The position numbers and the translations under genes are program-made. 64,000 nt of DNA from Eutreptiella sp. 'Long Island Sound 2002' (taxonomy: Eukaryota > Protista > Euglenida), in contig OZ038378.1 in assembly GCA_964036045.1 (NCBI GenBank), positions 6,138,001-6,202,000 on the forward strand, given 5' to 3'. The notes beneath the pieces were generated by a model that worked only from the letters and a program-made list of their open reading frames with translations, did no database searches and had not been told where the DNA came from. Shown piece by piece: positions 1 to 64,000 of the stretch. Each line of letters opens with the position of its first letter. Positions within the stretch are counted from its first letter, which is position 1.

Positions 1-2090
1 TTTCCCCGACGGGGGCACATAACAACCTTTCTCCTCCAAGTTCCCGCGCTCAGTCCATCCTTTGGCGAGCGCAACACAAACCCCCTACCCTCTCCTTCAT
101 GCCTTTGCTGCGCGGACGGGGGTTGTGGGGGATGCGTGGGTGCACGGGGGAGTAGGATGTAGCGGGTGACGTGGGGTGGGCCTCTTACCGTCCCTGGCCG
201 CCCACTTCGTTGCGCGACTCCCCGGACCACCTCAACATAGGAGCGAGTTGTTGTTGGGTTGACGGTGGTGTCCCGTGTTGGGTGGAGGTGCGTAGGGCCC
301 CTTGCTGGCCCCCTTCTCCCGGCTTGGTCCGGGCGCTTGACGACGTGGTGCGTCCCTTTTCTGGTTGAGTTGCTACGCGAGGGAAGGAGTCTCTCCCCTG
401 CTCGCTTCTCAGTGCCAGCACGCTGGGACTTACTGCCGTGGTCACTCCCTTGAGAGCGCGGCCCCCGGTGGGCTTGCGTTGCCACATCGGGCATCTCGCT
501 GAGGCCCCATTGGACCCCCCGAGAAGAACTCGGTGCACGTGTAGAGTTCATTGTTTTGTTTTGGTCGGTGTTGGTCACCACCCTGGCTAAAAAAGTGCGG
601 GGGTTGCCTTCCCCCTGCCTGTTGTTTGGCCTTGCCCCCTACTCCGCCGGCGAGAAAGCTCGCTGCGCGTTGTGGTAGCCGGGGCGCATCCAATGGAGAC
701 TGCGGCGCCGTCTCCATTGGGCATGGGTCCAGAGGCCCGTCCACGGCCGTACCTCAGACCACATCGTTGTGCCTTGTTGCTGTATCACTGGGGGCCGCGG
801 CTCCCCAGTGTGAGTCTCGGTGGCTGGAGGATCCTCTCCTCCCCAGCAGAGCCATGTTGATGGTGTGAGACTCTCCTTTCCATCAGGCTTTTTGCTTTCA
901 TTGTTCTTCTTTCTTCACCCGGCGCCGGGTTGCCCGTCCCTTGGGTTCCTGGGTCGCTTGGCGCCCGGTCTCAGTCCCTCTTGCTTCAAGGCCTAGGCCA
1001 TGCCATGGTGCGTTCCGGGTCGCGCCTTTGTGCTCGGCACTGCGCTGCACAAGCTGCACCCCGTCACCTTGACGCCGTCGGAACTGTGCGACCGTGCGCT
1101 TCCACGCCCTCTTGTCACCCGCGGGTGGGGCTTGTCCGCTTCTCACTTGGCTTCCATCTTCTACTCCTTGTACAGCCGGATGCCTACTTGCTCGGCAATC
1201 ACGTTTGCCCTGTGCAAGTTTTGCATCAACCTGGTTGTGTCCTCCACTGTGAAGTTGATGCCCTCCCCGATGATGAACACCTCCGGCTCCCAACGTCTCA
1301 CCTCCGGCACCCATACCGTTGAGGCTAGCACTCGCACTTTGTACACCTGGTCTGGTGCCAATAAGTACATGTTGCTTCCTGCCTCGGGGTAGTCGGAGAA
1401 CCACCCTCTCCTCCTTTTCTCAGCGAGGATCCGGTCCGCTTGGATGGCGCGGACGTGGTGCGTGTGCCACCGGAACTTCTCATGGAACAAGAGGCGCCGG
1501 GTCCGTTGCGTTCCCGACCCCGGTGGCGGTGCGCCCTTCGGTGTACCCTCACCGTGGCTAGCCCCCATTCCACTCGCATGTTCGGAACGACCGGGCCTTT
1601 TGCTTCCCCACAAGAAAGACCAAAAACCCTCTCCATCGCCCTCCGTTTCTGGGTTTTTGGCACTTGGTGGCGCTTCCTCCGGGGCTGTTTGCCCCGCCGA
1701 ACTTGTGCTGTTGCAGAAATTGGATCGAAAGTATGTGGGGTTGAACTGGTAGTTGGTTGGTTCCTCCGCCGGCCTTGGCGGTGTCACCCCGGGCGCACTT
1801 TTCCATCCCTCGTAGCCGGAGGTCAACCTTTTGAACAGGTGGGTGGCTTTGGCCATGTTGTTCATGTTCTTGTCCGGATGTAACCGCAACACCCACTTTT
1901 TGTATGCGGCCTTCACTTCATCCATGGTGGGTGCACTACCCACTCCAATCTGTTCAAGAAAGCTCCATCCTTCAAAACCCGGGGGCAGCACCTCAACGGG
2001 CTCAACTACCTCCGGGACCACCTTCTTCTTGTCCACTTTTACTCGGCGCATCCCTCCCACTAACAACACTTGCACTTTGTCCTTGTAGAC
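1..2090 (-). mobile_element. Longest copy of the G-run-targeting retroposon family (family A), 5'-truncated, runs off the window start
   Basis: 1-1046 is near-identical to 21645-22746, which continues into the fixed family end at ~21201. The right boundary is a C6G11 run (2091-2107), the G-run-ending pattern seen at the TSDs of other copies. Confidence 0.75.
1161..2075 (-). CDS. Intronless J-domain (DnaJ) ORF inside the retroelement, probably a fragment of a longer disrupted frame
   Basis: Translation contains MDEVKAAYKKWVLRLHPDKN...ATHLFKRLTSGYE (J-domain helix II, HPD, helix III). The frame stays open upstream to the C/G junction (GVYKDKVQVLL...) and there is no strong native start. Confidence 0.7.
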   Translation of the reverse strand: MQVLLVGGMRRVKVDKKKVVPEVVEPVEVLPPGFEGWSFLEQIGVGSAPTMDEVKAAYKKWVLRLHPDKNMNNMAKATHLFKRLTSGYEGWKSAPGVTPPRPAEEPTNYQFNPTYFRSNFCNSTSSAGQTAPEEAPPSAKNPETEGDGEGFWSFLWGSKRPGRSEHASGMGASHGEGTPKGAPPPGSGTQRTRRLLFHEKFRWHTHHVRAIQADRILAEKRRRGWFSDYPEAGSNMYLLAPDQVYKVRVLASTVWVPEVRRWEPEVFIIGEGINFTVEDTTRLMQNLHRANVIAEQVGIRLYKE

Positions 2091-2299
2091 CCCCCCGGGG
2101 GGGGGGGATCTTTGAACAGTATCTCAGACTTCAAATCACCAGTACACCATCGGTATCACTGCAGGTCCACAGTGCTCCACAGTGCTCCTGCATGCTCTTC
2201 ATACCATGGGACAAGATTGCGAACAGGCAACTACACGGGGCCGCCACTTGAGACATTCCCCAAGTTCGATCAGAGAGTGCAAAGCTGAAACTCCCTACA

Positions 2300-4000
2300 A
2301 TTCAGAAACGAGGGATGCAGAGGGCTACAGCTTTGTCATTTAAGGCAAGCTCAGACAAAATGGATGCAATATTTGGTCCAGACTCGTCAGTGTCTTGCTC
2401 CTGCCCTCTCTTCTGGTTCCTGGGGGTTGCCAGAACCCACCAAAAACTTAGTCTTGAGCAGGCGACATGTCTTGAACACGTATTCACGCGTACCACTCAC
2501 AAACATGCGTTCAGCAACCTCTGCCCTTGTCTCAAAGGATCTACACCCTGTGTGCGCCGTGCAGCACACAGTTCAACACTATTACCCAGAAAAGCCCCCT
2601 GCAAAGATAAACCCCAAAAATAGACACATGAAACACGGGGGTCCCCTGTATTGTGCCTTGTGTGTGCCCTACACGCCTTTGCCACCTCCAATGAAGATTA
2701 CAGCACACGACAAAGAATGAGGAAATGCATCTCATTGTGGTGCGCCTCACATGCAATGCAAGAGGCACAGCGGCTCACCAATTCTGGAGACATGATTGCC
2801 ACATCTGGAGTATCAACTGGCTGTGCCCACCACCACAACCCTGAATGGAAAGCATTCAACAGAACCAACCTTGCAACCTAGCATTTCCTACTCCAAAGCC
2901 ACATTGGTCTTTCACTGTGGACAGGATGAGAAACATCATGAGAAGTGAGCCAAGGAGTTGCAAAAGAGCAGGAACCACAGATGATGACATGTTGTCATGA
3001 CATCATGGCATGGATCGCAGTGCTGCCCACGTGTGGATGCCACAATGAAACTGCATTGGTCAAAGCAGGAGGAGGGGTCATCCATGAGAGCATGATGGTC
3101 CTGGTATGGACAACCCAACACATGCAAAGCAAAGGCTGGGGTCATCGACTCCTTCCTCTGCCAAATTGTTGCCAGCAAAAGTTTTGTTGGCCTCCAAATA
3201 TACATGTTCACCCCCTACTTCAGGGGAGCGGTGTCATGGCAAAGCCACAGGCCGTGATGATCTAACATGCTGGTCTGCAAGGAGTGTTTGGCAAAACATC
3301 TCCTAATTTCCAACAGAGGTGAAAACCACCTGTGATGGTGGCAATGGTGACAATGGGGAAGGTGAGCCGCTGATGGCAACACACTCATGGGAGGATGAGA
3401 GGCCCCCAACAGTGGCAGGCACACGTTCCCGTGTGGTGCCTCTCAGGTAAAACACAAAACTAACATATTTGAATCTACAAGGTGCCCTGCTGCCCAATCT
3501 TGGACCCCAACATTCTTGATTCCACCCAAACACAACAATTGGGCACCCATTTGTGAATGCCAAGGCCCCTATGGGGGAGCCCTTGCACTGCGCGCTAACT
3601 TTTTAGACCAAGTTCCCCCTGAAGAGTCCCCAAGCACACCCCTTCCAAACGCCCTTATATCACCCCTGCCTCAGGGGCATGTCCCATTGTAGACCCTGGG
3701 AGACCTCCTTCACTGGGGGCGGGAGGTGGTCCATCTTCCACGAATGGGGGTGGGAGGATGGACCAGGGGTGCTAGGTATGGCTGTCTAGCATAGCCCCGT
3801 TGCCGACCATCTCGGGATGACGGCTTGGTACGTCTTGGCTAGATCAAGCCCGTGAGGTCACCTTCGATTATTGTACTTGAACGTGATATAGCACTTGGAG
3901 AGGATGCTGGATTGTCCCTCGGCCTTGATCATCATCCTGAGGTCCGGCATCAGCCGTGCCTGCTTGGGGTCCCCATGATGGGGGGTTAAGAACAAGGATA
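2300..4000 (-). pseudogene. Decayed coding-like sequence of unknown family (possible old transposon)
   Basis: Short minus-strand protein-like stretches broken by stops (e.g. ...MPDLRMMIKAEGQSSILSKCYITFKYNNRR*, DDPSSCFDQCSFIVASTRGQHCDPCH); no diagnostic motif. Confidence 0.25.
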
Positions 4001-4690
4001 CATCACCTCTGCCTTCTTGAGGTCCCATGGTGGGGAGAAATCAACCTAGGAAAGAGTGGATGTGGTGGAAATGAGCAAAAGGAAGTGAAAAAAAAAATGG
4101 AAATGGGTGAAACTAGGTGAAAATCCAAAAATCCCATATCCCCAATGTGGAAGAAGTACCAAAACGTACTCTCAAACAAGAATGATGCCCCCCTAGTATC
4201 ACAAAGTATGGGTCTCTAGTACGGCCACATGCCCAAATCGTTGCACTGCGCTTGCACTATGCTAAGTGCGCCCCCTATGACCACTGTTGGGCAACAACTC
4301 ATGGTACCACCCTTCTACGCCAACCGGGCCTCAGTCACACCCCGCGGTCGCACCGCGCACACCGCGCGTGAGGCACCCTCACAGCAACATACAACGCATG
4401 TGCCAAACATCTGCAGAAGCCACTCAGATACAACTTTAACACAATACATTGCCTCTGCGCCTTAATTCTACGTCGGTACCTCGTCTGTTTTCTGTGTCCA
4501 CTCTACTCGCTCCTTCTCTTACACAACCCTCTCACACTCTCCATATACATGCCGGCTGCTGTCTTGTGGCACCCTACCGGGTGCTGCATCCGACACACTT
4601 TGACCGCAGTACAAGTCCATGCATATTTCCTTGCTCCCACAATGAGCTGTGTGTCTTTCCATTCCCTCACATTTTCGTCCTCACCCCTAG

Positions 4691-6490
4691 GTGCATGCCC
4701 TCTCTGATCAGGATCTGTGTCTTGATCAGGATCTGTGTCCGCGTCATTTCTCTCGGAAAAATTCCTCCAAGCACACTGCTGCACAACCTGTCTTTGTCTC
4801 GACCAGCAATTTGTTGCCAGCAAGACAAAATTACTCTACCACCACCAACACAGCCATCTGCTCTGCACAAAAACAGCTGTTGGCAAGGATGACCGATGAA
4901 CAAATTCAGATTCAGATTGCCCCTGAGCAGAATCTGAATGATGATGCCTGACAAAACCATCGCGGCTCAGACAAAGCCCACGCATCATATGAGAGCCTTG
5001 GTTCCAAGAATGACAGCCTCACCTCAATGACACATCTATGATGTTTTGGACAAAGGGGGGGGGCGAATCTTGGAGCTTTTGTTTCATGAGAAGTGTGCAC
5101 ATGTCCTCCACTTATAGAACGAACCATCAGAAGGGGTTCTAAGTTGACTGCATTTGGGGATGCAAAGTGCGATAAAGGGCATCACACTGCACACACATGA
5201 TGCAGTCCACCAGTTAGAAAATCGTCGATTCCTTTGGTGGAAATCACCTCAAGATTAATCTGTCACCCCTCATGTTGCACTGGCGCGCGTTGTGCATGCA
5301 CTGTGCTGTTGTGCCCCACTATCACCAACGCAACTGCATATTTATCAGAAGAAAGCAGCTGCCCTTGTGCAGCACATGGAGGTTGTATGTTGGAGAAAAT
5401 CACTGCAGGCGTCAAACTAAGGCCTGTAGTGCTGGGTTGGGGAGCAGGGGTGCCCACCCTGCGTGTGAGCCCACTTTACAAATGCCACTGGGATGCTGCG
5501 CCCAGACAAGGCTATGCCTGTGCAGGGTTTGGTGGAGATAAAGCTTTGTGTGATGAACACTGCGTTGTCAATGGAAGCACAGCTCACGTGGATTCATCTA
5601 CCACCCTGCTGTGAGCCACATGGTGTCCAACCTCACTGTCTCATGGATCTCAACAAGAAGACGGCAATGAAGTATGAGCTAGGACCTCTGGTGGTAAGAA
5701 AGACAAGGACCTGCAGGTTCATGATTGGTCAACACCAGCCTGAACAGAGGGAGAGGCAACTTGAATTGAGTTCCGGCATAGTGCACAGCAGCTTCCATGG
5801 CAATAGAGGCACAGGAATTAACTGGTCTCAGTCATGGAACTGCACGAAGTTGCTTTGCTAGTGAAGCGACGAAGCGCGCTACAGCCCAACCAATACCTTG
5901 TCAAACAGCGTGGATGTTGCAACAACAAGGATTCGGGCAGACCCCAGAGCTGTGCCAGAAAGGGATTTGTTCGGCCTGCTTGGTGCCAGTCTGCTCTGCT
6001 GATGTGCAGATACACAACACACGATGCTGCACACAAGCACTGTGCAAAGGACCCACGTGTTTACGCTGAGGGGATTCTTATCAAAATTCCTGCATCTGCT
6101 GGGCCTCACTGGGGAGACATATTGTGGAGGACCTTGCCACGACGTGCAAGCGCACCGTGCGTGCCACGCGTGCACACCTGGCGACAGTGTCACCCGCACT
6201 GTCCGCACTGTCCCAGATGCATTGGCTCGGAAACCACGACTGCATACGGTCTCCTCAAGCAAACCCTTCTCCTCGCAGAGAGGGGGAGCAAGATGTTCCA
6301 AACGGTTCAGAACAAGGGGGCACCATCCGGCAGAGACTGCGCAAATGCAGTGATTCGGACTGTCAGAACTGTCAGAAGCGCGCACACTCAGGAATGTATG
6401 GCAGGGCTGATAAGCACAGTGTCAGCCACACCAAGAGGGCCTCATCAGAATTGGTGCCCGACAACTGCCACTTCCGGCAATTTGACGTGA
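4691..6490 (+). pseudogene. Decayed Cys-rich reading frame
   Basis: ORFs 4691-4951, 5234-5614 and 5834-6490 are in the same frame, separated by scattered stops; Cys/His-rich; no splice structure found. Confidence 0.3.
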
Positions 6491-8132
6491 CAAATTGCAG
6501 GATGCCCTGTCACGCTTGCAAATACGGCGAGGACTATGAGCACAAACGAAAATATCATTCAGCAACTTCATCAGGATATGGAACAACTCTAAGCGCATAG
6601 CCACGCGACCCTACCCCCTTTGATGCTGTGCGGTGGGTGCCTTGGCCAAAGCGTTTGTTGTTGTGGAACTGAAGAAAATAACAGCGTCACGGGTCTGAGC
6701 AGCATCTGAACAACGAAGGCTCTGCTGCGTGAGAACAACTTTTACATTGTCTGGGTAAAATACGGTGAAATGAGATCCTCTAGTTCGCGCTCAGGTGTCC
6801 CCATTTCCAAGTGGCAAAAACACCATCCAAAATACAGTGCCCACAATCACAACACGCCGTGATGCTTGAACACCGCAGAATACATCATTTGGTGCCGTGA
6901 TCCATCAATTAAACGCTTCAGATATTGTCAGCGAAAGCATAGGGTAAGGGAGATATACGCGGGCCTCACGTTTGAACATCGCTCATGTTTGACTGTCACA
7001 TGCAATACTCTGACATAAAGGAGACTGTGGTGGATTTCCCCCCATCATTTCCTCCCAACAAGCAATTCAGAGTGCAACACAGCCCCAAACACTCAGGGCT
7101 GAGGATACAGTGCTCCAACATAAATGACCATGTGCATACACTTCCATCATTTGACCAGTTGCTTGTCCATGGAACTTAAAATTTCAAATGGAAAAACATT
7201 GGGGTTCAGGAAGCAAAGAAGCCTCAGGTTCACAGGTATCCTACCTGTTCAACTCCCTGAGACACTACAACGGGCCAGACCCACCCCATCCAGGTTAGCG
7301 TCATTGACCGCTGCTTGTCATGTGTGTACATGGCACCACTACAGCTAGCGTATGAATACAACTTGAGCCCATCTGGTTGTCCTTGGTACTGGTACACGTG
7401 AGGAGCCTATTTATCTGTTATGCATAAGTGTCCATACAGACCGTCACTCGAACGAGTGTGGGTCGCTTCCCCCTCGGGGCAGGGATCCCTTGTGACTCAT
7501 CCTGGAATATTGGGGTTCAGTAAGCGGAGGAGTCTGCAGGAACCGAGGCTACAAGCAAACAAATTGGACATCGAAGCAGGTCCAATCCATATTTCTCTTT
7601 CCTCCCTCATGACAAGAAAACCCGCATGAGGCCAACCCAGAACCACAACTGATGCACAGGATGTTGCCATCATACTCAGCAGCCATTTGCAACCCGGCCC
7701 CATGTAAGCAAATGGATATTTGCTGTTTACTCTGCTGACTCTTGGCAGCAGCAGACACTTCACATGTAAATGCAATACGCTGAACATGACGGCCCAAGGA
7801 AGGAAGGAAAGCATATTTAGGAGCTCAACCCTTGGACCATTGCCCTCGTGTGCTCTCCCAATTGCTTGAGAGTAACCACATGGACGGTTCAACACAAAAT
7901 TCTGCAGGAAAATTGTGGCTGGACTGCTCCAGAGACTTCGCTGGTAAAGCCACACTCAGCAATGAAGTGGTGGGATTTTCTGCCAAAAGAGACTGCACTC
8001 CAATCGGTGGCTGGTACAGTGAAACTGATATATACACCTGATATGTTATCAAAAGCCAAAGCAAATCCTGAGAGGGGGGGGTTTACCCTAGAGAAAAGGG
8101 CGTGCTGGTTGCGTAGAGAATGAGCTTCCTGC

Positions 8133-8378
8133 ATAAATCCATGTAGTGTTTTAGATGTGCACATGGTGTTTGAGAGAAGTAGCGCGTGGCGTTTCTGTAG
8201 GTATCCGGCGCCCGTGTCAAAGTGTGCTAGCGAGGAAGCCTCGGTTGCACATGTCATAAATCCATGTGGTGTTTTAGATGTGCACATGGTGTTTGAGAGA
8301 AGTAGCGCGTGGCGTTTCTGTAGGTATCCGGCGCCCGTGTCAAAGTGTGCTAGCGAGGAAGCCTCGGTTGCACATGTC
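8133..8378. repeat. Tandem duplication, 2 x 123 bp
   Basis: ATAAATCCATGT...GGTTGCACATGTC at 8133-8255 and 8256-8378, nearly identical. Confidence 0.9.
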
Positions 8379-9154
8379 AGAGCTGGTGTAGGTAGCTGTG
8401 ACTACAGAAAGTACAGGACCCGAAGGGCCATGTACCGCTTATGCCAATCCCTGCTGTCATCCGACATCACAATGCAAAAGCATCTGCCATCGTTTGCAAG
8501 TAAATAAAAAAGAGGAAAGAAAGCATTTTGAGGAGCATAGATCTTGGAGAAAAAACTCGGTGTTGCCCATCCACTGTCAGGTGTCATTGACACCGTCTAG
8601 CGTTTTGGAGCAGGGATAGTACGGAGCATTTTTGCTGTTACCAACAATTTAGGCCTGCCCCTGCAATCGGATCAAACAAATGTGCCAATTCATCACACCC
8701 CTGCCGTGCAGCGCACACACAGCATGGTGCATGCAGCTTCAAGGTTACTGCACCACCGTCATACTTCAGCTGATGACAGTTTCTCAATGGCAGTCTGTGG
8801 CACTTCTTCAAGGTGTTGCCAATGCTCTCGGGTGAGAAGAATGTCTCGTGCGTGCGACTGATGAGTGCACCTGTGTGTGTGGCATGCAGGAGCCTGAAAA
8901 AAGCCTTCTGGAGGAGGAGGAGGAGGAGATGCGGTCCCCCGGTAGGGCGCCCCCGCGGCACATCCCCATGGTGCCCGCCGGCCCTCATCGGTCTGGCCGG
9001 CGACCGAGAGGGGGGTGCTGTCCCGACCCGTCCGGCTAAGCATCATGGCGGCGGCTCTCCTCTTCGTCTCCTCCCCTTGTCCCCTGGCCCGCACAACGCG
9101 CATGCACTCCCGCCCTACACGTTGCTGGATCCCCCCAGGGGCACGGAATGGGGG

Positions 9155-9268
9155 TTTTGGCATGACGCCATGGTGTGATGATCTCGTCTGCAGCTGGCGG
9201 CGCCTACTGGCCGATCGCCATTCGCTGCCCTTCCCTTGGACCCTTTCCCTCCATAGGCGGTGGTGCCC
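9155..9268 (-). mobile_element. Truncated family A retroposon copy with 12-bp TSD
   Basis: TTTTGGCATGACGCC...GGTGGTGCCC flanked by ACGGAATGGGGG at 9143-9154 and 9276-9287 (7-bp filler). Confidence 0.85.
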
Positions 9269-12200
9269 GGACGGAACGGAATGGGGGGCGAGGCAGAGCG
9301 CCGGCTCCACTTCCGGCACGGTCCGCCACCCCCCCACGGGAAAGGGGACGCCGTCTCACGGGTGTGGGCCCTTAGCCCGCCGGGTACTACTGACTGGGCG
9401 GCGTTTGGCCGGCAGGTCTCGGGGGCTTGGTCCGTAGCCCGATCCCCCCCCCCCCCCCGTACCGCACAGCACTCCTGCCGGAGTCATCCGCGCGTTCTGG
9501 CCTGTTGGATCTGTTGGGCCTCTGGCCACCATCATTTGTCCTATGCGCAACCAGATGAAAAGCCAACTCTACTGTGGGAAAGTAGACAGACGCCCACGGA
9601 GTGCCCGTGGTGCTTCATTCGCCAACTAAACCAACGTGAGGCAATGCCACTGCAATGTAATCCTGTGGTGCACCCTTTTACACACCAGCAGTACGTTACA
9701 ATAAGACTGGTTAAGGGCTCGTGTACTACATCATCCGAAAGTATTGGATGGCGCAATATCCTGGTGAATTTGCACGAATGGCTCAAAATTAATACATCGA
9801 AATGCCCCACAGTCTGAGTGTTCATGCGTTGCTGCAATCGGGGGTATACGCTTCTCACTCTGCAAAATCCAACAGCTGCATATGCGCTTTCAGGGTAGGA
9901 TCACACGATCACACGATCACACGATCAAATGATGAAGCAAAGACAGACATGGATGACTCTGATGCCGCAGGACCACAAGAGAAAAATTTGCAGTGCACTG
10001 CTCTTGAGACTTTTAAAGCGGGTGCTTCGTGTTTGTGAAACGGTACGGCTCTGTCCGCAGCCACTTGACCAAACACCAGGGGAGCAGGCCTATACCATGC
10101 AGAGAGGCTCTGAAGGTGGACGGCTATGCACTGTCTGCGTACTGCGTGCACATATGTTGCTGGAACCCATACTGCATATCCATGAAAACTGGGATCTCCC
10201 CACAAGAAAATGCCCCAAACCACAATTCACCATCCTTTTCATCTTCTCCGGAGGCATCCTCATCTGCCCATGACCCATGCTGCCGGTTTATACCCAGAGC
10301 AGAGTGGGGCTTTGAGTGGGTTCCTGATACCTCGACCAGTGATGTGCCAGTGGAGGCATGTTCCCCCTGCATATTTACAAACTTATGGCGTGATATGCAG
10401 TGGCAAACAGACGACAACTTGTGCCTGCACAACCGAGCACGGCAGAGCACAGCATGCGCTGTACCTCATCTGCCTGCAAGTGGCAGCGCACAGGCACAGC
10501 CATCACGTACCCAGGGAGAGTGACCTTCCCTGGACGCTTGCACTCCAGTGGCGCCTGCAAGTATTCCACTTGTTTACAGCAAAAAAAACCTTCTGTTTGT
10601 GTACACGCACAAAATGGTTCCGTAAAATTGGCACGCGCCAGTACCTGCATCATTATCCCAAGCGGCAAGAAAGCCTCAATGGAACACTGTACTGTAACCC
10701 AGACAATGTTGTGGCGACATGTTTTCTATTGCATCAGTTGATGGCAAAGACTCTGTGATGAACGCTGACAGGCTACACTACAACTGTACTAGCTTTTTGG
10801 TTCTGCAGTGACACTTGCGTTCTACTGCGATATTTCGTTTTGTTGCCACATGACTGAAGAAGATGGTACTCTCTCTTGAACGAGCTGTTGGGGCAAGCCA
10901 GCCACCATGCGTCAAAATTCAAATGACTAGTTCCTGCACTACTGACCTTTTTCTTGGCAGAGCCCCACAGTCACAAGGGACGGCAGAACAGCTCCGAGCT
11001 GTGCATCAGACCGGTCTGCCATTGTCTGCATGGTGCGAAACACATATCACTGCAGTGAGACTTCCATCCAATGCAGAAAGAAGTTCCTCAGAGGGTTTTC
11101 GGGGGAATGACAGAGGTGAGAGCAGAGGCTGGTGTCAATTGGTTTTGAAATGTGTTGGGCAAGGGGTTCTTTTCTGTGTTTGTCTTGTCAGTTCGTGCAA
11201 TTTTCTTGCCATCTGGGATGCTTTTTGGCAGAATGTGTGGTGGTCAGGAGCCCCTTTCCCAACACCTTGAGTCCCACCCCTGGTCCAGCCAGCCCATACC
11301 AACGACCTGCAAAACACACCAGTAGTGAGAGGATTGGTCCTGATTCGCGATTTTGTATTACAAACTCGCGAATTGGAGTTGTCAGGTAGTCTCAGGCTAT
11401 CAAGTTGGAGCATTTTTAACCTGAAGCACCTCCTTCCGTCAACACATATTTTCTTGTGTGCCCTGTCGCAGTATTTTCTTCGGCTTCGCTTGCACTGTCC
11501 TGGAATTTCTGGATTGTTCTGGTACCGCAGGCAGGTTTTCAGGCAGGAAAAGTTGGACAAGCCAACAATTGCATTCAGTACTGAGACTGGGGGCTGCAGA
11601 CATCAAGAACTGCATGCACTACCAACAGCCAAAAAAGAGGGGCAGGGGCTGCACGGTTGTGAATATTTCAATGGTGCCGTTCCTATGGGCTGACAAGAGG
11701 ATTGTGTGAGCATTGCATGCGGTCCAGCATGTGACATCCTTTGTCAAGTCAAACGTGCTGCGTCAACGCGCCTGGGCTACGTGACTTCACAACCCTCCGA
11801 CAACAATGCAGCAATTTCCCTTGTTGGGGGCAAAAATTGAGGTCGGTCAGACCAACGGCGACCACATCCATTTGCAAATCAGCGGCGAATGGCTCAGCTG
11901 GGCACTGCTGATCGCAGAGAAGGTACACTGATATGTTGAATACCAGGATGGACTGGCACCTACCTGCTGGTAGCATTGTTGAAAACCGCTTTTTTTTATT
12001 TGCAGAAACGACAACAGAGGAAACAAGGGGCTGGAACTCAGAACACAAAGGGAAGACGAGTGCTGTAAAGGTCGGACTTGCTATTAAGAAACCACTTTAT
12101 AAGGCATGAGGCTCCATTTTGAACTTGATAAGTAAGAAAATGGCCTAGATTTAGAAATGTTTGCGTAGAACACGCTGTGAGGCTCGGCCTTTGAAATATG

Positions 12201-13915
12201 TAGACTGTTGGGCCTCAATCCCAAAAGGTGGTTTCTTATCAACAAGTCCGACCTGTAATGGGGATGTTTGGACACAATCATGATTCACGGCTGCAACAGT
12301 TGGCAAGTTACGGTCTACCATGTACAGTATGGTCGTGCATCTGGGCTGAGGGTGGGGCTGGATGCAACGTAATGCAGAGGCAATGCGGTGCACAAATTAG
12401 GCATGCAGGTCTGTGCACACCAGCGAGCGCTTGCGGGGCATCGAGCAGCCTTGTGCACCGACAGGAATCGAGTACCACGCCGTGACAGGACTTGGCTCCA
12501 CGCACGTTGTCTGCAGATGCTGAACGTGCTCTCTAACATGCCTCTGACAATGTGCTTCTCCGGCAAGCACGGAGGCTAGTGATCGTAACGTTAGCACGGT
12601 GGCTGTGACCACGACTTGTGGTGGTGGGCAGAGTGCGGAACACGCCCCTCATGCCTCTCAAAAAGGGCGCTGCATGCCTGCATGGTCCGGCAAAACGTTG
12701 CAAACCATTTGGACTTGTGACTCAATACCAGCAGGGTTGTGTTGTTGTCTGCGGCTGGCGGCGCCAGTTGGCCGATCGCCACTTACCGCTGCCCCTCCCT
12801 TCCCTTTCCTTGAATGAAGGTGAGCTTGAATGAAGCTTCCTTGAATGAACGAGGCAGGGGTGGGGCAGGGGAAAGATGCAGCATGGCCAAAATTACAGAT
12901 CCCCACCCCATTTGTGTCCCCTGAAGGTCTTGTGCAGTGCAATTTCAACTTTCCGACTGGGCCGGTTGTTGGACAACAATGACCGAACTTTGTTCTTCGT
13001 TGTTGAGGCACAGTGTTTGGATGGAGCACTTGAGACCGTTGATGCAGACTTGGAGGAACGACAGCACAATGGCCAACCCCAGAGAGTTGTGTGTGGTCTT
13101 GGCCCAGGGAAATTGTTTGATCTACAAATGGCTGACAATGGCAGCGCTGTTCAAGATAAGCAACCAATCCAACTCCGAAAAAGGAAACCCAAGAAATGGT
13201 GTTGCAGTGGTATGACTCACACAGACCACTTGGCCAGATGGACAGTGCAGCCACTGGGGAAGAGCAGGGCCGGGAGCGTCGAGAGTGTACGCCGTTATGG
13301 GCCGCGGCGGGGGATGGGGGCATGCATGGCATGACGCCTGAGAGGATTGCTGTCTGAAGCTGCCGCCTTGTGGCCTCTCGGCCCATTGGCAGAAAGGGGT
13401 GGGGGTGGGGGGTTGATAAAAGTGTTCCTGTGCATCCTTCACAAAACAGGCGAGAGGAATGCAGCTGCCAAGTACTTTTGTCAGCCGGTACATTTCAAAC
13501 AGCAGCTTCACGGTGCCCCAAACAAATGGGGGCCGCAACCCAACCCAAACGATGTGCTACCAATCAGGCGGTCATGCAGCAGACGGCAGTTTAAAAAGAA
13601 GATGGATCGCTGATGAAATAAAATGGAGTAGCAACACCCAAACTTTTCTGGTGCTCATTCCCTTCACTTCTTGCTACAAACGGGCCCACTGCAACGTCAA
13701 AACAATCCATCAAACCAGAAAAATTGGATCAACTCCAGTGCAACTACAATGCAACTACAAATCAAGGGTTCCTCCAGCGAACAACTTCCCATGACCGTCG
13801 TCGCCAACTGCCATGCGTCATGGGTCCAATGCTTTTCAACGGATTCCATTCCAAAGCCCGAGCGGAGGTGGGCAGGAGTGGGGGGTTGGAGACAAGCCCT
13901 GGAGAAGGTGTGCAG

Positions 13916-14010
13916 GTGTGTGTGTGTGTGTGTGTGTGTGCAACGCAACAGCAACACAGACTGGCATGCTCAACTGAACATGGACTGGAAAGAATGAGGA
14001 ATGCCCTGAG

Positions 14011-14041
<31 letters not shown>

Positions 14042-14116
14042 CAACAACATCAACACAGCTCAACATCAACACAACCATGCTCAACTGAACATGGACTGGA
14101 AAGAATGAGGAATGCA
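13916..14116. repeat. Direct duplication of a (GT)n-headed unit
   Basis: (GT)n at 13916-13940 and 14010-14036, each followed by a shared ...GCTCAACTGAACATGGACTGGAAAGAATGAGGAATGC. Confidence 0.85.
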
Positions 14117-15385
14117 ACTTTGGGAAAGCCACACGGGCTTTGGCAGCTGTCGGAGTTTAGATGATCTGATGCGCTGATGCGCTGATGAAGAGTTTTGAGG
14201 TCTTCCTCAAAAACTCCTTTTCACAGAATACAGTGGCCAAGCAGAAAATGTAGCAAGTGGCCAAGGGCCCAGCCAATCAGGTGCTTGGTGTCTGGCCATG
14301 CCTGCATGTGAATGAGTGTGAGTGGGCATGCGCAACAAGAGCGTTGGGAACATGCAGGAACTCAAACACAGCATCGCTGCCCAATGCTCATCCGCATAGT
14401 GATGACTGGGGAGCGAGCGCCCGAGCACGCAAGGACATGGCCGGAAGGGTCATCAGGAAACGCTGAATGACCTCGGCACAGCATCGTATGCAGCAGACGG
14501 GGCAGCAGGAGACGAGCAAAAGAGACGCAATATACACTGCGAAATGTGTGCCTTGCAAGGAGTGCACTTGCATGAGAGAGAGAAGAGGCAGAAGTGCAAA
14601 GGAAGGCGGACCAGGGCTGGACGGAACGGAAAATGGGCCAGGCTCCCCTTGTGAAGCGGATGCACAAAGCCCTGGCCACGATGGTATGCTAAGTAAAACC
14701 GCTGATAACTTTCATTGATATTTGGACAACGGTTGGTGGGGATCCTACTGGTTGTCTTGTTGGAGGAGAGACTGGGGAAAGGTGGGAGGAATACACAGTG
14801 TATCTCGCAGATCTTCAAGCCGGCAGAGCACTCCCACGCATTTCGCGATTGCTTGTTTGCAAATTCGGCGCATGCTGCGAAATAATGCAGTCTGAAAAAT
14901 GTGTTCCCACGTGCACTTCAGTATGAACAATCAGAGGAGACGCCATTTCTGTCAACGGCCCTTCACAGCAATATCATACAGCAATGCTGCAAAATTGTAC
15001 CACTGTCCCCTGCAGCATTACTTGAATGCGAGGTGAAGCAATCACTTGAGAGGAAAATTTGGAGTCAGAAGAGAGGAGGGCGGGGGGGCGGGGCATGACG
15101 CCCGCTTGTATTGCTGTCTGAAAAGAGTGGCTTGCTTCCTCATCCCGCTTCTCTTCTCACAGAACAGGTTGGCGTCGTCCGCTTTTTGCGTGTGATGTCG
15201 TTCCTGATCCACACACACACAAAAGCTGCTCTGTGGTGCCTCAATGCGCTCAGTGACTTGTGATTCCAAAATGGCGCTCTGATGAAAGGCGCCATCTGCT
15301 TCTGGATCATCTCTGCACTGTACAATGTCACGAGCCCCAGTTGCGTGTGAGTGTACGGGTGCGTACGTGCCTGTGTGCGTGCACG

Positions 15386-15526
15386 CCTGTGTGTGTGTGT
15401 GTATGTGTATGTGTGTGTGTGTGTGTGACCCAAGAATTTCAATCAAAGCACAAACTGCGAGGTTCAACATTCCTACGTCCTACTTTTCATCAGCGAAACC
15501 ATGAGTCCAGTGTGTGTGTGTGTGTG

Positions 15527-15570
<44 letters not shown>

Positions 15571-15611
15571 TGTGTGTGTGTGTGTGTCTGTGTGTGTGTG
15601 AGTGGGTGGGT

Positions 15612-15667
<56 letters not shown>

Positions 15668-15683
15668 CTGTGTGTGTGTGGGT

Positions 15684-15746
<63 letters not shown>

Positions 15747-15842
15747 GGTGGGTGGGTGTGTGTGGGTGGGTGTTTTGGCATGACGCCATGTGTGTGGGTG
15801 GGTGTGTGTGTGTGTGTGGGTGTGTGTGTGTGTGTGTGTGTA
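15386..15842. repeat. Compound (GT)n/(GGGT)n microsatellites
   Basis: GT runs at ~15386-15426 and ~15509-15842; these generate the spurious HT/VC-repeat ORFs. Confidence 0.95.
15773..15790 (-). mobile_element. 18-bp terminal fragment of family A with 14-bp TSD
   Basis: TTTTGGCATGACGCCATG flanked by TGTGTGGGTGGGTG at 15759-15772 and 15791-15804. Confidence 0.75.
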
Positions 15843-18800
15843 TGCGCGCGCTACGTTTTTAATGGACAGTGTGCAATACCTGTGCAATCCACAAAAAAGA
15901 ACACGGGAGCAACGCAAGAGCACACGTTTGAAATGAGAGTTGCACTTTGAATGGGCAGTTTTGAGTTTAGTCTCCCTTTGGTTGCTGTAGGCAGCCGGTG
16001 CAAAGCCGGGCGGTCCCGGGTTGCTGCATCGCTGGGCGGTCCCTGGGCGAGTATGTGCGAGCGCGAGTACACCATACTGTTCACCACTCGTCGTGGTATT
16101 AGCATCACCTCGATTCCACGAACGTGCTCCCGGCCAACAAAATGGTATTGTATCGCATAAACATATGCTTGCTGCAGGAGCTCGGCGAACAACGGCGTGC
16201 ATGGCGGGTGGGTGGCCGAGTGGTGGTTGCGCGTACACTTTGCACCCCAGCATGGAAGGTGGGGGCGCACCCAGGGGTTGACTTTCAGGGTAACCCAGCC
16301 GCATTCTTCTGGCTTCTCAGCATATTCGACTGTGTGTGTGTGTGTGCGCGCGCGCATGCGTGCGTGCATGTGCATGGCCTAATTTGTGACGTCTGCCACA
16401 AACTGCACAGTCTTCTGGGGCTGCTCACTGTCAAAAGCTTAGCTCGATGGAGCACGGCACTGAGACAAAAACCTCGGGGTTGGCGCCTTACAATTGTGTA
16501 TTTGCATACACGGAAATGCTGGTGCGCGTGTTCTTGCGTGCGCGCGCACATGAGTATTTGTGCAATTGGGAACTGTGCACTTGCAGTGCAGACTTTGTGA
16601 GAAGTGGGCAGCCGGTTGCTGGTATGCTAGAGGGGGGGAATAGAGAGCAGTAAGACGTCGCTTAACGTGTGGTGTATGCCTACAGAGACAATGTTTGTGC
16701 CGCGTGGTTGATGATAGCCTTGATGATAGCTTCTTCACGCGCTCGCAGTGCTCGATGCACGCAAGCGAGCAAGTGGTGCCCATAGTTATGTACACTGATG
16801 TTGTTTCACAACAGAGATGGGGTCCCCACCACTTGCTGCAGGCTCAATGCTGTGAATGGATGCACTCCACCCTCAGCAACGGACATTGGTCAAATGTCAA
16901 TATTGAAAACCGGCATCACCCGATCGTCAATAGTTGCTGACCGGCCAGTTCAGGTGCCCTTCTTTGGTAGGATGGTCCATCCCCAGAGAAGCCAATGTCG
17001 CCATGACGGTCTTCAGCGTAGTTGCATCCATTTCGCAGCTGGGCGAAATACCCAGCGGCGAGGCATCCACTTGGCCAACTGGAGCAGGAAATGCACGATG
17101 CATGTTCTTGGGAGGCCATAATGGCACCGAACTTTGCCTGGCTTGCTGCAACAAGAAAAGGGTGATACTGAAAATCTCGAATTGGGGTGAAGGATGAGAC
17201 TCTGGTTAGGGTTTGCATCGCACTATGCCAGGGGCCAGTCACACCTCATACAAACAGTATTGCCTGCCAATGCCCAATCGCATCTTACACGTACAGCACC
17301 GCCTGCCAGTGCCCCATCATCCTGACATGGGTACCCTTCCGATGGCCTCCCTCCCTCTAGATACTGAATCACAACCTCCTAGATTCCCAGCGGTTCTCAC
17401 CCAATATTTGTGCATCCCCAAACTCTCCATTTTCACTCACCCTCCCCCCCCCAAAACAAGCATCTGTCTCTGTCTGTCTCCTCCAAGAAAAGTCATTACT
17501 CTAGAGGTTTTAGTGGCCGCCATCGGTGTGCCATGCCTTCCCGTGGCCGAATCATGAATTGTCCGAAAAGTGGCATCAGCACCTACCCTTTGTCATTGTC
17601 ATTCCAATCCAGTCCCCGTTGTCACCAGATGGTTTCCTGTTGAAATTTAACGGGCTTTTTGCACGCCGCACAGAAAGAGAAACCCCCCTGTCATACAGGC
17701 GCCTGAAATATTTCCCCAGACTTCTTGGGCGGCTGGTTGTAAGGGGACGGCGATTTGTATGAAACCATTGCATGGACCCAATCAATGGTAGGTGTAAGAA
17801 AGTGTGATGTGAGAAATGTCCTTCGTTGACCCCCAATCTATGTCCATTGTGGATTGCCTTACACACATTCCAAGCAGCACTAAATGCAGAAGCAAGCAAC
17901 AGCGTGGTTGTTATGGCTCCTGTGGCCCCCACCATGACAACGTTCCTTTGCATATGGTTCCAAACATCCTGGCGGAAGCAATGTCCGAGTGTGCAATTCA
18001 ACAGTCACTACTTTGTGTCCCATACTAGCCCTCCCTAGCTCATCAAAAGTAAATTTATTGTGTAAGTAGCCAAAAGGTCGCACACTGCTAATATGAGTAG
18101 GTTGCTGCGGCGCGCTGCAGGGAAGAACCCACAGGCCAAGTGGTCTCAGGGAAGTTCTGCACGCAACTTCATCACCATGCGGGGTGCACAACGCACGCCT
18201 CGCACGCCTTCATCATTCTGGCAACACCATCGCGATGACATATCCGGTTCAAATGCCTTGCTGATACAACACTATCCCAGCAAGACACGTGCACTTAGCA
18301 TACCGTTTGCTTTGGAGCGTGGGAAACACGTGCCGGGTGGAGGCTGCTGCCAATGGCATTTCTGCGCACGAGAAGAAGGTGTGATTAGCAACAGACAGTG
18401 CAATACAATGCCCACTCATCACTGGCGGCGGAACAGAAGAGTAGAGACAGAGGGAGAAGCTTCACAGCATGCAGCCAAAAGTGACAGAGACGGCTCCAGA
18501 AAGAAAAAGCGAGGAGGAACAGAACTGAATGGAGGCGTGGAGGGTTGCCGCAGTTCACCCGTCTCTCTGCTTCCGATCCAGAATGTCTAACCCCCTCCGC
18601 TCGAGATGCCTCCACCCACTGCCAGGATGCTATCCCCCAAGCCTCTGCCGGCATGTCAACTTCTGTTCTCCAAGCTGACAGCTCCCTTAGTAATTGCCTC
18701 CTCTACAACCACCAACGCCAGCAACTCCAGTTGTATCACTGCATGCACCAGCAGCCTCTAGCAGCATGCCCCTGAATGCAGCGTTGCCATCCTGCCAGCC

Positions 18801-19105
18801 CTGCCGAAGGTTTCCACGTATACCCGTCTTGTTGACCATCCGTGAAAGCAGTCGCAGAGTCAGACATCTTCCAGGAGCGTCTGCAGGTGGTGCAGACGTT
18901 GTCATCGGCAGCTTCGTGTGAGCCTAAAGCACAGCAACAATCACCAAACACAGAGTCAACCAATATGCACCACCCCCAGCCAAATCCGTATTTTTGGAAT
19001 CCAAGAGTTGGGCAGAATGTCGGCTGAAAGTAAGCACTGTATCCGGGGCGGTCCGTTACACAGTTTTCGGTAAAAAATCCTGTGGGCACTCCATGTGTTC
19101 AACCT

Positions 19106-19364
19106 TGGTTGGTGGCGGTTGGCGGTTGGCGGTTGGTGGCGATTGGCGGTTGGCAGTTGGCAACTGGCGGTTGGTGGTGGTTGGCGGCGGTTGGTGGTTG
19201 GTGATTGGTGGTTGGTGGCGGTTTGCAGTGGTTGGCGGTTGGCGGTTGGCGGTTGGTCGCCGCTGGCAGTTGGCGGCGGTTGGTAGTTGGCGGTTGGTGG
19301 CGGTTGGTGGTTGGCAGTTGGTGCAGTTGGTGGTTGGTGGGAGTTGGCGGTTGGCGGTTGGTGG
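19106..19364. repeat. Degenerate heptamer-type satellite (GGCGGTT/GGTGGTT)
   Basis: Visible array of GGCGGTT variants, bracketed by GGGGCGGTCC motifs (~19044, ~19371) and ...CCTTAAGGACCG. Confidence 0.9.
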
Positions 19365-19496
19365 TCCCTTGGGGCGGTCCTTAAGGGCAGTCCTTAACAA
19401 AAAAAAATAATCTGGTTCCTTAAGGACCGTGCTGTTGCTGCAGGATTCAACATCTGGAATGGCACGCCCGCGTCCTCTGGGCGAGGGAGGGGGTAT

Positions 19497-19835
19497 GGCA
19501 TGATGCCTCAGTGGATTGATGTCTGAAGCTAGTGGCACCTTTTGGCCTCTCACCAGTTAGACCTTGTCCTTTCCCTGAACCCTGTCCCTCCACAGGCAGC
19601 AGTGCCCAATAGCCTCTCATAACCTAGTGCCCTTAATCTACCTGTCTTGCCCATCCTATCCTCCCTTTCGCTTGGTAAATTGTGCGGACGGAGCCCCAGG
19701 ACTGTCCCTTCCCTTCTTCACTGCTCTGTGGGAGGGCAATGGCCCTCCTCTGAATAGGAGGGGTTGGGGAGGGGGGGTTCACATGACACCCGGGTGGATT
19801 GCTGTCTGAAGCTGGTGACGCCTATTTGCGGAGGA
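19497..19835 (-). mobile_element. Two diverged relatives of family A (GGCATGATGCC and ACATGACACC ends)
   Basis: G-rich run followed by (GG/AC)ATGAYRCC...GGATTGCTGTCTGAAGCT; internal TTGTGCGGACGGAGCCCCAGGACT matches the family A internal motif. Confidence 0.6.
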
Positions 19836-19838
19836 AGA

Positions 19839-21865
19839 GGGGGGGGGGTTTTGGCATGACGCCATGGTGTGATGATCTCGTCTGCAGCTGGCGGCGCCTA
19901 CTGGCCGATCGCCATTCGCTGCCCTTCCCTTGGACCCTTTCCCTCCATAGGCGGTGGTGCCCATCAGCTTCTCACCACCCTTTGACCTTCCTCTTCCTCC
20001 TTGCCCTAACCTTCCCTCTCCCCTCCCCTTTCCCTTCCCTTGGCCTTTCCCTCTGTAGGCCACCGTGCCCATCGGCCTCACCACACTCCTTCCCTTCCCT
20101 TTCCCTTGGTCGGTTGTGCCAACGGAGCCCCCGGACTTGCCCTGTTTCACTTCTCTGCGTCGAGTCCACGCAGAGGAAGGCAAATGCCTTCGCCGTTGGC
20201 CAGGTGCGTCCAAGCGGCCATCCCAAGCCGGCGGTGAGGTACCTCTCCCCAACGGCGGCTGGTGGGCCCTGGGATGGCCACTTGCGGGGTCGTTTCCCCG
20301 ACGGGGGCACATAACAACCTTTCTCCTCCAAGTTCCCGCGCTCAGTCCGACTTTTGGCGAGCGCAACACAAACCCCCTACCCTCTCCTTCATGCCTTTGC
20401 TGCGCGGACGGGGGTTGTGGGGGATGCGTGGGTGCACGGGGGAGTAGGATGTAGTGGGAGACGTGGGGTGGGCCTCTTACCGTCGCTGGCCGCCCACTTC
20501 GTTGCGCGACTCCCTAGGGGGGGGTTTTGGCATGACGCCATGGTGTGATGATCTCGTCTGCAGCTGGCGGCGCCTACTGGCCGATCGCCATTCGCTGCCC
20601 TTCCCTTGGACCCTTTCCCTCCATAGGCGGTGGTGCCCATCAGCTTCTCACCACCCTTTGACCTTCCTCTTCCTCCTTGCCCTAACCTTCCCTCTCCCCT
20701 CCCCTTTCCCTTCCCTTGGCCTTTCCCTCTGTAGGCCACCGTGCCCATCGGCCTCACCACACTCCTTCCCTTCCCTTTCCCTTGGTCGGTTGTGCCAACG
20801 GAGCCCCCGGACTTGCCCTGTTTCACTTCTCTGCGTCGAGTCCACGCAGAGGAAGGCAAATGCCTTCGCCGTTGGCCAGGTGCGTCCAAGCGGCCATCCC
20901 AAGCCGGCGGTGAGGTACCTCTCCCCAACGGCGGCTGGTGGGCCCTGGGATGGCCACTTGCGGGGTCGTTTCCCCGACGGGGGCACATAACAACCTTTCT
21001 CCTCCAAGATCCCGCGCTCAGTCCATCCTTTGGCGAGCGCAACACAAACCCCCTACCCTCTCCTTCATGCCTTTGCTGCGCGGACGGGGGTTGTGGGGGA
21101 TGCGTGGGTGCACGGGGGAGTAGGATGTAGTGGAAGACGTGGGGTGGGCCTCTTACCGTCGCTGGCCGCCCACTTCGTTGCGCGACTCCCTGGGGGGGGG
21201 TTTTGGCATGACGCCATGGTGTGATGATCTCGTCTGCAGCTGGCGGCGCCTACTGGCCGATCGCCATTCGCTGCCCTTCCCTTGGACCCTTTCCCTCCAT
21301 AGGCGGTGGTGCCCATCGGCTTCTCACCACCCTTTGACCTTCCTCTTCCTCCCTGCCCTAACCTTCCCTCTCCCCTCCCCTTTCCCTTCCCTTGGCCTTT
21401 CCCTCCGTGGGCCATGGTGCCCATCGGCCTCACCACACTCCTTCCCTTCCCTTTCCCTTGGTCGGTTGTGCCAACGGAGCCCCCGGACTTGCCCTGTTTC
21501 ACTTCTCTGCGTCGAGTCCACGCAGAGGAAGGCAAATGCCTTCGCCGTTGGCCAGGTGCGTCCAAGCGGCCATCCCAAGCCGGCGGTGAAGTACCTCTCC
21601 CCAACGGCGGCTGGTGGGCCCTGGGATGGCCACTTGCGGGGTCGTTTCCCCGACGGGGGCACATAACAACCTTTCTCCTCCAAGTTCCCGCGCTCAGTCC
21701 ATCCTTTGGCGAGCGCAACACAAACCCCCTACCCTCTCCTTCATGCCTTTGCTGCGCGGACGGGGGTTGTGGGGGATGCGTGGGTGCACGGGGGAGTAGG
21801 ATGTAGCGGGTGACGTGGGGTGGGCCTCTTACTGTCGCTGGCCGCCCACTTCGTTGCGCGACTCC
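19839..21865 (-). repeat. Tandem array of three 676-bp family A terminal units
   Basis: GGCATGACGCC starts at 19853, 20529 and 21205 (exact 676-bp period); units differ by a few SNPs. Confidence 0.95.
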
Positions 21866-22746
21866 CCGGACCACCTCAACATAGGAGCGAGTTGTTGTTG
21901 GGTTGACGGTGGTGTCCCGTGTTGGGTGGAGGTGCGTAGGGCCCCTTGCTGGCCCCCTTCTCCCGGCTTGGTCCGGGCGCTTGACGACGTGGTGCGTCCC
22001 TTTTCTGGTTGAGTCGCTACGCGAGGGAAGGAGTCTCTCCCCTGCTCGCTTCTCAGTGCCAGCACGCTGGGACTTACTGCCGTGGTCACTCCCTTGAGAG
22101 CGCAGCCCCCGGTGGGCTTGCGTTGCCACATCGGGCATCTCGCTGAGGCCCCATTGGACCCCCCGAGAAGCACTCGGTGCACGTGTAGACTTCATTGTTT
22201 TGTTTTGGTCGGTGTTGGTCACCACCCTGGCTAAAAAAGTGCGGGGGTTGCCTTCCCCCTGCCTGTTGTTTGGCCTTGCCCCCTACTCCGCCGGCGAGAA
22301 AGCTCGCTGCGCGTTGTGGTAGCCGGGGCCTTGCCCCCTACTCCGCCGGCGAGAAAGCTCGCTGCGCGTTGTGGTAGCCGGGGCGCATCCAATGGAGACT
22401 GCGGCGCCGTCTCCATTGGGCATGGGTCCAGAGGCCCGTCCACGGCCGTACCTCAGACCACATCGTTGTGCCTTGTTGCTGTATCACTGGGGGCCGCGGC
22501 TCCCCAGTGTGAGTCTCGGTGGCTGGAGGATCTTCTCCTCCCCAGCAGAGCCATGTTGATGGTGTGAGACTCTCCTTTCCATCAGGCATTTTGCTTTCAT
22601 TGTTCTTCCTTCTCCTCCCGGCGCCGGGTTGCCCGTCCCTTGGGTTCCTGGGTCGCTTGGCGCCCGGTCTCAGTCCCTCTTGCTTCAAGGCCTAGGCCAT
22701 GCCATGGTGCGTTCCGGGTCGCGCCTTTGTGCTCGGCACTGCGCTG
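21201..22746 (-). mobile_element. Second long, 5'-truncated family A copy
   Basis: Matches 1-1046, with an internal ~60-bp duplication near 22270-22380; carries the open frame 22225-21065 (VTNTDQ...RSYVEVVRG...). Confidence 0.85.
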
Positions 22747-22774
22747 AACCCCTCCCTGGGGGGGGGGGGGGGTT

Positions 22775-23377
22775 GGCATGACGCCATGGTGTGATGATCT
22801 CGTCTGCAGCTGGCGGCGCCTACTGGCCGATCGCCATTCGCTGCCCTTCCCTTGGACCCTTTCCCTCCATAGGCGGTGGTGCCCATCGGCTTCTCACCAC
22901 CCTTTGACCTTCCTCTTCCTCCCTGCCCTAACCTTCCCTCTCCCCTTCCCTTCCCTTCCCTTGGCCTTTCCCTCCATAGGCCGCAGTGCCCATCGGCCTC
23001 ACACCACTCCTTCCCTTCCCATTCCCTTGGTCGGTTGTGCCAACGAAGAGGAGGGAGAGAAGAGGGGGGGGTTTTGGCATGACGCCATGGTGTGATGATG
23101 TTGTCTGCAGCTGGCGGCGCCTACTGGCCGATCGCCATTCGCTGCCCTTCCCTTGGACCCTTTCCCTCCATAGGCGGTGGTGCCCATCGGCTTCTCACCA
23201 CCCTTTGACCTTCCTCTTCCTCCTTTCCCTAACCTTCCCTCTCCCCTCCCCTTTCCCTTCCCTTGGCCTTTCCCTCTGTGGGCCGCAGTGCCCATCGGCC
23301 TCACCACACTCCTTCCCTTCCCATTCCCTTGGTCGTCTGTGCCAACGGAGCCCCCGGACTTGCCCTGTTTCACTTCT
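22775..23377 (-). mobile_element. Two further truncated family A copies (22775-23044; 23076-23377)
   Basis: Each starts G-run + GGCATGACGCC; the second is flanked by GAGAGAAG+G-run at 23055-23071 and 23378-23394. Confidence 0.85.
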
Positions 23378-24997
23378 GAGAGAAGGGGGGGGGGGGGCAG
23401 ATCTGCTCCTCACTGATGATTGCCTAAAAAATACACCATGCATCGTGACAGGAACTTGGAAGCCCTGTATGATTTCAAAAGCTGCATGTACGTGGTTTGA
23501 TCTGGAGAAGGGGGTGAGACCAAATTCAGGAGAGCTAAGCGAAGGTGTAGGTGGGACCTTTGGTAGACTCACCATGTTTAACACAGCCACCTACCAAGAG
23601 CCATTGGATTGCAACCACTCAAAGGCACATAACTTCAGAAATGAGTGGTGGCTGCTTGTCACCCACCCAGTGCTCACCCTCCTCTCCCCAGACCACCCTC
23701 TCTGGCCATAAAAATGCACACACTTTGGGAAATTGCATGTTCTTGTGGTCGTCAGCAAAAAGGGGTAAGGGTGCCAGCAATTTGTACCCTGTCAATCAGG
23801 TGGTTTGATGGCTCTATCCAACACCCCCTGAACACCCCAAAAGGACCAAGCCTCATATGCAAAATGACATACAACCCAGGACAGAACCTGTGATTCCTGC
23901 TCTGCCCCCAGCCTGATACATCGGGGGAATCTGTCCCCTGCCCCTTGCGTCACTCCTCTGCACCCCATTTCCCTGCCTGTGTCATCCGCCTTTAGTTGGC
24001 CCATTCCAGTCTGCTGCACTACTACGTGGTGTGGTGTCACTGGTCCCTGCTGCGGGTAACTGGAAGCGGAGCACACAGGACAACAGTGCGCGTGTCTGTG
24101 GTCAAGGGATGTGCTTATCTGGGGGGGGTTTTGGCACATCGCCATGGGAGGGGAGGGGGCTGTTTGGACACCCACCCACCCAGAATTTCCAAGACACCCC
24201 CCCCTCTCGTTCCGTAGGCCAAACACTAAGGACATCCCTGCTGCGGTCCCATCCTTCCCCACCCCCACACCCATCCGGGGCCATCATTCTAGTCTTGTGG
24301 CCCTTTCTGCAGCACAAGAGCAGCTGGTGGCATGCATCTATGATAATAGTAGTCATGGATGGCACATCCATCCAAGAAATAAAAACTAAGCCTGGATAAG
24401 AGATGCATCCTGTTCAGGCTTTCAGGTGCAGAGGGCGATTCCAGAAAGGCAGACAGCCGCCATCCCTACGTCGGACAACATCAGCCTTGGCAGGTGACCT
24501 GTGCGAGCGTGTAACAACATGCGGCCCTGGACCTGATGTGGCACTTTACATACTGTCACTGCTGCCCACCGAAGTAGCTGAGGAATAATGGGAGAAAGGA
24601 CTGGAAGCGGGGTCGAATGCTTGTGGCGAACTGTTGACAGGGGTTTCAGAACGCGCTGCCCCCTGCAAAGATGATGCAATCCAATGCTTTCTATGCACGC
24701 CCTCCTGCATACCTGCACACCCTCCCTCACACTAGCATAGCGGAGAAGGTGGCCCACTTCACTGAGCTGTAAAAAGGCTGCGCAGATCTGGAGAGTAGCG
24801 CCGGTCCTATACCAGGGGGAGGGTAGGTAGGTACGGAAGGTGGCAACCATACAATGACAGAACACAGCAGTGGGCTTGTGAGGATCATACGTAGCACATA
24901 ACGCACGCACGAATAATGCCGGGCCCAGAAGTGCGAACTGGCATACCAGATCAGGTGTCCATACCATGGATGGAGAGGTGAGTGGGTTGGGCGGGTT

Positions 24998-25170
24998 GGC
25001 ATGACACCTGGTTATATTGCTGTCTGCAGCTGGTGGGGCCTATTGGCCTCTGGCCACTTACACTTGCCCTTTCCTTGAAGTCTTTCCCTCAACAGGGCGC
25101 CCCCCATCAGCGCTTTGGTGTCACAGTTTGGCGACCTTGTGATGACTCCTCTACCGGCTCACAGTTTAGG
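24998..25170 (-). mobile_element. Diverged relative of family A
   Basis: GGCATGACACCTGG...GCTGTCTGCAGCTGGTGGGGCCTATTGGCC aligns to the family A terminus; right boundary approximate. Confidence 0.55.
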
Positions 25171-26652
25171 GCGGGGGAGGGGAGAGGGGAAACTTCATAG
25201 GAAAACGCCAAAAGGCACAAATCCATTCTGTAGCACATCAAACCTGTTGTAAGCGAGAAAAGGGAAAAAAACAAGGAAAAGAAGGAAAAAAGACACATCA
25301 CAACTATTGGTTTGCCGGCTCGGATGGCACCCTTGTTTTGGAGGACGAGGGGCGCCGAGCCGACAACAGGCTGCCGGGTCACGCTGGTCTGGAATAGAAA
25401 CCTTTGCATCCCCACAGTCAGTGTCGTAGCCTCCTTCATGGGGCATGTGGCAGCTCGCATAAAACTCTAGATCATCGCAATGGGCACGGGTCAACAAAAA
25501 CCACCTCAAAAACCCCCAACCCGGAAACCAGCAATATTGCATACCAGTTCCCAAATTTGGGACAGCCAGTTCCCAGATTGGCCAATGTCAACCACCGGAC
25601 AGACCACCATATCTTGTTCCCAAATTGGGGATTTTTGTCCCCGACATCCCGGGAATCGAACCCTGGTTTTCAAAACGACCGGTCGGGAGAGGTTCGGGAG
25701 CCAGCCTGAGGCTTTCACCCATGCCACAGTCAACCCTGAGGAGTGGTGGAGGCCACAAATTGTGCCCGTGTACACAGCGTACTATACTGCCAGAATGCCA
25801 CCAACACAGCGCCTCCAGAGATGTAGAGGTTCTGAGATCGCCAAAAACCACTCAAGCTGCCTCCCTGGCGTCCATCGATTGCCCGCAGGCTGGCAGGCTT
25901 CACACACAATCGTTGCTGCTAACCATGAAGCTCGGTGGGTGCTGTCCACCACCTTTGATATTGGAGGCAAAACAAAGGGTCTCGCAAAACGTTGACCAAT
26001 TCAATTCCCGTGCATCATCACCTGTGTGTCTCCTCTTTATCCACGGTGGTGTAACGGTGCTGATGCCATTCTTGTGTGCACTCCCGCGTATGCCATGTCT
26101 TGAGTCACAGAAGAGAAACGAAGGGAAACCAAACCTGCGGTTCGGTGGTCCGAAGGAAATGGTCCTCTCCGACTGGGCCTCGCAGGTAGAAAGACAAGCG
26201 GCTTTCACCATCTTTGGCCCAAAAAGCGGGGTCCGTATGGGCTGCCGAAGCTTGTGAGAACTCAGCACATGGCAGCTGTGAATTCCAGAGACTCTGAGAG
26301 CACAGGGGAGCCCAGGGTGAGCTGGAGCTGGAGGAAATTGTGGGCAGCATTCAGTCCGCATCATACATCACAGTCTGGGTCTGCACCTCTGTCTCCCAGC
26401 AAGATCCAACACTAAGTAGAACATTTTTGCGATTTTAGGCGTGGCAATAGTGTCACCCGAAGACCCAGAAGCATGCGATGAACCCTTCGCCAGCACGACT
26501 CAACACGTCTGGAGTCGGGTCCCCATGAGGCCCATTCAACCAGAGGAATAATCTAACCCCCAAAGACCAAAGCGCCCTCCTGATACCCAACGCTTCATAA
26601 GAACTCTGGGGACTGCTACACTGTTGGATACTACACTCCGATTCGGGGCGCA

Positions 26653-28032
26653 TTGCCACTGCTGCCTGCGAAGGGCAAAATGACCCAAAGTCGGACAGTC
26701 GCAAAAATTGTTGATGACGATCCGAAAAGCGGTTGGGGGCAGCGACAGGGGGTAGTGGAGGGACTGGATGCGGTTGGGGGTAAATCCGAAAGTGACAGGG
26801 GGGCCACTGGTCCGCATGGGGGAGAGATCAAGGCCCTTGAAGCATTACATTGGACCCAATATTTGAGGCAGGAAATGGACCTGGCGGCGTGCAGGGGCCT
26901 TGAACTGGTCGCGGCTCACTGTCCCAGGCTCCAGGCTTTCGAAGCTGTGGGCCACCTCTGAGCCGCAGTCGGAAAAGTGGCCAGGCGTGAACGCGCCCTC
27001 GCTGTCTTGAGAGTCCCACGTCAGACTGCTGGAGAGCTCTGAGGCAGACAGGGGCAGCACATGGGTGCGCGGTGGCGCAGCATCATGCAGCGCCTTGCGC
27101 AGGCCCGGCTCCACTTCCTCAGTACCAGTGAAGCGCCGGCGCTGCATCTCTTTTGGAGCAGGTGGTCTTGCGGGTTCTTCCTGCTCTGCGGCAAAACAGG
27201 GAAAAGTGGCAGGAGAGACTGTGCAAATGCAGGGCGGCCGGGCAAAGAGGAGGGGGAACGGATGGGAGAGGGAGCGAGGGAACAAGGATGCAGAGGAGTT
27301 AGGGCGAGGGAGGGCGGGATGCAGGGCATCAAATGAGGCAGACAAAAGGGAAACAGGGAAGAAACTATGCCACCAAAAACGGTCCGCATTCGGCCCCAAA
27401 TGGTGGAGCAAAACTCCAGCAACGGGGTCCAACAAGGAGCCTGTGCTTTGTGTCGAAATCGCTTGGGTTGTCCCTCAACTCTCAAAGGGACCCAACATGG
27501 CCCGCGGAATGGCCCTCGTTGGTGCAGCACTGGTACATGTTCTGTTGTCCTCAGATTGCGCACAGGGGGGCCGGACGCCGATGCTACCACCAACAGAAAG
27601 CAGATCTGCCAAAACCCTGGCATACCAGGCCGATAAGACACAGCAACATCACTGTCATTGACAACTCCTGTCACAGGGGCCGAGGTAGGAACCGCACCGA
27701 TTGAAATCCGTGCTCGCACCATCCGTTACCTGCCCTCTGGCGGCCCACAACAGCAGGACGTTGGGTACCGGCAGCAATGCACACCTGGTTCACCGGGCGC
27801 ACCCCTGGTACCCTCGGGCACTGAAAGACGACTCTGCGCTGGGGTCCAGCATGCTGGGCTGCTCTCCCCACGGAGCGGAGGGGCACGGGTTGTGGGGTCT
27901 GCGATGGTCTGGGTGTCTTCCCACGCATGCTTGTTGCGTGCAATGACGTTGTTAATGGCACGCCGTGTCCCTGCCAAAGACGACCAATGGCGAAATATTG
28001 GAGAGGAGGAGGAGGGAGACTGGAGGGACTGA
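26653..28032 (+). pseudogene. Decayed ORF, possibly transposon gag-like
   Basis: 26653-26961 and 27061-27336 are in one frame with two intervening stops; followed by frameshifted pieces with CALC (27367-27636) and 27658-28032. Confidence 0.3.
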
Positions 28033-28151
28033 GGCTGTGGCCCAGTGACATCCCGCGAGTGCGCCGTGAACCGTTCCCTCCTCCGGACTTTGTGCGGCAA
28101 CGGAGCAGATTGTGGAGCAAGCCATGGTGCAGTCACAGTACAGGGGGGGGG

Positions 28152-28842
28152 TTTGGCATGACGCCATGGTGCACAGGGGGGGTTTTGGCATGACGCCATG
28201 GTGTGATGATCTCGTCTGCAGCTGGCGGCGCCTACTGGCCGATCGCCATTCGCTGCCCTTCCCTTGGACCCTTTCCCTCCATAGGCGGTGGTGCCCATCA
28301 GCTTCTCACCACCCTTTGACCTTCCTCTTCCTCCTTGCCCTAACCTTCCCTCTCCCCTCCCCTTTCCCTTCCCTTGGCCTTTCCCTCTGTAGGCCACCGT
28401 GCCCATCGGCCTCACCACACTCCTTCCCTTCCCTTTCCCTTGGTCGGTTGTGCCAACGGAGCCCCCGGACTTGCCCTGTTTCACTTCTCTGCGTCGAGTC
28501 CACGCAGAGGAAGGCAAATGCCTTCGCCGTTGGCCAGGTGCGTCCAAGCGGCCATCCCAAGCCGGCGGTGAGGTACCTCTCCCCAACGGCGGCTGGTGGG
28601 CCCTGGGATGGCCACTTGCGGGGTCGTTTCCCCGACGGGGGCACATAACAACCTTTCTCCTCCAAGATCCCGCGCTCAGTCCATCCTTTGGCGAGCGCAA
28701 CACAAACCCCCTACCCTCTCCTTCATGCCTTTGCTGCGCGGACGGGGGTTGTGGGGGATGCGTGGGTGCACGGGGTAGTAGGATGTAGCGGGTGACGTGG
28801 GGTGGGCCTCTTACCGTCGCTGGCCGCCCACTTCGTTGCGCG
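28152..28842 (-). mobile_element. Family A micro-insertion plus one ~660-bp unit at the same target
   Basis: GGCATGACGCC at 28155 and 28187; TGCACAGGGGGGG at 28170-28182 and 28844-28856; ACAGGGGGGG also at 28140-28149. Confidence 0.88.
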
Positions 28843-28849
28843 TTGCACA

Positions 28850-30520
28850 GGGGGGGGAGGGGTTTCGTGTGGGGACTATTTCGCAGCAGTAAATTTCGCA
28901 GCGGGAAACTTTGCGGAGGTCGCTGAAAAAGGCGTGGGAAATTTCGCGGATCATCTCCAGTGTACCGCTGTGCATGGCTTGGTGGACCCAAAAACTCATG
29001 GTTTATTTTGCCAATTGCCAAACAGGAGTTGAGCCGCCTCAGGCGCCACTCACTATGCAGCGGAGACCCATCTGCCACACCCTGCCAGTGATAAGGGCCT
29101 AGTTTGCTCAGGCCCTCACAGGCGCCTAAGTTTTGACAGTGGAATTTGACTTACCCCTGGTAAGAGCAACCGCAACTCTCTGCACAGGAGCTCCTGGGCC
29201 GTGCTCTTTTCTCTTTGTTGGCTGCAATTTTTGTGTGGCCTCTTTTCAACTGACATGAATAAATGAACGTTCATTTCAAGGAACATGAAAGGAAGGGAAG
29301 TAGAGAGGGAAAGATAGGGCGAGAAGGAAGAGGAAGGACACAGGGTGGTGAGAGGCCGATGGGCACCACCGGCTATGGAGGGAAAGGGTTCAAGGGAAGG
29401 GCAGCGAATGGCGATCGGCCAATAGGCACCACCACGAGAACAACACGATAAATACAGGCTTAGGGGTTGGTTTGCCAGCATCTGAGTGACAGGGTCACCC
29501 CTCGCAGGGGACCTGTAGAGGTCTTGGGGGGGATGGACAAAAAGGTGGGGGGGTACAAATGCACGGCATGATAGAGCCTTGCCACACAGAAGTGCCAAAA
29601 GCACCAAAGAGCAAATTGTGGCCCCTACAACAAGTGTGGGAAGTTTTTGCGGAGGCCCCCAGGATTTGTGTGGGGGGGTCGAAGGGGAGGGGGGGTTGTG
29701 CGGGAGGGGGGCCGTTTGAGCCCCTTTCCCAGACCTGCCACCCCCCCGTGTGACATTCCGTCTGGTTGTTGCTCCTTTACGGGGCCCTGGACGGTCACCC
29801 GTTCTTCCCTTCGCTTGTTGCGTCGGGTCGCTACTTTCTGTCGGCCGCTGCGGCCGGTGCTCTTGCTGGTGTTGTTTCCGCGTTCGCTGAGCCCAGTAGT
29901 TGGCGTGTTGGGACTGTGCTGAATGTGGCATGGTGTGCCGTTTGCGTGTCAGCGGCGCCCAATAGGTGGCATATTGAGGATGTGCTGGTTGTTGCCGGGG
30001 TCGTTTGACTGTTTTTGCTGTCCACACACCTCTGTCCACAGGCCGTCCATAGCCTGCCTCGCTGTGTTTCTGTGCGGCCCAGGTGCCCTGTTCCTCCACG
30101 CCTTCCGCTGCTTGACGTATAAGCCTTGAAGGCGGGGGGGTTTTGGCATGACGCCATGGTGTGATGATCTCGTCTGCAGCTGGCGGCGCCTACTGGCCGA
30201 AGGCGGGGGGGGGGGGGGGTGGCATGTTCCGTTGGACCCTTTCCCTCAATAGGCGGTGGTGCCCTTCAGCCTCTCACCACCATGCGTCCTTCCTTTCTCC
30301 TTGCCAAATCTTTCCCTCTCTACTGCCCTTTCCTTTCCCTTGGTCAGTTGCCAACGGAGTCCCCGGACTTTCCCTGTTTCACTGCTCTGCAACAGCCCTC
30401 GCCGTTGGCCAGGTGCGTCCCAGCGGTCATCCCAAACCGAACAACAAGAGGGGGGGGTTTTGGCATGACGCCATGGTGTGATGATCTCGTCTGCAGTGCA
30501 AGAGGGGGGGGGGGGGTTCT
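28850..30520. repeat. Nested cluster of several interspersed repeats, including family A copies
   Basis: AATTTCGCRG motif repeats (28875-28950); inverted diverged family A piece (~29340-29430); copies at 30141-30198 (TSD GAAGGCGGGGGGG 30128-30140/30199-30211) and 30458-30496 (TSD CAAGAGGGGGGGG 30445-30457/30499-30511). Confidence 0.75.
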
Positions 30521-30769
30521 GCAACAGCCTAACAAATTGTTTTCTTCACAACTATGCCTCCTGTGCGGGGGCTGACAGGGTGAGAGGCTGTGCAAAAGAC
30601 CGACAATCCTGGCGTGGACCAGCATGGGGTGTCGGGGGTGGTGGGACTTGGGAAAAGAGATGTCATGCTTTGGAGGGTGCCACTTCGTAACCTTCGCGTT
30701 GTCTTGCAGACATAAAAGAATAACACGTGACCCGCGTCTCTCACCTGTTGCAATCCGGTTCGCCAACGG

Positions 30770-31153
30770 ATGGACTTGACTCTGGCCGCCAAACTGGAAG
30801 TTGCGCAGTACGGTATTGTATCGGATGGCGCTCAGCAGAGCCTCTCCGCCCTCACGTCCAATTTCATTGTCGGTCTGCAGACATTAGCACACATTCATCG
30901 CAGGGGATTGCATTTCCCGCTTGTTTACGGTGCTTTGAATACCGCAAACGACGATTCGAGCAAAAGAGTGATCAACATCAGACTGAAGGAAGACGTCCCA
31001 CTGGGTCCAGAATGGCTACGGGCTCTCGGTTCCGCCCCCTTCCAAGCTCAGGGGCCTAAAAAACCGCTACAGAATCCCTCCGAGATCTCCGCCATATTCA
31101 TCTGCACGCGTGGATCTCGTCCAAGGACGGACGCGCTGAACAACGCTGCCTGA
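30770..31153 (+). CDS. Hypothetical intronless 127-aa protein
   Basis: ATG-to-TGA ORF with globular-looking composition; pyrimidine tract + CAG at 30690-30709 could be a (trans-)splice acceptor. No family recognised. Confidence 0.3.
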   Translation: MDLTLAAKLEVAQYGIVSDGAQQSLSALTSNFIVGLQTLAHIHRRGLHFPLVYGALNTANDDSSKRVINIRLKEDVPLGPEWLRALGSAPFQAQGPKKPLQNPSEISAIFICTRGSRPRTDALNNAA

Positions 31154-31880
31154 GGGCTCACTAGAAGGCAGTTACTGTAACCCGAGAGAGGCTCTTCTGG
31201 TCACAGTGCCCGCCCTTACTGCAGTCTCTGCAGCCGCTTGTTGGCAATCCCAACAACTCACATACGATTCACACCGGCCTCGTCCAGTTTTCACGCTTGC
31301 CACTTGCCCTACCTGATCTGGGAGTGGTGTTCCGGACCTGCTGCACGGGGTTTTCCGCCTCCTCCCTCCCCGCTGGTGCACAACAGGGATGGGCATAACA
31401 GGGGAACCCCCTCCAGATCCCCCACCCCCAATGACAACTGCGATTACAATTACAATGACCATACCGCTCCCTTGTTGGTGCACCAGCCCTCCCTAAAGCA
31501 AAAGGCATGCCAACCGAATCTGAGCTTGACCAGTCAACCACAGTGCCGCTGCAGGGGCTTTCCATCATTTCGTCATCTAGCTGCAGCCTGCCCCCATCCC
31601 TACCCAATGATTACATCAATCTCAAATCCCTGGTACGTAGTGCTCATGAACCACACTTTGTTGGTGCAGTCTGTCAGCACCTAAACTTTTGGGTTCCAGG
31701 CCCCTTCCCTTCCACCAGGTTCCAGATCTGCTTCCCCCCGCACGTCAAAGCGACATGAATGTACTTCTACCCCTGAACAGTCATCCGGCGGTGTCGAATA
31801 GCACTCCAAGAACCCCTCACATTCGCAGCACTGCTGCCTGCAGATTCCTGTGCCTTGCGATGGCCTTGCTGCAATCTGTT

Positions 31881-33560
31881 TCAGCGCACGGATCCCCATT
31901 CTTCTCTATTCCCGATTGGGTGACCATCAACCATCCTTGCTGCATTTTGTGCCTTCAGCGAAGCTAAAACGTCATCCAGTGATTCACACTGTCTCACTCT
32001 GAACAGCATCTCAGTATCGGACACAGAGGAACCCGATTCTTCAGACAGGTGTCGGGAAATATCCGATGGCGGCTGGTTGTTACCAGACGACGCTGATCCT
32101 TTGTTTAGAGGCCATCTATCAATCTGCAGACTGCTGCACACTCGCACATTCCCCGGCATTGACATGCTTCTATCACGCAGCTCTACCTTCCTGCTGCGCT
32201 TTTGGCGTATCAACCAATTTGCCACACACGTTCCATGCCATTACAAAAATCCTCCGCTCTGGTTGGGCAGCATACCAAGCACAAGCGCGTGAGAGTGGTG
32301 GACTTGCGGATGACCTTAGCCCACGCTTGAGCACCTTGATTCCGAGAGTAATTGGATCCGCAATCCAAATGACTGTAACAGCAGCAGGCACACAGTGGGA
32401 CAGCAACACAGCAGGACACACACAGCAAGTCCCAAATAACCCGGAGGCCAAAAGGGTGTGCGAGTCATAGAAGCATGGCCACAGGGGCCAGGCGTTACCC
32501 GGTCTGCTTTGGAGCAATGTTGACTGTGGAAAATCGACATCCTCAAAACCTAATCAGACCGGTTGAAATCATAAAAAAGGAAGAGATGATCCAAAGCACA
32601 AGCCAACACGAGGCAGGTGTGCGAGCCTTTCAGTAAAAATTCGTTGGAGAGGACGGCTGCGGATTTCGAGTCCAATTTCCAAACATCACCTTCCTCAAGG
32701 GCTCCCGTGGCCGAAGCACAAAACAGACCCAAAAGGCAGGGTCAGAAAAGAAGCACCGCACCCCAACACAAATACTTCAAAACCATCCCAGCGGCGACCA
32801 TTTTGAGGCATGTATCTGGAGCAAAACAATTAGTGGAATAGAAAATTCAACGACTTTCACTTCAGCCAGTTTGCTGCCCACTGTCAATCTAGAATGAGCC
32901 TCAATCGCCTTCCGTACTGCCCTTTTTTGAGGCTCGGTCACAGGTGTCCCTCCAGCCCGTCACGCCCGCCACCCCTGCTCCATTTTTGAGGGCGCGGACG
33001 CACACACTCCCGTGCACGCGCGACCGAAGAAATGCTTTGCATATTTATGGGGTGTCAATCCCTCCTGCTCGGTGAGCACGTGTGCCTGCGGCGGCCGATC
33101 GATTCTGCCTGAATACGCAGCATGCAAGCGTGCGCACAACAGAGCTGTAGCGCAACATTGCCACACTTGCCACACTGGAATACGGCAATTGTGGAGAACG
33201 TGTGGCGCTATGCAGCATTAAAAAAGCATTGCCCAAAGCATACCTCCATCGATGCACTCGTGACGCATCAACCTTTATGCCAACACGCAATCCAGCACAC
33301 CAAATATCACAGGGAAGCACGCAGCAAAGCATACCGCAGGGTGGTGTTCACCATCAACGCTTGGGTTAACCCCAGCACTCCTGTGTAAAAGTGCAAAACG
33401 TGCACGGAATGCTTCAAAACTCCCGAACGAGAAAGCAAAACCTGACACCAGCAAAAAAATGCAGGTGGGCAGGGAACCTAGCCAAAACATGATGATTGAA
33501 TCCTGTCGTATGGCTGGATGCAAAAATTCCAACGCCGTCGCCAGATGCTGCCGATGCACG
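31881..33560 (-). CDS. Possible 3' exons of the LRR gene (unresolved)
   Basis: Coding-like minus-strand segments (HLATALEF ~33540; QKRAVRKAIEAHSRLTVGSKLAE ~32860-32950; ...SDTEMLFRVRQCESLDDVLASLK...* ending 31881); I could not fix the splice phases. Confidence 0.35.
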
Positions 33561-33911
33561 ATTCATTACAGTGAGAGGACGGCATGGCTCTTCTGGGCCA
33601 GGGTCTTGTTGTAGAAAGGGCAAGAATCATCTGCCAAAGACCCTCCACACCGCCTACCATCCAGTGGACTTGAACCGAAACCTGGCTCAGCAAAATGAAT
33701 GAATGAAATAATGACTTCACCTCAGCATTTCCATGTGATGTTGTTCTTTTGCTACACGAAGAGTGAAGAGGTTTTTGTGTCGCTGTGTTCTGAGCTTTCA
33801 GACCACTCAGCAACAAATCCTCCCACAACATATAGAATTGACATCCAATAGCACGAAACCCTGCTGTTCTCATACTCCTCGAAACTGCCTTCCTCCCTCG
33901 AGTTGCTACAC

Positions 33912-36900
33912 CTTGCAAATTCATGTTGTTGAGGTGAACATCGAGGCTCATAAGCGCAGTGTTCTGCTTCAAAACGTTGGACAGAGTAATGATCCCTGCA
34001 GAAACACCGCATCGATGAACGTAAGGAGCTCCATACTTACTGCTTGGGGCATCAAATCCAATGATTGGAAAACAATCCCAGGGATCAGGGGCAAAAACGG
34101 GTATCCATGCAAATCCACCTGACCAACGCAACCCAAGAACCCCCCCCCCCCCGGGGGGGGTCTTTCCAGACTGTCAGTTTGCTCCACTGAGGCCCACCCG
34201 TGTGACCACCAATTGATTGATGGCCCATTGTTGTTCTTGCATGATGGGCCTGGGCAAAATTGCGAAAAAAAATGCCATCATCCGGTAGGTTGAATGAAAA
34301 GTGGGTCATTCTCTGCAAATATTGTGCCCTTGTCCTCTACAGTCAACATGCAGTCATATTTTTTGCTCATTCCCCTTGAAAATGCAGTACCGGAATTTCA
34401 GAATCCGAAGGCAACCGAGGCGAAAAATTATATCAGGTTTTTTCACGTTTCTTGCGTTCCAATTCGGCACCCCACCGCTGGAATGAATTATGACCGCAAA
34501 CACTATATTTGGACGGTAATCCCCCTGTCACAGAAACGGATTGGCAGCAGCATTTGATAACACCCAGATGCACGTGAGTGTGGATGAATTGGTGTCACAA
34601 TATCACATGATGTGGCACACCCAACTTGTTTATTGCGAAAGCAAGGGCAGCACTTTTACAATGGACATGCCAACCCTGAGAGAACGGCCCCTCCGGCTCT
34701 TCTTTTTGGGGTCAAGTTTCGCCGAGACGCATGATCTTCCCTTAATCTAGTACCTCTCCCACATCACCATTTTTTACCGATCGGAGAATGAGGGTAACAC
34801 GGACACTGACAAGCAGCAAGTGCATGTACCTGAGTTGCCGAGGCGGTTGTTCCCAAGGTCAATACCCGTCAACACAGTGTTGCAAGCCAAGGCGCGAGCA
34901 ATTGCGGAGGTCCCACGCTTGTCAATACCATTGCCACTGATTCCGACTGTCGTGATACATTGATTGTCTGCATACAAAATGGCGGACCAGATGCCAGCAG
35001 CCCATTATTGTGTGCATCATGGGGCAATTTACCGGCGACACTGCAACCAATGCTACGTTCCATCAGCGCAACCTACACGTCATCATACTGCATGTACCCC
35101 ATGGAACTTGAAGTCAGACATAATCGAGAACCGCATGGTAGGCGCATAGTAATAGAGGATGACCCATTAGGATTGCTGCGCGGTGAGCTCAGCCCCCCCC
35201 CCCCTCTTCCTGGTCCCCTCGGCTGATCTGCACTAAGCAGCGGAAGAAATTTCTTGCTTCGAATTCGCTGCAAGTAAGAGACAAAATGCGAAGCAATGGG
35301 CTGTTCAATGGGGCAAGGGGTTTGGGCATGTCGCCATTCCCCATGGGGCGAGGGGGATGGCACCAGTCTGAGTTGTGAAATAGAACTCTGCCTGTGACCC
35401 CCTTCCATGCAAGCTGTTGCAATGCACTTCAGCAACGTGCGGAGCATACTCAGCAGCAATGTTGCCACGGCCTCTGCACCTTCGTCCGACAACTGATTGT
35501 CGTTGAAATTGATGGCGTGGACAGTACTGTTAAGAAAACACAGCCCCATGCTCTCCACATCCCGTGTGCACATCCCCCGCCACACCCACGTACCCGCAAC
35601 CCTGTGCCCTGTACCAGGCGTGTGCAGGGTTACCACTGCAGTGTTACCACATTAGTGAGGGTGCCAATCGGCACCTGCTGAGGATTAATTGTCTGTGCGA
35701 ACGGAATGAACCACGAAACCTGTTTAGAGTTGGCCTAGAGATCAAGACCAACGATGTGAGAGAATGCGAGACTGGAATGTGCTCCAAGGTGCTAGCCGAA
35801 TGAATTGGGCTTGGTGCTCACAACAAACTCACCCGGGGGCGTCCGGGCGGCATTTATGATCCTGTAATTCATTGGATGGGTCATGTGTCTTTTTCCAGAG
35901 ATGGCCAGTGGCATTGTCCTCCCTCTCTCGCCATCTGTGGTGTGGATGTTTGGCAAGGTGGTTTGAAGTGATTGGGCAGGAGCTCATTGGGTGACTGGTT
36001 GTGCCAATGCTGCATCCTTGTCATCATGCCATTCTGGCTACCACTCTGCTTATTTTGCTGCTTGTACCAAAAAAAATTTGCGGGGTATCGTTTCACGAAT
36101 CTGCAACGACTGACCCTGTTCCATGGGTTGGCCCTTGGGTGCCGGAGACAAACCGTCAACAGCCCCGTGCCGATGACCCCTGACAGCTCTTTACGCCCGC
36201 TGGACATACTCGTTGTTATGTAGCGCATTGCACAGAATAGCAGCACCACGTGGGCCAACGTTGTTTGCTTGCACTTCGAGAACCTGCAGTGCAGACACGA
36301 TCGCACGCAATGTATTGTGCACCGTCCAATTCGTGCATGTCCTCGGATCCTTTCAATCCGGGCATACCCGCATCGTCTTGTTGTGTGTCATGGCGTAGGC
36401 AAGGTACTCAGCCCCTTCATCGCTGATCTGATTTCCCTTCAGCTGGACTTCACTCAAGCAGCAATCAACTTGGCACAGCAAGTCAACCAGCGCTTTGATC
36501 CCCAGTGATCCAATGCCGTTGTCACGAATGCCCAAAGAAGTCAACGTCGAATTGGTTCGTAGGGCACGTACTGCAAAGGAGGTGTTGGAAGATGCCTTGC
36601 CAAATGCACACTTACCACTGTTCAGATCGCCATGCTCAGCAGCCCTGTGGGGTGCGCGCTGTCAAAATGCACCCTTATCGCCTGCACGTGGCGCCCATGT
36701 GCCATCCCCCTAGCTTGGATTGAGCCTGCAGGCAATCACCACAGCACTTCAAGCCTGAAGCACATCCACGGTGGCATGGTAACGAGTTGGTTTTGCCAAG
36801 AAAGGTTGCACACGCTGACGTCCCTTACGCATCGCCATCTGCACGCAGGATGACATACCAATTGCAATCAACCCATGATCACCAATGTTGTTACCGCCCA

Positions 36901-38249
36901 AGTGCAGCTGGATCAACGATCTCTGGTTACTCAAGCCTCGGGCGATATATTCAGCTCCTGAAAATTGAGCGTCGGCGAACCCTGTCTTGGCTTTTCCACA
37001 CACACCATCAGCTACAACACCAACAAACCCCTGCTCCCAGGGAGACCAGTTGGCAAAGAGGGCAAAATCTGTACGTCGACGTGCTCGACACACGACCCAC
37101 AATGCAACCATACCTTCGGCAGACACGTTGTTGTCGCCAAGTTTGAGACGTGTTAGCGTCTGCAATTTCAGTAGTGGTGGGATCAGACTGCAGCTGGAGT
37201 TACCTGCATGCACGTGAAATACGTGGCGGCTGTGTGTTGCGTCGGGCCTGTTCTTCACGGTTTGCTTTTGTGCAGGCAACATACCGATCCGGTTGCCGAA
37301 CAGCTCCAAAGACGCCGCAGTGGGATGTTGGGCCAGGAAAGCGAGCAGTGCCGAACACCCCTGTGATATGAAAGGAGTGCTGCTCAAGATTTCACTGACC
37401 TCGGACAAGCACCAGCGCAGGAACAAGTGCAGGTCATGGCAGCCTGAATCGTTGACGACAGTATGCTTTGGATTCTGAGGGACTGATCGCAAAGTGGACT
37501 CTGGAGTCTCGCTCGCACGCTCTGCCTCACGATCGATCTCTGGCATTCACCCAAAACAACAGGGAGCACATTGTAAGGCAGAGCGTGCGAGACCACGAAC
37601 AACGGCAATCTCCAAAAACAGGACAACATGGAGCACAAAACTAAGGAGCGAAGCCCAAGCGTGCCGTGCGTCCTATCGCGTTACCAGGAACGCGCTGTAC
37701 TTTGTTCGCTGAATCTTCTGAGTTCATTGCCTCACCACAAGCATCAAACTGCAGCGCTGCTGGTACGGTTTCGTGTCCTGGACTTTCACCCACCGCGTAC
37801 GGAAGAAGGTCAAAAGCTTTGCTGCACCTCTCCCTCATCAAGACCCTCAGCAGGAAAGCCGATTCTCCTGGTGGGAGTGACAAAACAGACAAAACACCTC
37901 ATCCGAAAGCTCGACGTAATTCAAAGCGATGTCTGTGATACAGGACGATGCTCTCAGAGTGGCGATGACCGCTGGGACTTGGCTGTCGCCTGCTTGGCTG
38001 TGTGTGATGCTGATGCGCTGCAGCAGTTTCTGACACAAAAAAGACCGTGCAAAAGCAAAGTTTTTCAGCAGGAAACAAAAAGTACCGTAGCACGCAACAA
38101 TGAGAAACCTTTTTTTCGATGCATTCCCGTATCTGATTCAGAAATGAGGCTGAAGGACTGGTGCTTTGTTTCTTGCATGTCGTGAGATAGATGTAGCGTA
38201 CACGGGTAACTTCAGCCACGGTCTCAGAGGAATCATTAGATTTGCCCAT
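33912..38249 (-). CDS. RNI-like leucine-rich repeat protein, at least 10 exons
   Basis: Phase-consistent GT-AG exons: 38249-38109, 38029-37898, 37360-37285, 37203-37114, 36957-36859, 36570-36368, 36283-36210, 35526-35450, 34967-34830, 33995-33912. Repeats such as LHLGGNNIGDHG, LGIRDNGIGSLG, VQLKGNQISDEGAEYLA, IDLGNNRLGNSG. True 3' end lies further left. Confidence 0.88.
34131..34760. repeat. AT-richer insertion in an LRR intron, starting at a C/G run
   Basis: Begins with a C-run followed by G8, like the 2091-2107 junction; composition differs from flanking intron; right boundary approximate. Confidence 0.4.
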
Positions 38250-38514
38250 TTTCCAGCTTCGAATGAGTCTTTGGGGGTGATCGCGGTGGTCGCGCAACGA
38301 ACGTTACAACAGTCGCTTTAAGGGGTTTGTTTTCCTTACACGTGTGCTTTACGCCGCTTACGGCTTTAACAATCTCCGGCTTTTGTGTCGCGAAACGTGT
38401 TTTACTCTCCCTCCCTTTCTCCTTACCATTACCATCCAAGATAACCACGTCGGCAAAATGTACTCATTTGCAAAAAAGATCGACGAGTGAGTAGGCAGGG
38501 CAAAGAAGAAGCCA

Positions 38515-38860
38515 ATTGGGACATTACAAGACTTTCCTTTTTGGGGTGGTTGGAACCATTTGGGACATTAAAAGACCTTTTTCTAGGACATTAACACACT
38601 TTTTAGTCGAAGATGGAAAAATTTCCTCCGGGCGCGTTACGCCCGGTTTCTCTCTCCCCCCATGTTGACCTGGGTGGTGTGGGTTTTGGGGAAATTTGTC
38701 TTTCGGTTCGTTCATGTTTTTCTCTCCCCCCCCCGTGGTGACCAGGCCATTTGGGACATCAGTAGACTTGTCCCAAGAAGCCAGAATCTGAAGTCTTGGG
38801 ACATTATGAGGGCCATTTGGGACATTACCGAAACTTTCTTTCGGGACATTATTGGACATT
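38515..38860. repeat. Dispersed TGGGACATT motif cluster (transposon subterminal-like)
   Basis: About 8 copies of (T)GGGACATT/GGACATT near 38518, 38560, 38586, 38752, 38797, 38817, 38842 and 38852. Confidence 0.6.
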
Positions 38861-40196
38861 TCACTGAAGCGAGGTGAATCCCTTTCATGTCTCGTAGGTA
38901 CAAATACAAATGGGGATGTCGCAAAGTGCAACAAAGTCGGGGCTGTGACTGGGAATAGGGGGCCAACAAAGTGCATCATGCACGCTCAACTTCGCTTTCG
39001 GGGAGACGTTGAGGAGAATTGGCCCCACCTTGAAATATCGTCTGTGACATGCATTAACACTTAAAATTTCGACTGTTTTCGATCGTGATAGCAGTTCAGC
39101 TACTCAAAATGCTCAGCATTGTTTCTTTTGAGAAGTTTCGCGGAACTCTTTCGAACTTTGTGAAGTCATTGATTCTCGCCCCAAAGGCGCTTCTGCTTAT
39201 CACCTCTAGCCCTACATAGGCGAGACCACCCAGCCTTGCCCTATCGAGTACTAACGGCGGTTGGCCGTCAACCGACGGCGCTCGCGGTGAACCGCACATC
39301 TTCGCCTCCACTCAAGAACTCTAGTGAGGGCGATGCCTCAAGATGTTGAGAAGTCCACGTCATATTTGCATGGTGCCGGTTTCCTTTTGGGATCGGAGCG
39401 AATGGTGGATTGGAGGTTCGGTTCCCCAAGTGTCCCCGGATTCGAAATGCCAAGTCCGCTAAATTCACTCAAAATCGGCTCAGTCGAATCGATGGCTTGT
39501 GGTTAACCACATGCTTCGACGAGCCGTGGTAGCTGGTCTATTACGATCCCCCCTTTTGGTCCTTCACCCCCTCCTCCCCTCCTCACCTTGTGTACCGTAA
39601 GTGGCCATTTGTTTCGCCAACTTAAGGCCATGATAAAAAACCATTCCGTTTCCGTTGATCGCCAATCTTGCTAGGGGTGTTTGATTGTGGCATCGGCGCA
39701 AAGCAATAACTGTCTTTTTCTAAGATGAATTAGCCTTCGTATGTACAAGGATTTCTTGGTGGAACGTTGGTCAGGGAAGATGGCGTTTGAATGGTGGGCA
39801 AACTTGTTAGGACGCTTCACTTGCACTACCTGTGGTGTTATGTGGACGGAGCCCTGGGCTATTGGTTAGGGAAGATGGCTTTTGAATCAAGCATGCAAGA
39901 TGTGAAGGATGATAATATTTGAATGGTGGGCAAACTTGTTCGTACGTGGTGTTATGCGGAGGCCGGGGGCTAGCCACGGCGTGCTTGCACGACGGAAGAT
40001 GACAGGAGCAATTGCTGCGCACTAGTCCAATGAAGCACTCCAAACTACGACGCTGCACCCCACTCCACTCCACTTCCAAACTCCGACACACGTTGACGAA
40101 GCAAACGCAGGCATTGCTATGCCAAGGGGCTTAAGCGAGCGTTCGAAACGCTTGAAGTCATTGTATGTTCGGAACCGTGCTAACCATTGCTAAGTC

Positions 40197-41490
40197 TTGG
40201 GTGCCCTAGATTTTTTGGAATATGTGCCCTACTGCCCTACCACCTACTACCTAATACCAAAGCCCTGCCCACCCTCCTCCCTCCGAGACCACGCGAAACC
40301 CACCAATCCCCGTATTCATTTAATTTGGTTCAGAGCATTTGTTTGGAACTTGCGCGGTAGCGGTTCACTATCGGTGTGCCGGACGCCGTCGGGCGAGCGC
40401 AACGAAACGTCGTCTATGCCCGTGGATGATATAGAAATGGCCCACCGCAAGATGGATGTGTTTTCAAGCGTGGATTACGATTGGGACTCGGGCAAAGGCG
40501 GGCACTTTGCCTCCGCAACACAAAAGGACGTGGTATGCGCACCTCTGCGTGAGCGTTCATTTGCATTTGTTCTCTCGAGAGTGCCCTCCTTTTCACACGG
40601 CAATCGCTCCTCCAAGTGATATGATCCGTGCATTCGCGTGCCTCCGTTGTCGGGTCCCGGACGAGATACGGCCAGTACTCGTGAAGGACTATCGGTTACG
40701 TGCCAAACAGGTATGGAGCGTAAAATCATTTCCTTGCGCTGAACGGTTTGGAATGGTTGTGGACCACAACAGGAGGCGTCCAAACGTTCCTCAACCCTTA
40801 TTTCCTCGTTTCAAATGTTGAGACTCCCTCGGAGGTCGTAGGTGTACCCACCAAAATGTGCACACGGCCGGAAAGATGCGAGGCTGCATGCCATGAGCAT
40901 GAAGTCCTACGTCGTGCGCGCGTCCGAAAGCATGCATGTACACACGACGGCATGCTCCATCCCTTCATTTCTTAACTTGATTATTGCGAACAGTCTTTGC
41001 ATCATTCGCTTGCATGTGTGTGCTGACATGGGCCCCAGCGCGGCCACTTTTCGGGAAAAGTGGTGCGGGGTGGACACGGCTCAAGCACCGCGGTGGGTTT
41101 TGGTCACGAAGGAACGGTGGTAGTGTCCTAAAACATCCGTAAACACCCCTTGCATTGATTGCATGCGACAACCCAATGATAAGCTCAATTCTACTCTTGC
41201 GGTAGGACAATGCTAAGGATGGAAAACGGGACCACGGCACAACGATCAGGGAAAACCGTGCATGAAGTCCGCACAAATCAATTTTCAAAATCTTTTTGGC
41301 CCAATTGCATGCATCTAGGGCCAATAAGTGTAACACTGGGTGCGACGGCGAACCACCACACGTAAAGTGATGCGCGTGGATCTTACTTGTCACGAAAGCG
41401 GTGAGCTGGTTCGTTGGGAAAGCGGTGGTCGAGACCCGATGTGGACGGCGCATAATTGCGGCATTCACGCCGCAACCCCTCGTTGAGGGG
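40197..41490 (+). pseudogene. Frameshifted intronless ORF remnant with Cys/His motifs
   Basis: Consecutive protein-like pieces in shifting frames (MPVDDIEMAHRKMDVF..., MIRAFACLRCRVPDE..., KMCTRPERCEAACHEHEVLRR...HACTHDG, PCIDCMRQ). Confidence 0.3.
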
Positions 41491-41537
41491 CGGGTTCCGG
41501 TCAGTGGGGGGGAGGGGGCGGGGGGGGGGGGGGGCTC

Positions 41538-41595
41538 CAGCCGCCCAGCCACCCAGCCGCCCAGCCACCCAGCCACCCAGCCACCCAGCCACCTT
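41538..41595. repeat. (CCCAGCCA)n octamer repeat
   Basis: About 7 tandem CCCAGCC(A/G) units following a G-run. Confidence 0.85.
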
Positions 41596-41754
41596 GTCAC
41601 CTAGCCACCCAACCGTCTAGCCACCATATTGTGTTGGGCCTTGCACTTTTGCATTTTGCCTCTTTGCCTTTGCTCTCAAGATTACATGATGATGATGTGT
41701 CTCTGCAGCAGGTATTGGTACAATTTCCATGCACCTACGTTTGTCATGTTTGTG

Positions 41755-41793
41755 TAATTAGGTAATTAGGTAATTAGGTAATTAGGTAATTAG
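41755..41793. repeat. (TAATTAGG)n, ~5 copies
   Basis: Perfect tandem octamer. Confidence 0.92.
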
Positions 41794-42019
41794 TTGCATT
41801 ATGCATCGGGATGTGGTTATGGGATGTTTGGTCCAGTTGCACAATCACCAACACAACTGCCGTTGCAGTGTGTTGTAGCGTCCCCGTGTCCAACTAAGGT
41901 CGGCGAGCATGCATGGAGCTGCCCCAGTGCATGTGTTTTTTAGATAGGAAAAAATGTGTGAACTTGTTGGCATCTTTGCACAACAAATTCACATGCGTCG
42001 ACAGGACCGGGGATGTAGA

Positions 42020-43059
42020 ATGGCCGAGCCCGTGAAGTGTCCTAAGTGTGGTAAGCAGTTCAAGGACAAGAACGGTCTTGTGGGGCACGAGCCCATTTGT
42101 CCAATGCGTCCATCTACGGGAAAGTTTCTTCCCTTGGGGCAATTGCAACGCAAAAATTTCCATAACCCTTTTTTGCAAATTTGCCCAATTATTGCCGAAT
42201 TGCTTTTTGCCTTCCTTCCACAGCAAATGTGGATTCTTCTGGTGTTGTGTCGCCGGGTTTATGACGCATTGGTTCCCTTCAAGCCGCCGAAACCACAAAT
42301 CCCAATCATAGTCGAGCATGTAGGCAACGAGTCAGACGATAATTTGGATTCGGGAGAATGGATGTGGGGTGGGAGCATTGATAGCGGCTTGGGTGAACCA
42401 ACTGCACATGTGACAGGCAGCAACTCGACCTCTAGCTCTAGCTCAAGCTGTAGCTCTAGCCCAACCGCATGCATTGCACCACCACCACCACCACCACAGC
42501 CGGTTGCCCCAATGCAACCTCCGGTTGCCCCAATGCAACCACCTACAGGTTCCAGCTCAACCGGGCCTCTCCCCATCCCATCCCGTGCCTCAACCGCATC
42601 CGTTGCAAAGCCACATGCGGTTGCACCCATGCAACCACCCGTGAGGAGTATGATGATGACATGGGGGAGTTGATATGTAAAAAGCATAAGAAAGAGCAAA
42701 AGCGAGTGCCAACCAATTTCATTTTTGATCAAATGCTCACGTACCGCGACCCGGAGGACAACCGGCTCCGTATGGCCATTTCCATTTTTCAAAAGCGAAC
42801 AAAGGAGACAAGGTTTAACATCACAATTCGCTGTCTCCGGTTGCGGGAGGAAAAAGAGGATGGGTCTGCGGTGCTTGAGTGGGATGGAGGTAACATCCTT
42901 GTTCCTTATTGTTCGGTTGAAAAGGAAATTATCCCCCATTCCATGGATGGGAGAGGGTACTATGTTGTTGATGTTGAGACGTATCAAGAGGTCACTGCTG
43001 ATGACGAGGGCTCGGTGTATGGAGATGAAGAGGAGGAGGGCACTGTGGTAGAGGCATAG
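42020..43059 (+). CDS. Intronless C2HC zinc finger + F-box-like + Pro-rich + acidic C-terminal protein, one frameshift near 42640
   Basis: CPKCGKQFKDKNGLVGHEPIC = C-x2-C-x12-H-x3-C; PIIAELLFAFLPQQMWILLVLCRRVYDAL resembles the F-box consensus; the overlapping ORF 42469-43059 supplies a protein-like C-terminus from REEYDDDMGE onward. Confidence 0.55.
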
Positions 43060-43665
43060 CCATAGTCCCATATTTGCACCCTCTTTCGTCACGATATATA
43101 TTTTTCACCCCAATTTCTCTATTTCACTTTCGCATGGTAGCCCGTTGTTTGGGGCTCCTCTTCACAACAATGCGATATGAGACATTGATGATTGTCTTTG
43201 CATTATGTCTTTGCCACATTGTGTATCTTCAACTGCACTTGATATTGAGCATGGGAGGGAGGGTGGTCATTTCGCACTTCAAAAGAGGCCACACAACCTA
43301 GTAGCCCCAAATGCAGTAGCACATATAGCCACAAGTCAAAAGGGGTTGGCTTGCACCCCTAGGGACCCCAAGTGTGGCCGTTTTTTCTTCGTTTTCCTTG
43401 ATTTTGGCCAAATTTCCCCCCCAGCCATTTTTGGCCAGCCGTGGCCAGCCACGGGGGGGGAGGGGGGGAGGGGGGGGGGGAGGGGGGGTCCAACCCGCCC
43501 AGCCGCGGCTAGCCGCGGCTAGGAACACCCCCGAGGTAAGGCCATCATTTGTGGGCCTTGCGAGACGCCCCCCCCTCCGAGTACATTGCAACCCCTGTTG
43601 TAAGCGTATCCCGTGCTCATTTCGTACAGAGCCGACGGGTGTGCACGTGGTTTGGCCGGAAGATC

Positions 43666-46600
43666 ATGCACGTCGTCGGTGTCATGGCGACGTCGGTTAT
43701 CATGGCCATCGTTTTTGGGGTGTTGCAAGTCTCTTTGACCCAATTGTCAGGTAGAGTGGCCCTCCAAAAATTGCCAAAGGCGCGTTGTGAAGCACCCGGG
43801 AAGTCCGTACAACGCTGCGCTTTGCCCATCGTATCGTTCTCGTCTCGAGGTGAGTAGTAGCAAGGCGGGGTAAGAAGGAACTGTGATGAGTTTGTTTTGG
43901 AACTGTGTGAAACGGGTGGAATTGAATAGCGCTACACACGTAGGGCCCAAGAACAGACCAAAGACGTGCGGCCGTTGTTTTCGTTTTTCTCCGGTGCACG
44001 CCCGCGAAAGCGCAAGACCAGCGGCGAGTGTGCATACGGCAGAGTTTTGCAAGCTATTGGATGCATGCAGTTCTTGGTGAAGCGTCCAAGTTTGTGGTGA
44101 CGTCCTTAAGCCCCAAACAGGTTGCATGTGCGCAGTAACAACGCACGGTTTTGCACGGCACGCCATGCAAAGATGCAAATTAAGCACCACGCTCCACCTA
44201 GCAGCCAAGCCTTCTCACCATGCGTCCGATAACAACGCCGAACCCTGATGTCCTTCGAGTGCCCCGATGGACGCGAAGTGCAGCGTTGCATGATCGCCCA
44301 TTTCGCTTTTCGAACAGCCTTCCTCGTTGATTTGACGACAAAAACGTAGTTTTTGGGAAGGTCAAGCGTATGCGCTTGAAGAGGGGGGCTTCGAGGGCTT
44401 GAGCAGATCCAAGCGTTGATGCGATGGCCCCCTTGCGCACTTGCGCGACTACGGTGCGACCGATGGTTTGTGCCGTGTGTAGCACCGGAACATCGATCTC
44501 CCATGCGGCACAACGATGTTGCCCCTAGCGCTCGAGAGGCACCTAGAAATGTGCTTGCAATTGGGAAGCCGACCACTAGTTCATACCTTCATCGCCGTGC
44601 TCATCACCTCTCGCCAACATTCCATTCTTCAACCTCTCCCCGGTCCCGTGCGTTGTGTATTGCGGCTCGTGAGCTGCGGTGGGTTCGCCTGTGTGTCCCC
44701 CAGTGCGCCTTGCCATCGGCCAATGGACGAGGAATGGTTGGGTTCGTTTCTGGGGGCGAGCCCCAGCCCTTGGCTTTCGTGCCCCTCAGCTCCATCCTCC
44801 ACTTCAATGCAACCGTGGCCACCACCCCAAGCACCCAGTCCTACCCAATGCTCCACACCACGCCCTTGCCCCCTGCCCCTACGCACAGCTTTCATGGCCC
44901 CCTTGATCACTCTTGGGATGTACGCCGCCCCGATGGACGTGTGCCACAAAGTGTATCGCGCGAAGAGCACGGGGACCTTTGTCCTGCTGCCGTACCTTAC
45001 AATGCAACTTTGCTGTGCGTTGTGGGCCCGATATGGCTTCCAATTGGGTATTTGCCATCCCTGCCCTTGTAATACGCCCGTAAGAAGGACCCCCCCGCCC
45101 CTCCCCTCATACCAATGCTGCCTAATCTATCGCAAGTCGCGAAACAATGACAAGTATCGTGATCGCAGCACGTGCAGGACCCAACGCAAGCAGCCCTCCC
45201 ACGCCAGTGTTTGAGTGCTGTGCTGTGGAAAAGCCGAAGCAGGCTATTGCGGATGGTGGGCTAAATTCAGCGGAAACTACGGGACAACCGGAATTGGCGG
45301 TGCATCCAAGCCGCGGGGAAACCGGGAGTTCCGTGTTTCATCCACGACCGTATTGGATTTCGATTTGGCTGATTCACGCCTCGAAACTCCGGATTCTAGG
45401 TAGAGAAAGGCGCAGCGCACCAGCACATGCCAAAATCTTTCGAAACGACGTGTTTGGGAGATCCCGTGACATTCCAGACCCTTGCTTTGATTCAGTACTT
45501 TTCAATGCACGAACGAGCTTGTATGGACCGCCGTGCCAGTGTCCGAACACGACCCAATGAAACTCCGTCTGCGGTTTGCATGAATGAAGTCTATTTGAGG
45601 CCGGGAGCGGCAAACGTGATTGCTGTGCTGTGCAACAAGAAGGCGAAGAAGCACAAGTGTACACGGCAGAAACACTTCAAAGGGCAGCGGGGAAGACCCA
45701 GCAGACGCCCAGAACACCGTAGCGTACGCGTGCCACCCCACGTAAGTACACTAATGCCGCGCCGCGCTGTGGCTTGGCAAGATAGAGCCGTCTCCAAATG
45801 ACCCTCCACCGGCGCGCGCTGGTGGGTTCATGGTCAGCTGCATGGCATATCGTCTTTCAGGGGACCTCTCTCTGATCCTGACCAACGCCCTGGGGGTGCT
45901 TGCGTCCAGCTTCACAATAGGTCTGTGCTGTGTGCTGTGCACTGTGGTACCGAACGATCGACGCCGGGTAGTCCGTGGCTACTTGTTAGCGGCGGATGAA
46001 TGGCGGAATTTTTTCGGGAAACGTGGTCTCGGTATGCACCTTGTACAAGTGCGCGCTCGCCCGCTTGTCTGGCCCGCAGCCCGCGGGAGTACCAGGGGCA
46101 TCATGGGTCAGCCAACTGCTCGCGGGAGACGGAAGATTTCTGCGGCAGATATTGTCTCTGGAGGAACGTGATTCATCATGAAACAGCCACGGTCCGGCTT
46201 TGACCGAGGCCAGTGTCAGTGTCGGAGCTGGGGCCGTCTTGCGACACGAGTCGCGGTGTTCTCCTCTTCTACGCCTGCAGGTGTGTTCTTATATTTCATT
46301 GAAAGCGACAAGTCAGCCCCTGCTTGGAAGCAGTTGGGGGGTTGCGCGGTGCTGCTGAGTGCCCTCATGATGTATCCGGCTGACCTCTACACGCAAGGTC
46401 TGATGGCGTCTTGCGTCTCCGTAGCCCTTTACGGGTCGCCGTTGGTCACGGTATGCCCGCACGTGCAGTGCTTCACGGATTCAGCCGCCGACCCCAGGGG
46501 ATTTGAGGGACGTTGGCACCGGCAAAGGAGGTGCGGTGCAGCGCCCAGAGGCGGGTCGCACCGACAGTTACCGAGCACAAAAGGCACCAGGCCTCTGCAC

Positions 46601-48406
46601 TCATTTCGAGTCCTCTGTTCGGCAAGGTAACGGTATTTGTTGTTCTGTGCCGCATGACGGATGGTGTGTGCACCACAGCGCCATAGCACACTACACCGGT
46701 GCCGCAGCGCATCGGTGGATCCGCACCCCCGTGCCTCGGTACATGAGAGCTGCTGCACCACAGTGCCATGGCACCCCTATGCAAATCAGTGCGCGGCGTC
46801 AGTGCCACAATGCCAAAGCCCTCGGCCCTGTCCCGTGCACTCGCCATGGACCTCCGCAGGCCCACCAGGCCTCCATGGCCCCAGTGCTCCTGTCCGTTAG
46901 GCCCCCGTACACCAGGGAGGCCCCATCCTTGTCGCCATGAGGGGATTGCGGTCAAGAGACACGGCATCCTCAGCGTCGTGAGGGGAATGGGGTCCGAGTC
47001 CACGCGTCTGGCCTGCCGTGCAACAGCACCTCAGCGCACAATGGACGGCTCTCGCTCTCATCACACCCAACAAACATCGGCGACTCTCATTGCCACTCGA
47101 CAGCAATAAAAAGGCCTCATATTACCTCAGCAATCCCTTTCCACAACATCCATCACCTCGAAACTCTCAACGACCCTCAACAGTCGCGTTCCGTTTCAAC
47201 CTTGCACGACCTGTTACCGTAGCAACCTCAGCCGTGTAGAAACCGGGAACTAGACGTAGCAAACGGTGGTACACAAGTCGAACCAAGCTGAGTACCATGG
47301 AACGCCGTCCGGTTCAAGGACGGCCGGCCCTTTATTTCCGCCCCCCCCCCCCCCTGTCTAGACGCAGAATCGTTTGCTTTCACATTCTGCCATGATTTTC
47401 TGTTGGTGTGCAACAGCAATTTCGTTATGCTACACGTGTGCAGGTGGCGGAGGTCATCAGATCAAAGGACAGTGCGTCCCTACCCTTTGTCCAAGTGGTC
47501 ACCAATACCCTTACCTCGGGCGCATGGGCTATCTATGGAAGTTGCATAGGTAGCGGCCTCCACCACTCCTCTTTCTTTTGCCTCTCGGCAGGAGAAGATC
47601 ATTTTCCCGTGCTTGAAGCCATTTTCCGGACCCCCATCGCACCCGGAGGGGGTTTCTGTGGCCACACCATTGCCTTGGCCGCCGCTTCGTAGGGACCTGG
47701 ACAGCAACAAAACTGAAAAGCATATTTTTTTTTGGACTCGGGAGAACTAGAAAAGTTGCTTTTAGCCTTTTTGAACAGACAATTTGTTCAAAAAAAAATC
47801 CTCAGTGGCTTGTTGAGATTAACTCAGGGTTGTGGGGTTGCGGAGCATTGTTAGGGGCAGAGTGTGAAGGGCTGCATGTGGAGTGTCATGCCGTATAGGC
47901 GGGTACACGGCGGGTAAGGTTGATGAGGAATGTCCAGGATTGCTGATCGTTTGCAAAAGGTGTTGGGTTTTGTTGAGAATTGTAGGGTGACATCGAGCGC
48001 GGTTTGGGTTGTTGAAGGTTACAGAGGCTTTTTGCATGCCGTTGAGGGCTGTTGGGCATCGTTTAAGGCTGTTGCGCGTTATTGAACGTCGAACAGGGCT
48101 ATTGGGTTGTGGAAGGTTGTAGGAGGAGAGGGTTGTGGAGGGTTGTGTATTTTGATCGCAGCAAATCAAAGTTTGTCTCTGGAGGTTTGTTTTTTGACAG
48201 CCATCGTTGACGGATTCCAGGACCATCCCTCCTCCCCCGCACCCTGGACGTGCCATTGGCGATTTGTTGTGTGCTCTACAGGCAATTCATTCATCCAGAT
48301 CCCCAATTCTTTGGGAGTGGTCCTTAGCACTGTGCAGTTGTATTTGTGCTGGAAGTATCCTGCTTCCAAAGGGGACGCAGCGGCCCTCACAGCTATGAAA
48401 GTGTAA
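43666..48406 (+). CDS. SWEET: SWEET/MtN3 family sugar transporter, 6 exons, 267 aa as modelled
   Basis: GT-AG exons 43666-43849, 44889-45047, 45861-45920, 46281-46450, 47444-47549, 48282-48406 (804 nt, in frame). Two MtN3 repeats: MYAAP...KSTGTFVLLPY...LWARYG...LILTNALG and LYGSPL..VAEVIRSKDSASLPF...WAIYG...FIQIPNSLG...QLYL. Exon 1 is the least certain. Confidence 0.9.
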
Positions 48407-49141
48407 TTTGCATCTGGTGCAGACTACGAAGAAGGCTTCTCCTACGGCGTGCCGTGCGCGATTTGGGCACATGACCTTGAATAAATTGCAGGGGAGCTCC
48501 GCGTCTAGTGGAACCCTTGCTGTGCCCAGGGCCAAGCGCGTTGCAATACAACTATTTCATCGCAGCCTGAAGCCCTGTGGGAGACATTTTGGACCAGAAT
48601 CTCCGGGGTGGTGTGCACTTGCCGCGATTTTGTGCTCCGCAATCGATAGTACACAGCCTGCGGGGATTTCAAAGATCGCCCTTCAAAGGGGGAGCTGCTG
48701 AACGCGCACCAAGGAAGGAAGGCCCATTTGATGCCTCCCAAGGTGCTGCCCACAAGGGATGGGGTATAGGCATTCATGGGTGAGCGGATTACTGGGCTTT
48801 TTACCCGTGATGGAGAAAGGGATTGCTCATCGAGGTCGGGTTTGAATGCGAGCCTTACACTAGATGACGTTGACCGTCGGGACGTCAGGCATCAGTCAGT
48901 GTCCTCAGCGCTGTGGTGTCCCTCCTCCATTTGCAGCCCAGAAGACCACAGCCTTGCGAGGTGCGTTCCTGTCCATACTCAAGGTCTGCAGCATACCGAG
49001 TTTGGCGAGCCCCCCTCCTTTTTTTTTTTTTTGAAGGGGGATGTAATTGGGTGGGCCTGACTCCTGTGAACATCAGCACCCACCACCCAAACACTGCCAA
49101 GCGAATGCCTGCCCCCCCCCCCCCCTGCTTGGACCCGTCGC

Positions 49142-49155
49142 TAAGAAGGGCCCTG
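49142..49155. mobile_element. Solo right terminus resembling the hAT MITE at 57549
   Basis: TAAGAAGGGCCCTG resembles the MITE right TIR (TTAAAAGGAGCCCTG) and is preceded by GGACCC; no partner TIR or TSD found. Confidence 0.35.
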
Positions 49156-50016
49156 TGCAACCCTCCCTCAGCTGCGCGGGTTCAGACTTTGTGAAGGCTT
49201 TGAATGTTTTGGCAGAGCTTGGGTGCAGCGACATGGCCAGCCCTGACTACAGGCCGCTGCCCTTTGGAATGCCAAGTTCTTGATCCTCAGCGTGTTGGGC
49301 GCTGTGACGCGATGTCTGCTGGGAGGGGACGTGAAGTCCTGTGCATGCGCCTTTACGATTGCTGCATTATGTTCCCCTTGTATTTGCTTGTCGGCCTTGC
49401 ACCATTTTACCCCACCCTCATGACTGTCACCCTGACGACCCATACGGACCCACCTCCTTCCTTGACCACACGCAAGTGCCACATGACAACGCATCGTACG
49501 GTGCTCCAACCAAAACGCTGGAGTGTCCGCTTGCCTCAGTCACATTTGCATACTTGGGGGTGAGATTTTGGGGCCACGGATTTCGCGTGTCAAAGTATCT
49601 CCCGCCAAAAACATGGGTGGAAACTAAAGCGCACCCCCGAAATTATGAAGTTGCAGTTTGCTGCGCCGATGATTCACCCACGCGAACGTCCACTTGAACT
49701 CCATGGGGTACGGTATGCGATTAGACGCAAAAAGAGTGGCGGGACGGTGTGTACAGCCTTTTGCACAGGATGCAGGCACTTCTGGATTTGATCTGCTCTC
49801 TGTTCTTGAAGCCTTCTGTTGGCGCTTTGAACGCAGAAAGGTTGTCGACCGATTCTGGGAAACCCAATGCGGTGATCCACACTTCTGACACTATAAAGCA
49901 TGCAATCCGGGCCCTATCATTCACGTGCTCACACTCAAGGCGCATGTGTCTCCGGACCAACATTTTTTACATTTCCTCCCGGAGCCGCAGTGCATTTGGA
50001 TTTTGGGCGGGGCTCC

Positions 50017-50048
<32 letters not shown>

Positions 50049-50049
50049 G
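50017..50049. repeat. (GTCT)n microsatellite
   Basis: About 8 tandem units. Confidence 0.92.
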
Positions 50050-52986
50050 CCCACCCGTCCATCTGTGGGGCTGCAGCTCCACGTGGTGCACCCCCAGTAG
50101 TCCTCATTCCTGCTCTTCCCATTCTTCGGTAAAACAGAACAGGAAACACAACAAAAGCAGCTGAAGCCAGTTGTGCACCTCTCAACTTGCACTAAGAGCT
50201 CACGGTGGACGGCTCTGAGGCAGGGTCAGCTTCCGGAGGCTCCGCCTGCTCACAATTTTCCTTTCAGTGTTGTGCATTTCCTGCACAAGCACAAATTTAC
50301 TTCGCGCCGAGTGCTTGTACATCGGCTTTTCTTGTTCTGGATTTGTGCCCCCCTACCCCCCCCGCCAGTGGAAGTATTGGAGGACGGCCCACTCGTCTAC
50401 AGGTCTCTGAAGCATTTCCCTATCAATGGGGGTGGTGCAGGCAGTGGCACAACTCTTTTTGCACAACAGTAATATTAATGTTAACTAAATTGAGACATGG
50501 CATACTGCGGTGTTTTGCAATGTCGCGTCGAACCAATGCTGCAACTCCACACTGCGACATCCATGACGAAACATTGGGCTGGCTGTCACGGGCGGCTTGC
50601 TGCACTTTTCGGACCATCTTGCGCGGTTGAACAATTGTGGATGGCTTGTGGCGCCTGGGAGTTGCGAACAACCCCTACTAACAGCCTGAGGGATGCTGCG
50701 GCATGTCACAGCAACCGAATTGCGGAAGTGTGGTGCTTGGTCAAGATTTCAGCCTCTGTATCCAAAGTGCTGTATGTCGACTATCCCGCTCCATGGTGCT
50801 GAGTGAAAGCCGCCTCTGTCTCGACTCCATTTAATTCAAAAGGGTGCCCAATCCTCGGTATCCTCTTCAAAATTCGATTTCGAACGAATCGCTGCACGCT
50901 TCCCTGACTGACACTGAGTGCCAAAATGGATGCACCGTCACCGACTGCCGGATGTTGACCGCTTTCGTAGTGCATTGAGACGTGCTCTTGTGGCTGCATG
51001 CTTTACTGCTTGGTTTGCCTTGGTCCCTTCGAAGAAATCCAATGCGTGTTCGGTTTGGGTGCACCACCCACACTTTTTACACTGCAAGAGCATAGGAGGG
51101 GCATGACTGGTAATCTGATTCAGGAGGAATAGAACTTTTCGCTTGGGGCACTAGGCTCGGGAAACTTGTAAATGGCATGTGGCATATGGCAGGTGCGGCA
51201 AAATTGGACGAGCTCTTAGGTGTATGCAGCAATGCACCACCAACTGCCACGTTGACTGCGGATGTTGCAAGAATAGAAAAAGATCCGGAGGGACAGGAGA
51301 CATGCCGTCTCAATGCCCTTTACCTAGAACCTGACTGAGCCTAGATAAGTGGGTCCAGCAGGTTCCTGCTGTGGTTGATGAACAATGGATAAGAACTGGG
51401 GTGTCAGGTGGTAAAACAACCAATCTAGGTTGGTGTTGTACATACGATCTGGTACCATTAATTTAGATTGCGGAACTTTCTCCTAGCTATTGGTGTTCGT
51501 CAAAAGTAAGGGTCATAGAAGTAGAAAAATCAAAAGCGGGCCAACATTTCAGCCAAGCTTAGTGCAAACCAACAAAATAGCATGGTCATTTTGCATGACC
51601 GGTAACCCTTGCTGAAATTTCGGCCAGCCTTTGAAAAAAGGGAAATACAACATACCAAATGAGAGTGGACATTAGAGGGGCCGAAATTTCGGCTAGATTG
51701 ACAATCACCATACAACCGTTGAATGGTTGCAAGATGGCATTCTCAAATCCCATACAACCCTCAACCAGTGAAGCTACCAAATGGTCAGTTTTTGGGCACA
51801 AAACAGTGGGCAGTTTGTGACTCCTAAGGGATAAGAAGGGATCAATGGGGGGGCACTTGATACATAACAAGTACTAACACAATGTTCGAAAAATTAGTTG
51901 GTTGGTCTAGGGAGCACAGAGAGCAGGGGGAGCAAAGGCAGCCAAAGAGAATCAACGAAGAAGGAAGGGGTGTTTGGGGCAACCTATGCCTCTTGGGGCG
52001 TTGGATACACCGCAAGTACAAACATGGTGTACAAAAGATTAGTTGTACCAGCTCAGGAGCAGAGAGAGAGTAAATGGGGCAACGGGATGCAAAAGGAATT
52101 AATGGTGGCTTGATACAATTGAAAGAGGAAGGGGGTTGAGGGGGAACCAATGACTATTGGATACATTCCACTTCAAAACGCGGTGTACAGGGTTACGGTC
52201 AGCCCCGAATGCTGCACGGGGGAGGGGGGGGCTGCTGGTGCAGCCCATGAAAAGGGGGTGGGGCACCCCCACCCGTTCCAATGCATCCCTGGGCCCAGGG
52301 GCGGGGGCATATGACCGCGTCCCTGTCATGAACATGGGGCTTTATGGACCGGATCGATGATTGGTACGCCACATACCGAAATGGAGGGACAGATTTCCAA
52401 TGAAGCCACAGTCAAGGGGTCCTCCCCGTGTCGGTGGGGCCCGGCCATTTGCGGCGGTGGCCCCACCCCCTTCACATCCACCCGTGCTTGGCTTGTGCCT
52501 GCAGGGGATTTGCACATGGATCACAAGTGCACCGTAATCCATCACCATAGATCCTCAATGTCACCGCCTCCCTCAACGCAGGAGGCTCCAGCCCATTCTA
52601 TACTTGGCCCCCACACATATTGCACATAGGGAGCGCTTCAAGTATTGCACCCAGCCGGAGTAAAGGGCCTTCTTGCCCTTTTTGAAATTCCATAAGCAGG
52701 GCAAGAAAATGTGCAACTTAGCACCATTTTGCTCCCCAAAATTAGATTTATCCACACGGAGAAAACGCCACTCGGCCTTCTACTAGCTACAACCCTACGT
52801 TAAATAACCAGCGTATTTTAACTTCTGCTTCAATGGTGTAGTTCCACCACCATGAGCACATGCCCATTGTTGAATTCATTCTCTTATTCGAATCCATTGC
52901 CTACCGAATGCTTGTGTTCCAATGATGTGTGTGGTCCAAGAGGTGGCAACAACCATCAAAGGAGATTCATAGCATGCTGCAATCTA

Positions 52987-52988
<2 letters not shown>

Positions 52989-53018
<30 letters not shown>
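52989..53018. repeat. (TG)n microsatellite
   Basis: Perfect TG run. Confidence 0.92.
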
Positions 53019-53022
<4 letters not shown>

Positions 53023-53199
53023 GTGTCTCAAGCACACGTGTGCATGCACATCCTCTTGAGTCTTTTCGCACTACAGAAGTGAGCAGAATTGCTCCCTTCA
53101 ATTTCATGTCGTCCGTCTCAACGAGCCTCGCCCTCCTAAGAAAATCCATTTGCATGGGCTAGGCAAGCTAGTCTATCTTATCCGCTCATCATGTCCGGT

Positions 53200-54060
53200 C
53201 GGTGGATGTGTAAGATAGATCTCTACAACTTCTATTAGAGCATCAACCTACCGAAATCCGGGGCTCCGGTGTTTGGCATGGCAGCTGGCGGGTGGTACAT
53301 GAAGCAACCCCACAACCCCACTCAACATCCCCAGTGTGAAGAGGTGAATGTCCCGCTGCACATGCACACAATCATGTTCGAGGAAAACCAAATAGTTGGA
53401 CATGGTGGCCGACAGTGCCAGCGATAGTTACAGGCTAGATTGGCACAATCTAAGGGGGGTTGCACCGAGTAAATGCAATACAACCCAGCCTAGAGATCCC
53501 CCATGCACATCATAGCTCTATACTTGGCAGAGTAAGCGGGGACCCATCCCGCGAGCTAAGGTGGGCCAAGCCTTGAAGAAGTTCCAATTTTCCTCTCCGT
53601 GGGGAGTGGATTGGTGCAAGAAAGACCACCCGCGATGGTGGTTCTTCAAGTACCCCTCTTGCCTCAACTTGTCCACCATTGAAAGGTCCGCTGAAAGGTC
53701 ATCTGCCAACCCTTGAACCAGCCCCCTATAGGTATCCCATGGCAACCACATTGTGAAGGATGCTTAGATAAGTGGCGGAAACCAACACAGGCGGTTCTCA
53801 TGTCCGACACCTAGCCAACAACGGCAATCGGGTGAGCTAGTGCTCTGCAAAGTCAGCCACGGTTGCATTGCAAGCATTGGTGTGGACTTGGGGGGGCCAA
53901 CTCGGCAAGACACACCTTGAGTTTGTGTTGTGCCCAAGAGGATGAGTGGAACCATTTGGCAAGGAACCGACCCACATGGGCATCCATCATGTTTGCTGCG
54001 CTGCTAAGGGCGACCAGCCGTTTGGGAATTTCTTTGATGGAGCTCATTGAACCAAGCTTG
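53200..54060 (-). pseudogene. Decayed coding remnant, possibly retroelement-derived
   Basis: Minus-strand pieces 53853-54047 and 53518-53751 read as protein (KLRQEGYLKNHHRGWSFLHQ...) but are broken by stops and shifts; no catalytic motif identified. Confidence 0.25.
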
Positions 54061-54274
54061 TGTACACAAGGTGTTCTAAAAGTTCTAAAAGTTCTACGAG
54101 AATCATGTTCTAATTTCTAACCTCTAAAATCTGGCAATAATTTTAGAATTCTAACTAGAACGACCTTTGGTTTCTTGCAAGTCTCAAGGGTAGATGCCGA
54201 TTCTCCACTTCGCAGCACCATGTCTCATAGTGCGCCAAAAAACGGGAATAAAACGGGTGAATCTTCTTGTTGGT

Positions 54275-54922
54275 TCATTTGCAGAGTGGTTTGCGCAGTA
54301 TCCATGGGCTTCTGCCTTGATGGTCTGTCGTAATGTTGGCTACGCCTGCGGCCCACACCAACTGTACCAATGGCATGATGCCATTGTCGGTGACGTAGAT
54401 CCATGTGCTTTCAGGCGTTTGAATAGAGAGCACCAAGCGCAATGTGCCACTTTTGATACTCATACTGAGATCTGCAATCTTGTAGGGGACCTTGTAATGA
54501 GTGTTGCCATCCAGTTTGTAGCCATAGTTCATGGGATCATATTTGGCATGATGCTTGCTACATACATGGCATGCATACATGCGTGTAGGCAAATGTATAT
54601 CATACACAACGAAAGGGCCGGTACGTCGCGGATGTGTTTGCGGTGGTAGTGGAAAAGGTGGTTTTTGGTACTGCAAATAAATGGCACATGTAACCCAAAG
54701 ACCAACTGTTGAGACCAGAGTGCATAGTAAAAAAAGGCAAGCCCCTAAAACGGAAACAAGGAAACAACAACATGCATCGTTTACACAACTAGCAGTACTA
54801 GCTGCTGCTAGGGCACAAAATGACACACCCGTTGGCAGTGAACCGATGGCTATTGGGGATTCACCACTGGCGCTTTGCCCTTTTTTTGACGTTGTTTTGG
54901 ACCCAAAATAACCCATTTTCAA
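54275..54922 (-). CDS. Intronless hypothetical ORF with a CxxC..HH motif, likely disrupted
   Basis: RMYACHVCSKHHAKYDPMNYGYKL followed by a globular-looking segment; a protein-like continuation in another frame runs to ~54155. Confidence 0.35.
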   Translation of the reverse strand: MKMGYFGSKTTSKKGQSASGESPIAIGSLPTGVSFCALAAASTASCVNDACCCFLVSVLGACLFLLCTLVSTVGLWVTCAIYLQYQKPPFPLPPQTHPRRTGPFVVYDIHLPTRMYACHVCSKHHAKYDPMNYGYKLDGNTHYKVPYKIADLSMSIKSGTLRLVLSIQTPESTWIYVTDNGIMPLVQLVWAAGVANITTDHQGRSPWILRKPLCK

Positions 54923-55881
54923 GGCATTTTGCCCTTTTCAGAGCGCCAAAATGGCTTGCCGCGGGCTCAAAATGGGGTAAAACCACTGGTTTGGCATCCC
55001 ATGTGGTCGAGGAACAATTTTGAAAACAGGCATTTTTTGATGGACCCAGTGGACCCATTGCTGTCCTGCCTTCTTTGGGCTTCAGCTTGCTGCCTTGTGC
55101 AGCCAAGTGGGCACCGCTACTGGGGTCTAGGAGTTGGAAACCACAAAAAGTGGGAACTTGTGGGTGGGCTAGGTGGCCGTGGAATCTGATTTTGAGCCGG
55201 ATAGCCTCAAATACGGTCCATTCTCAAGACACAGATTTTTGACCATTCTGGGGGCTTTTTGGGGGCTTTTCTGGGACACATTGTGGAGTTGGAGGGCTTG
55301 AACAGGTTTTGGGGCTGGTTTTGACCAAAAAATGGGTCTTTTTTTTTGGTCCAAATCGGCCAAGTTTTGGGAGGGCACCACCTGACTTGCCGCCATCGGT
55401 CGGGGGCGCAGTCGTGGAGTTTTCAGATCAAAATTTGGATTTGGCAAGGCCATCACGTAGGTTCTAGGATGGCTAAAACCCAAAGCATTGGGACAAAGTA
55501 GTGGCCAAAACGAAAAGGAGACGTATTGCTTGTTTGCTTGTTGTTAGCTAGATTTAAGGGGAGAGGGATGGAGTAATACATTTTTTTGTGTCATGTGAAT
55601 ACTCGTGTGACACTTAACCGCAGATATCTATCCCTCCCTGCAGCGTGCTCCAGGGGCAGCAGGCACAAGGTTTCCACATTGGCGTCCGTTGCCCTGCTCG
55701 TAACGGTCGTCCATTGCCCTTCAACCTTGGCCGGTTACTTTGGTTGCTTACATTGCCCTGCGCGTGGTTGAGTGGTGATTTTGTCCAACTGCCATGTTTC
55801 GTGTCATAGAAACTATCTGTGTTGTACATCTGGTTGGTATTTCGCACTCCCACTGTACCCGACAGTACCTCTTCTGCAACA

Positions 55882-58800
55882 ATGTTTGGAAAGAAGAAAG
55901 AGGGTGGTGGCCTCTTTGACCTCAAGAAGCCCAGGCACGCAGGCTCCGGATTCGTAAGTGGTCTCAAGAACATGGGTGGTGGCATCGCTGGAGGGATAGG
56001 CTTAGTAGCAGCCGCCCCGGTCATTGGAGCCAAGCAACAAGGAGCAGGCGGATTTGTTAAAGGCCTTGGTATTGGGCTCATCGGAGGCACCGTGGCAATT
56101 GTTGGTGGAGTAGGAACCGGTGTTGTGCAGATGGGCCGTGGAGTCATCAATACCCCTGAAGCCATCAAAGCAGAGCATGAGGGGAAGGTCTGGGACCCCT
56201 TCAACAACGATTGGGTTATGTACAAATTGGAAGAAGAGGCAGCTGATGTGCTAAATTTGTCGGAGCAGGAGTTCATCAAGAAGTACAATGAGGCACAGGA
56301 GGAGAAACAGAAGAAGGAGGGAAAATCGGACCCGTTGCTCGATGCTATGAAGGTCGCACCTGAGCTGCTTGTTTACTGTTAGCCTCATCAGAAGAACCCA
56401 TTACACAAACAGCTTCTGCCAGCATTTTACGAGGTACACAAGCACAGGGCACACTATGGCCACAGATGGCGTCCAGGTTCATGGGGTGTTCGACCAGTAC
56501 CCATTTGGAGGGCACACTGCATACAACGGAGGGTATAAAGCCTGTTTAGGTGCAAATTGCTGTTGCATAAGGGATTGGCTGTTGAAGTCAGGGAGTAGGT
56601 CACCCTGCCCTTCAATGCTAGCCACATGGAACAGGGAGGGACCTGCATGGGTCATATCAAGGAAGACAATCAGTATTCCTCAGAAGGAAGTTGCACCCGC
56701 AGACGGCTAGACATGTTAGTGAAGCTGGAGCTAAGGCAAGGGGCAGCCCAGCTACCTTCTTACCTGCCTCCTACTTCATCCTCCATGACTCTTAACACTG
56801 GACCCCGTGGATCCTCTGATGCAAACATGGGCAACCTATGTGCTCGCCTACCTACATAACTATCTCGATTCTGCTTGCCTGCTTATGTGGGGGCTGTTCA
56901 TCTCCGCAGGCAAGCAGGGAGGAAAGGCGGGTGGCGAGCGGGGGGATAGGAGGGCGGCGCCAGATGGATTCTCTTCCAGGGTGCTTGACTGCAAAAGAGG
57001 AGACGCACTTTCGCTCTCCCTTGCCCCCGCCCCGGTACCGCCAAGCAACTGCACGTGACAACACTGGGGGGCAACATCTGCGTCCGTCAACATCAGATTG
57101 CCACCATTGCACACTTCATTGTCACACACATGCCGATCTGTGTCACGGAGGCTTTACAAACGATGCCGATACCAATGGAGCGAGGCCGGCGGGGAGCATG
57201 TTTGGCAACAATGCACGGGGAGAACCAAGCCGCCCACTGTTTCCGTGTTTGCAGCAGGCAGCAGTTTCCTGTCCCCTGCTGCACCAAGCAGCGGTCACCA
57301 TGCCACGAGGGCCTGCAATGAAGAAACATAGCCCGCCTTTCGTCAGTCCCTCTGTTGCGCTGTGCTTAGCCCAAAGGGCCAGGAAATGGGTGGCGCTCCC
57401 CCCTTACCAGCCCCTCGCTTGTGCCTTACCTGCCACCAGCCCCTCGGCACGACAGCGTCCTGGTCCTTAAAGGCCTAGTGCCCTCTGGTGTATGTTGAAT
57501 CCCCCGGGCCTCAGGCGGTTGGGGTCAGAATGTCCTGCCGCTTAGCCCCAGGGCCCCTTTTAACAACTCGGCACCACTGGGGGGGGGGGGCTTGTGGGGG
57601 GTCCCACACTACCCGCCTACCCCCCTTAGACCCCCCCCCCTCCGTAAAAGATTGGGCCAATTTTTCTTCCGGGCCTTCGGCCGATCAAAAATTTTCTCTG
57701 GCGCCTTCAGCGCCTCCCAAAACTCAGCACCACTGCGGGGGGGGGGGGATGGGGGGGCTGGACCCCCCCCCAACCCCTTAAAAGGAGCCCTGCTTAGCCC
57801 CGCAGCCAACCCCTTGCGCACCAGCGTCTTGGGCTGCCTGTGCCCTGTGTCGTACTCTGTATTCTGCACCCCCATGGTCACACATCCCGGCATCAGCCCG
57901 GATGCCGTCTGTGCCCCATTGTGTGCCTTGGGCTTGTTCCCCATACCCCATACCCCCCCATACCCCATTCCGGGGGATCCTGAGGTGGGGTATGATCCCC
58001 AGGGAGGATCCACCTCGGGCCGTGCAAGCGGCCACGGACCGCAGAGGATCAGTCCCCGTCACGTCCTTGATCCTGTGGTAGTTTTTGGGGTAACTTAGGC
58101 AAAACCCAAGTGAAATGCACAAGACTCGCGTAGCGTACCCGTGTTGCCCGGGTTCGATTCAGACTTGGTCTCCGTTCACCGGCATCTTTATTGTGTTGGG
58201 GGTTGGAGGACGGAATAATCCGCTCCCAACTCCGGAGCCAGGCCCGCCGCTTATAGGCCTCTCGCCACCATCGGGGCGCACACCGCCGCAGGGTGCTCAG
58301 GAGGAGATCAAGAAGGAATCCGGAGAAACCCCCGCCGAAGGACCGACAGACCCCAAGGCCTACGGCGTCAAAGAAACCGAGCTTTACGACGTGTTGGGCG
58401 TGAAGCCTGACGCCACCGCCAACCAAATCAAAAAGGCCTACTACAAAAAGGCGCAGGTGCTGCATCCGGACAAGAACCCCGACGATCCCGACGCCAATGC
58501 CAAGTTCCAGAAGGTCGGCGAGGCGTACCAGATCTTGTCCGATGAGAACCTGCGCGCGAACTACGACAACTACGGACGGGACGGGGTGGACGACGCGCCC
58601 AAGATGGACAGCTCTGCGCTCTATGCGATGATCTTTGGCAGTGAGAAGTTCTTCAAATACGTTGGGGAGCTGCAGGTGCGAGCCTCACATTGTTCAGGGA
58701 CGGGGCCAGGCTGCCCGGGTTTGAGCTGAGGGGAGGCCTCACCCAAGCGTCACTCTTGTGAGCGGGACCCAAGCCTCCCAAGCCTCCCCCAAGCCTCACA

Positions 58801-61800
58801 AGCCTCCCCCAAGCCTCCCAAGCCTCCCCCAAGCCTCCCAAGCCTCGCCCAAGCCTCCCAAGCCTCGCCCAAGCCTCCCAAGCCTCCCCCAAGCCTCCCA
58901 AGCCTCCCCCAAGCCTCCCAAGCCTCGCCCAAGCCTCCCAAGCCTCGCCCAAGCCTCCCAAGCCTCCCCCAAGCCTCCCAAGCCTCCCCCAAGCCTCCCA
59001 AGCCTCCCCCAAGCCTCCCAAGCCTCCCCCAAGCCTCACAAGCCTCGCCCAAGCCTCACAAGCCTCCCCCAAGCCTCCCAAGCCTCGCCCAAGCCTCCCA
59101 AGCCTCGCCCAAGCCTCCCAAGCCTCGCCCAAGCCTCCCAAGCCTCCCCCAAGCCTCCCAAGCCTCCCCCAAGCCTCCCAAGCCTCCCCCAAGCCTCCCA
59201 AGCCTCCCCCAAGCCTCCCAAGCCTCCCCCAAGCCTCCCAAGCCTCCCCCAAGCCTCCCAAGCCTCGCCCAAGCCTCCCAAGCCTCGCCCAAGCCTCACA
59301 AGCCTCCCCCAAGCCTCCCAAGCCTCCCCCAAGCCTCCCAAGCCTCCCCCAAGCCTCCCAAGCCTCCCCCAAGCCTCCCAAGCCTCCCCCAAGCCTCCCA
59401 AGCCTCGCCCAAGCCTCACAAGCCTCGCCCAAGCCTCACAAGCCTCGCCCAAGCCTCACAAGCCTCCCCCAAGCCTCACAAGCCTCCCCCAAGCCTCCCA
59501 AGCCTCCCCCAAGCCTCACAAGCCTCCCCCAAGCCTCCCAAGCCTCCCCCAAGCCTCCCAAGCCTCCCCCAAGCCTCCCAAGCCTCCCCCAAGCCTCACC
59601 AGAGTCTGACCCGAGCAGCACTCAAGCACCAGTTTCACAGGTCGGTGTACGGACCAGTCCTTCAGGGCTGGGGGAGGGGTCTCTCTCTCCCTCTTCCTCC
59701 CTCTCTCTCCCCCTCTTTGCGGGAGTGCACTCGACGTTGGAAAGGCCATGGAGTTCCCAGTGGTTGCTCATGTGCATGTATAGTGTGGAGCTTATCATGG
59801 CATCCTTGATCGTGTGGTTTTCATCGTGATGACGCGTGATGACGCGGTCATGTGCTGGATTCTGATACGCGCGTGCATCTCGACACGCACGCGGCCGGTG
59901 CCACACGTGGGGTCAATCAAGGGGAGGTCCGTGATGAGGGACATTGGGTTTGCTAAGACTTCCCGGTGCGCGTACATTTCCCCAGATCGCATTCTCTTCT
60001 GATGTACCAAACTATTGCAGGGTGCAGCCCTGTGACTGTAAGACAAGTGGTAGGCAACGGCCTCAGAAACAATCCGGGACACGTGCCGTGCAGACAGAGT
60101 CCGGGTGACTGGAATTGCTCAAACACAGCACCGGACCTCTGTGCAACAGCAATCCGTCCCCAAAAGTACATAACTGCATCAAGTACCAGACGTGAAAATC
60201 AAGATAAAGCGCGCTTTGTTGTGAAATGCTGCCTTGGAGGTTATGAGCGGCTGCAGCAACGCCCGTAGGGGTGCTACAGCCCCTCTGTACGTCACATAAA
60301 GAACAGCCCAATGTGTGAGTGACAAGGCATATCATCGGTGTTTGCAGTGGTCAGAGGTGTATCCGACCCGTACACATCTCCACGTGCCAGCTGCAGGACC
60401 ACTGCCTGCAGGTCAGAGTGCTAGTGCCAGCATGCGCCTGAATATGATAGTCATCCGAAATACCGGGACTGGGGTGCATGGGTGCCTCACATGGGCTGCG
60501 CACCGTATTTGGCAACCGATCCACATCGGTCTGCTAGGTTTGCTGCTCAGCCCCCTTCCCCTCCACAGTGGCACTCCACTGCATGGGACCCAACTCTCTG
60601 CATTGATGGTGTGATGTTTGGCCGTGTATGTGCCCTCAGGACCCTCGATTGCAGTACGCATGGTGCAAGGTGCATAATGCACAGCTTACAGACTGCACAG
60701 TGCAGTGTGCACAGTGTACGGCACCGTCATATTCGAGTTCACCGTTGAGCTCCAAGCCCAGATCATACCTTGGCTCTCTGGTTGTGAAATTTTCACAGTC
60801 GCTACTGTCCCCTCGCTCTTGTCAGTCTGCTTCAGTTTTCAGCCGTTTAAGCGTTCACAGAGTATAGTCTTTGCAAGATCGTTTTTAGTCTCCGGACGGA
60901 CGGACACCGTTCAAAATTCCGAGGCAAAAGCTTCCTCTTTATGTAGCGACCCATCTCATGACTGACACAAGTTGCGGACAGACGCATTCGGGTGTGGGGT
61001 GTTGCCACTGGCGTTGGTCGCCTGTCATTTACTGACGTCTCGACGTCACCATCCTTTTGCTTGGAGGGATTTGTAGCAATGTTTCACAGCCAGACATCAG
61101 CGTCTGTGGAAGTAAGTGCTGGACTTCGGATATTTGGCCCTGATTGTTCAGTCTCCTTTCGGTTGCCTTCCGGTTTTCTTTGCCCCCATTCTGACTGTGA
61201 ATGGCCCCGTCCGCGCGTGGTGGTTTGTGTGTGCACCGCTGCACAGTTGGCGACGATGATGCAGAAGGGCGAGGACGAGGACATCCCGGAGCCGCTGATG
61301 GCGTTCAAGCAAACCAAGCGCGAAGTGCAGTGCGCCGTCGACCTGGCGGAGAAGGTCCAACTGTTTGTGGAGGGGAAGGAGGATGAGTTCAAGGAGCAGG
61401 TCACGGAGGAGGCCAAGGACCTGGCGAACTCGCCGTTCGGGGCCACGCTGCTGCACGCCATCGGGTACGTGTATGAGGAGCAGACGCAGGTGCGGCTGTC
61501 GCTGAAGGACGGAGGCAAGATGTTCAAGAAGTACCAGGTCTGCTGTAGTGCTTATGGCTGGGCAGTGGGCTGGGCACAACCCCCCCACCCCACCCCCCCC
61601 CACACACACATGCTGGAGTCGGCAAACCCAGCAGGAACTCGGAGTGTGCATCTGGATGCACCTGGTCAACCGTACGGGCAACAGCCCGTCTCCGGGACAG
61701 CCGACCCCGGAGTGGTCAAACAGGACAAGTCATCCAGGGGCTCCGTTGGCACAATCAAAACACGTTCACACCCACAGAGGGTCAGAATGTGCAAGGGCGA

Positions 61801-63285
61801 GAGGCCAATAGGCGCCGCCAAAGGCAAACAAAGTAACCCCATGGCTTCGTGCCCCCCCCCCCCCCCCCACACACACCCCAAGCAACACAAATGTGCAGCC
61901 TGTCAGCGCTGGCGGGGGGCCGGATGCCGCGGGGTCGGAACGCTGCAATTGTGAGCAGTTGGACAAGACGTTCTGCTCTCACCCACGAAAGCGCCCCCGT
62001 CCCCCGTTCGGGAGGCCCGTACTGTTGGGGGGAGGGGGGGGGGGGCGCGCAAAGGCATGCGTACACCGACCTGTTTGGGGGTTGGAATTGAAAGGCCGGT
62101 GCAGTGGATTCAGAACATGACCGGGCTTTGTATAACGCAGGTCTGGCACTTCTGAGTGCCTGAAAAGCAAAGTCTCCTCCGCTGACTGCCAGCCATCAGC
62201 AGTTAGGGAGCAGAACAGAGGGTGCGTGGCCCGATGGGTGGACCTCTGACCCGCAATCACGCGGGAAATCCTGAATCTGTTGGCATCCCTCGCTGAGCAC
62301 ACAGGTCATGCAGAGTGCGACTGGGCATAGTGGCCCTGCTGTAGTCCCGTCCCATGTGGTGTGCTTGCTTTGCGGCCCTGGGGAGCATCATGCTGAAGAT
62401 ACAACGACCGTCATACTGTTGACTCCGGGATCGCCTGGCACCAATTCCCACATGTGTCATTGAAATGGCGCGTGATGTATGATGACTGATGTACATCCCC
62501 ACTGGATGATGAACGGTTGCGGTTCTACTCCTCCAAGTGTTCAACAGAGACATAAGATTCAGAAGATGGAAAGTATCAGGACTATGTTCGTGGCGTTGGG
62601 GTTTCTATTGTTTTCACGAAGATGGGGCGCTTTAGGTGGCAATGCCCAGGAATGGTCCAATCTGCGCAAGCGCGACCTGATGATGTGGGATGACTTTGTG
62701 ATCAAGGGTCGACACCTGCGACACGTCTGATGGTAACGAACCTCAAAACTGACTGGGCCCCACCGACCCTCCTGTGCCCCTGTGGTGTGTGACATGGTAT
62801 TGCCTCGCATGGCGGCAATTCCTTTGGGGACGCCTTGCGCATTTATGTCCGTTGAGATATGTGCTCTGCAGTGGTCTGCCGGTCACTCCCTGTCCCTGCG
62901 TGATGAAGGTTCGTGGCTGTGTTGTGGTTGCTGGGCCCCGATCGTGACGCAGGTGAGCGGGCACAAGCTGGCCAAGCAGTACGAGGTGATGGAGGTGGCC
63001 ATGAAGGCCGCGAAGGTAGCACAGGAGGAGAAGAAGACGCAGAAGAAGGAGAAGGAGAAGGAGGAGAAGGAGGCGGCCAAAATTGAGCCGGGCGAGAACA
63101 AGGACGAGAAGAAGGAAGAGAAGAAGGACGAGAAGGACCCCATGAAGAAGCTGTCGAAGGAGAAGCAGCAGGAGCTCGTGGGGCTGATGGTGGAGATGAT
63201 GTGGCGCACCACGGTCCTCGACATCGAGGACACCCTTCGGCACGTGCTCTGGCGCGTCTGCGAGGACCGGGGGATCTCCAAAGAG
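55882..63285 (+). CDS. DnaJ domain + DnaJ-X domain protein (Djp1/ATJ10-type) with Gly-rich hydrophobic N-terminal extension; 3' end not located
   Basis: Phase-0 GT-AG exons 55882-56352, 58292 (or 58301)-58675, 61247-61537, 62953-63285. VKETELYDVLGV...IKKAYYKKAQVLHPDKNP...FQKVGEAYQILSD (J-domain); LANSPFGATLLHAIGYVY and MWRTTVLDIEDTLRHV (DnaJ-X). Confidence 0.92.
57549..57792. mobile_element. hAT-type MITE (244 bp) in DnaJ intron 1
   Basis: 15-bp TIR CAGGGC(C/T)CCTTTTAA with one mismatch; 8-bp TSD CTTAGCCC at 57541-57548 and 57793-57800. Confidence 0.85.
58768..59600. repeat. 20-bp minisatellite (AAGCCTCCC + AAGCCTCCCCC), ~41 units, in DnaJ intron 2
   Basis: Strict 9+11 alternation with CTCGC and CTCAC variants. 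Confidence 0.97.
61610..61852 (+). mobile_element. Family B retroposon (GGCACGAAGCCATGG terminus), opposite orientation to most family A copies, 17-bp TSD, in DnaJ intron 3
   Basis: CCCCCCCCCACACACAC at 61593-61609 and 61860-61876; shares GGCGGCGCCTAYTGGCC and GGGGCTCCGTTGGCACAA with family A. Confidence 0.8.
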
Positions 63286-64000
63286 GTGACGCTGAGTGCG
63301 TGTCTGTTCCCCCGCTTTGGCTGCGCTGGCCGGGGCAGAGAAGTAGGGGCGGAAGGTAAAAGGGCGCGGTGCGCACGCGGTGCGGGACCTAAGCCACGTG
63401 AGTGCCCCGTCGACCCGGTCACGGGCCCCCACCGCCCGCGCTGTGGCGTGGGTCCCACGCAGCGGAGGAATGTGTGGCGGGCCGTGCGGCCCTAGTGTGG
63501 CTCTTGTGCAGCGGCCACTGCATCCTCCACAACCACAAAGACCACCAGAATGTAATGCAGCGGCACAGACATCTGGACCGGGTGGGGGACCAGGTGCAGG
63601 TGCCCCTCCCCCGCTTTTGTGCAGACAACACACCCTTCCGCAAAAGGCCTTGCAGGCGTTGTTTGTCCGGTTCTGAGGTGGTCTGATGAACAATTCGCAC
63701 AAAATTTGGAGACGCTGGTGACGATAGGGACAGGGGGTCATGAAGACCTAAAGTCTACCAGCCCCTTAGGCAGGGGTCATGAAGTTGCTGGCCACGCAGT
63801 ACATGCCGCCTACAAATGGATGGATCGGAGCGCTTCCCGCCGTATCCCCAAGAATCCTTGTTCATAGGATTTACCCCCCGAGTCGATTGAAGCCGCCAAC
63901 TGCCAGGAGAGCAGCAACATGAACAGGGCTTTGCCCCCCCTCCGGGCAGTTGAGGATGATGACCGGCAACGGCGTCAATGGTGTCGTGCAGCACAGACGG

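What the first reader, a model, noticed from the sequence alone, without database searches (positions are those of the whole stretch)
1..2107. Retroposon carrying an HPD J-domain within a long, 5'-truncated reading frame
Seen: the J-domain ORF is intronless and its frame is open right up to the C/G junction at ~2090, so it looks cut mid-protein. The same frame continues past five stops (1161, 1143, 993, 915, 639; the 915 stop is absent in the 22.6 kb copy) and is then open from 638 to 1. It includes GCSLC...HH and SYVEVV (242-225). The downstream sequence is the body of family A. Known: J-domains recruit Hsp70 through HPD, and SY(A/V)xVV-like motifs are common in LINE ORF1/gag-like proteins. 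Inference: the full-length element encodes an Hsp70-recruiting protein, which I do not know as standard non-LTR cargo. No RT lies between this ORF and the 3' end, so any RT must be upstream of the truncation or supplied in trans.
Basis: partly seen in the sequence, partly recalled or inferred. Interest (0 to 1): 0.8.

Follow-up and report, generated by a model that had tools for sequence, protein, structure and literature searches.

The report
Truncated Penelope-like retrotransposon with J-domain
This stretch is a dead, front-truncated copy of a very abundant Penelope-like jumping gene. Its single giant protein ends in a ubiquitin-removing protease and an Hsp70-recruiting J-domain, an add-on I found in no paper, though this scan had already met the family elsewhere in the genome.

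Summary
On the minus strand, 1161-2089 is an open frame with a genuine J-domain (HPD at 1872-1880), cut at the C/G run at 2090-2107. The other 29 copies fetched continue upstream.

The classification does not hold. Natural longer copies show one ~8.6 kb element with a single ~2,170-residue polyprotein. Its order is N-terminal GIY-YIG nuclease, CxC motif, telomerase-like reverse transcriptase, CCCH finger, AMSH-type JAMM deubiquitinase, PHD-like finger, J-domain and an orphan C-terminal region. A ~1.6 kb 3' UTR ends in CCAAAA(C)n.

Partial tandem copies, frequent 5' truncation, insertion at (C)n with C-run duplications and no hammerhead match the Chlamys group of Penelope-like elements, not a LINE.

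The "continued frame" in 1-1160 is T-poor non-coding sequence. Four of its five stops are fixed in all copies.

Diverged related families (best named hit: a Euglena gracilis transcript) keep a J-domain with invariant HPDK but carry an OTU protease instead of JAMM.

This scan found the same family before on other DNA of this genome (s1-192976, s1-206471, s1-195161, s1-216499). The window adds only a dead copy and a clean (C)n(G)n target duplication.

Verdict: a new variant of a known kind. The chaperone and deubiquitinase functions are inferred, not shown.

The parts
2090..2107 (.). Target-site run (C)11(G)7, read on the minus strand, directly upstream of the truncated 5' end. It matches the (C)7(G)8 that follows the element's CCAAAA tail 450 bp left of the window (L032:9535-9550). 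It is a target-site duplication or microhomology at a (C)n target.
   Evidence: Three other copies in the window show duplications of a C-run plus 6-7 bp.
1161..2089 (-). Remnant of the polyprotein ORF: the last 309 codons plus the TAG stop at 1161-1163. It begins inside the region upstream of the J-domain. It is 99% identical to other copies, with two private amino-acid changes (I>M, P>T).
   Evidence: 26 of 29 other copies keep this segment intact.
1809..1946 (-). J-domain (helix II, HPD, helix III). HPD codons are at 1872-1880.
   Evidence: Pfam DnaJ 33.5 bits. DNAJB8 E 1e-6. HPDK is invariant in 8 diverged families.
1164..1532 (-). C-terminal ~120-residue region of the polyprotein with no recognisable family (orphan). 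A Pro/Ser/Gly-rich linker at 1533-1808 precedes it.
   Evidence: No Pfam hit. Atlas feature search best score 0.78. Relatives found only within the same family. Structure model failed, pLDDT 31.8.
1..1160 (-). 3' UTR of the element, about 1.6 kb in all. It continues 450 bp beyond the window's left edge and ends in ...CATGCCAAAA(C)n. It is T-poor (12% T), so long open frames arise by composition.
19840..23377 (-). Head-to-tail array of five 5'-truncated copies of the same element's 3' end. Each starts just after the C-run that ends the previous copy. Two are exact 675-bp units.
28143..28842 (-). A 667-bp 3' fragment of the same element flanked by (C)n TGTGCA on both sides. A ~30-47 bp mini-copy of the tail follows.
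9150..9268 (-). A 119-bp 3' fragment of the same element flanked by (C)n ATTCCGT on both sides.

Best explanation
Window 1-2089 (minus strand), plus 450 bp to the left of the window, is a dead 2,540-bp 5'-truncated insertion of an ~8.6 kb Penelope-like retrotransposon of the N-terminal-endonuclease (Chlamys) type. SHOWN: full-length copies encode one polyprotein of about 2,170 residues. Its parts, in order, are a GIY-YIG nuclease, a CxC motif, a telomerase-like RT, a CCCH finger, an AMSH-type JAMM/MPN+ metalloprotease with a complete E..HxH(x7)SxxD motif, a PHD-like Cys/His finger, a J-domain with HPD, and an orphan C-terminal region. A 1.6 kb 3' UTR ends in CCAAAA(C)n. Copies are 99% alike, mostly 5'-truncated, often head-to-tail, and sit at (C)n tracts with duplication of the C-run plus 6-7 bp. 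INFERRED, insertion (probability about 0.7): the GIY-YIG nuclease nicks the bottom strand at the edge of a (G)n/(C)n tract. The RNA's terminal C's pair with the exposed G's. The RT copies the RNA by target-primed reverse transcription. It frequently stops early, here 5.5 kb short, inside the protein. INFERRED, add-on (probability about 0.45): the J-domain stimulates host Hsp70 in cis, to fold or load the very large TERT-like RT onto its RNA or to remodel the RNP at the target. By analogy, and from my own knowledge, telomerase and hepadnaviral RT need Hsp70/Hsp40/Hsp90 for RNP assembly, and the polyomavirus T antigen has a J-domain. The neighbouring deubiquitinase would strip ubiquitin from the element's protein or from chromatin to avoid degradation or silencing. 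The window copy has no start, nuclease or RT and cannot do any of this.
For: 5' truncation and family size. Upstream continuation in natural copies: c10 (L002), c1 (L033/L034), c2 (L003/L036). P0001 is a 1,593-aa continuous RT-to-J product, 98% identical. A full-length copy lies at L037:5497-14074, with only one in-frame stop and one late frameshift. The nuclease and JAMM halves lie 3,644 bp apart in at least 7 further loci, and the RT-JAMM junction is in at least 40 copies. RT: the model has pLDDT 79.7. Foldseek ranks 1-15 are TERT, E 3e-8 to 6e-5, followed by group II intron RT. Motifs A (DFVAMYPS), B (GFGMGL) and C (YRFVDD) are conserved in 16 relatives. GIY-YIG: 46% identity, E 5e-36, to the N-terminus of the E. 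gracilis transcript protein P0004, which continues into CxC and RT. All 30 top atlas feature hits are GIY-YIG, scores 0.93-0.94. JAMM: Pfam JAB 27.9 and Prok-JAB 29.8 bits; AMSH-like sst2 E 1.9e-5. J-domain. It is retained with invariant HPDK in relatives at 22-31% J-domain identity and 40-45% RT-region identity. Codon periodicity is present in the ORFs and absent in the 3' region. (C)n targets and duplications. Partial tandems share the identical junction tail|ACATACCACGCC at two independent loci, and L037 has an inverted fragment. No hammerhead. These features match the description of Chlamys in PMC8557442.
Against: No phylogeny with reference Chlamys or Naiad RTs was made, so clade placement rests on architecture. 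Pfam detects neither the RT nor the GIY-YIG. The nuclease call rests on motif pattern, language-model features and homology to one transcript. I saw no copy with a fully intact polyprotein; each long copy read has at least one lesion. Chaperone recruitment and deubiquitination are untested. The window ORF could not be modelled (pLDDT 31.8). Synonymous excess among copies is weak: 24 synonymous to 34 non-synonymous variant sites, against 0.225 synonymous expected at random. RNA-library contigs cover the element, but DNA carry-over from a ~1000-copy repeat is not excluded.
Confidence: 0.88

Rival explanations
1. A non-LTR (LINE-like) retroposon whose ORF1/gag-like protein carries a J-domain, with RT upstream or supplied in trans.
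For: It has 5' truncation, head-to-tail arrays and a homopolymer-like tail. No RT lies between the J-domain and the 3' end.
Against: The RT is in the same polyprotein upstream. It matches TERT best. The nuclease is an N-terminal GIY-YIG. A CxC motif and partial tandems with a fixed junction are present. The supposed gag-like motifs lie in non-coding sequence.
Confidence: 0.03
2. A one-off processed chimera: a host DnaJ mRNA fragment captured by a retroelement's 3' end and amplified as a non-autonomous passenger.
For: The J-domain ORF is intronless and ends in a long non-coding 3' part. One RT-less derivative exists (c1).
Against: The J-domain is in frame within the RT polyprotein in at least 40 copies. 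It also occurs, with invariant HPDK, in families only 40-45% identical in the RT region and from other organisms. The RT-less junction is confined to one tandem pair at C1:5.19 Mb.
Confidence: 0.02
3. The element is a Chlamys-type PLE, but the J-domain and JAMM domains are inert relics of an old capture and have no role in retrotransposition.
For: No functional data exist. The J-domain is short: Pfam covers positions 7-51 of 63, so helix IV is not matched. The selection signal among copies is weak.
Against: HPDK is invariant and all JAMM catalytic residues are intact. The protease-plus-J arrangement persists across deep divergence even though the protease class differs (JAMM here, OTU in relatives). 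That pattern argues for selection on the function rather than on inherited sequence.
Confidence: 0.2
4. The 3' region (window 1-1160 and beyond) encodes a second protein, or a former continuation of the polyprotein read by stop-codon readthrough.
For: The same frame as the main ORF has only 5 stops in 1.6 kb, against 16 and 11 in the other two frames. Its last stretch is 363 codons, reached by 0.6% of shuffles.
Against: Base composition is flat across codon positions, unlike both real ORFs. The translation is Gly/Arg/Pro/Thr/Ser-rich with no family hit. Four stops are fixed in 29 of 29 copies. The 675-676-bp tandem units are not a multiple of three.
Confidence: 0.05

Closest known systems
Chlamys Penelope-like elements (N-terminal GIY-YIG PLEs; Craig et al. 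2021, PMC8557442)
   Same: Both have an N-terminal GIY-YIG without the CCHH finger, a CxC motif before the RT and a TERT-like RT with a long motif A-B spacing (IFD position). Both show partial tandem (pLTR-like) and inverted insertions, frequent 5' truncation, (C)n targets, no canonical hammerhead and lengths up to ~8 kb. PHD fingers are known accessory domains there. One Chara family has a C-terminal Josephin-like (deubiquitinase-type) extension.
   Different: The host here appears to be a euglenid, a group not mentioned in that paper. The words Euglen-, DnaJ, OTU and ubiquitin do not occur in it. The C-terminal extension here is about 1,000 residues and holds a JAMM/MPN+ protease and a J-domain, neither of which is described for PLEs in the papers I could search.
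Transposable elements with ubiquitin-like-protein proteases (Dualen non-LTR cysteine protease; OTU in Ginger transposons and Helentrons)
   Same: These are also mobile-element proteins fused to a deubiquitinase-type protease, presumed to counter host protein turnover (PMC8557442; titles and abstracts listed).
   Different: Those are cysteine proteases in other element classes. Here the protease is a JAMM metalloprotease closest to AMSH/sst2, and it is paired with a J-domain.
Polyomavirus large T antigen J-domain; chaperone dependence of telomerase and hepadnavirus RT (from my own knowledge, not tested here)
   Same: In these cases a replication protein brings or needs an Hsp70 co-chaperone function, and an HPDK motif lies in a short J-domain.
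   Different: There is no sequence relationship beyond the J-domain fold. Those systems are viral or cellular, not a retrotransposon polyprotein.

Membership tests
Chlamys-type Penelope-like element | GIY-YIG endonuclease N-terminal to the RT, with conserved R, E and N residues and without the CCHH finger | tested here: met
   L037:6276-6563 reads AYMMF..AYAGV..ARLKKRW..REGFW..GFNEG upstream of the RT. It is 46% identical to the P0004 N-terminus. Atlas top hits are all GIY-YIG at 0.93-0.94. Pfam itself gives no hit. No Cys pair lies inside the core, by reading.
Chlamys-type Penelope-like element | CxC motif between EN and RT | tested here: met
   SCNCF is at L037:7158-7172. CxC..D.W.GH.C is conserved in the aligned relatives.
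Chlamys-type Penelope-like element | RT related to telomerase RT, with an insertion at the IFD position | tested here: met
   Foldseek ranks 1-15 are TERT. About 90 residues with helices lie between motif A and motif B. The IFD was not delimited residue by residue.
Chlamys-type Penelope-like element | Partial tandem (pseudo-LTR) and inverted arrangements, with frequent 5' truncation | tested here: met
   A 3' fragment precedes the 5' end, with an identical junction, at C1:5.19 Mb and in L037. L037 also has an inverted piece at 2656-3430. First-look candidates number 1088 for the 3' part against 139-202 for internal parts.
Chlamys-type Penelope-like element | Insertion bias for (C)n or (CA)n | tested here: met
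   C-runs lie at the 3' ends of all 30 copies and at the 5' junctions of truncated copies. Duplications of a C-run plus 6-7 bp were seen.
Chlamys-type Penelope-like element | No canonical hammerhead ribozyme | tested here: met
   Rfam at E<=1 on L002, L034, L036 and L037:2600-14200, and at gathering threshold on the window, gave no hammerhead.
Chlamys-type Penelope-like element | RT groups with Chlamys/Naiad in a phylogeny | not tested
J-domain (DnaJ/Hsp40) proteins | Helix II, HPD loop and helix III matching the family profile above threshold | tested here: met
   Pfam PF00226 scores 33.5 bits against 27.8. PDB J-domains match down to E 1e-6. HPD is at 1872-1880.
J-domain (DnaJ/Hsp40) proteins | Stimulates Hsp70 ATPase | not testable with these tools
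   This needs biochemistry. A complex prediction was not attempted because the monomer model failed and the host Hsp70 could not be fetched.
JAMM/MPN+ deubiquitinases (AMSH type) | E ... HxH x7 S xx D metal-binding and catalytic motif within an MPN fold | tested here: met
   KETMG...WIHTHPGHVPVLSALD. Pfam JAB 27.9 and Prok-JAB 29.8 bits are above their cut-offs. AMSH-like sst2 E 1.9e-5. This domain lies in longer copies, not in the window copy.
Non-LTR (LINE) retrotransposon | LINE-type RT with an APE or REL endonuclease, and an ORF1/gag-like protein | tested here: not met
   The RT is TERT-like. The nuclease is GIY-YIG. There is a single polyprotein. The region proposed as gag-like is non-coding.
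PHD finger / KOW-like repeats (named in earlier notes) | Profile match to PHD or KOW | tested here: inconclusive
   No Pfam PHD or KOW hit at E<=1 in this family. Only a Cys/His pattern, CGLCC..C..GHWMHLKC..CRC, is visible. The two putative barrel repeats do not match each other by BLASTP. A relative, P0005, has a true PHD hit at 24.5 bits.

The most novel reading that the evidence does not exclude
Euglenid Chlamys-type PLEs have evolved a C-terminal proteostasis module, a deubiquitinase of interchangeable class (JAMM or OTU) followed by a J-domain, that is needed for retrotransposition. The J-domain would load host Hsp70 in cis onto the telomerase-like RT or RNP, and the protease would protect the polyprotein or open the target chromatin. 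This would be the first retrotransposon-encoded Hsp70 co-chaperone.
Probability: 0.4. Interest if true: 0.75.

Novelty: new variant of a known kind. Interest (0 to 1): 0.55.

Why it matters
Penelope-like elements are the closest relatives of telomerase, and their mechanism is poorly understood. A family that hard-wires an Hsp70 co-chaperone and a deubiquitinase into the RT polyprotein suggests that chaperone-assisted RNP assembly and escape from ubiquitin-dependent turnover limit retrotransposition. It also offers natural variants (JAMM versus OTU, with or without PHD) with which to test this. The finding extends Chlamys-type PLEs to what appears to be a euglenid, where they are young (about 99% identity) and very abundant. 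The window copy itself is ordinary debris of that family. Its value is the clean (C)n(G)n target duplication.

Tried and rejected
1. Pfam on the 934-aa RT ORF and on the N-terminal nuclease region gave no RT or GIY-YIG hit. phmmer and a profile against PDB sequences did not reach TERT either; the profile found only the OTU domains of relatives. Structure comparison was needed.
2. The AlphaFold model of the window's 309-aa ORF, built on an 8-row within-family alignment, failed (pLDDT 31.8). No fold search of the J-domain/C-terminal part was made.
3. The atlas feature search of the C-terminal 123 residues gave a best score of 0.78, so no lead.
4. The word search with the 548-aa PHD-to-end protein found only same-family proteins, 58-99% identical. 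The C-terminal region stays orphan.
5. Rfam found no hammerhead or any other credible RNA family.
6. BLASTP of the two putative KOW/SH3-like repeats against each other was not significant.
7. Synonymous/non-synonymous counts among 30 copies were 24 to 34 variant sites. This is only suggestive, because most differences arose after insertion.
8. Reads: estuary metatranscriptome contigs cover the UTR and the J-domain region, and one runs past 2089 into the upstream sequence of longer copies. The single-copy flank has no depth even in the DNA run, so transcription is not shown.
The full-length copy came from an ENA contig instead.
Frames were followed on natural copies only.
11. The complex prediction with Hsp70 and the large representative protein search were not run. 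The first would have rested on a failed monomer model, and the second was not needed for any claim.
Full report
**1. What is in the window**

On the minus strand, 1161-2075 is listed as a 304-aa ORF, and its frame stays open to 2090.
- Pfam finds a DnaJ domain above its curated cut-off: 33.5 against 27.8 bits, residues 49-94 of the 309-aa translation.
- phmmer against PDB sequences finds human DNAJB8 at E 1e-6 and more than thirty other J-domains.
- HPD is encoded at 1872-1880.
- Directly upstream, the minus strand reads GATC(C)11(G)7 and then the element.

So is the long open stretch from 638 to 1.

**2. Repeat family and truncation**

A search of the window's own 2.28 Gb genome with 1-2107 gave 1088 first-look candidates. 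All 40 scored were 99-100% identical, and all ended at query position 2089.

Aligning 29 fetched copies gave three results:
- The 3' end is common to all. It lies 450 bp left of the window (L032:9550) and reads ...CATGCCAAAA followed by at least five C's.
- Every other copy continues upstream of 2089 with one shared sequence.
- The window copy is therefore a 2,540-bp 5'-truncated insertion.

**3. The longer copies**

I followed natural copies upstream and built no consensus.
- **Copy c10 (L002)** is truncated 718 bp further up, again just after a C-run. There the frame is open from the first base through a Cys/His finger, the J-domain and the stop, 548 codons in all.
- **Copy c2 (L003/L036)** adds a JAB/MPN domain. 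Pfam JAB scores 27.9 and Prok-JAB 29.8 bits. The closest solved relatives are AMSH-like proteases, E 1.9e-5, and the full E..HxH(x7)SxxD motif is present. Upstream, in the same frame and separated by a single stop in this copy, is a 934-aa ORF with CxC, DFVAMYPS, GFGMGL and YRFVDD motifs and a CCCH finger.
- **P0001**, a database protein 98% identical, reads straight through that stop and spans RT to J-domain in 1,593 residues.
- **ENA contig L037** holds a full-length copy at 5497-14074. It runs from 5' UTR through the GIY-YIG-like domain (6276-6563), CxC (7158), RT motifs A-C (7995-8411), CCCH (8910), JAMM (10125-10316), Cys/His finger (10851-11003), HPD (11799-11816) and the normal stop (about 12516) to the 3' UTR. 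It is interrupted only by one in-frame stop at 7944-7946 and one late frameshift.
- **Genome counts:** the nuclease and JAMM halves lie 3,644 bp apart in at least seven further loci, and the RT-JAMM junction is present in at least 40 copies. RT-bearing copies are therefore the norm.
- **Copy c1 at C1:5.19 Mb** has an in-frame 3.3 kb deletion that joins the nuclease directly to JAMM. That junction is confined to this one tandem pair.

**4. What kind of retroelement it is**

Pfam does not recognise the RT or the nuclease, so other tests were needed.
- **RT:** an AlphaFold model of the RT region, built on 16 relatives, has pLDDT 79.7 and pTM 0.73. Its 15 best Foldseek matches in the PDB are all telomerase TERT, E 3e-8 to 6e-5, followed by group II intron RT.
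- **Nuclease:** the N-terminal domain is 46% identical (E 5e-36) to the N-terminus of a Euglena gracilis transcript protein (P0004), which continues into CxC and RT. In the atlas feature search all top hits are GIY-YIG nucleases, scores 0.93-0.94.
- **Arrangement:** at two independent loci the 5' end is preceded by a partial 3' copy with the identical junction ...CCAAAACCCCC|ACATACCACGCC. L037 also has an inverted fragment.
- **Ribozyme:** no hammerhead is found.

These are the features that Craig et al. 2021 (PMC8557442) list for Chlamys, the N-terminal-endonuclease Penelope-like elements. That paper names targeted insertion at (C)n, PHD accessory fingers and one Chara family with a Josephin-like C-terminal extension. 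The element is therefore not a LINE-type retroposon.

**5. Target site**
- The window copy is flanked by (C)11(G)7 on the 5' side and by (C)7(G)8 after CCAAAA on the 3' side.
- Three other fragments in the window show the same rule: a C-run plus 6-7 bp is duplicated. The duplicated bases are ATTCCGT at 9150-9268, TGTGCA at 28176-28842 and TTCTCTC near 23377.
- At 19840-23377, five truncated copies sit head to tail, each starting just after the previous copy's C-run.
- My inference is that the bottom strand is nicked at the edge of the G-run, the RNA's terminal C's pair with it, and reverse transcription starts there.

**6. The 3' region is not coding**
- The real ORFs have strong codon-position periodicity. 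For example, T is 0.13/0.22/0.10 and G is 0.39/0.26/0.40 at positions 1/2/3.
- The 3' open frame is flat: T is 0.10/0.12/0.14.
- Its translation is Gly/Arg/Pro/Thr/Ser-rich and matches no family.
- The sequence has 12% T, so shuffles already give open frames of 184 +/- 51 codons. The observed 363 is reached by 0.6% of shuffles.
- The stops at 1161, 1143, 993 and 639 are fixed in 29 of 29 copies.
- GCSLC..HH and SYVEVV therefore carry no weight.

**7. Is the J-domain an integral, selected part?**
- 26 of 29 other copies keep the 309-codon segment intact.
- Among the 30 copies (the 29 plus the window copy), variant sites are 24 synonymous to 34 non-synonymous, against 22.5% synonymous expected at random. 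This is suggestive only.
- The stronger argument is comparative. Relatives share 40-45% identity over the RT region. They come from E. gracilis and from unnamed ENA/JGI assemblies. They carry a Pfam-significant J-domain C-terminal to a protease, but there the protease is OTU rather than JAMM.
- In an alignment of eight such J-domains, 22-31% identical to this one, HPDK is invariant.
- Retention of "deubiquitinase plus J-domain" while the protease class differs points to selection on function.

**8. Mechanism**

What is shown is the architecture, the intact catalytic and HPD motifs, and the target duplications. What is inferred is the function.
- The J-domain would activate host Hsp70 on or near the roughly 2,170-residue polyprotein, most plausibly to assemble the TERT-like RT with its RNA or to remodel the complex.
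- The JAMM protease would remove ubiquitin from the element's protein or from chromatin.
- The analogies to telomerase and hepadnaviral RT chaperone dependence and to the T-antigen J-domain come from my own knowledge and were not tested.
- The window copy lacks a start codon, nuclease, RT and protease, so it is inert.

**9. Expression and host**
- The stretch is held by estuary metagenomes (up to 0.87 of its words) and by five estuary metatranscriptome libraries (0.08-0.57).
- RNA-library contigs lie on the UTR and on the J-domain region. One continues past 2089 into the upstream sequence of longer copies.
- The single-copy flank has no depth even in the DNA run, so DNA carry-over of a high-copy repeat cannot be excluded.
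The best cross-species relative with a name is from Euglena gracilis.

**10. Novelty**
- In the open literature I could search, I found no report of a J-domain or a JAMM protease in a retrotransposon polyprotein, and none of PLEs in euglenids.
- Deubiquitinase-type cysteine proteases in transposons, and a Josephin-like tail in a Chara Chlamys element, are known.
- This scan had already reported the same family at other places of this genome (s1-192976, s1-206471, s1-195161, s1-216499). I re-derived the architecture independently and agree with those reports. I could not confirm the "KOW" label, and "PHD" holds only as a Cys/His pattern.

Noticed in passing
window 19840-23377 (- strand): Five head-to-tail 5'-truncated 3' ends of the same element. 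Two are exact 675-bp units starting at the same element position. Each unit begins right after the previous C-run, sometimes with a short CT-rich or AGGGAGG filler.
   Followed up: partly
L033/L034 (G000:C1:5186001-5206000): A tandem pair of 5,289-bp units in which an in-frame ~3.3 kb deletion removes CxC, RT and CCCH and joins the GIY-YIG domain directly to the JAMM domain. Among the copies scored, the junction occurs only here.
   Followed up: yes
L037:5028-7946: The assembly's gene caller made a 972-aa 'protein' that starts inside the 3' UTR of the upstream partial copy and runs through the tail and 5' UTR into the nuclease. This is an artefact of stop-poor, T-poor sequence.
   Followed up: partly
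L037:2656-3430: An inverted 775-bp piece of the element's 3' region abuts a truncated direct copy. This is a tandem/inverted complex insertion of the kind described for PLEs.
   Followed up: no
protein P0018: A relative of the RT-OTU polyprotein is deposited as a hypothetical protein of the carnivorous plant Genlisea aurea. It may be contamination of that assembly by a euglenid or another protist.
   Followed up: no
L036:1952-2560 (-) and P0001 residues ~480-640: Between CCCH and JAMM lie two copies of an acidic motif, D(T/S)DSD(V/I)SIL(T/R)WLQGL, about 110 residues apart. Its function is unknown.
   Followed up: no
window 28143-28176 (- strand): A mini-copy of only the last ~30-47 bases of the element (CCATGGCGTCATGCCAAA(C)9) is inserted right behind another copy's tail.
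   Followed up: no

Follow-up and report, generated by a model that had tools for sequence, protein, structure and literature searches.

How does a family of repeats come to lie, copy after copy, directly behind runs of G, and what machinery places it there? The 64-kb stretch of euglenid DNA analysed here (the window) raises this question through the motif GGCATGACGCCATGG, which is matched 13 times in it with at most two mismatches. Eleven of these matches are true copies, all on the plus strand and spread from 9159 to 30476, whereas 0.25 would be expected in the window; the match at 54372 is a chance one, and that at 61839 on the minus strand belongs to a second family. The first-pass annotation had described the repeats as retroposons whose sense strand is the minus strand, with a fixed 3' end and variable 5' truncation, and in these respects it holds, as the copies share one end and stop at different points. 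Their lengths in the window (18, 39, ~52, 114, 273, 306, 660, 666, 666, 1546 and 2533 bp) bear out those given there, from about 18 to more than 2000 bp.

The window opens with the distal 2,089 bp of a 5'-truncated 2,533-bp copy (1-2089, minus strand), whose fixed 3' end is located 443 bp ahead of the window. This part encodes the last 304 codons of a polyprotein, including a J-domain and the C-terminal domain, together with part of the 3' UTR, and it is followed by the downstream duplication of the insertion (2090-2107, C7 then G11), the upstream one, C8 G7, standing just before the window. The other copies lie on the same strand. The 114-bp copy (9155-9268, within 9143-9287) is enclosed by direct repeats ACGGAATGGGGG at 9143-9154 and 9276-9287, and an 18-bp copy (15773-15790, within 15759-15804) stands between repeats TGTGTGGGTGGGTG in a (GGGT)n/(GT)n tract, a target that is G-rich and not a pure G-run. 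A head-to-tail array of five copies occupies 19839-23397, with a G-run of 8-15 before each: two of 666 bp (19849-20514 and 20525-21190), one of 1546 bp containing a 55-bp internal duplication (21201-22746), and two of 273 and 306 bp (22773-23045 and 23072-23377), the last flanked by GAGAGAAG+Gn. A nested pair at 28143-28857 joins a copy of 18-21 bp (28152-28169) to one of 660 bp (28183-28842), the latter flanked by TGCACAGGGGGGG at 28170 and 28844. The ~52-bp copy (30141-30192, within 30128-30219; flanks GAAGGC+Gn) is inserted in the G-run heading an older, diverged relative, ~82% identical (30220-30440, minus strand), that likewise starts right after a G-run, and the 39-bp copy (30458-30496, within 30445-30516) has the flanks CAAGAG+Gn. 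A further piece, from a diverged relative with 87-90% identity (29287-29434), lies on the plus strand, opposite to the copies. The second family, related and ~250 bp long, is found at 61593-61876 on the plus strand; read on the minus strand it shows G17 then GCACGAAGCCATGG. It is flanked by (TG)n+Gn repeats and has the same targeting without the T4.

The 2.28-Gb genome contains 1,614 exact copies of the element end TTGGCATGACGCCATGG, 1,295 of which (80%) come immediately after GGGG and two to four T. For copy statistics we used 79 copies at 77 partly clustered loci, covering 308 kb on three chromosomes. A G-run of 4-19 adjoins the fixed end in 76 of the 79, runs of 4-5 G being both the commonest and the shortest, although homopolymer lengths, and with them these G-run lengths, are error-prone in an assembly. 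The number of T between run and element is 4, 3 or 2, and an odd A or C precedes the T's in eight copies. On the sense strand the fixed end next to the G-run reads CCATGGCGTCATGCCAAAA, the insertions lying directly after the run on the strand that becomes antisense. As copies are mostly 96-100% identical and about 1,600 ends are present, the family is young and abundant; a 27-mer of its end has no exact match in public metagenome contigs.

The six flanking duplications listed in the first-pass annotation are all present, and the question is whether such repeats exceed what G-rich DNA yields by itself. Counting as clear only those duplications with a unique part of at least 5 nt followed by the G-run, we found them in 22 of 66 unique copies (33%), with unique non-G parts of 5-14 nt, against 1.4% in a control in which flanks were swapped between copies. 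Both ends are in hand for 58 copies: besides the 22 clear cases, 17 have nothing beyond a G-run at the far junction and eight lack a duplication, and both groups weigh against the insertion model set out below. Total duplication length in the sampled loci, a distribution that had been proposed as a check, runs from 7 to 22 bp, the median being 13 bp. One might suppose that there is no targeted insertion at all, the arrays having arisen by unequal recombination and the flanking repeats by chance in low-complexity DNA. The three copies spaced by 676 bp at 19849-21200 could indeed be a local duplication, and some copies share flanks that point to segmental duplicates (11 of the 79 were removed as such). 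However, the permuted-flank control already contradicts this explanation, and the dispersed copies, on many chromosomes, differ in flanks and truncation points; we give it almost no credence. The observed pattern is real, and the duplications finish in the G-run, which is what target-primed reverse transcription from a G-strand nick would produce.

Which element supplies the enzymes? The repeats are mostly truncated copies of an autonomous 8,712-bp Penelope-like element (PLE) of the Chlamys type. Lengths of 2,533 bp and ~7.0 kb were considered for the full element and rejected, both copies being truncated and having duplications of their own; thus the copy at 1-2089, which had been listed as exceeding 2000 bp, is itself a truncated form. 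The layout described here was read from a single complete 8.7-kb copy, with the nuclease at about nt 759-1100, the reverse transcriptase (RT) at nt 1603-3492, a 3' UTR of 1.67 kb, and a 3' end of unique sequence finishing in A4. The domains follow in the order N-terminal GIY-YIG nuclease, telomerase-like RT, JAB deubiquitinase, PHD-like finger and J-domain. Another copy has an open frame of 1,812 codons, including the JAB and DnaJ domains, that continues upstream; the full-length copy carries a frameshift near codon 590 and shows no clear start codon in its first 0.75 kb, and the upstream part of the frame aligns by tblastn with the N-terminal regions of relatives (E down to 1e-25). Since neither Pfam (no RVT match) nor phmmer against PDB sequences (no match) detects the RT in the element protein, it was established through relatives and fold instead. 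A sequence search gave 770 relatives, some with an N-terminal GIY-YIG domain, and the alignment consensus shows PLE-type RT motifs. The predicted RT model (pLDDT 88, pTM 0.86) has telomerase RTs as all of its top 15 PDB matches (E 5e-9 to 4e-6), with group II intron RTs ranking below them and no LINE RT among the matches listed.

These results bear directly on the proposal of the first-pass annotation, a retroposon of the LINE/SINE type whose RNA ends in an oligo-C tail that pairs with nicked G-runs and whose RT comes from a separate partner. Such a retroposon would explain why the 3' end is fixed, why copies are cut short at the 5' end and why the duplications end in G. The logic is that of L1-type LINEs, in which a homopolymer at the nick pairs with an RNA homopolymer, and whose copies are likewise heavily 5'-truncated, with duplications that vary in length; L1, however, combines an APE nuclease, a T-run target and a poly(A) tail added after transcription with an RT of an unrelated clade. 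Pfam found no APE, restriction-like endonuclease or LINE-clade RT in the 1,812-codon frame. The RT-encoding element with the same 3' terminus that the annotation called for does exist, but the short copies are its own truncated forms and not a separate non-autonomous retroposon, and its full copies form partial tandems as PLEs do. As for the tail, the G-run on the element side is shorter than the intact far-side run in 15 of 22 cases, so that no G's are added from one. The element is not a non-LTR retrotransposon; the domain content already contradicts that explanation, which we consider highly improbable.

The place of the element among PLEs is given by its nuclease and by its insertion habit. 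Chlamys elements are reported to target (CA)n and (C)n, to form pseudo-LTRs, to be often 5'-truncated and mostly to lack hammerheads (Craig, Yushenova, Rodriguez and Arkhipova 2021, PMC8557442). The element shares with that clade a predicted N-terminal GIY-YIG nuclease without CCHH, a CxC linker and a telomerase-like RT, in this order, as well as frequent 5' truncation, pseudo-LTR tandems, the absence of a canonical hammerhead and the (C)n insertion bias. Its CxC motif, SCNC in the translation of a second long copy, aligns with that of relatives and joins the nuclease to the RT as in Naiad and Chlamys elements, and no Cys pair lies between the GIY and YIG motifs in the element or the aligned relatives. 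Rfam gave no hammerhead or other RNA match in the full element (E up to 1) or in positions 9000-31000 of the window; this does not exclude the Chlamys clade, because most Naiad elements, like Chlamys, also lack hammerheads (PMC8557442). At 8,712 bp the element is within or slightly above the range of 3.3-8.2 kb, and its host is a euglenid, again not an animal, whereas the hosts listed for the clade are green algae, Chara, spike mosses and a slime mould (PMC8557442). Here the duplications are clearly readable, whereas in that study they were often not discernible; unlike the clade as described, the element also has an invariant C5 at its tandem junction and a long C-terminal extension (JAB, PHD-like finger, KOW-like modules and J-domain). 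A parallel to the latter is Chlamys-1_cBra of Chara braunii, whose ORF is likewise ~1,800 codons long and is extended at its C-terminus by a deubiquitinase-like (Josephin-like) motif and a Cys/His-rich motif; the deubiquitinase found here is instead a JAB/MPN+ metalloprotease, and no J-domain is reported for the Chara element (PMC8557442).

The state of the nuclease matters, as the RT might instead use existing breaks or replication intermediates at fragile G-runs, in the manner of endonuclease-deficient PLEs at chromosome ends. In the full-length copy the domain is divergent, falling under the Pfam threshold (Pfam GIY-YIG is found in 9 of 12 alignment members, this copy not among them) and having Arg at the conserved His of relatives, and G/C runs of at least 7 are very common, with 60 in the 64-kb window vs ~10 expected. 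Yet the aligned residues G, Y, Y-x-G, R, E and N are retained, including the putative catalytic Y, R, E and N, and the best matches of the predicted model (pLDDT ~90) are the GIY-YIG domains of I-TevI and UvrC, which supports a nuclease in the same frame as the RT. Even an RT-deleted 5.3-kb derivative retains the nuclease part, and duplications as regular as these (7-22 bp) imply a pair of staggered cuts. The telomerase-like RT is shared with Athena and Coprina (Gladyshev and Arkhipova 2007, as cited in PMC8557442), which have a 3' region complementary to a G-rich primer, to which it is thought to anneal; they are described as lacking a nuclease, residing at chromosome ends with reverse-complement telomeric repeats, carrying hammerheads and making no duplications. 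The element does not belong with them: in contrast to that description, it has a nuclease, lies at interstitial sites with duplications, and carries a C5 that bears no relation to TTAGGG, the telomere repeat of the host. Nuclease-independent insertion thus appears very unlikely. Telomere mimicry, considered as the GGGGTTTTGG junction resembles a G4T4 repeat, was dropped, the host having 56,603 TTAGGG 24-mers vs 3 G4T4 24-mers.

The tandem organisation gives a hint as to how the target may be chosen. Full-length copies stand behind a partial copy, in the pseudo-LTR arrangement of PLEs, the junction consisting of the 3' end ...CCAAAA, five C and the 5' end. The exact junction CATGCCAAAA-CCCCC-ACATACC... 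occurs 46 times, and 46 of the 52 5' ends in the genome are directly preceded by a 3' end and C5. With 52 5' ends vs 1,614 3' ends, only ~3% of copies reach the 5' end and ~97% are truncated; 49 of 66 are at most 700 bp long. One composite insertion, in which C5 links an 803-nt partial copy to a full one, has a single flanking duplication (C-run + AACAGG), as does a three-unit tandem (C9 + GCG). As the junction is invariant, a transcript crossing it would carry CCCCC right after the RT start. The C's of the proposed tail are therefore present in the likely template after all, as part of the tandem and not as a tail, and the pairing idea is kept alive in this modified form: a nicked G-run could pair with the junction CCCCC.

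Overall, we regard it as very probable that this is a PLE inserting at G-runs by a target-primed route. The element nuclease would nick the G strand within a run, and the 3' G's would prime reverse transcription on a transcript spanning a tandem junction, with synthesis starting at the A4 that adjoins the built-in C5 on its 5' side. Whether pairing of the primer G's with C5 helps to set start point and target is, in our estimate, close to evenly balanced. Frequent early abort of synthesis would produce the 5' truncations, and a second cut ~13 bp away the duplication. Each insertion would restore a G-run beside the element end and so provide a fresh target, which would explain the head-to-tail arrays.

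The stronger claim, that target choice is partly written in the RNA, with the junction C5 as a built-in guide for the 3' end of the nicked run, we hold only tentatively. The same element and route may operate without it, G-runs being selected solely by the GIY-YIG nuclease and its CxC linker, the start being internal and defined by protein, and C5 being a copied remnant of the target; this we judge a serious candidate, if somewhat short of an even chance. Craig et al. (PMC8557442) suggest that the nuclease may be guided towards repeats by the CxC domain. The second family, moreover, keeps the G-run despite its different end and without T4, and the T number ranges from 2 to 4 with an odd A or C in 8 of 79 copies; both count against our preferred explanation. 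Yet the junction has exactly five C at 46 places, whereas target runs range from 4 to 19, and the shortest and commonest runs of 4-5 G fit about five pairing bases, although a requirement of the nuclease could give the same. Poseidon PAc of Anolis, the only PLE studied in vitro (Frangieh et al. 2024, PMC11167929), resembles the element in its GIY-YIG nuclease and in the tandem transcripts that serve, or here would serve, as template. The purified protein begins reverse transcription inside the tandem transcript, at adjacent sites and not at the RNA 3' end; its nuclease is C-terminal and cuts AT-rich DNA, and the start has no homology to the cut DNA (PMC11167929), so pairing is not required in the class. 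Unlike PAc, the element combines a G-run target with five C by the template start, so homology is available.

How PLEs choose targets and start copying is still poorly understood, and the one element studied in vitro begins where there is no relation to the DNA that it cuts. As (C)n-targeted insertion was already reported for Chlamys (PMC8557442), the novelty implied by the first-pass annotation is reduced; here, though, the DNA also offers a clue to how targets are selected. Readable duplications, an invariant junction and a young, abundant family together yield a model, simple and open to test, of why the Naiad/Chlamys clade, which is here extended to euglenids, favours microsatellites and homopolymers. 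If the RNA acted as a guide, homopolymer specificity would be encoded in the template, this would be the first PLE whose internal initiation depends on primer-template homology, and an altered junction could in principle retarget the element.

The presence of a deubiquitinase and a J-domain in one retroelement suggests that it manipulates the protein turnover and chaperones of its host. The deubiquitinase is here a JAB/MPN+ metalloprotease and close relatives carry OTU or UCH instead, so that three unrelated folds fill this slot in the lineage, beside a J-domain of the Hsp70-recruiting kind. The last few hundred bases of the element are also present in estuary metatranscriptomes (assembled Logan contigs from four RNA or probable-RNA runs), where contig depth climbs toward the element 3' end with mixed flanks, mirroring the profile of the genomic copies.

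The copies that stand behind poly-G tracts in the window belong to a Chlamys-type Penelope-like element (PLE), a clade for which such a target bias has already been noted. The first-pass annotation described these copies accurately: each of the six flanking repeats that it claimed is confirmed in the window sequence, as is its range of copy lengths. In a motif search, the 15-mer heading each copy was found 11 times in the window (0.25 expected), always on the plus strand and between positions 9159 and 30476. The window is part of a 201-Mb contig in a genome of 2.28 Gb, throughout which the 25-mer of the element end has 1,540 matches with at most two mismatches, while the exact 17-mer TTGGCATGACGCCATGG occurs 1,614 times; in 1,295 of these cases (80%), GGGG plus two to four T stand immediately in front of it. 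In a sample of 77 fetched loci (308 kb), with 79 copies from three chromosomes, partly clustered, a G-run of 4-19 (mode 5) adjoins the fixed end in 76 copies, and the junction carries four T in 54 copies, three in 18 and two in 7. An exact search with a 27-mer of the element end found no independent copies of the family in metagenome contigs.

To score flanking duplications, copies sharing identical flanks were first removed, leaving 66, and the upstream flank of each was searched for its longest non-G suffix with a second occurrence, followed by GGG, at the far, truncated end. Between 5 and 14 unique bases are repeated in 22 of the 66 copies, compared with 1.4% in a control that shuffled flanks between copies, so the duplications exceed what G-rich flanks would produce by chance. 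Both ends were available for 58 copies, and in this set the duplication is clear (at least 5 unique bases) in 22, weaker (3-4 unique bases) in 11, reduced to a G-run alone at the far junction in 17, and absent in 8; duplications span 7-22 bp in total, with a median of 13 bp. In the 22 clear cases, the far-end G-run is longer than the run beside the element in 15 and shorter in 2, which fits a nick lying inside the G-run and argues against G's added from an RNA tail. The earlier reading of the copies as products of target-primed reverse transcription was right, with nicking and target-primed synthesis both well supported, while the proposal of a new C-tail retroposon system has to be abandoned in favor of a Chlamys-type PLE.

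The full element is represented by a copy at C1:165.84 Mb, the sole complete copy read, in which the 5' motif and the terminal A4 delimit 8,712 bp, in agreement with successive ends elsewhere, spaced 8,634 and 8,705 bp apart. It contains a 1,812-codon open frame with JAB/MPN+ (motif H-x-H-x7-S-x2-D) and DnaJ domains, and this frame extends another 544 codons upstream. The reverse transcriptase (RT) is not recognised by Pfam; a 700-residue piece of it has 770 relatives in a representative protein library, and in some distant ones Pfam detects GIY-YIG on the N-terminal side of the RT. When an AlphaFold model built from 42 sequences (pLDDT 88) was compared with the PDB, its 15 best matches were all telomerase RTs. 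Together, these findings establish a telomerase-like RT. In tblastn, the 544 upstream codons match relatives in their N-terminal regions (E as low as 1e-25), and the GIY-YIG core residues G, Y, Y-x-G, R, E and N are invariant in the alignment and present in this element, in which a His conserved among the aligned relatives is Arg. Pfam matches GIY-YIG in nine of the 12 aligned sequences, this element not being among the nine, and the model of the region (pLDDT of about 90 over residues 10-100) finds its best matches in the GIY-YIG domains of I-TevI and UvrC. Alignment and model together support a putative GIY-YIG nuclease in the upstream frame, downstream of which the element has a CxC motif. 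No match to a hammerhead or other Rfam family was found.

A deubiquitinase follows the RT in most of its closest relatives (P0001, P0003-P0009, P0040, P0043, P0047, P0049 and P0055; 41-50% identical), though none was detected in P0055; a PHD finger, a DnaJ domain or both are also present in several. By Pfam, the deubiquitinase is of the OTU type in most of them, UCH in P0043 and JAB in this element, so that one predicted slot is filled by three unrelated folds. The domain that follows the J-domain (last 223 codons of the polyprotein; L035:7901-8569 in a fetched locus, window 1161-1830 on the minus strand) has no Pfam match.

In three sampled copies, the fixed end adjoins one and the same flank, which proves to be the full element's 5' end. 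The 5'-end 25-mer occurs 52 times in the genome and the exact junction CATGCCAAAA-CCCCC-ACATACCACGCC... 46 times, on more than 20 contigs; hence a 3' end plus exactly five C stands before almost every 5' end, whereas the G-runs at target sites range between 4 and 19. A single duplication (C-run + AACAGG) encloses an 803-nt partial copy, C5 and the full copy at C1:165.84 Mb, and at C1:5.19 Mb three units lie within one duplication (C9 + GCG), each composite having inserted as one piece. The latter tandem (C1:5191084-5201655; fetched loci L031 and L036), with its single flanking duplication, consists of 5,284-bp units, internal-deletion derivatives of the 8,712-bp element that lack nt 1177-4517, including the RT, and keep the nuclease and C-terminal domains.

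The Chlamys clade has the same architecture, and its members form pseudo-LTRs, are frequently shortened at the 5' end and show targeted insertion into (CA)n and (C)n, although the host groups listed in the defining paper do not include that of the present element (Craig et al. 2021, PMC8557442). What is new here is the clearly readable duplications, the evidence for a nick inside the G-run, the accessory module (JAB, with OTU or UCH at its place in Pfam-scanned close relatives) and the invariant C5 at the junction, a source of primer-template homology. A purified PLE was shown to copy a tandem transcript, beginning reverse transcription at adjacent sites within it (Frangieh et al. 2024, PMC11167929). 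In the present element, a transcript across the junction would carry ...CCAAAA-CCCCC-5' end, and a G-run that the GIY-YIG nuclease has nicked could anneal to the five C and then be extended across A4. Such pairing and extension would account for the constant order of G-run, T4 and element, for the lower limit of four to five G and for starts that are occasionally shifted inward by one or two bases. The element class, the G-strand nick and target-primed synthesis are well supported; for the pairing of the nicked run with the junction C5, the chances seem to us about even. In the rival explanation, G-runs are chosen by the nuclease alone, an idea suggested by the Anolis element, where initiation takes place at a site that shares no homology with the DNA being cut. 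This rival also fits a second, related family in the window (61593-61876, minus strand; G17, then GCACGAAGCCATGG and about 250 bp), which shares blocks with the main family, has (TG)n+Gn flanking repeats and is likewise targeted to G-runs, but without T4 at the junction.

As each insertion remakes a G-run beside the element end, new copies land ahead of old ones, and the window contains a five-copy array (19839-23397), a nested pair (28143-28857) and a copy (30141-30192) ahead of an older, diverged one. Most copies are short (49 of 66 are no longer than 700 bp; median length about 370 bp). A 2,533-bp copy at the window start, truncated and with its own duplication, has a 304-codon frame with the J-domain, and other copies extend past its truncation point. 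Truncation recurs near element position 660-669, in copies of 660, 666, 666 and 669 bp (window 19849-21200 and 28183-28842; C1:187906768). In the 676-bp-spaced array at 19849-21200, the truncated end ...GACTCCC abuts T+Gn, and CTCCCT+Gn is seen again after the third copy, a recurrence that points to a local duplication or to joining by microhomology at the 5' junction. G-runs followed by TTTTGGCA, GGGGCATGACG or TTCACATGAC (24121-24136, 15082-15099 and 19771-19790) could represent decayed or ultra-short copies, either of this family or of a related one. Potential targets are plentiful, since the 64-kb window has 60 homopolymer G or C runs of at least 7, against about 10 expected from base composition, and only some belong to copies of the main element. 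Telomere-type repeats are also very abundant inside the chromosomes, the (TTAGGG)4 24-mer occurring 56,603 times genome-wide, with many interstitial arrays along C1.
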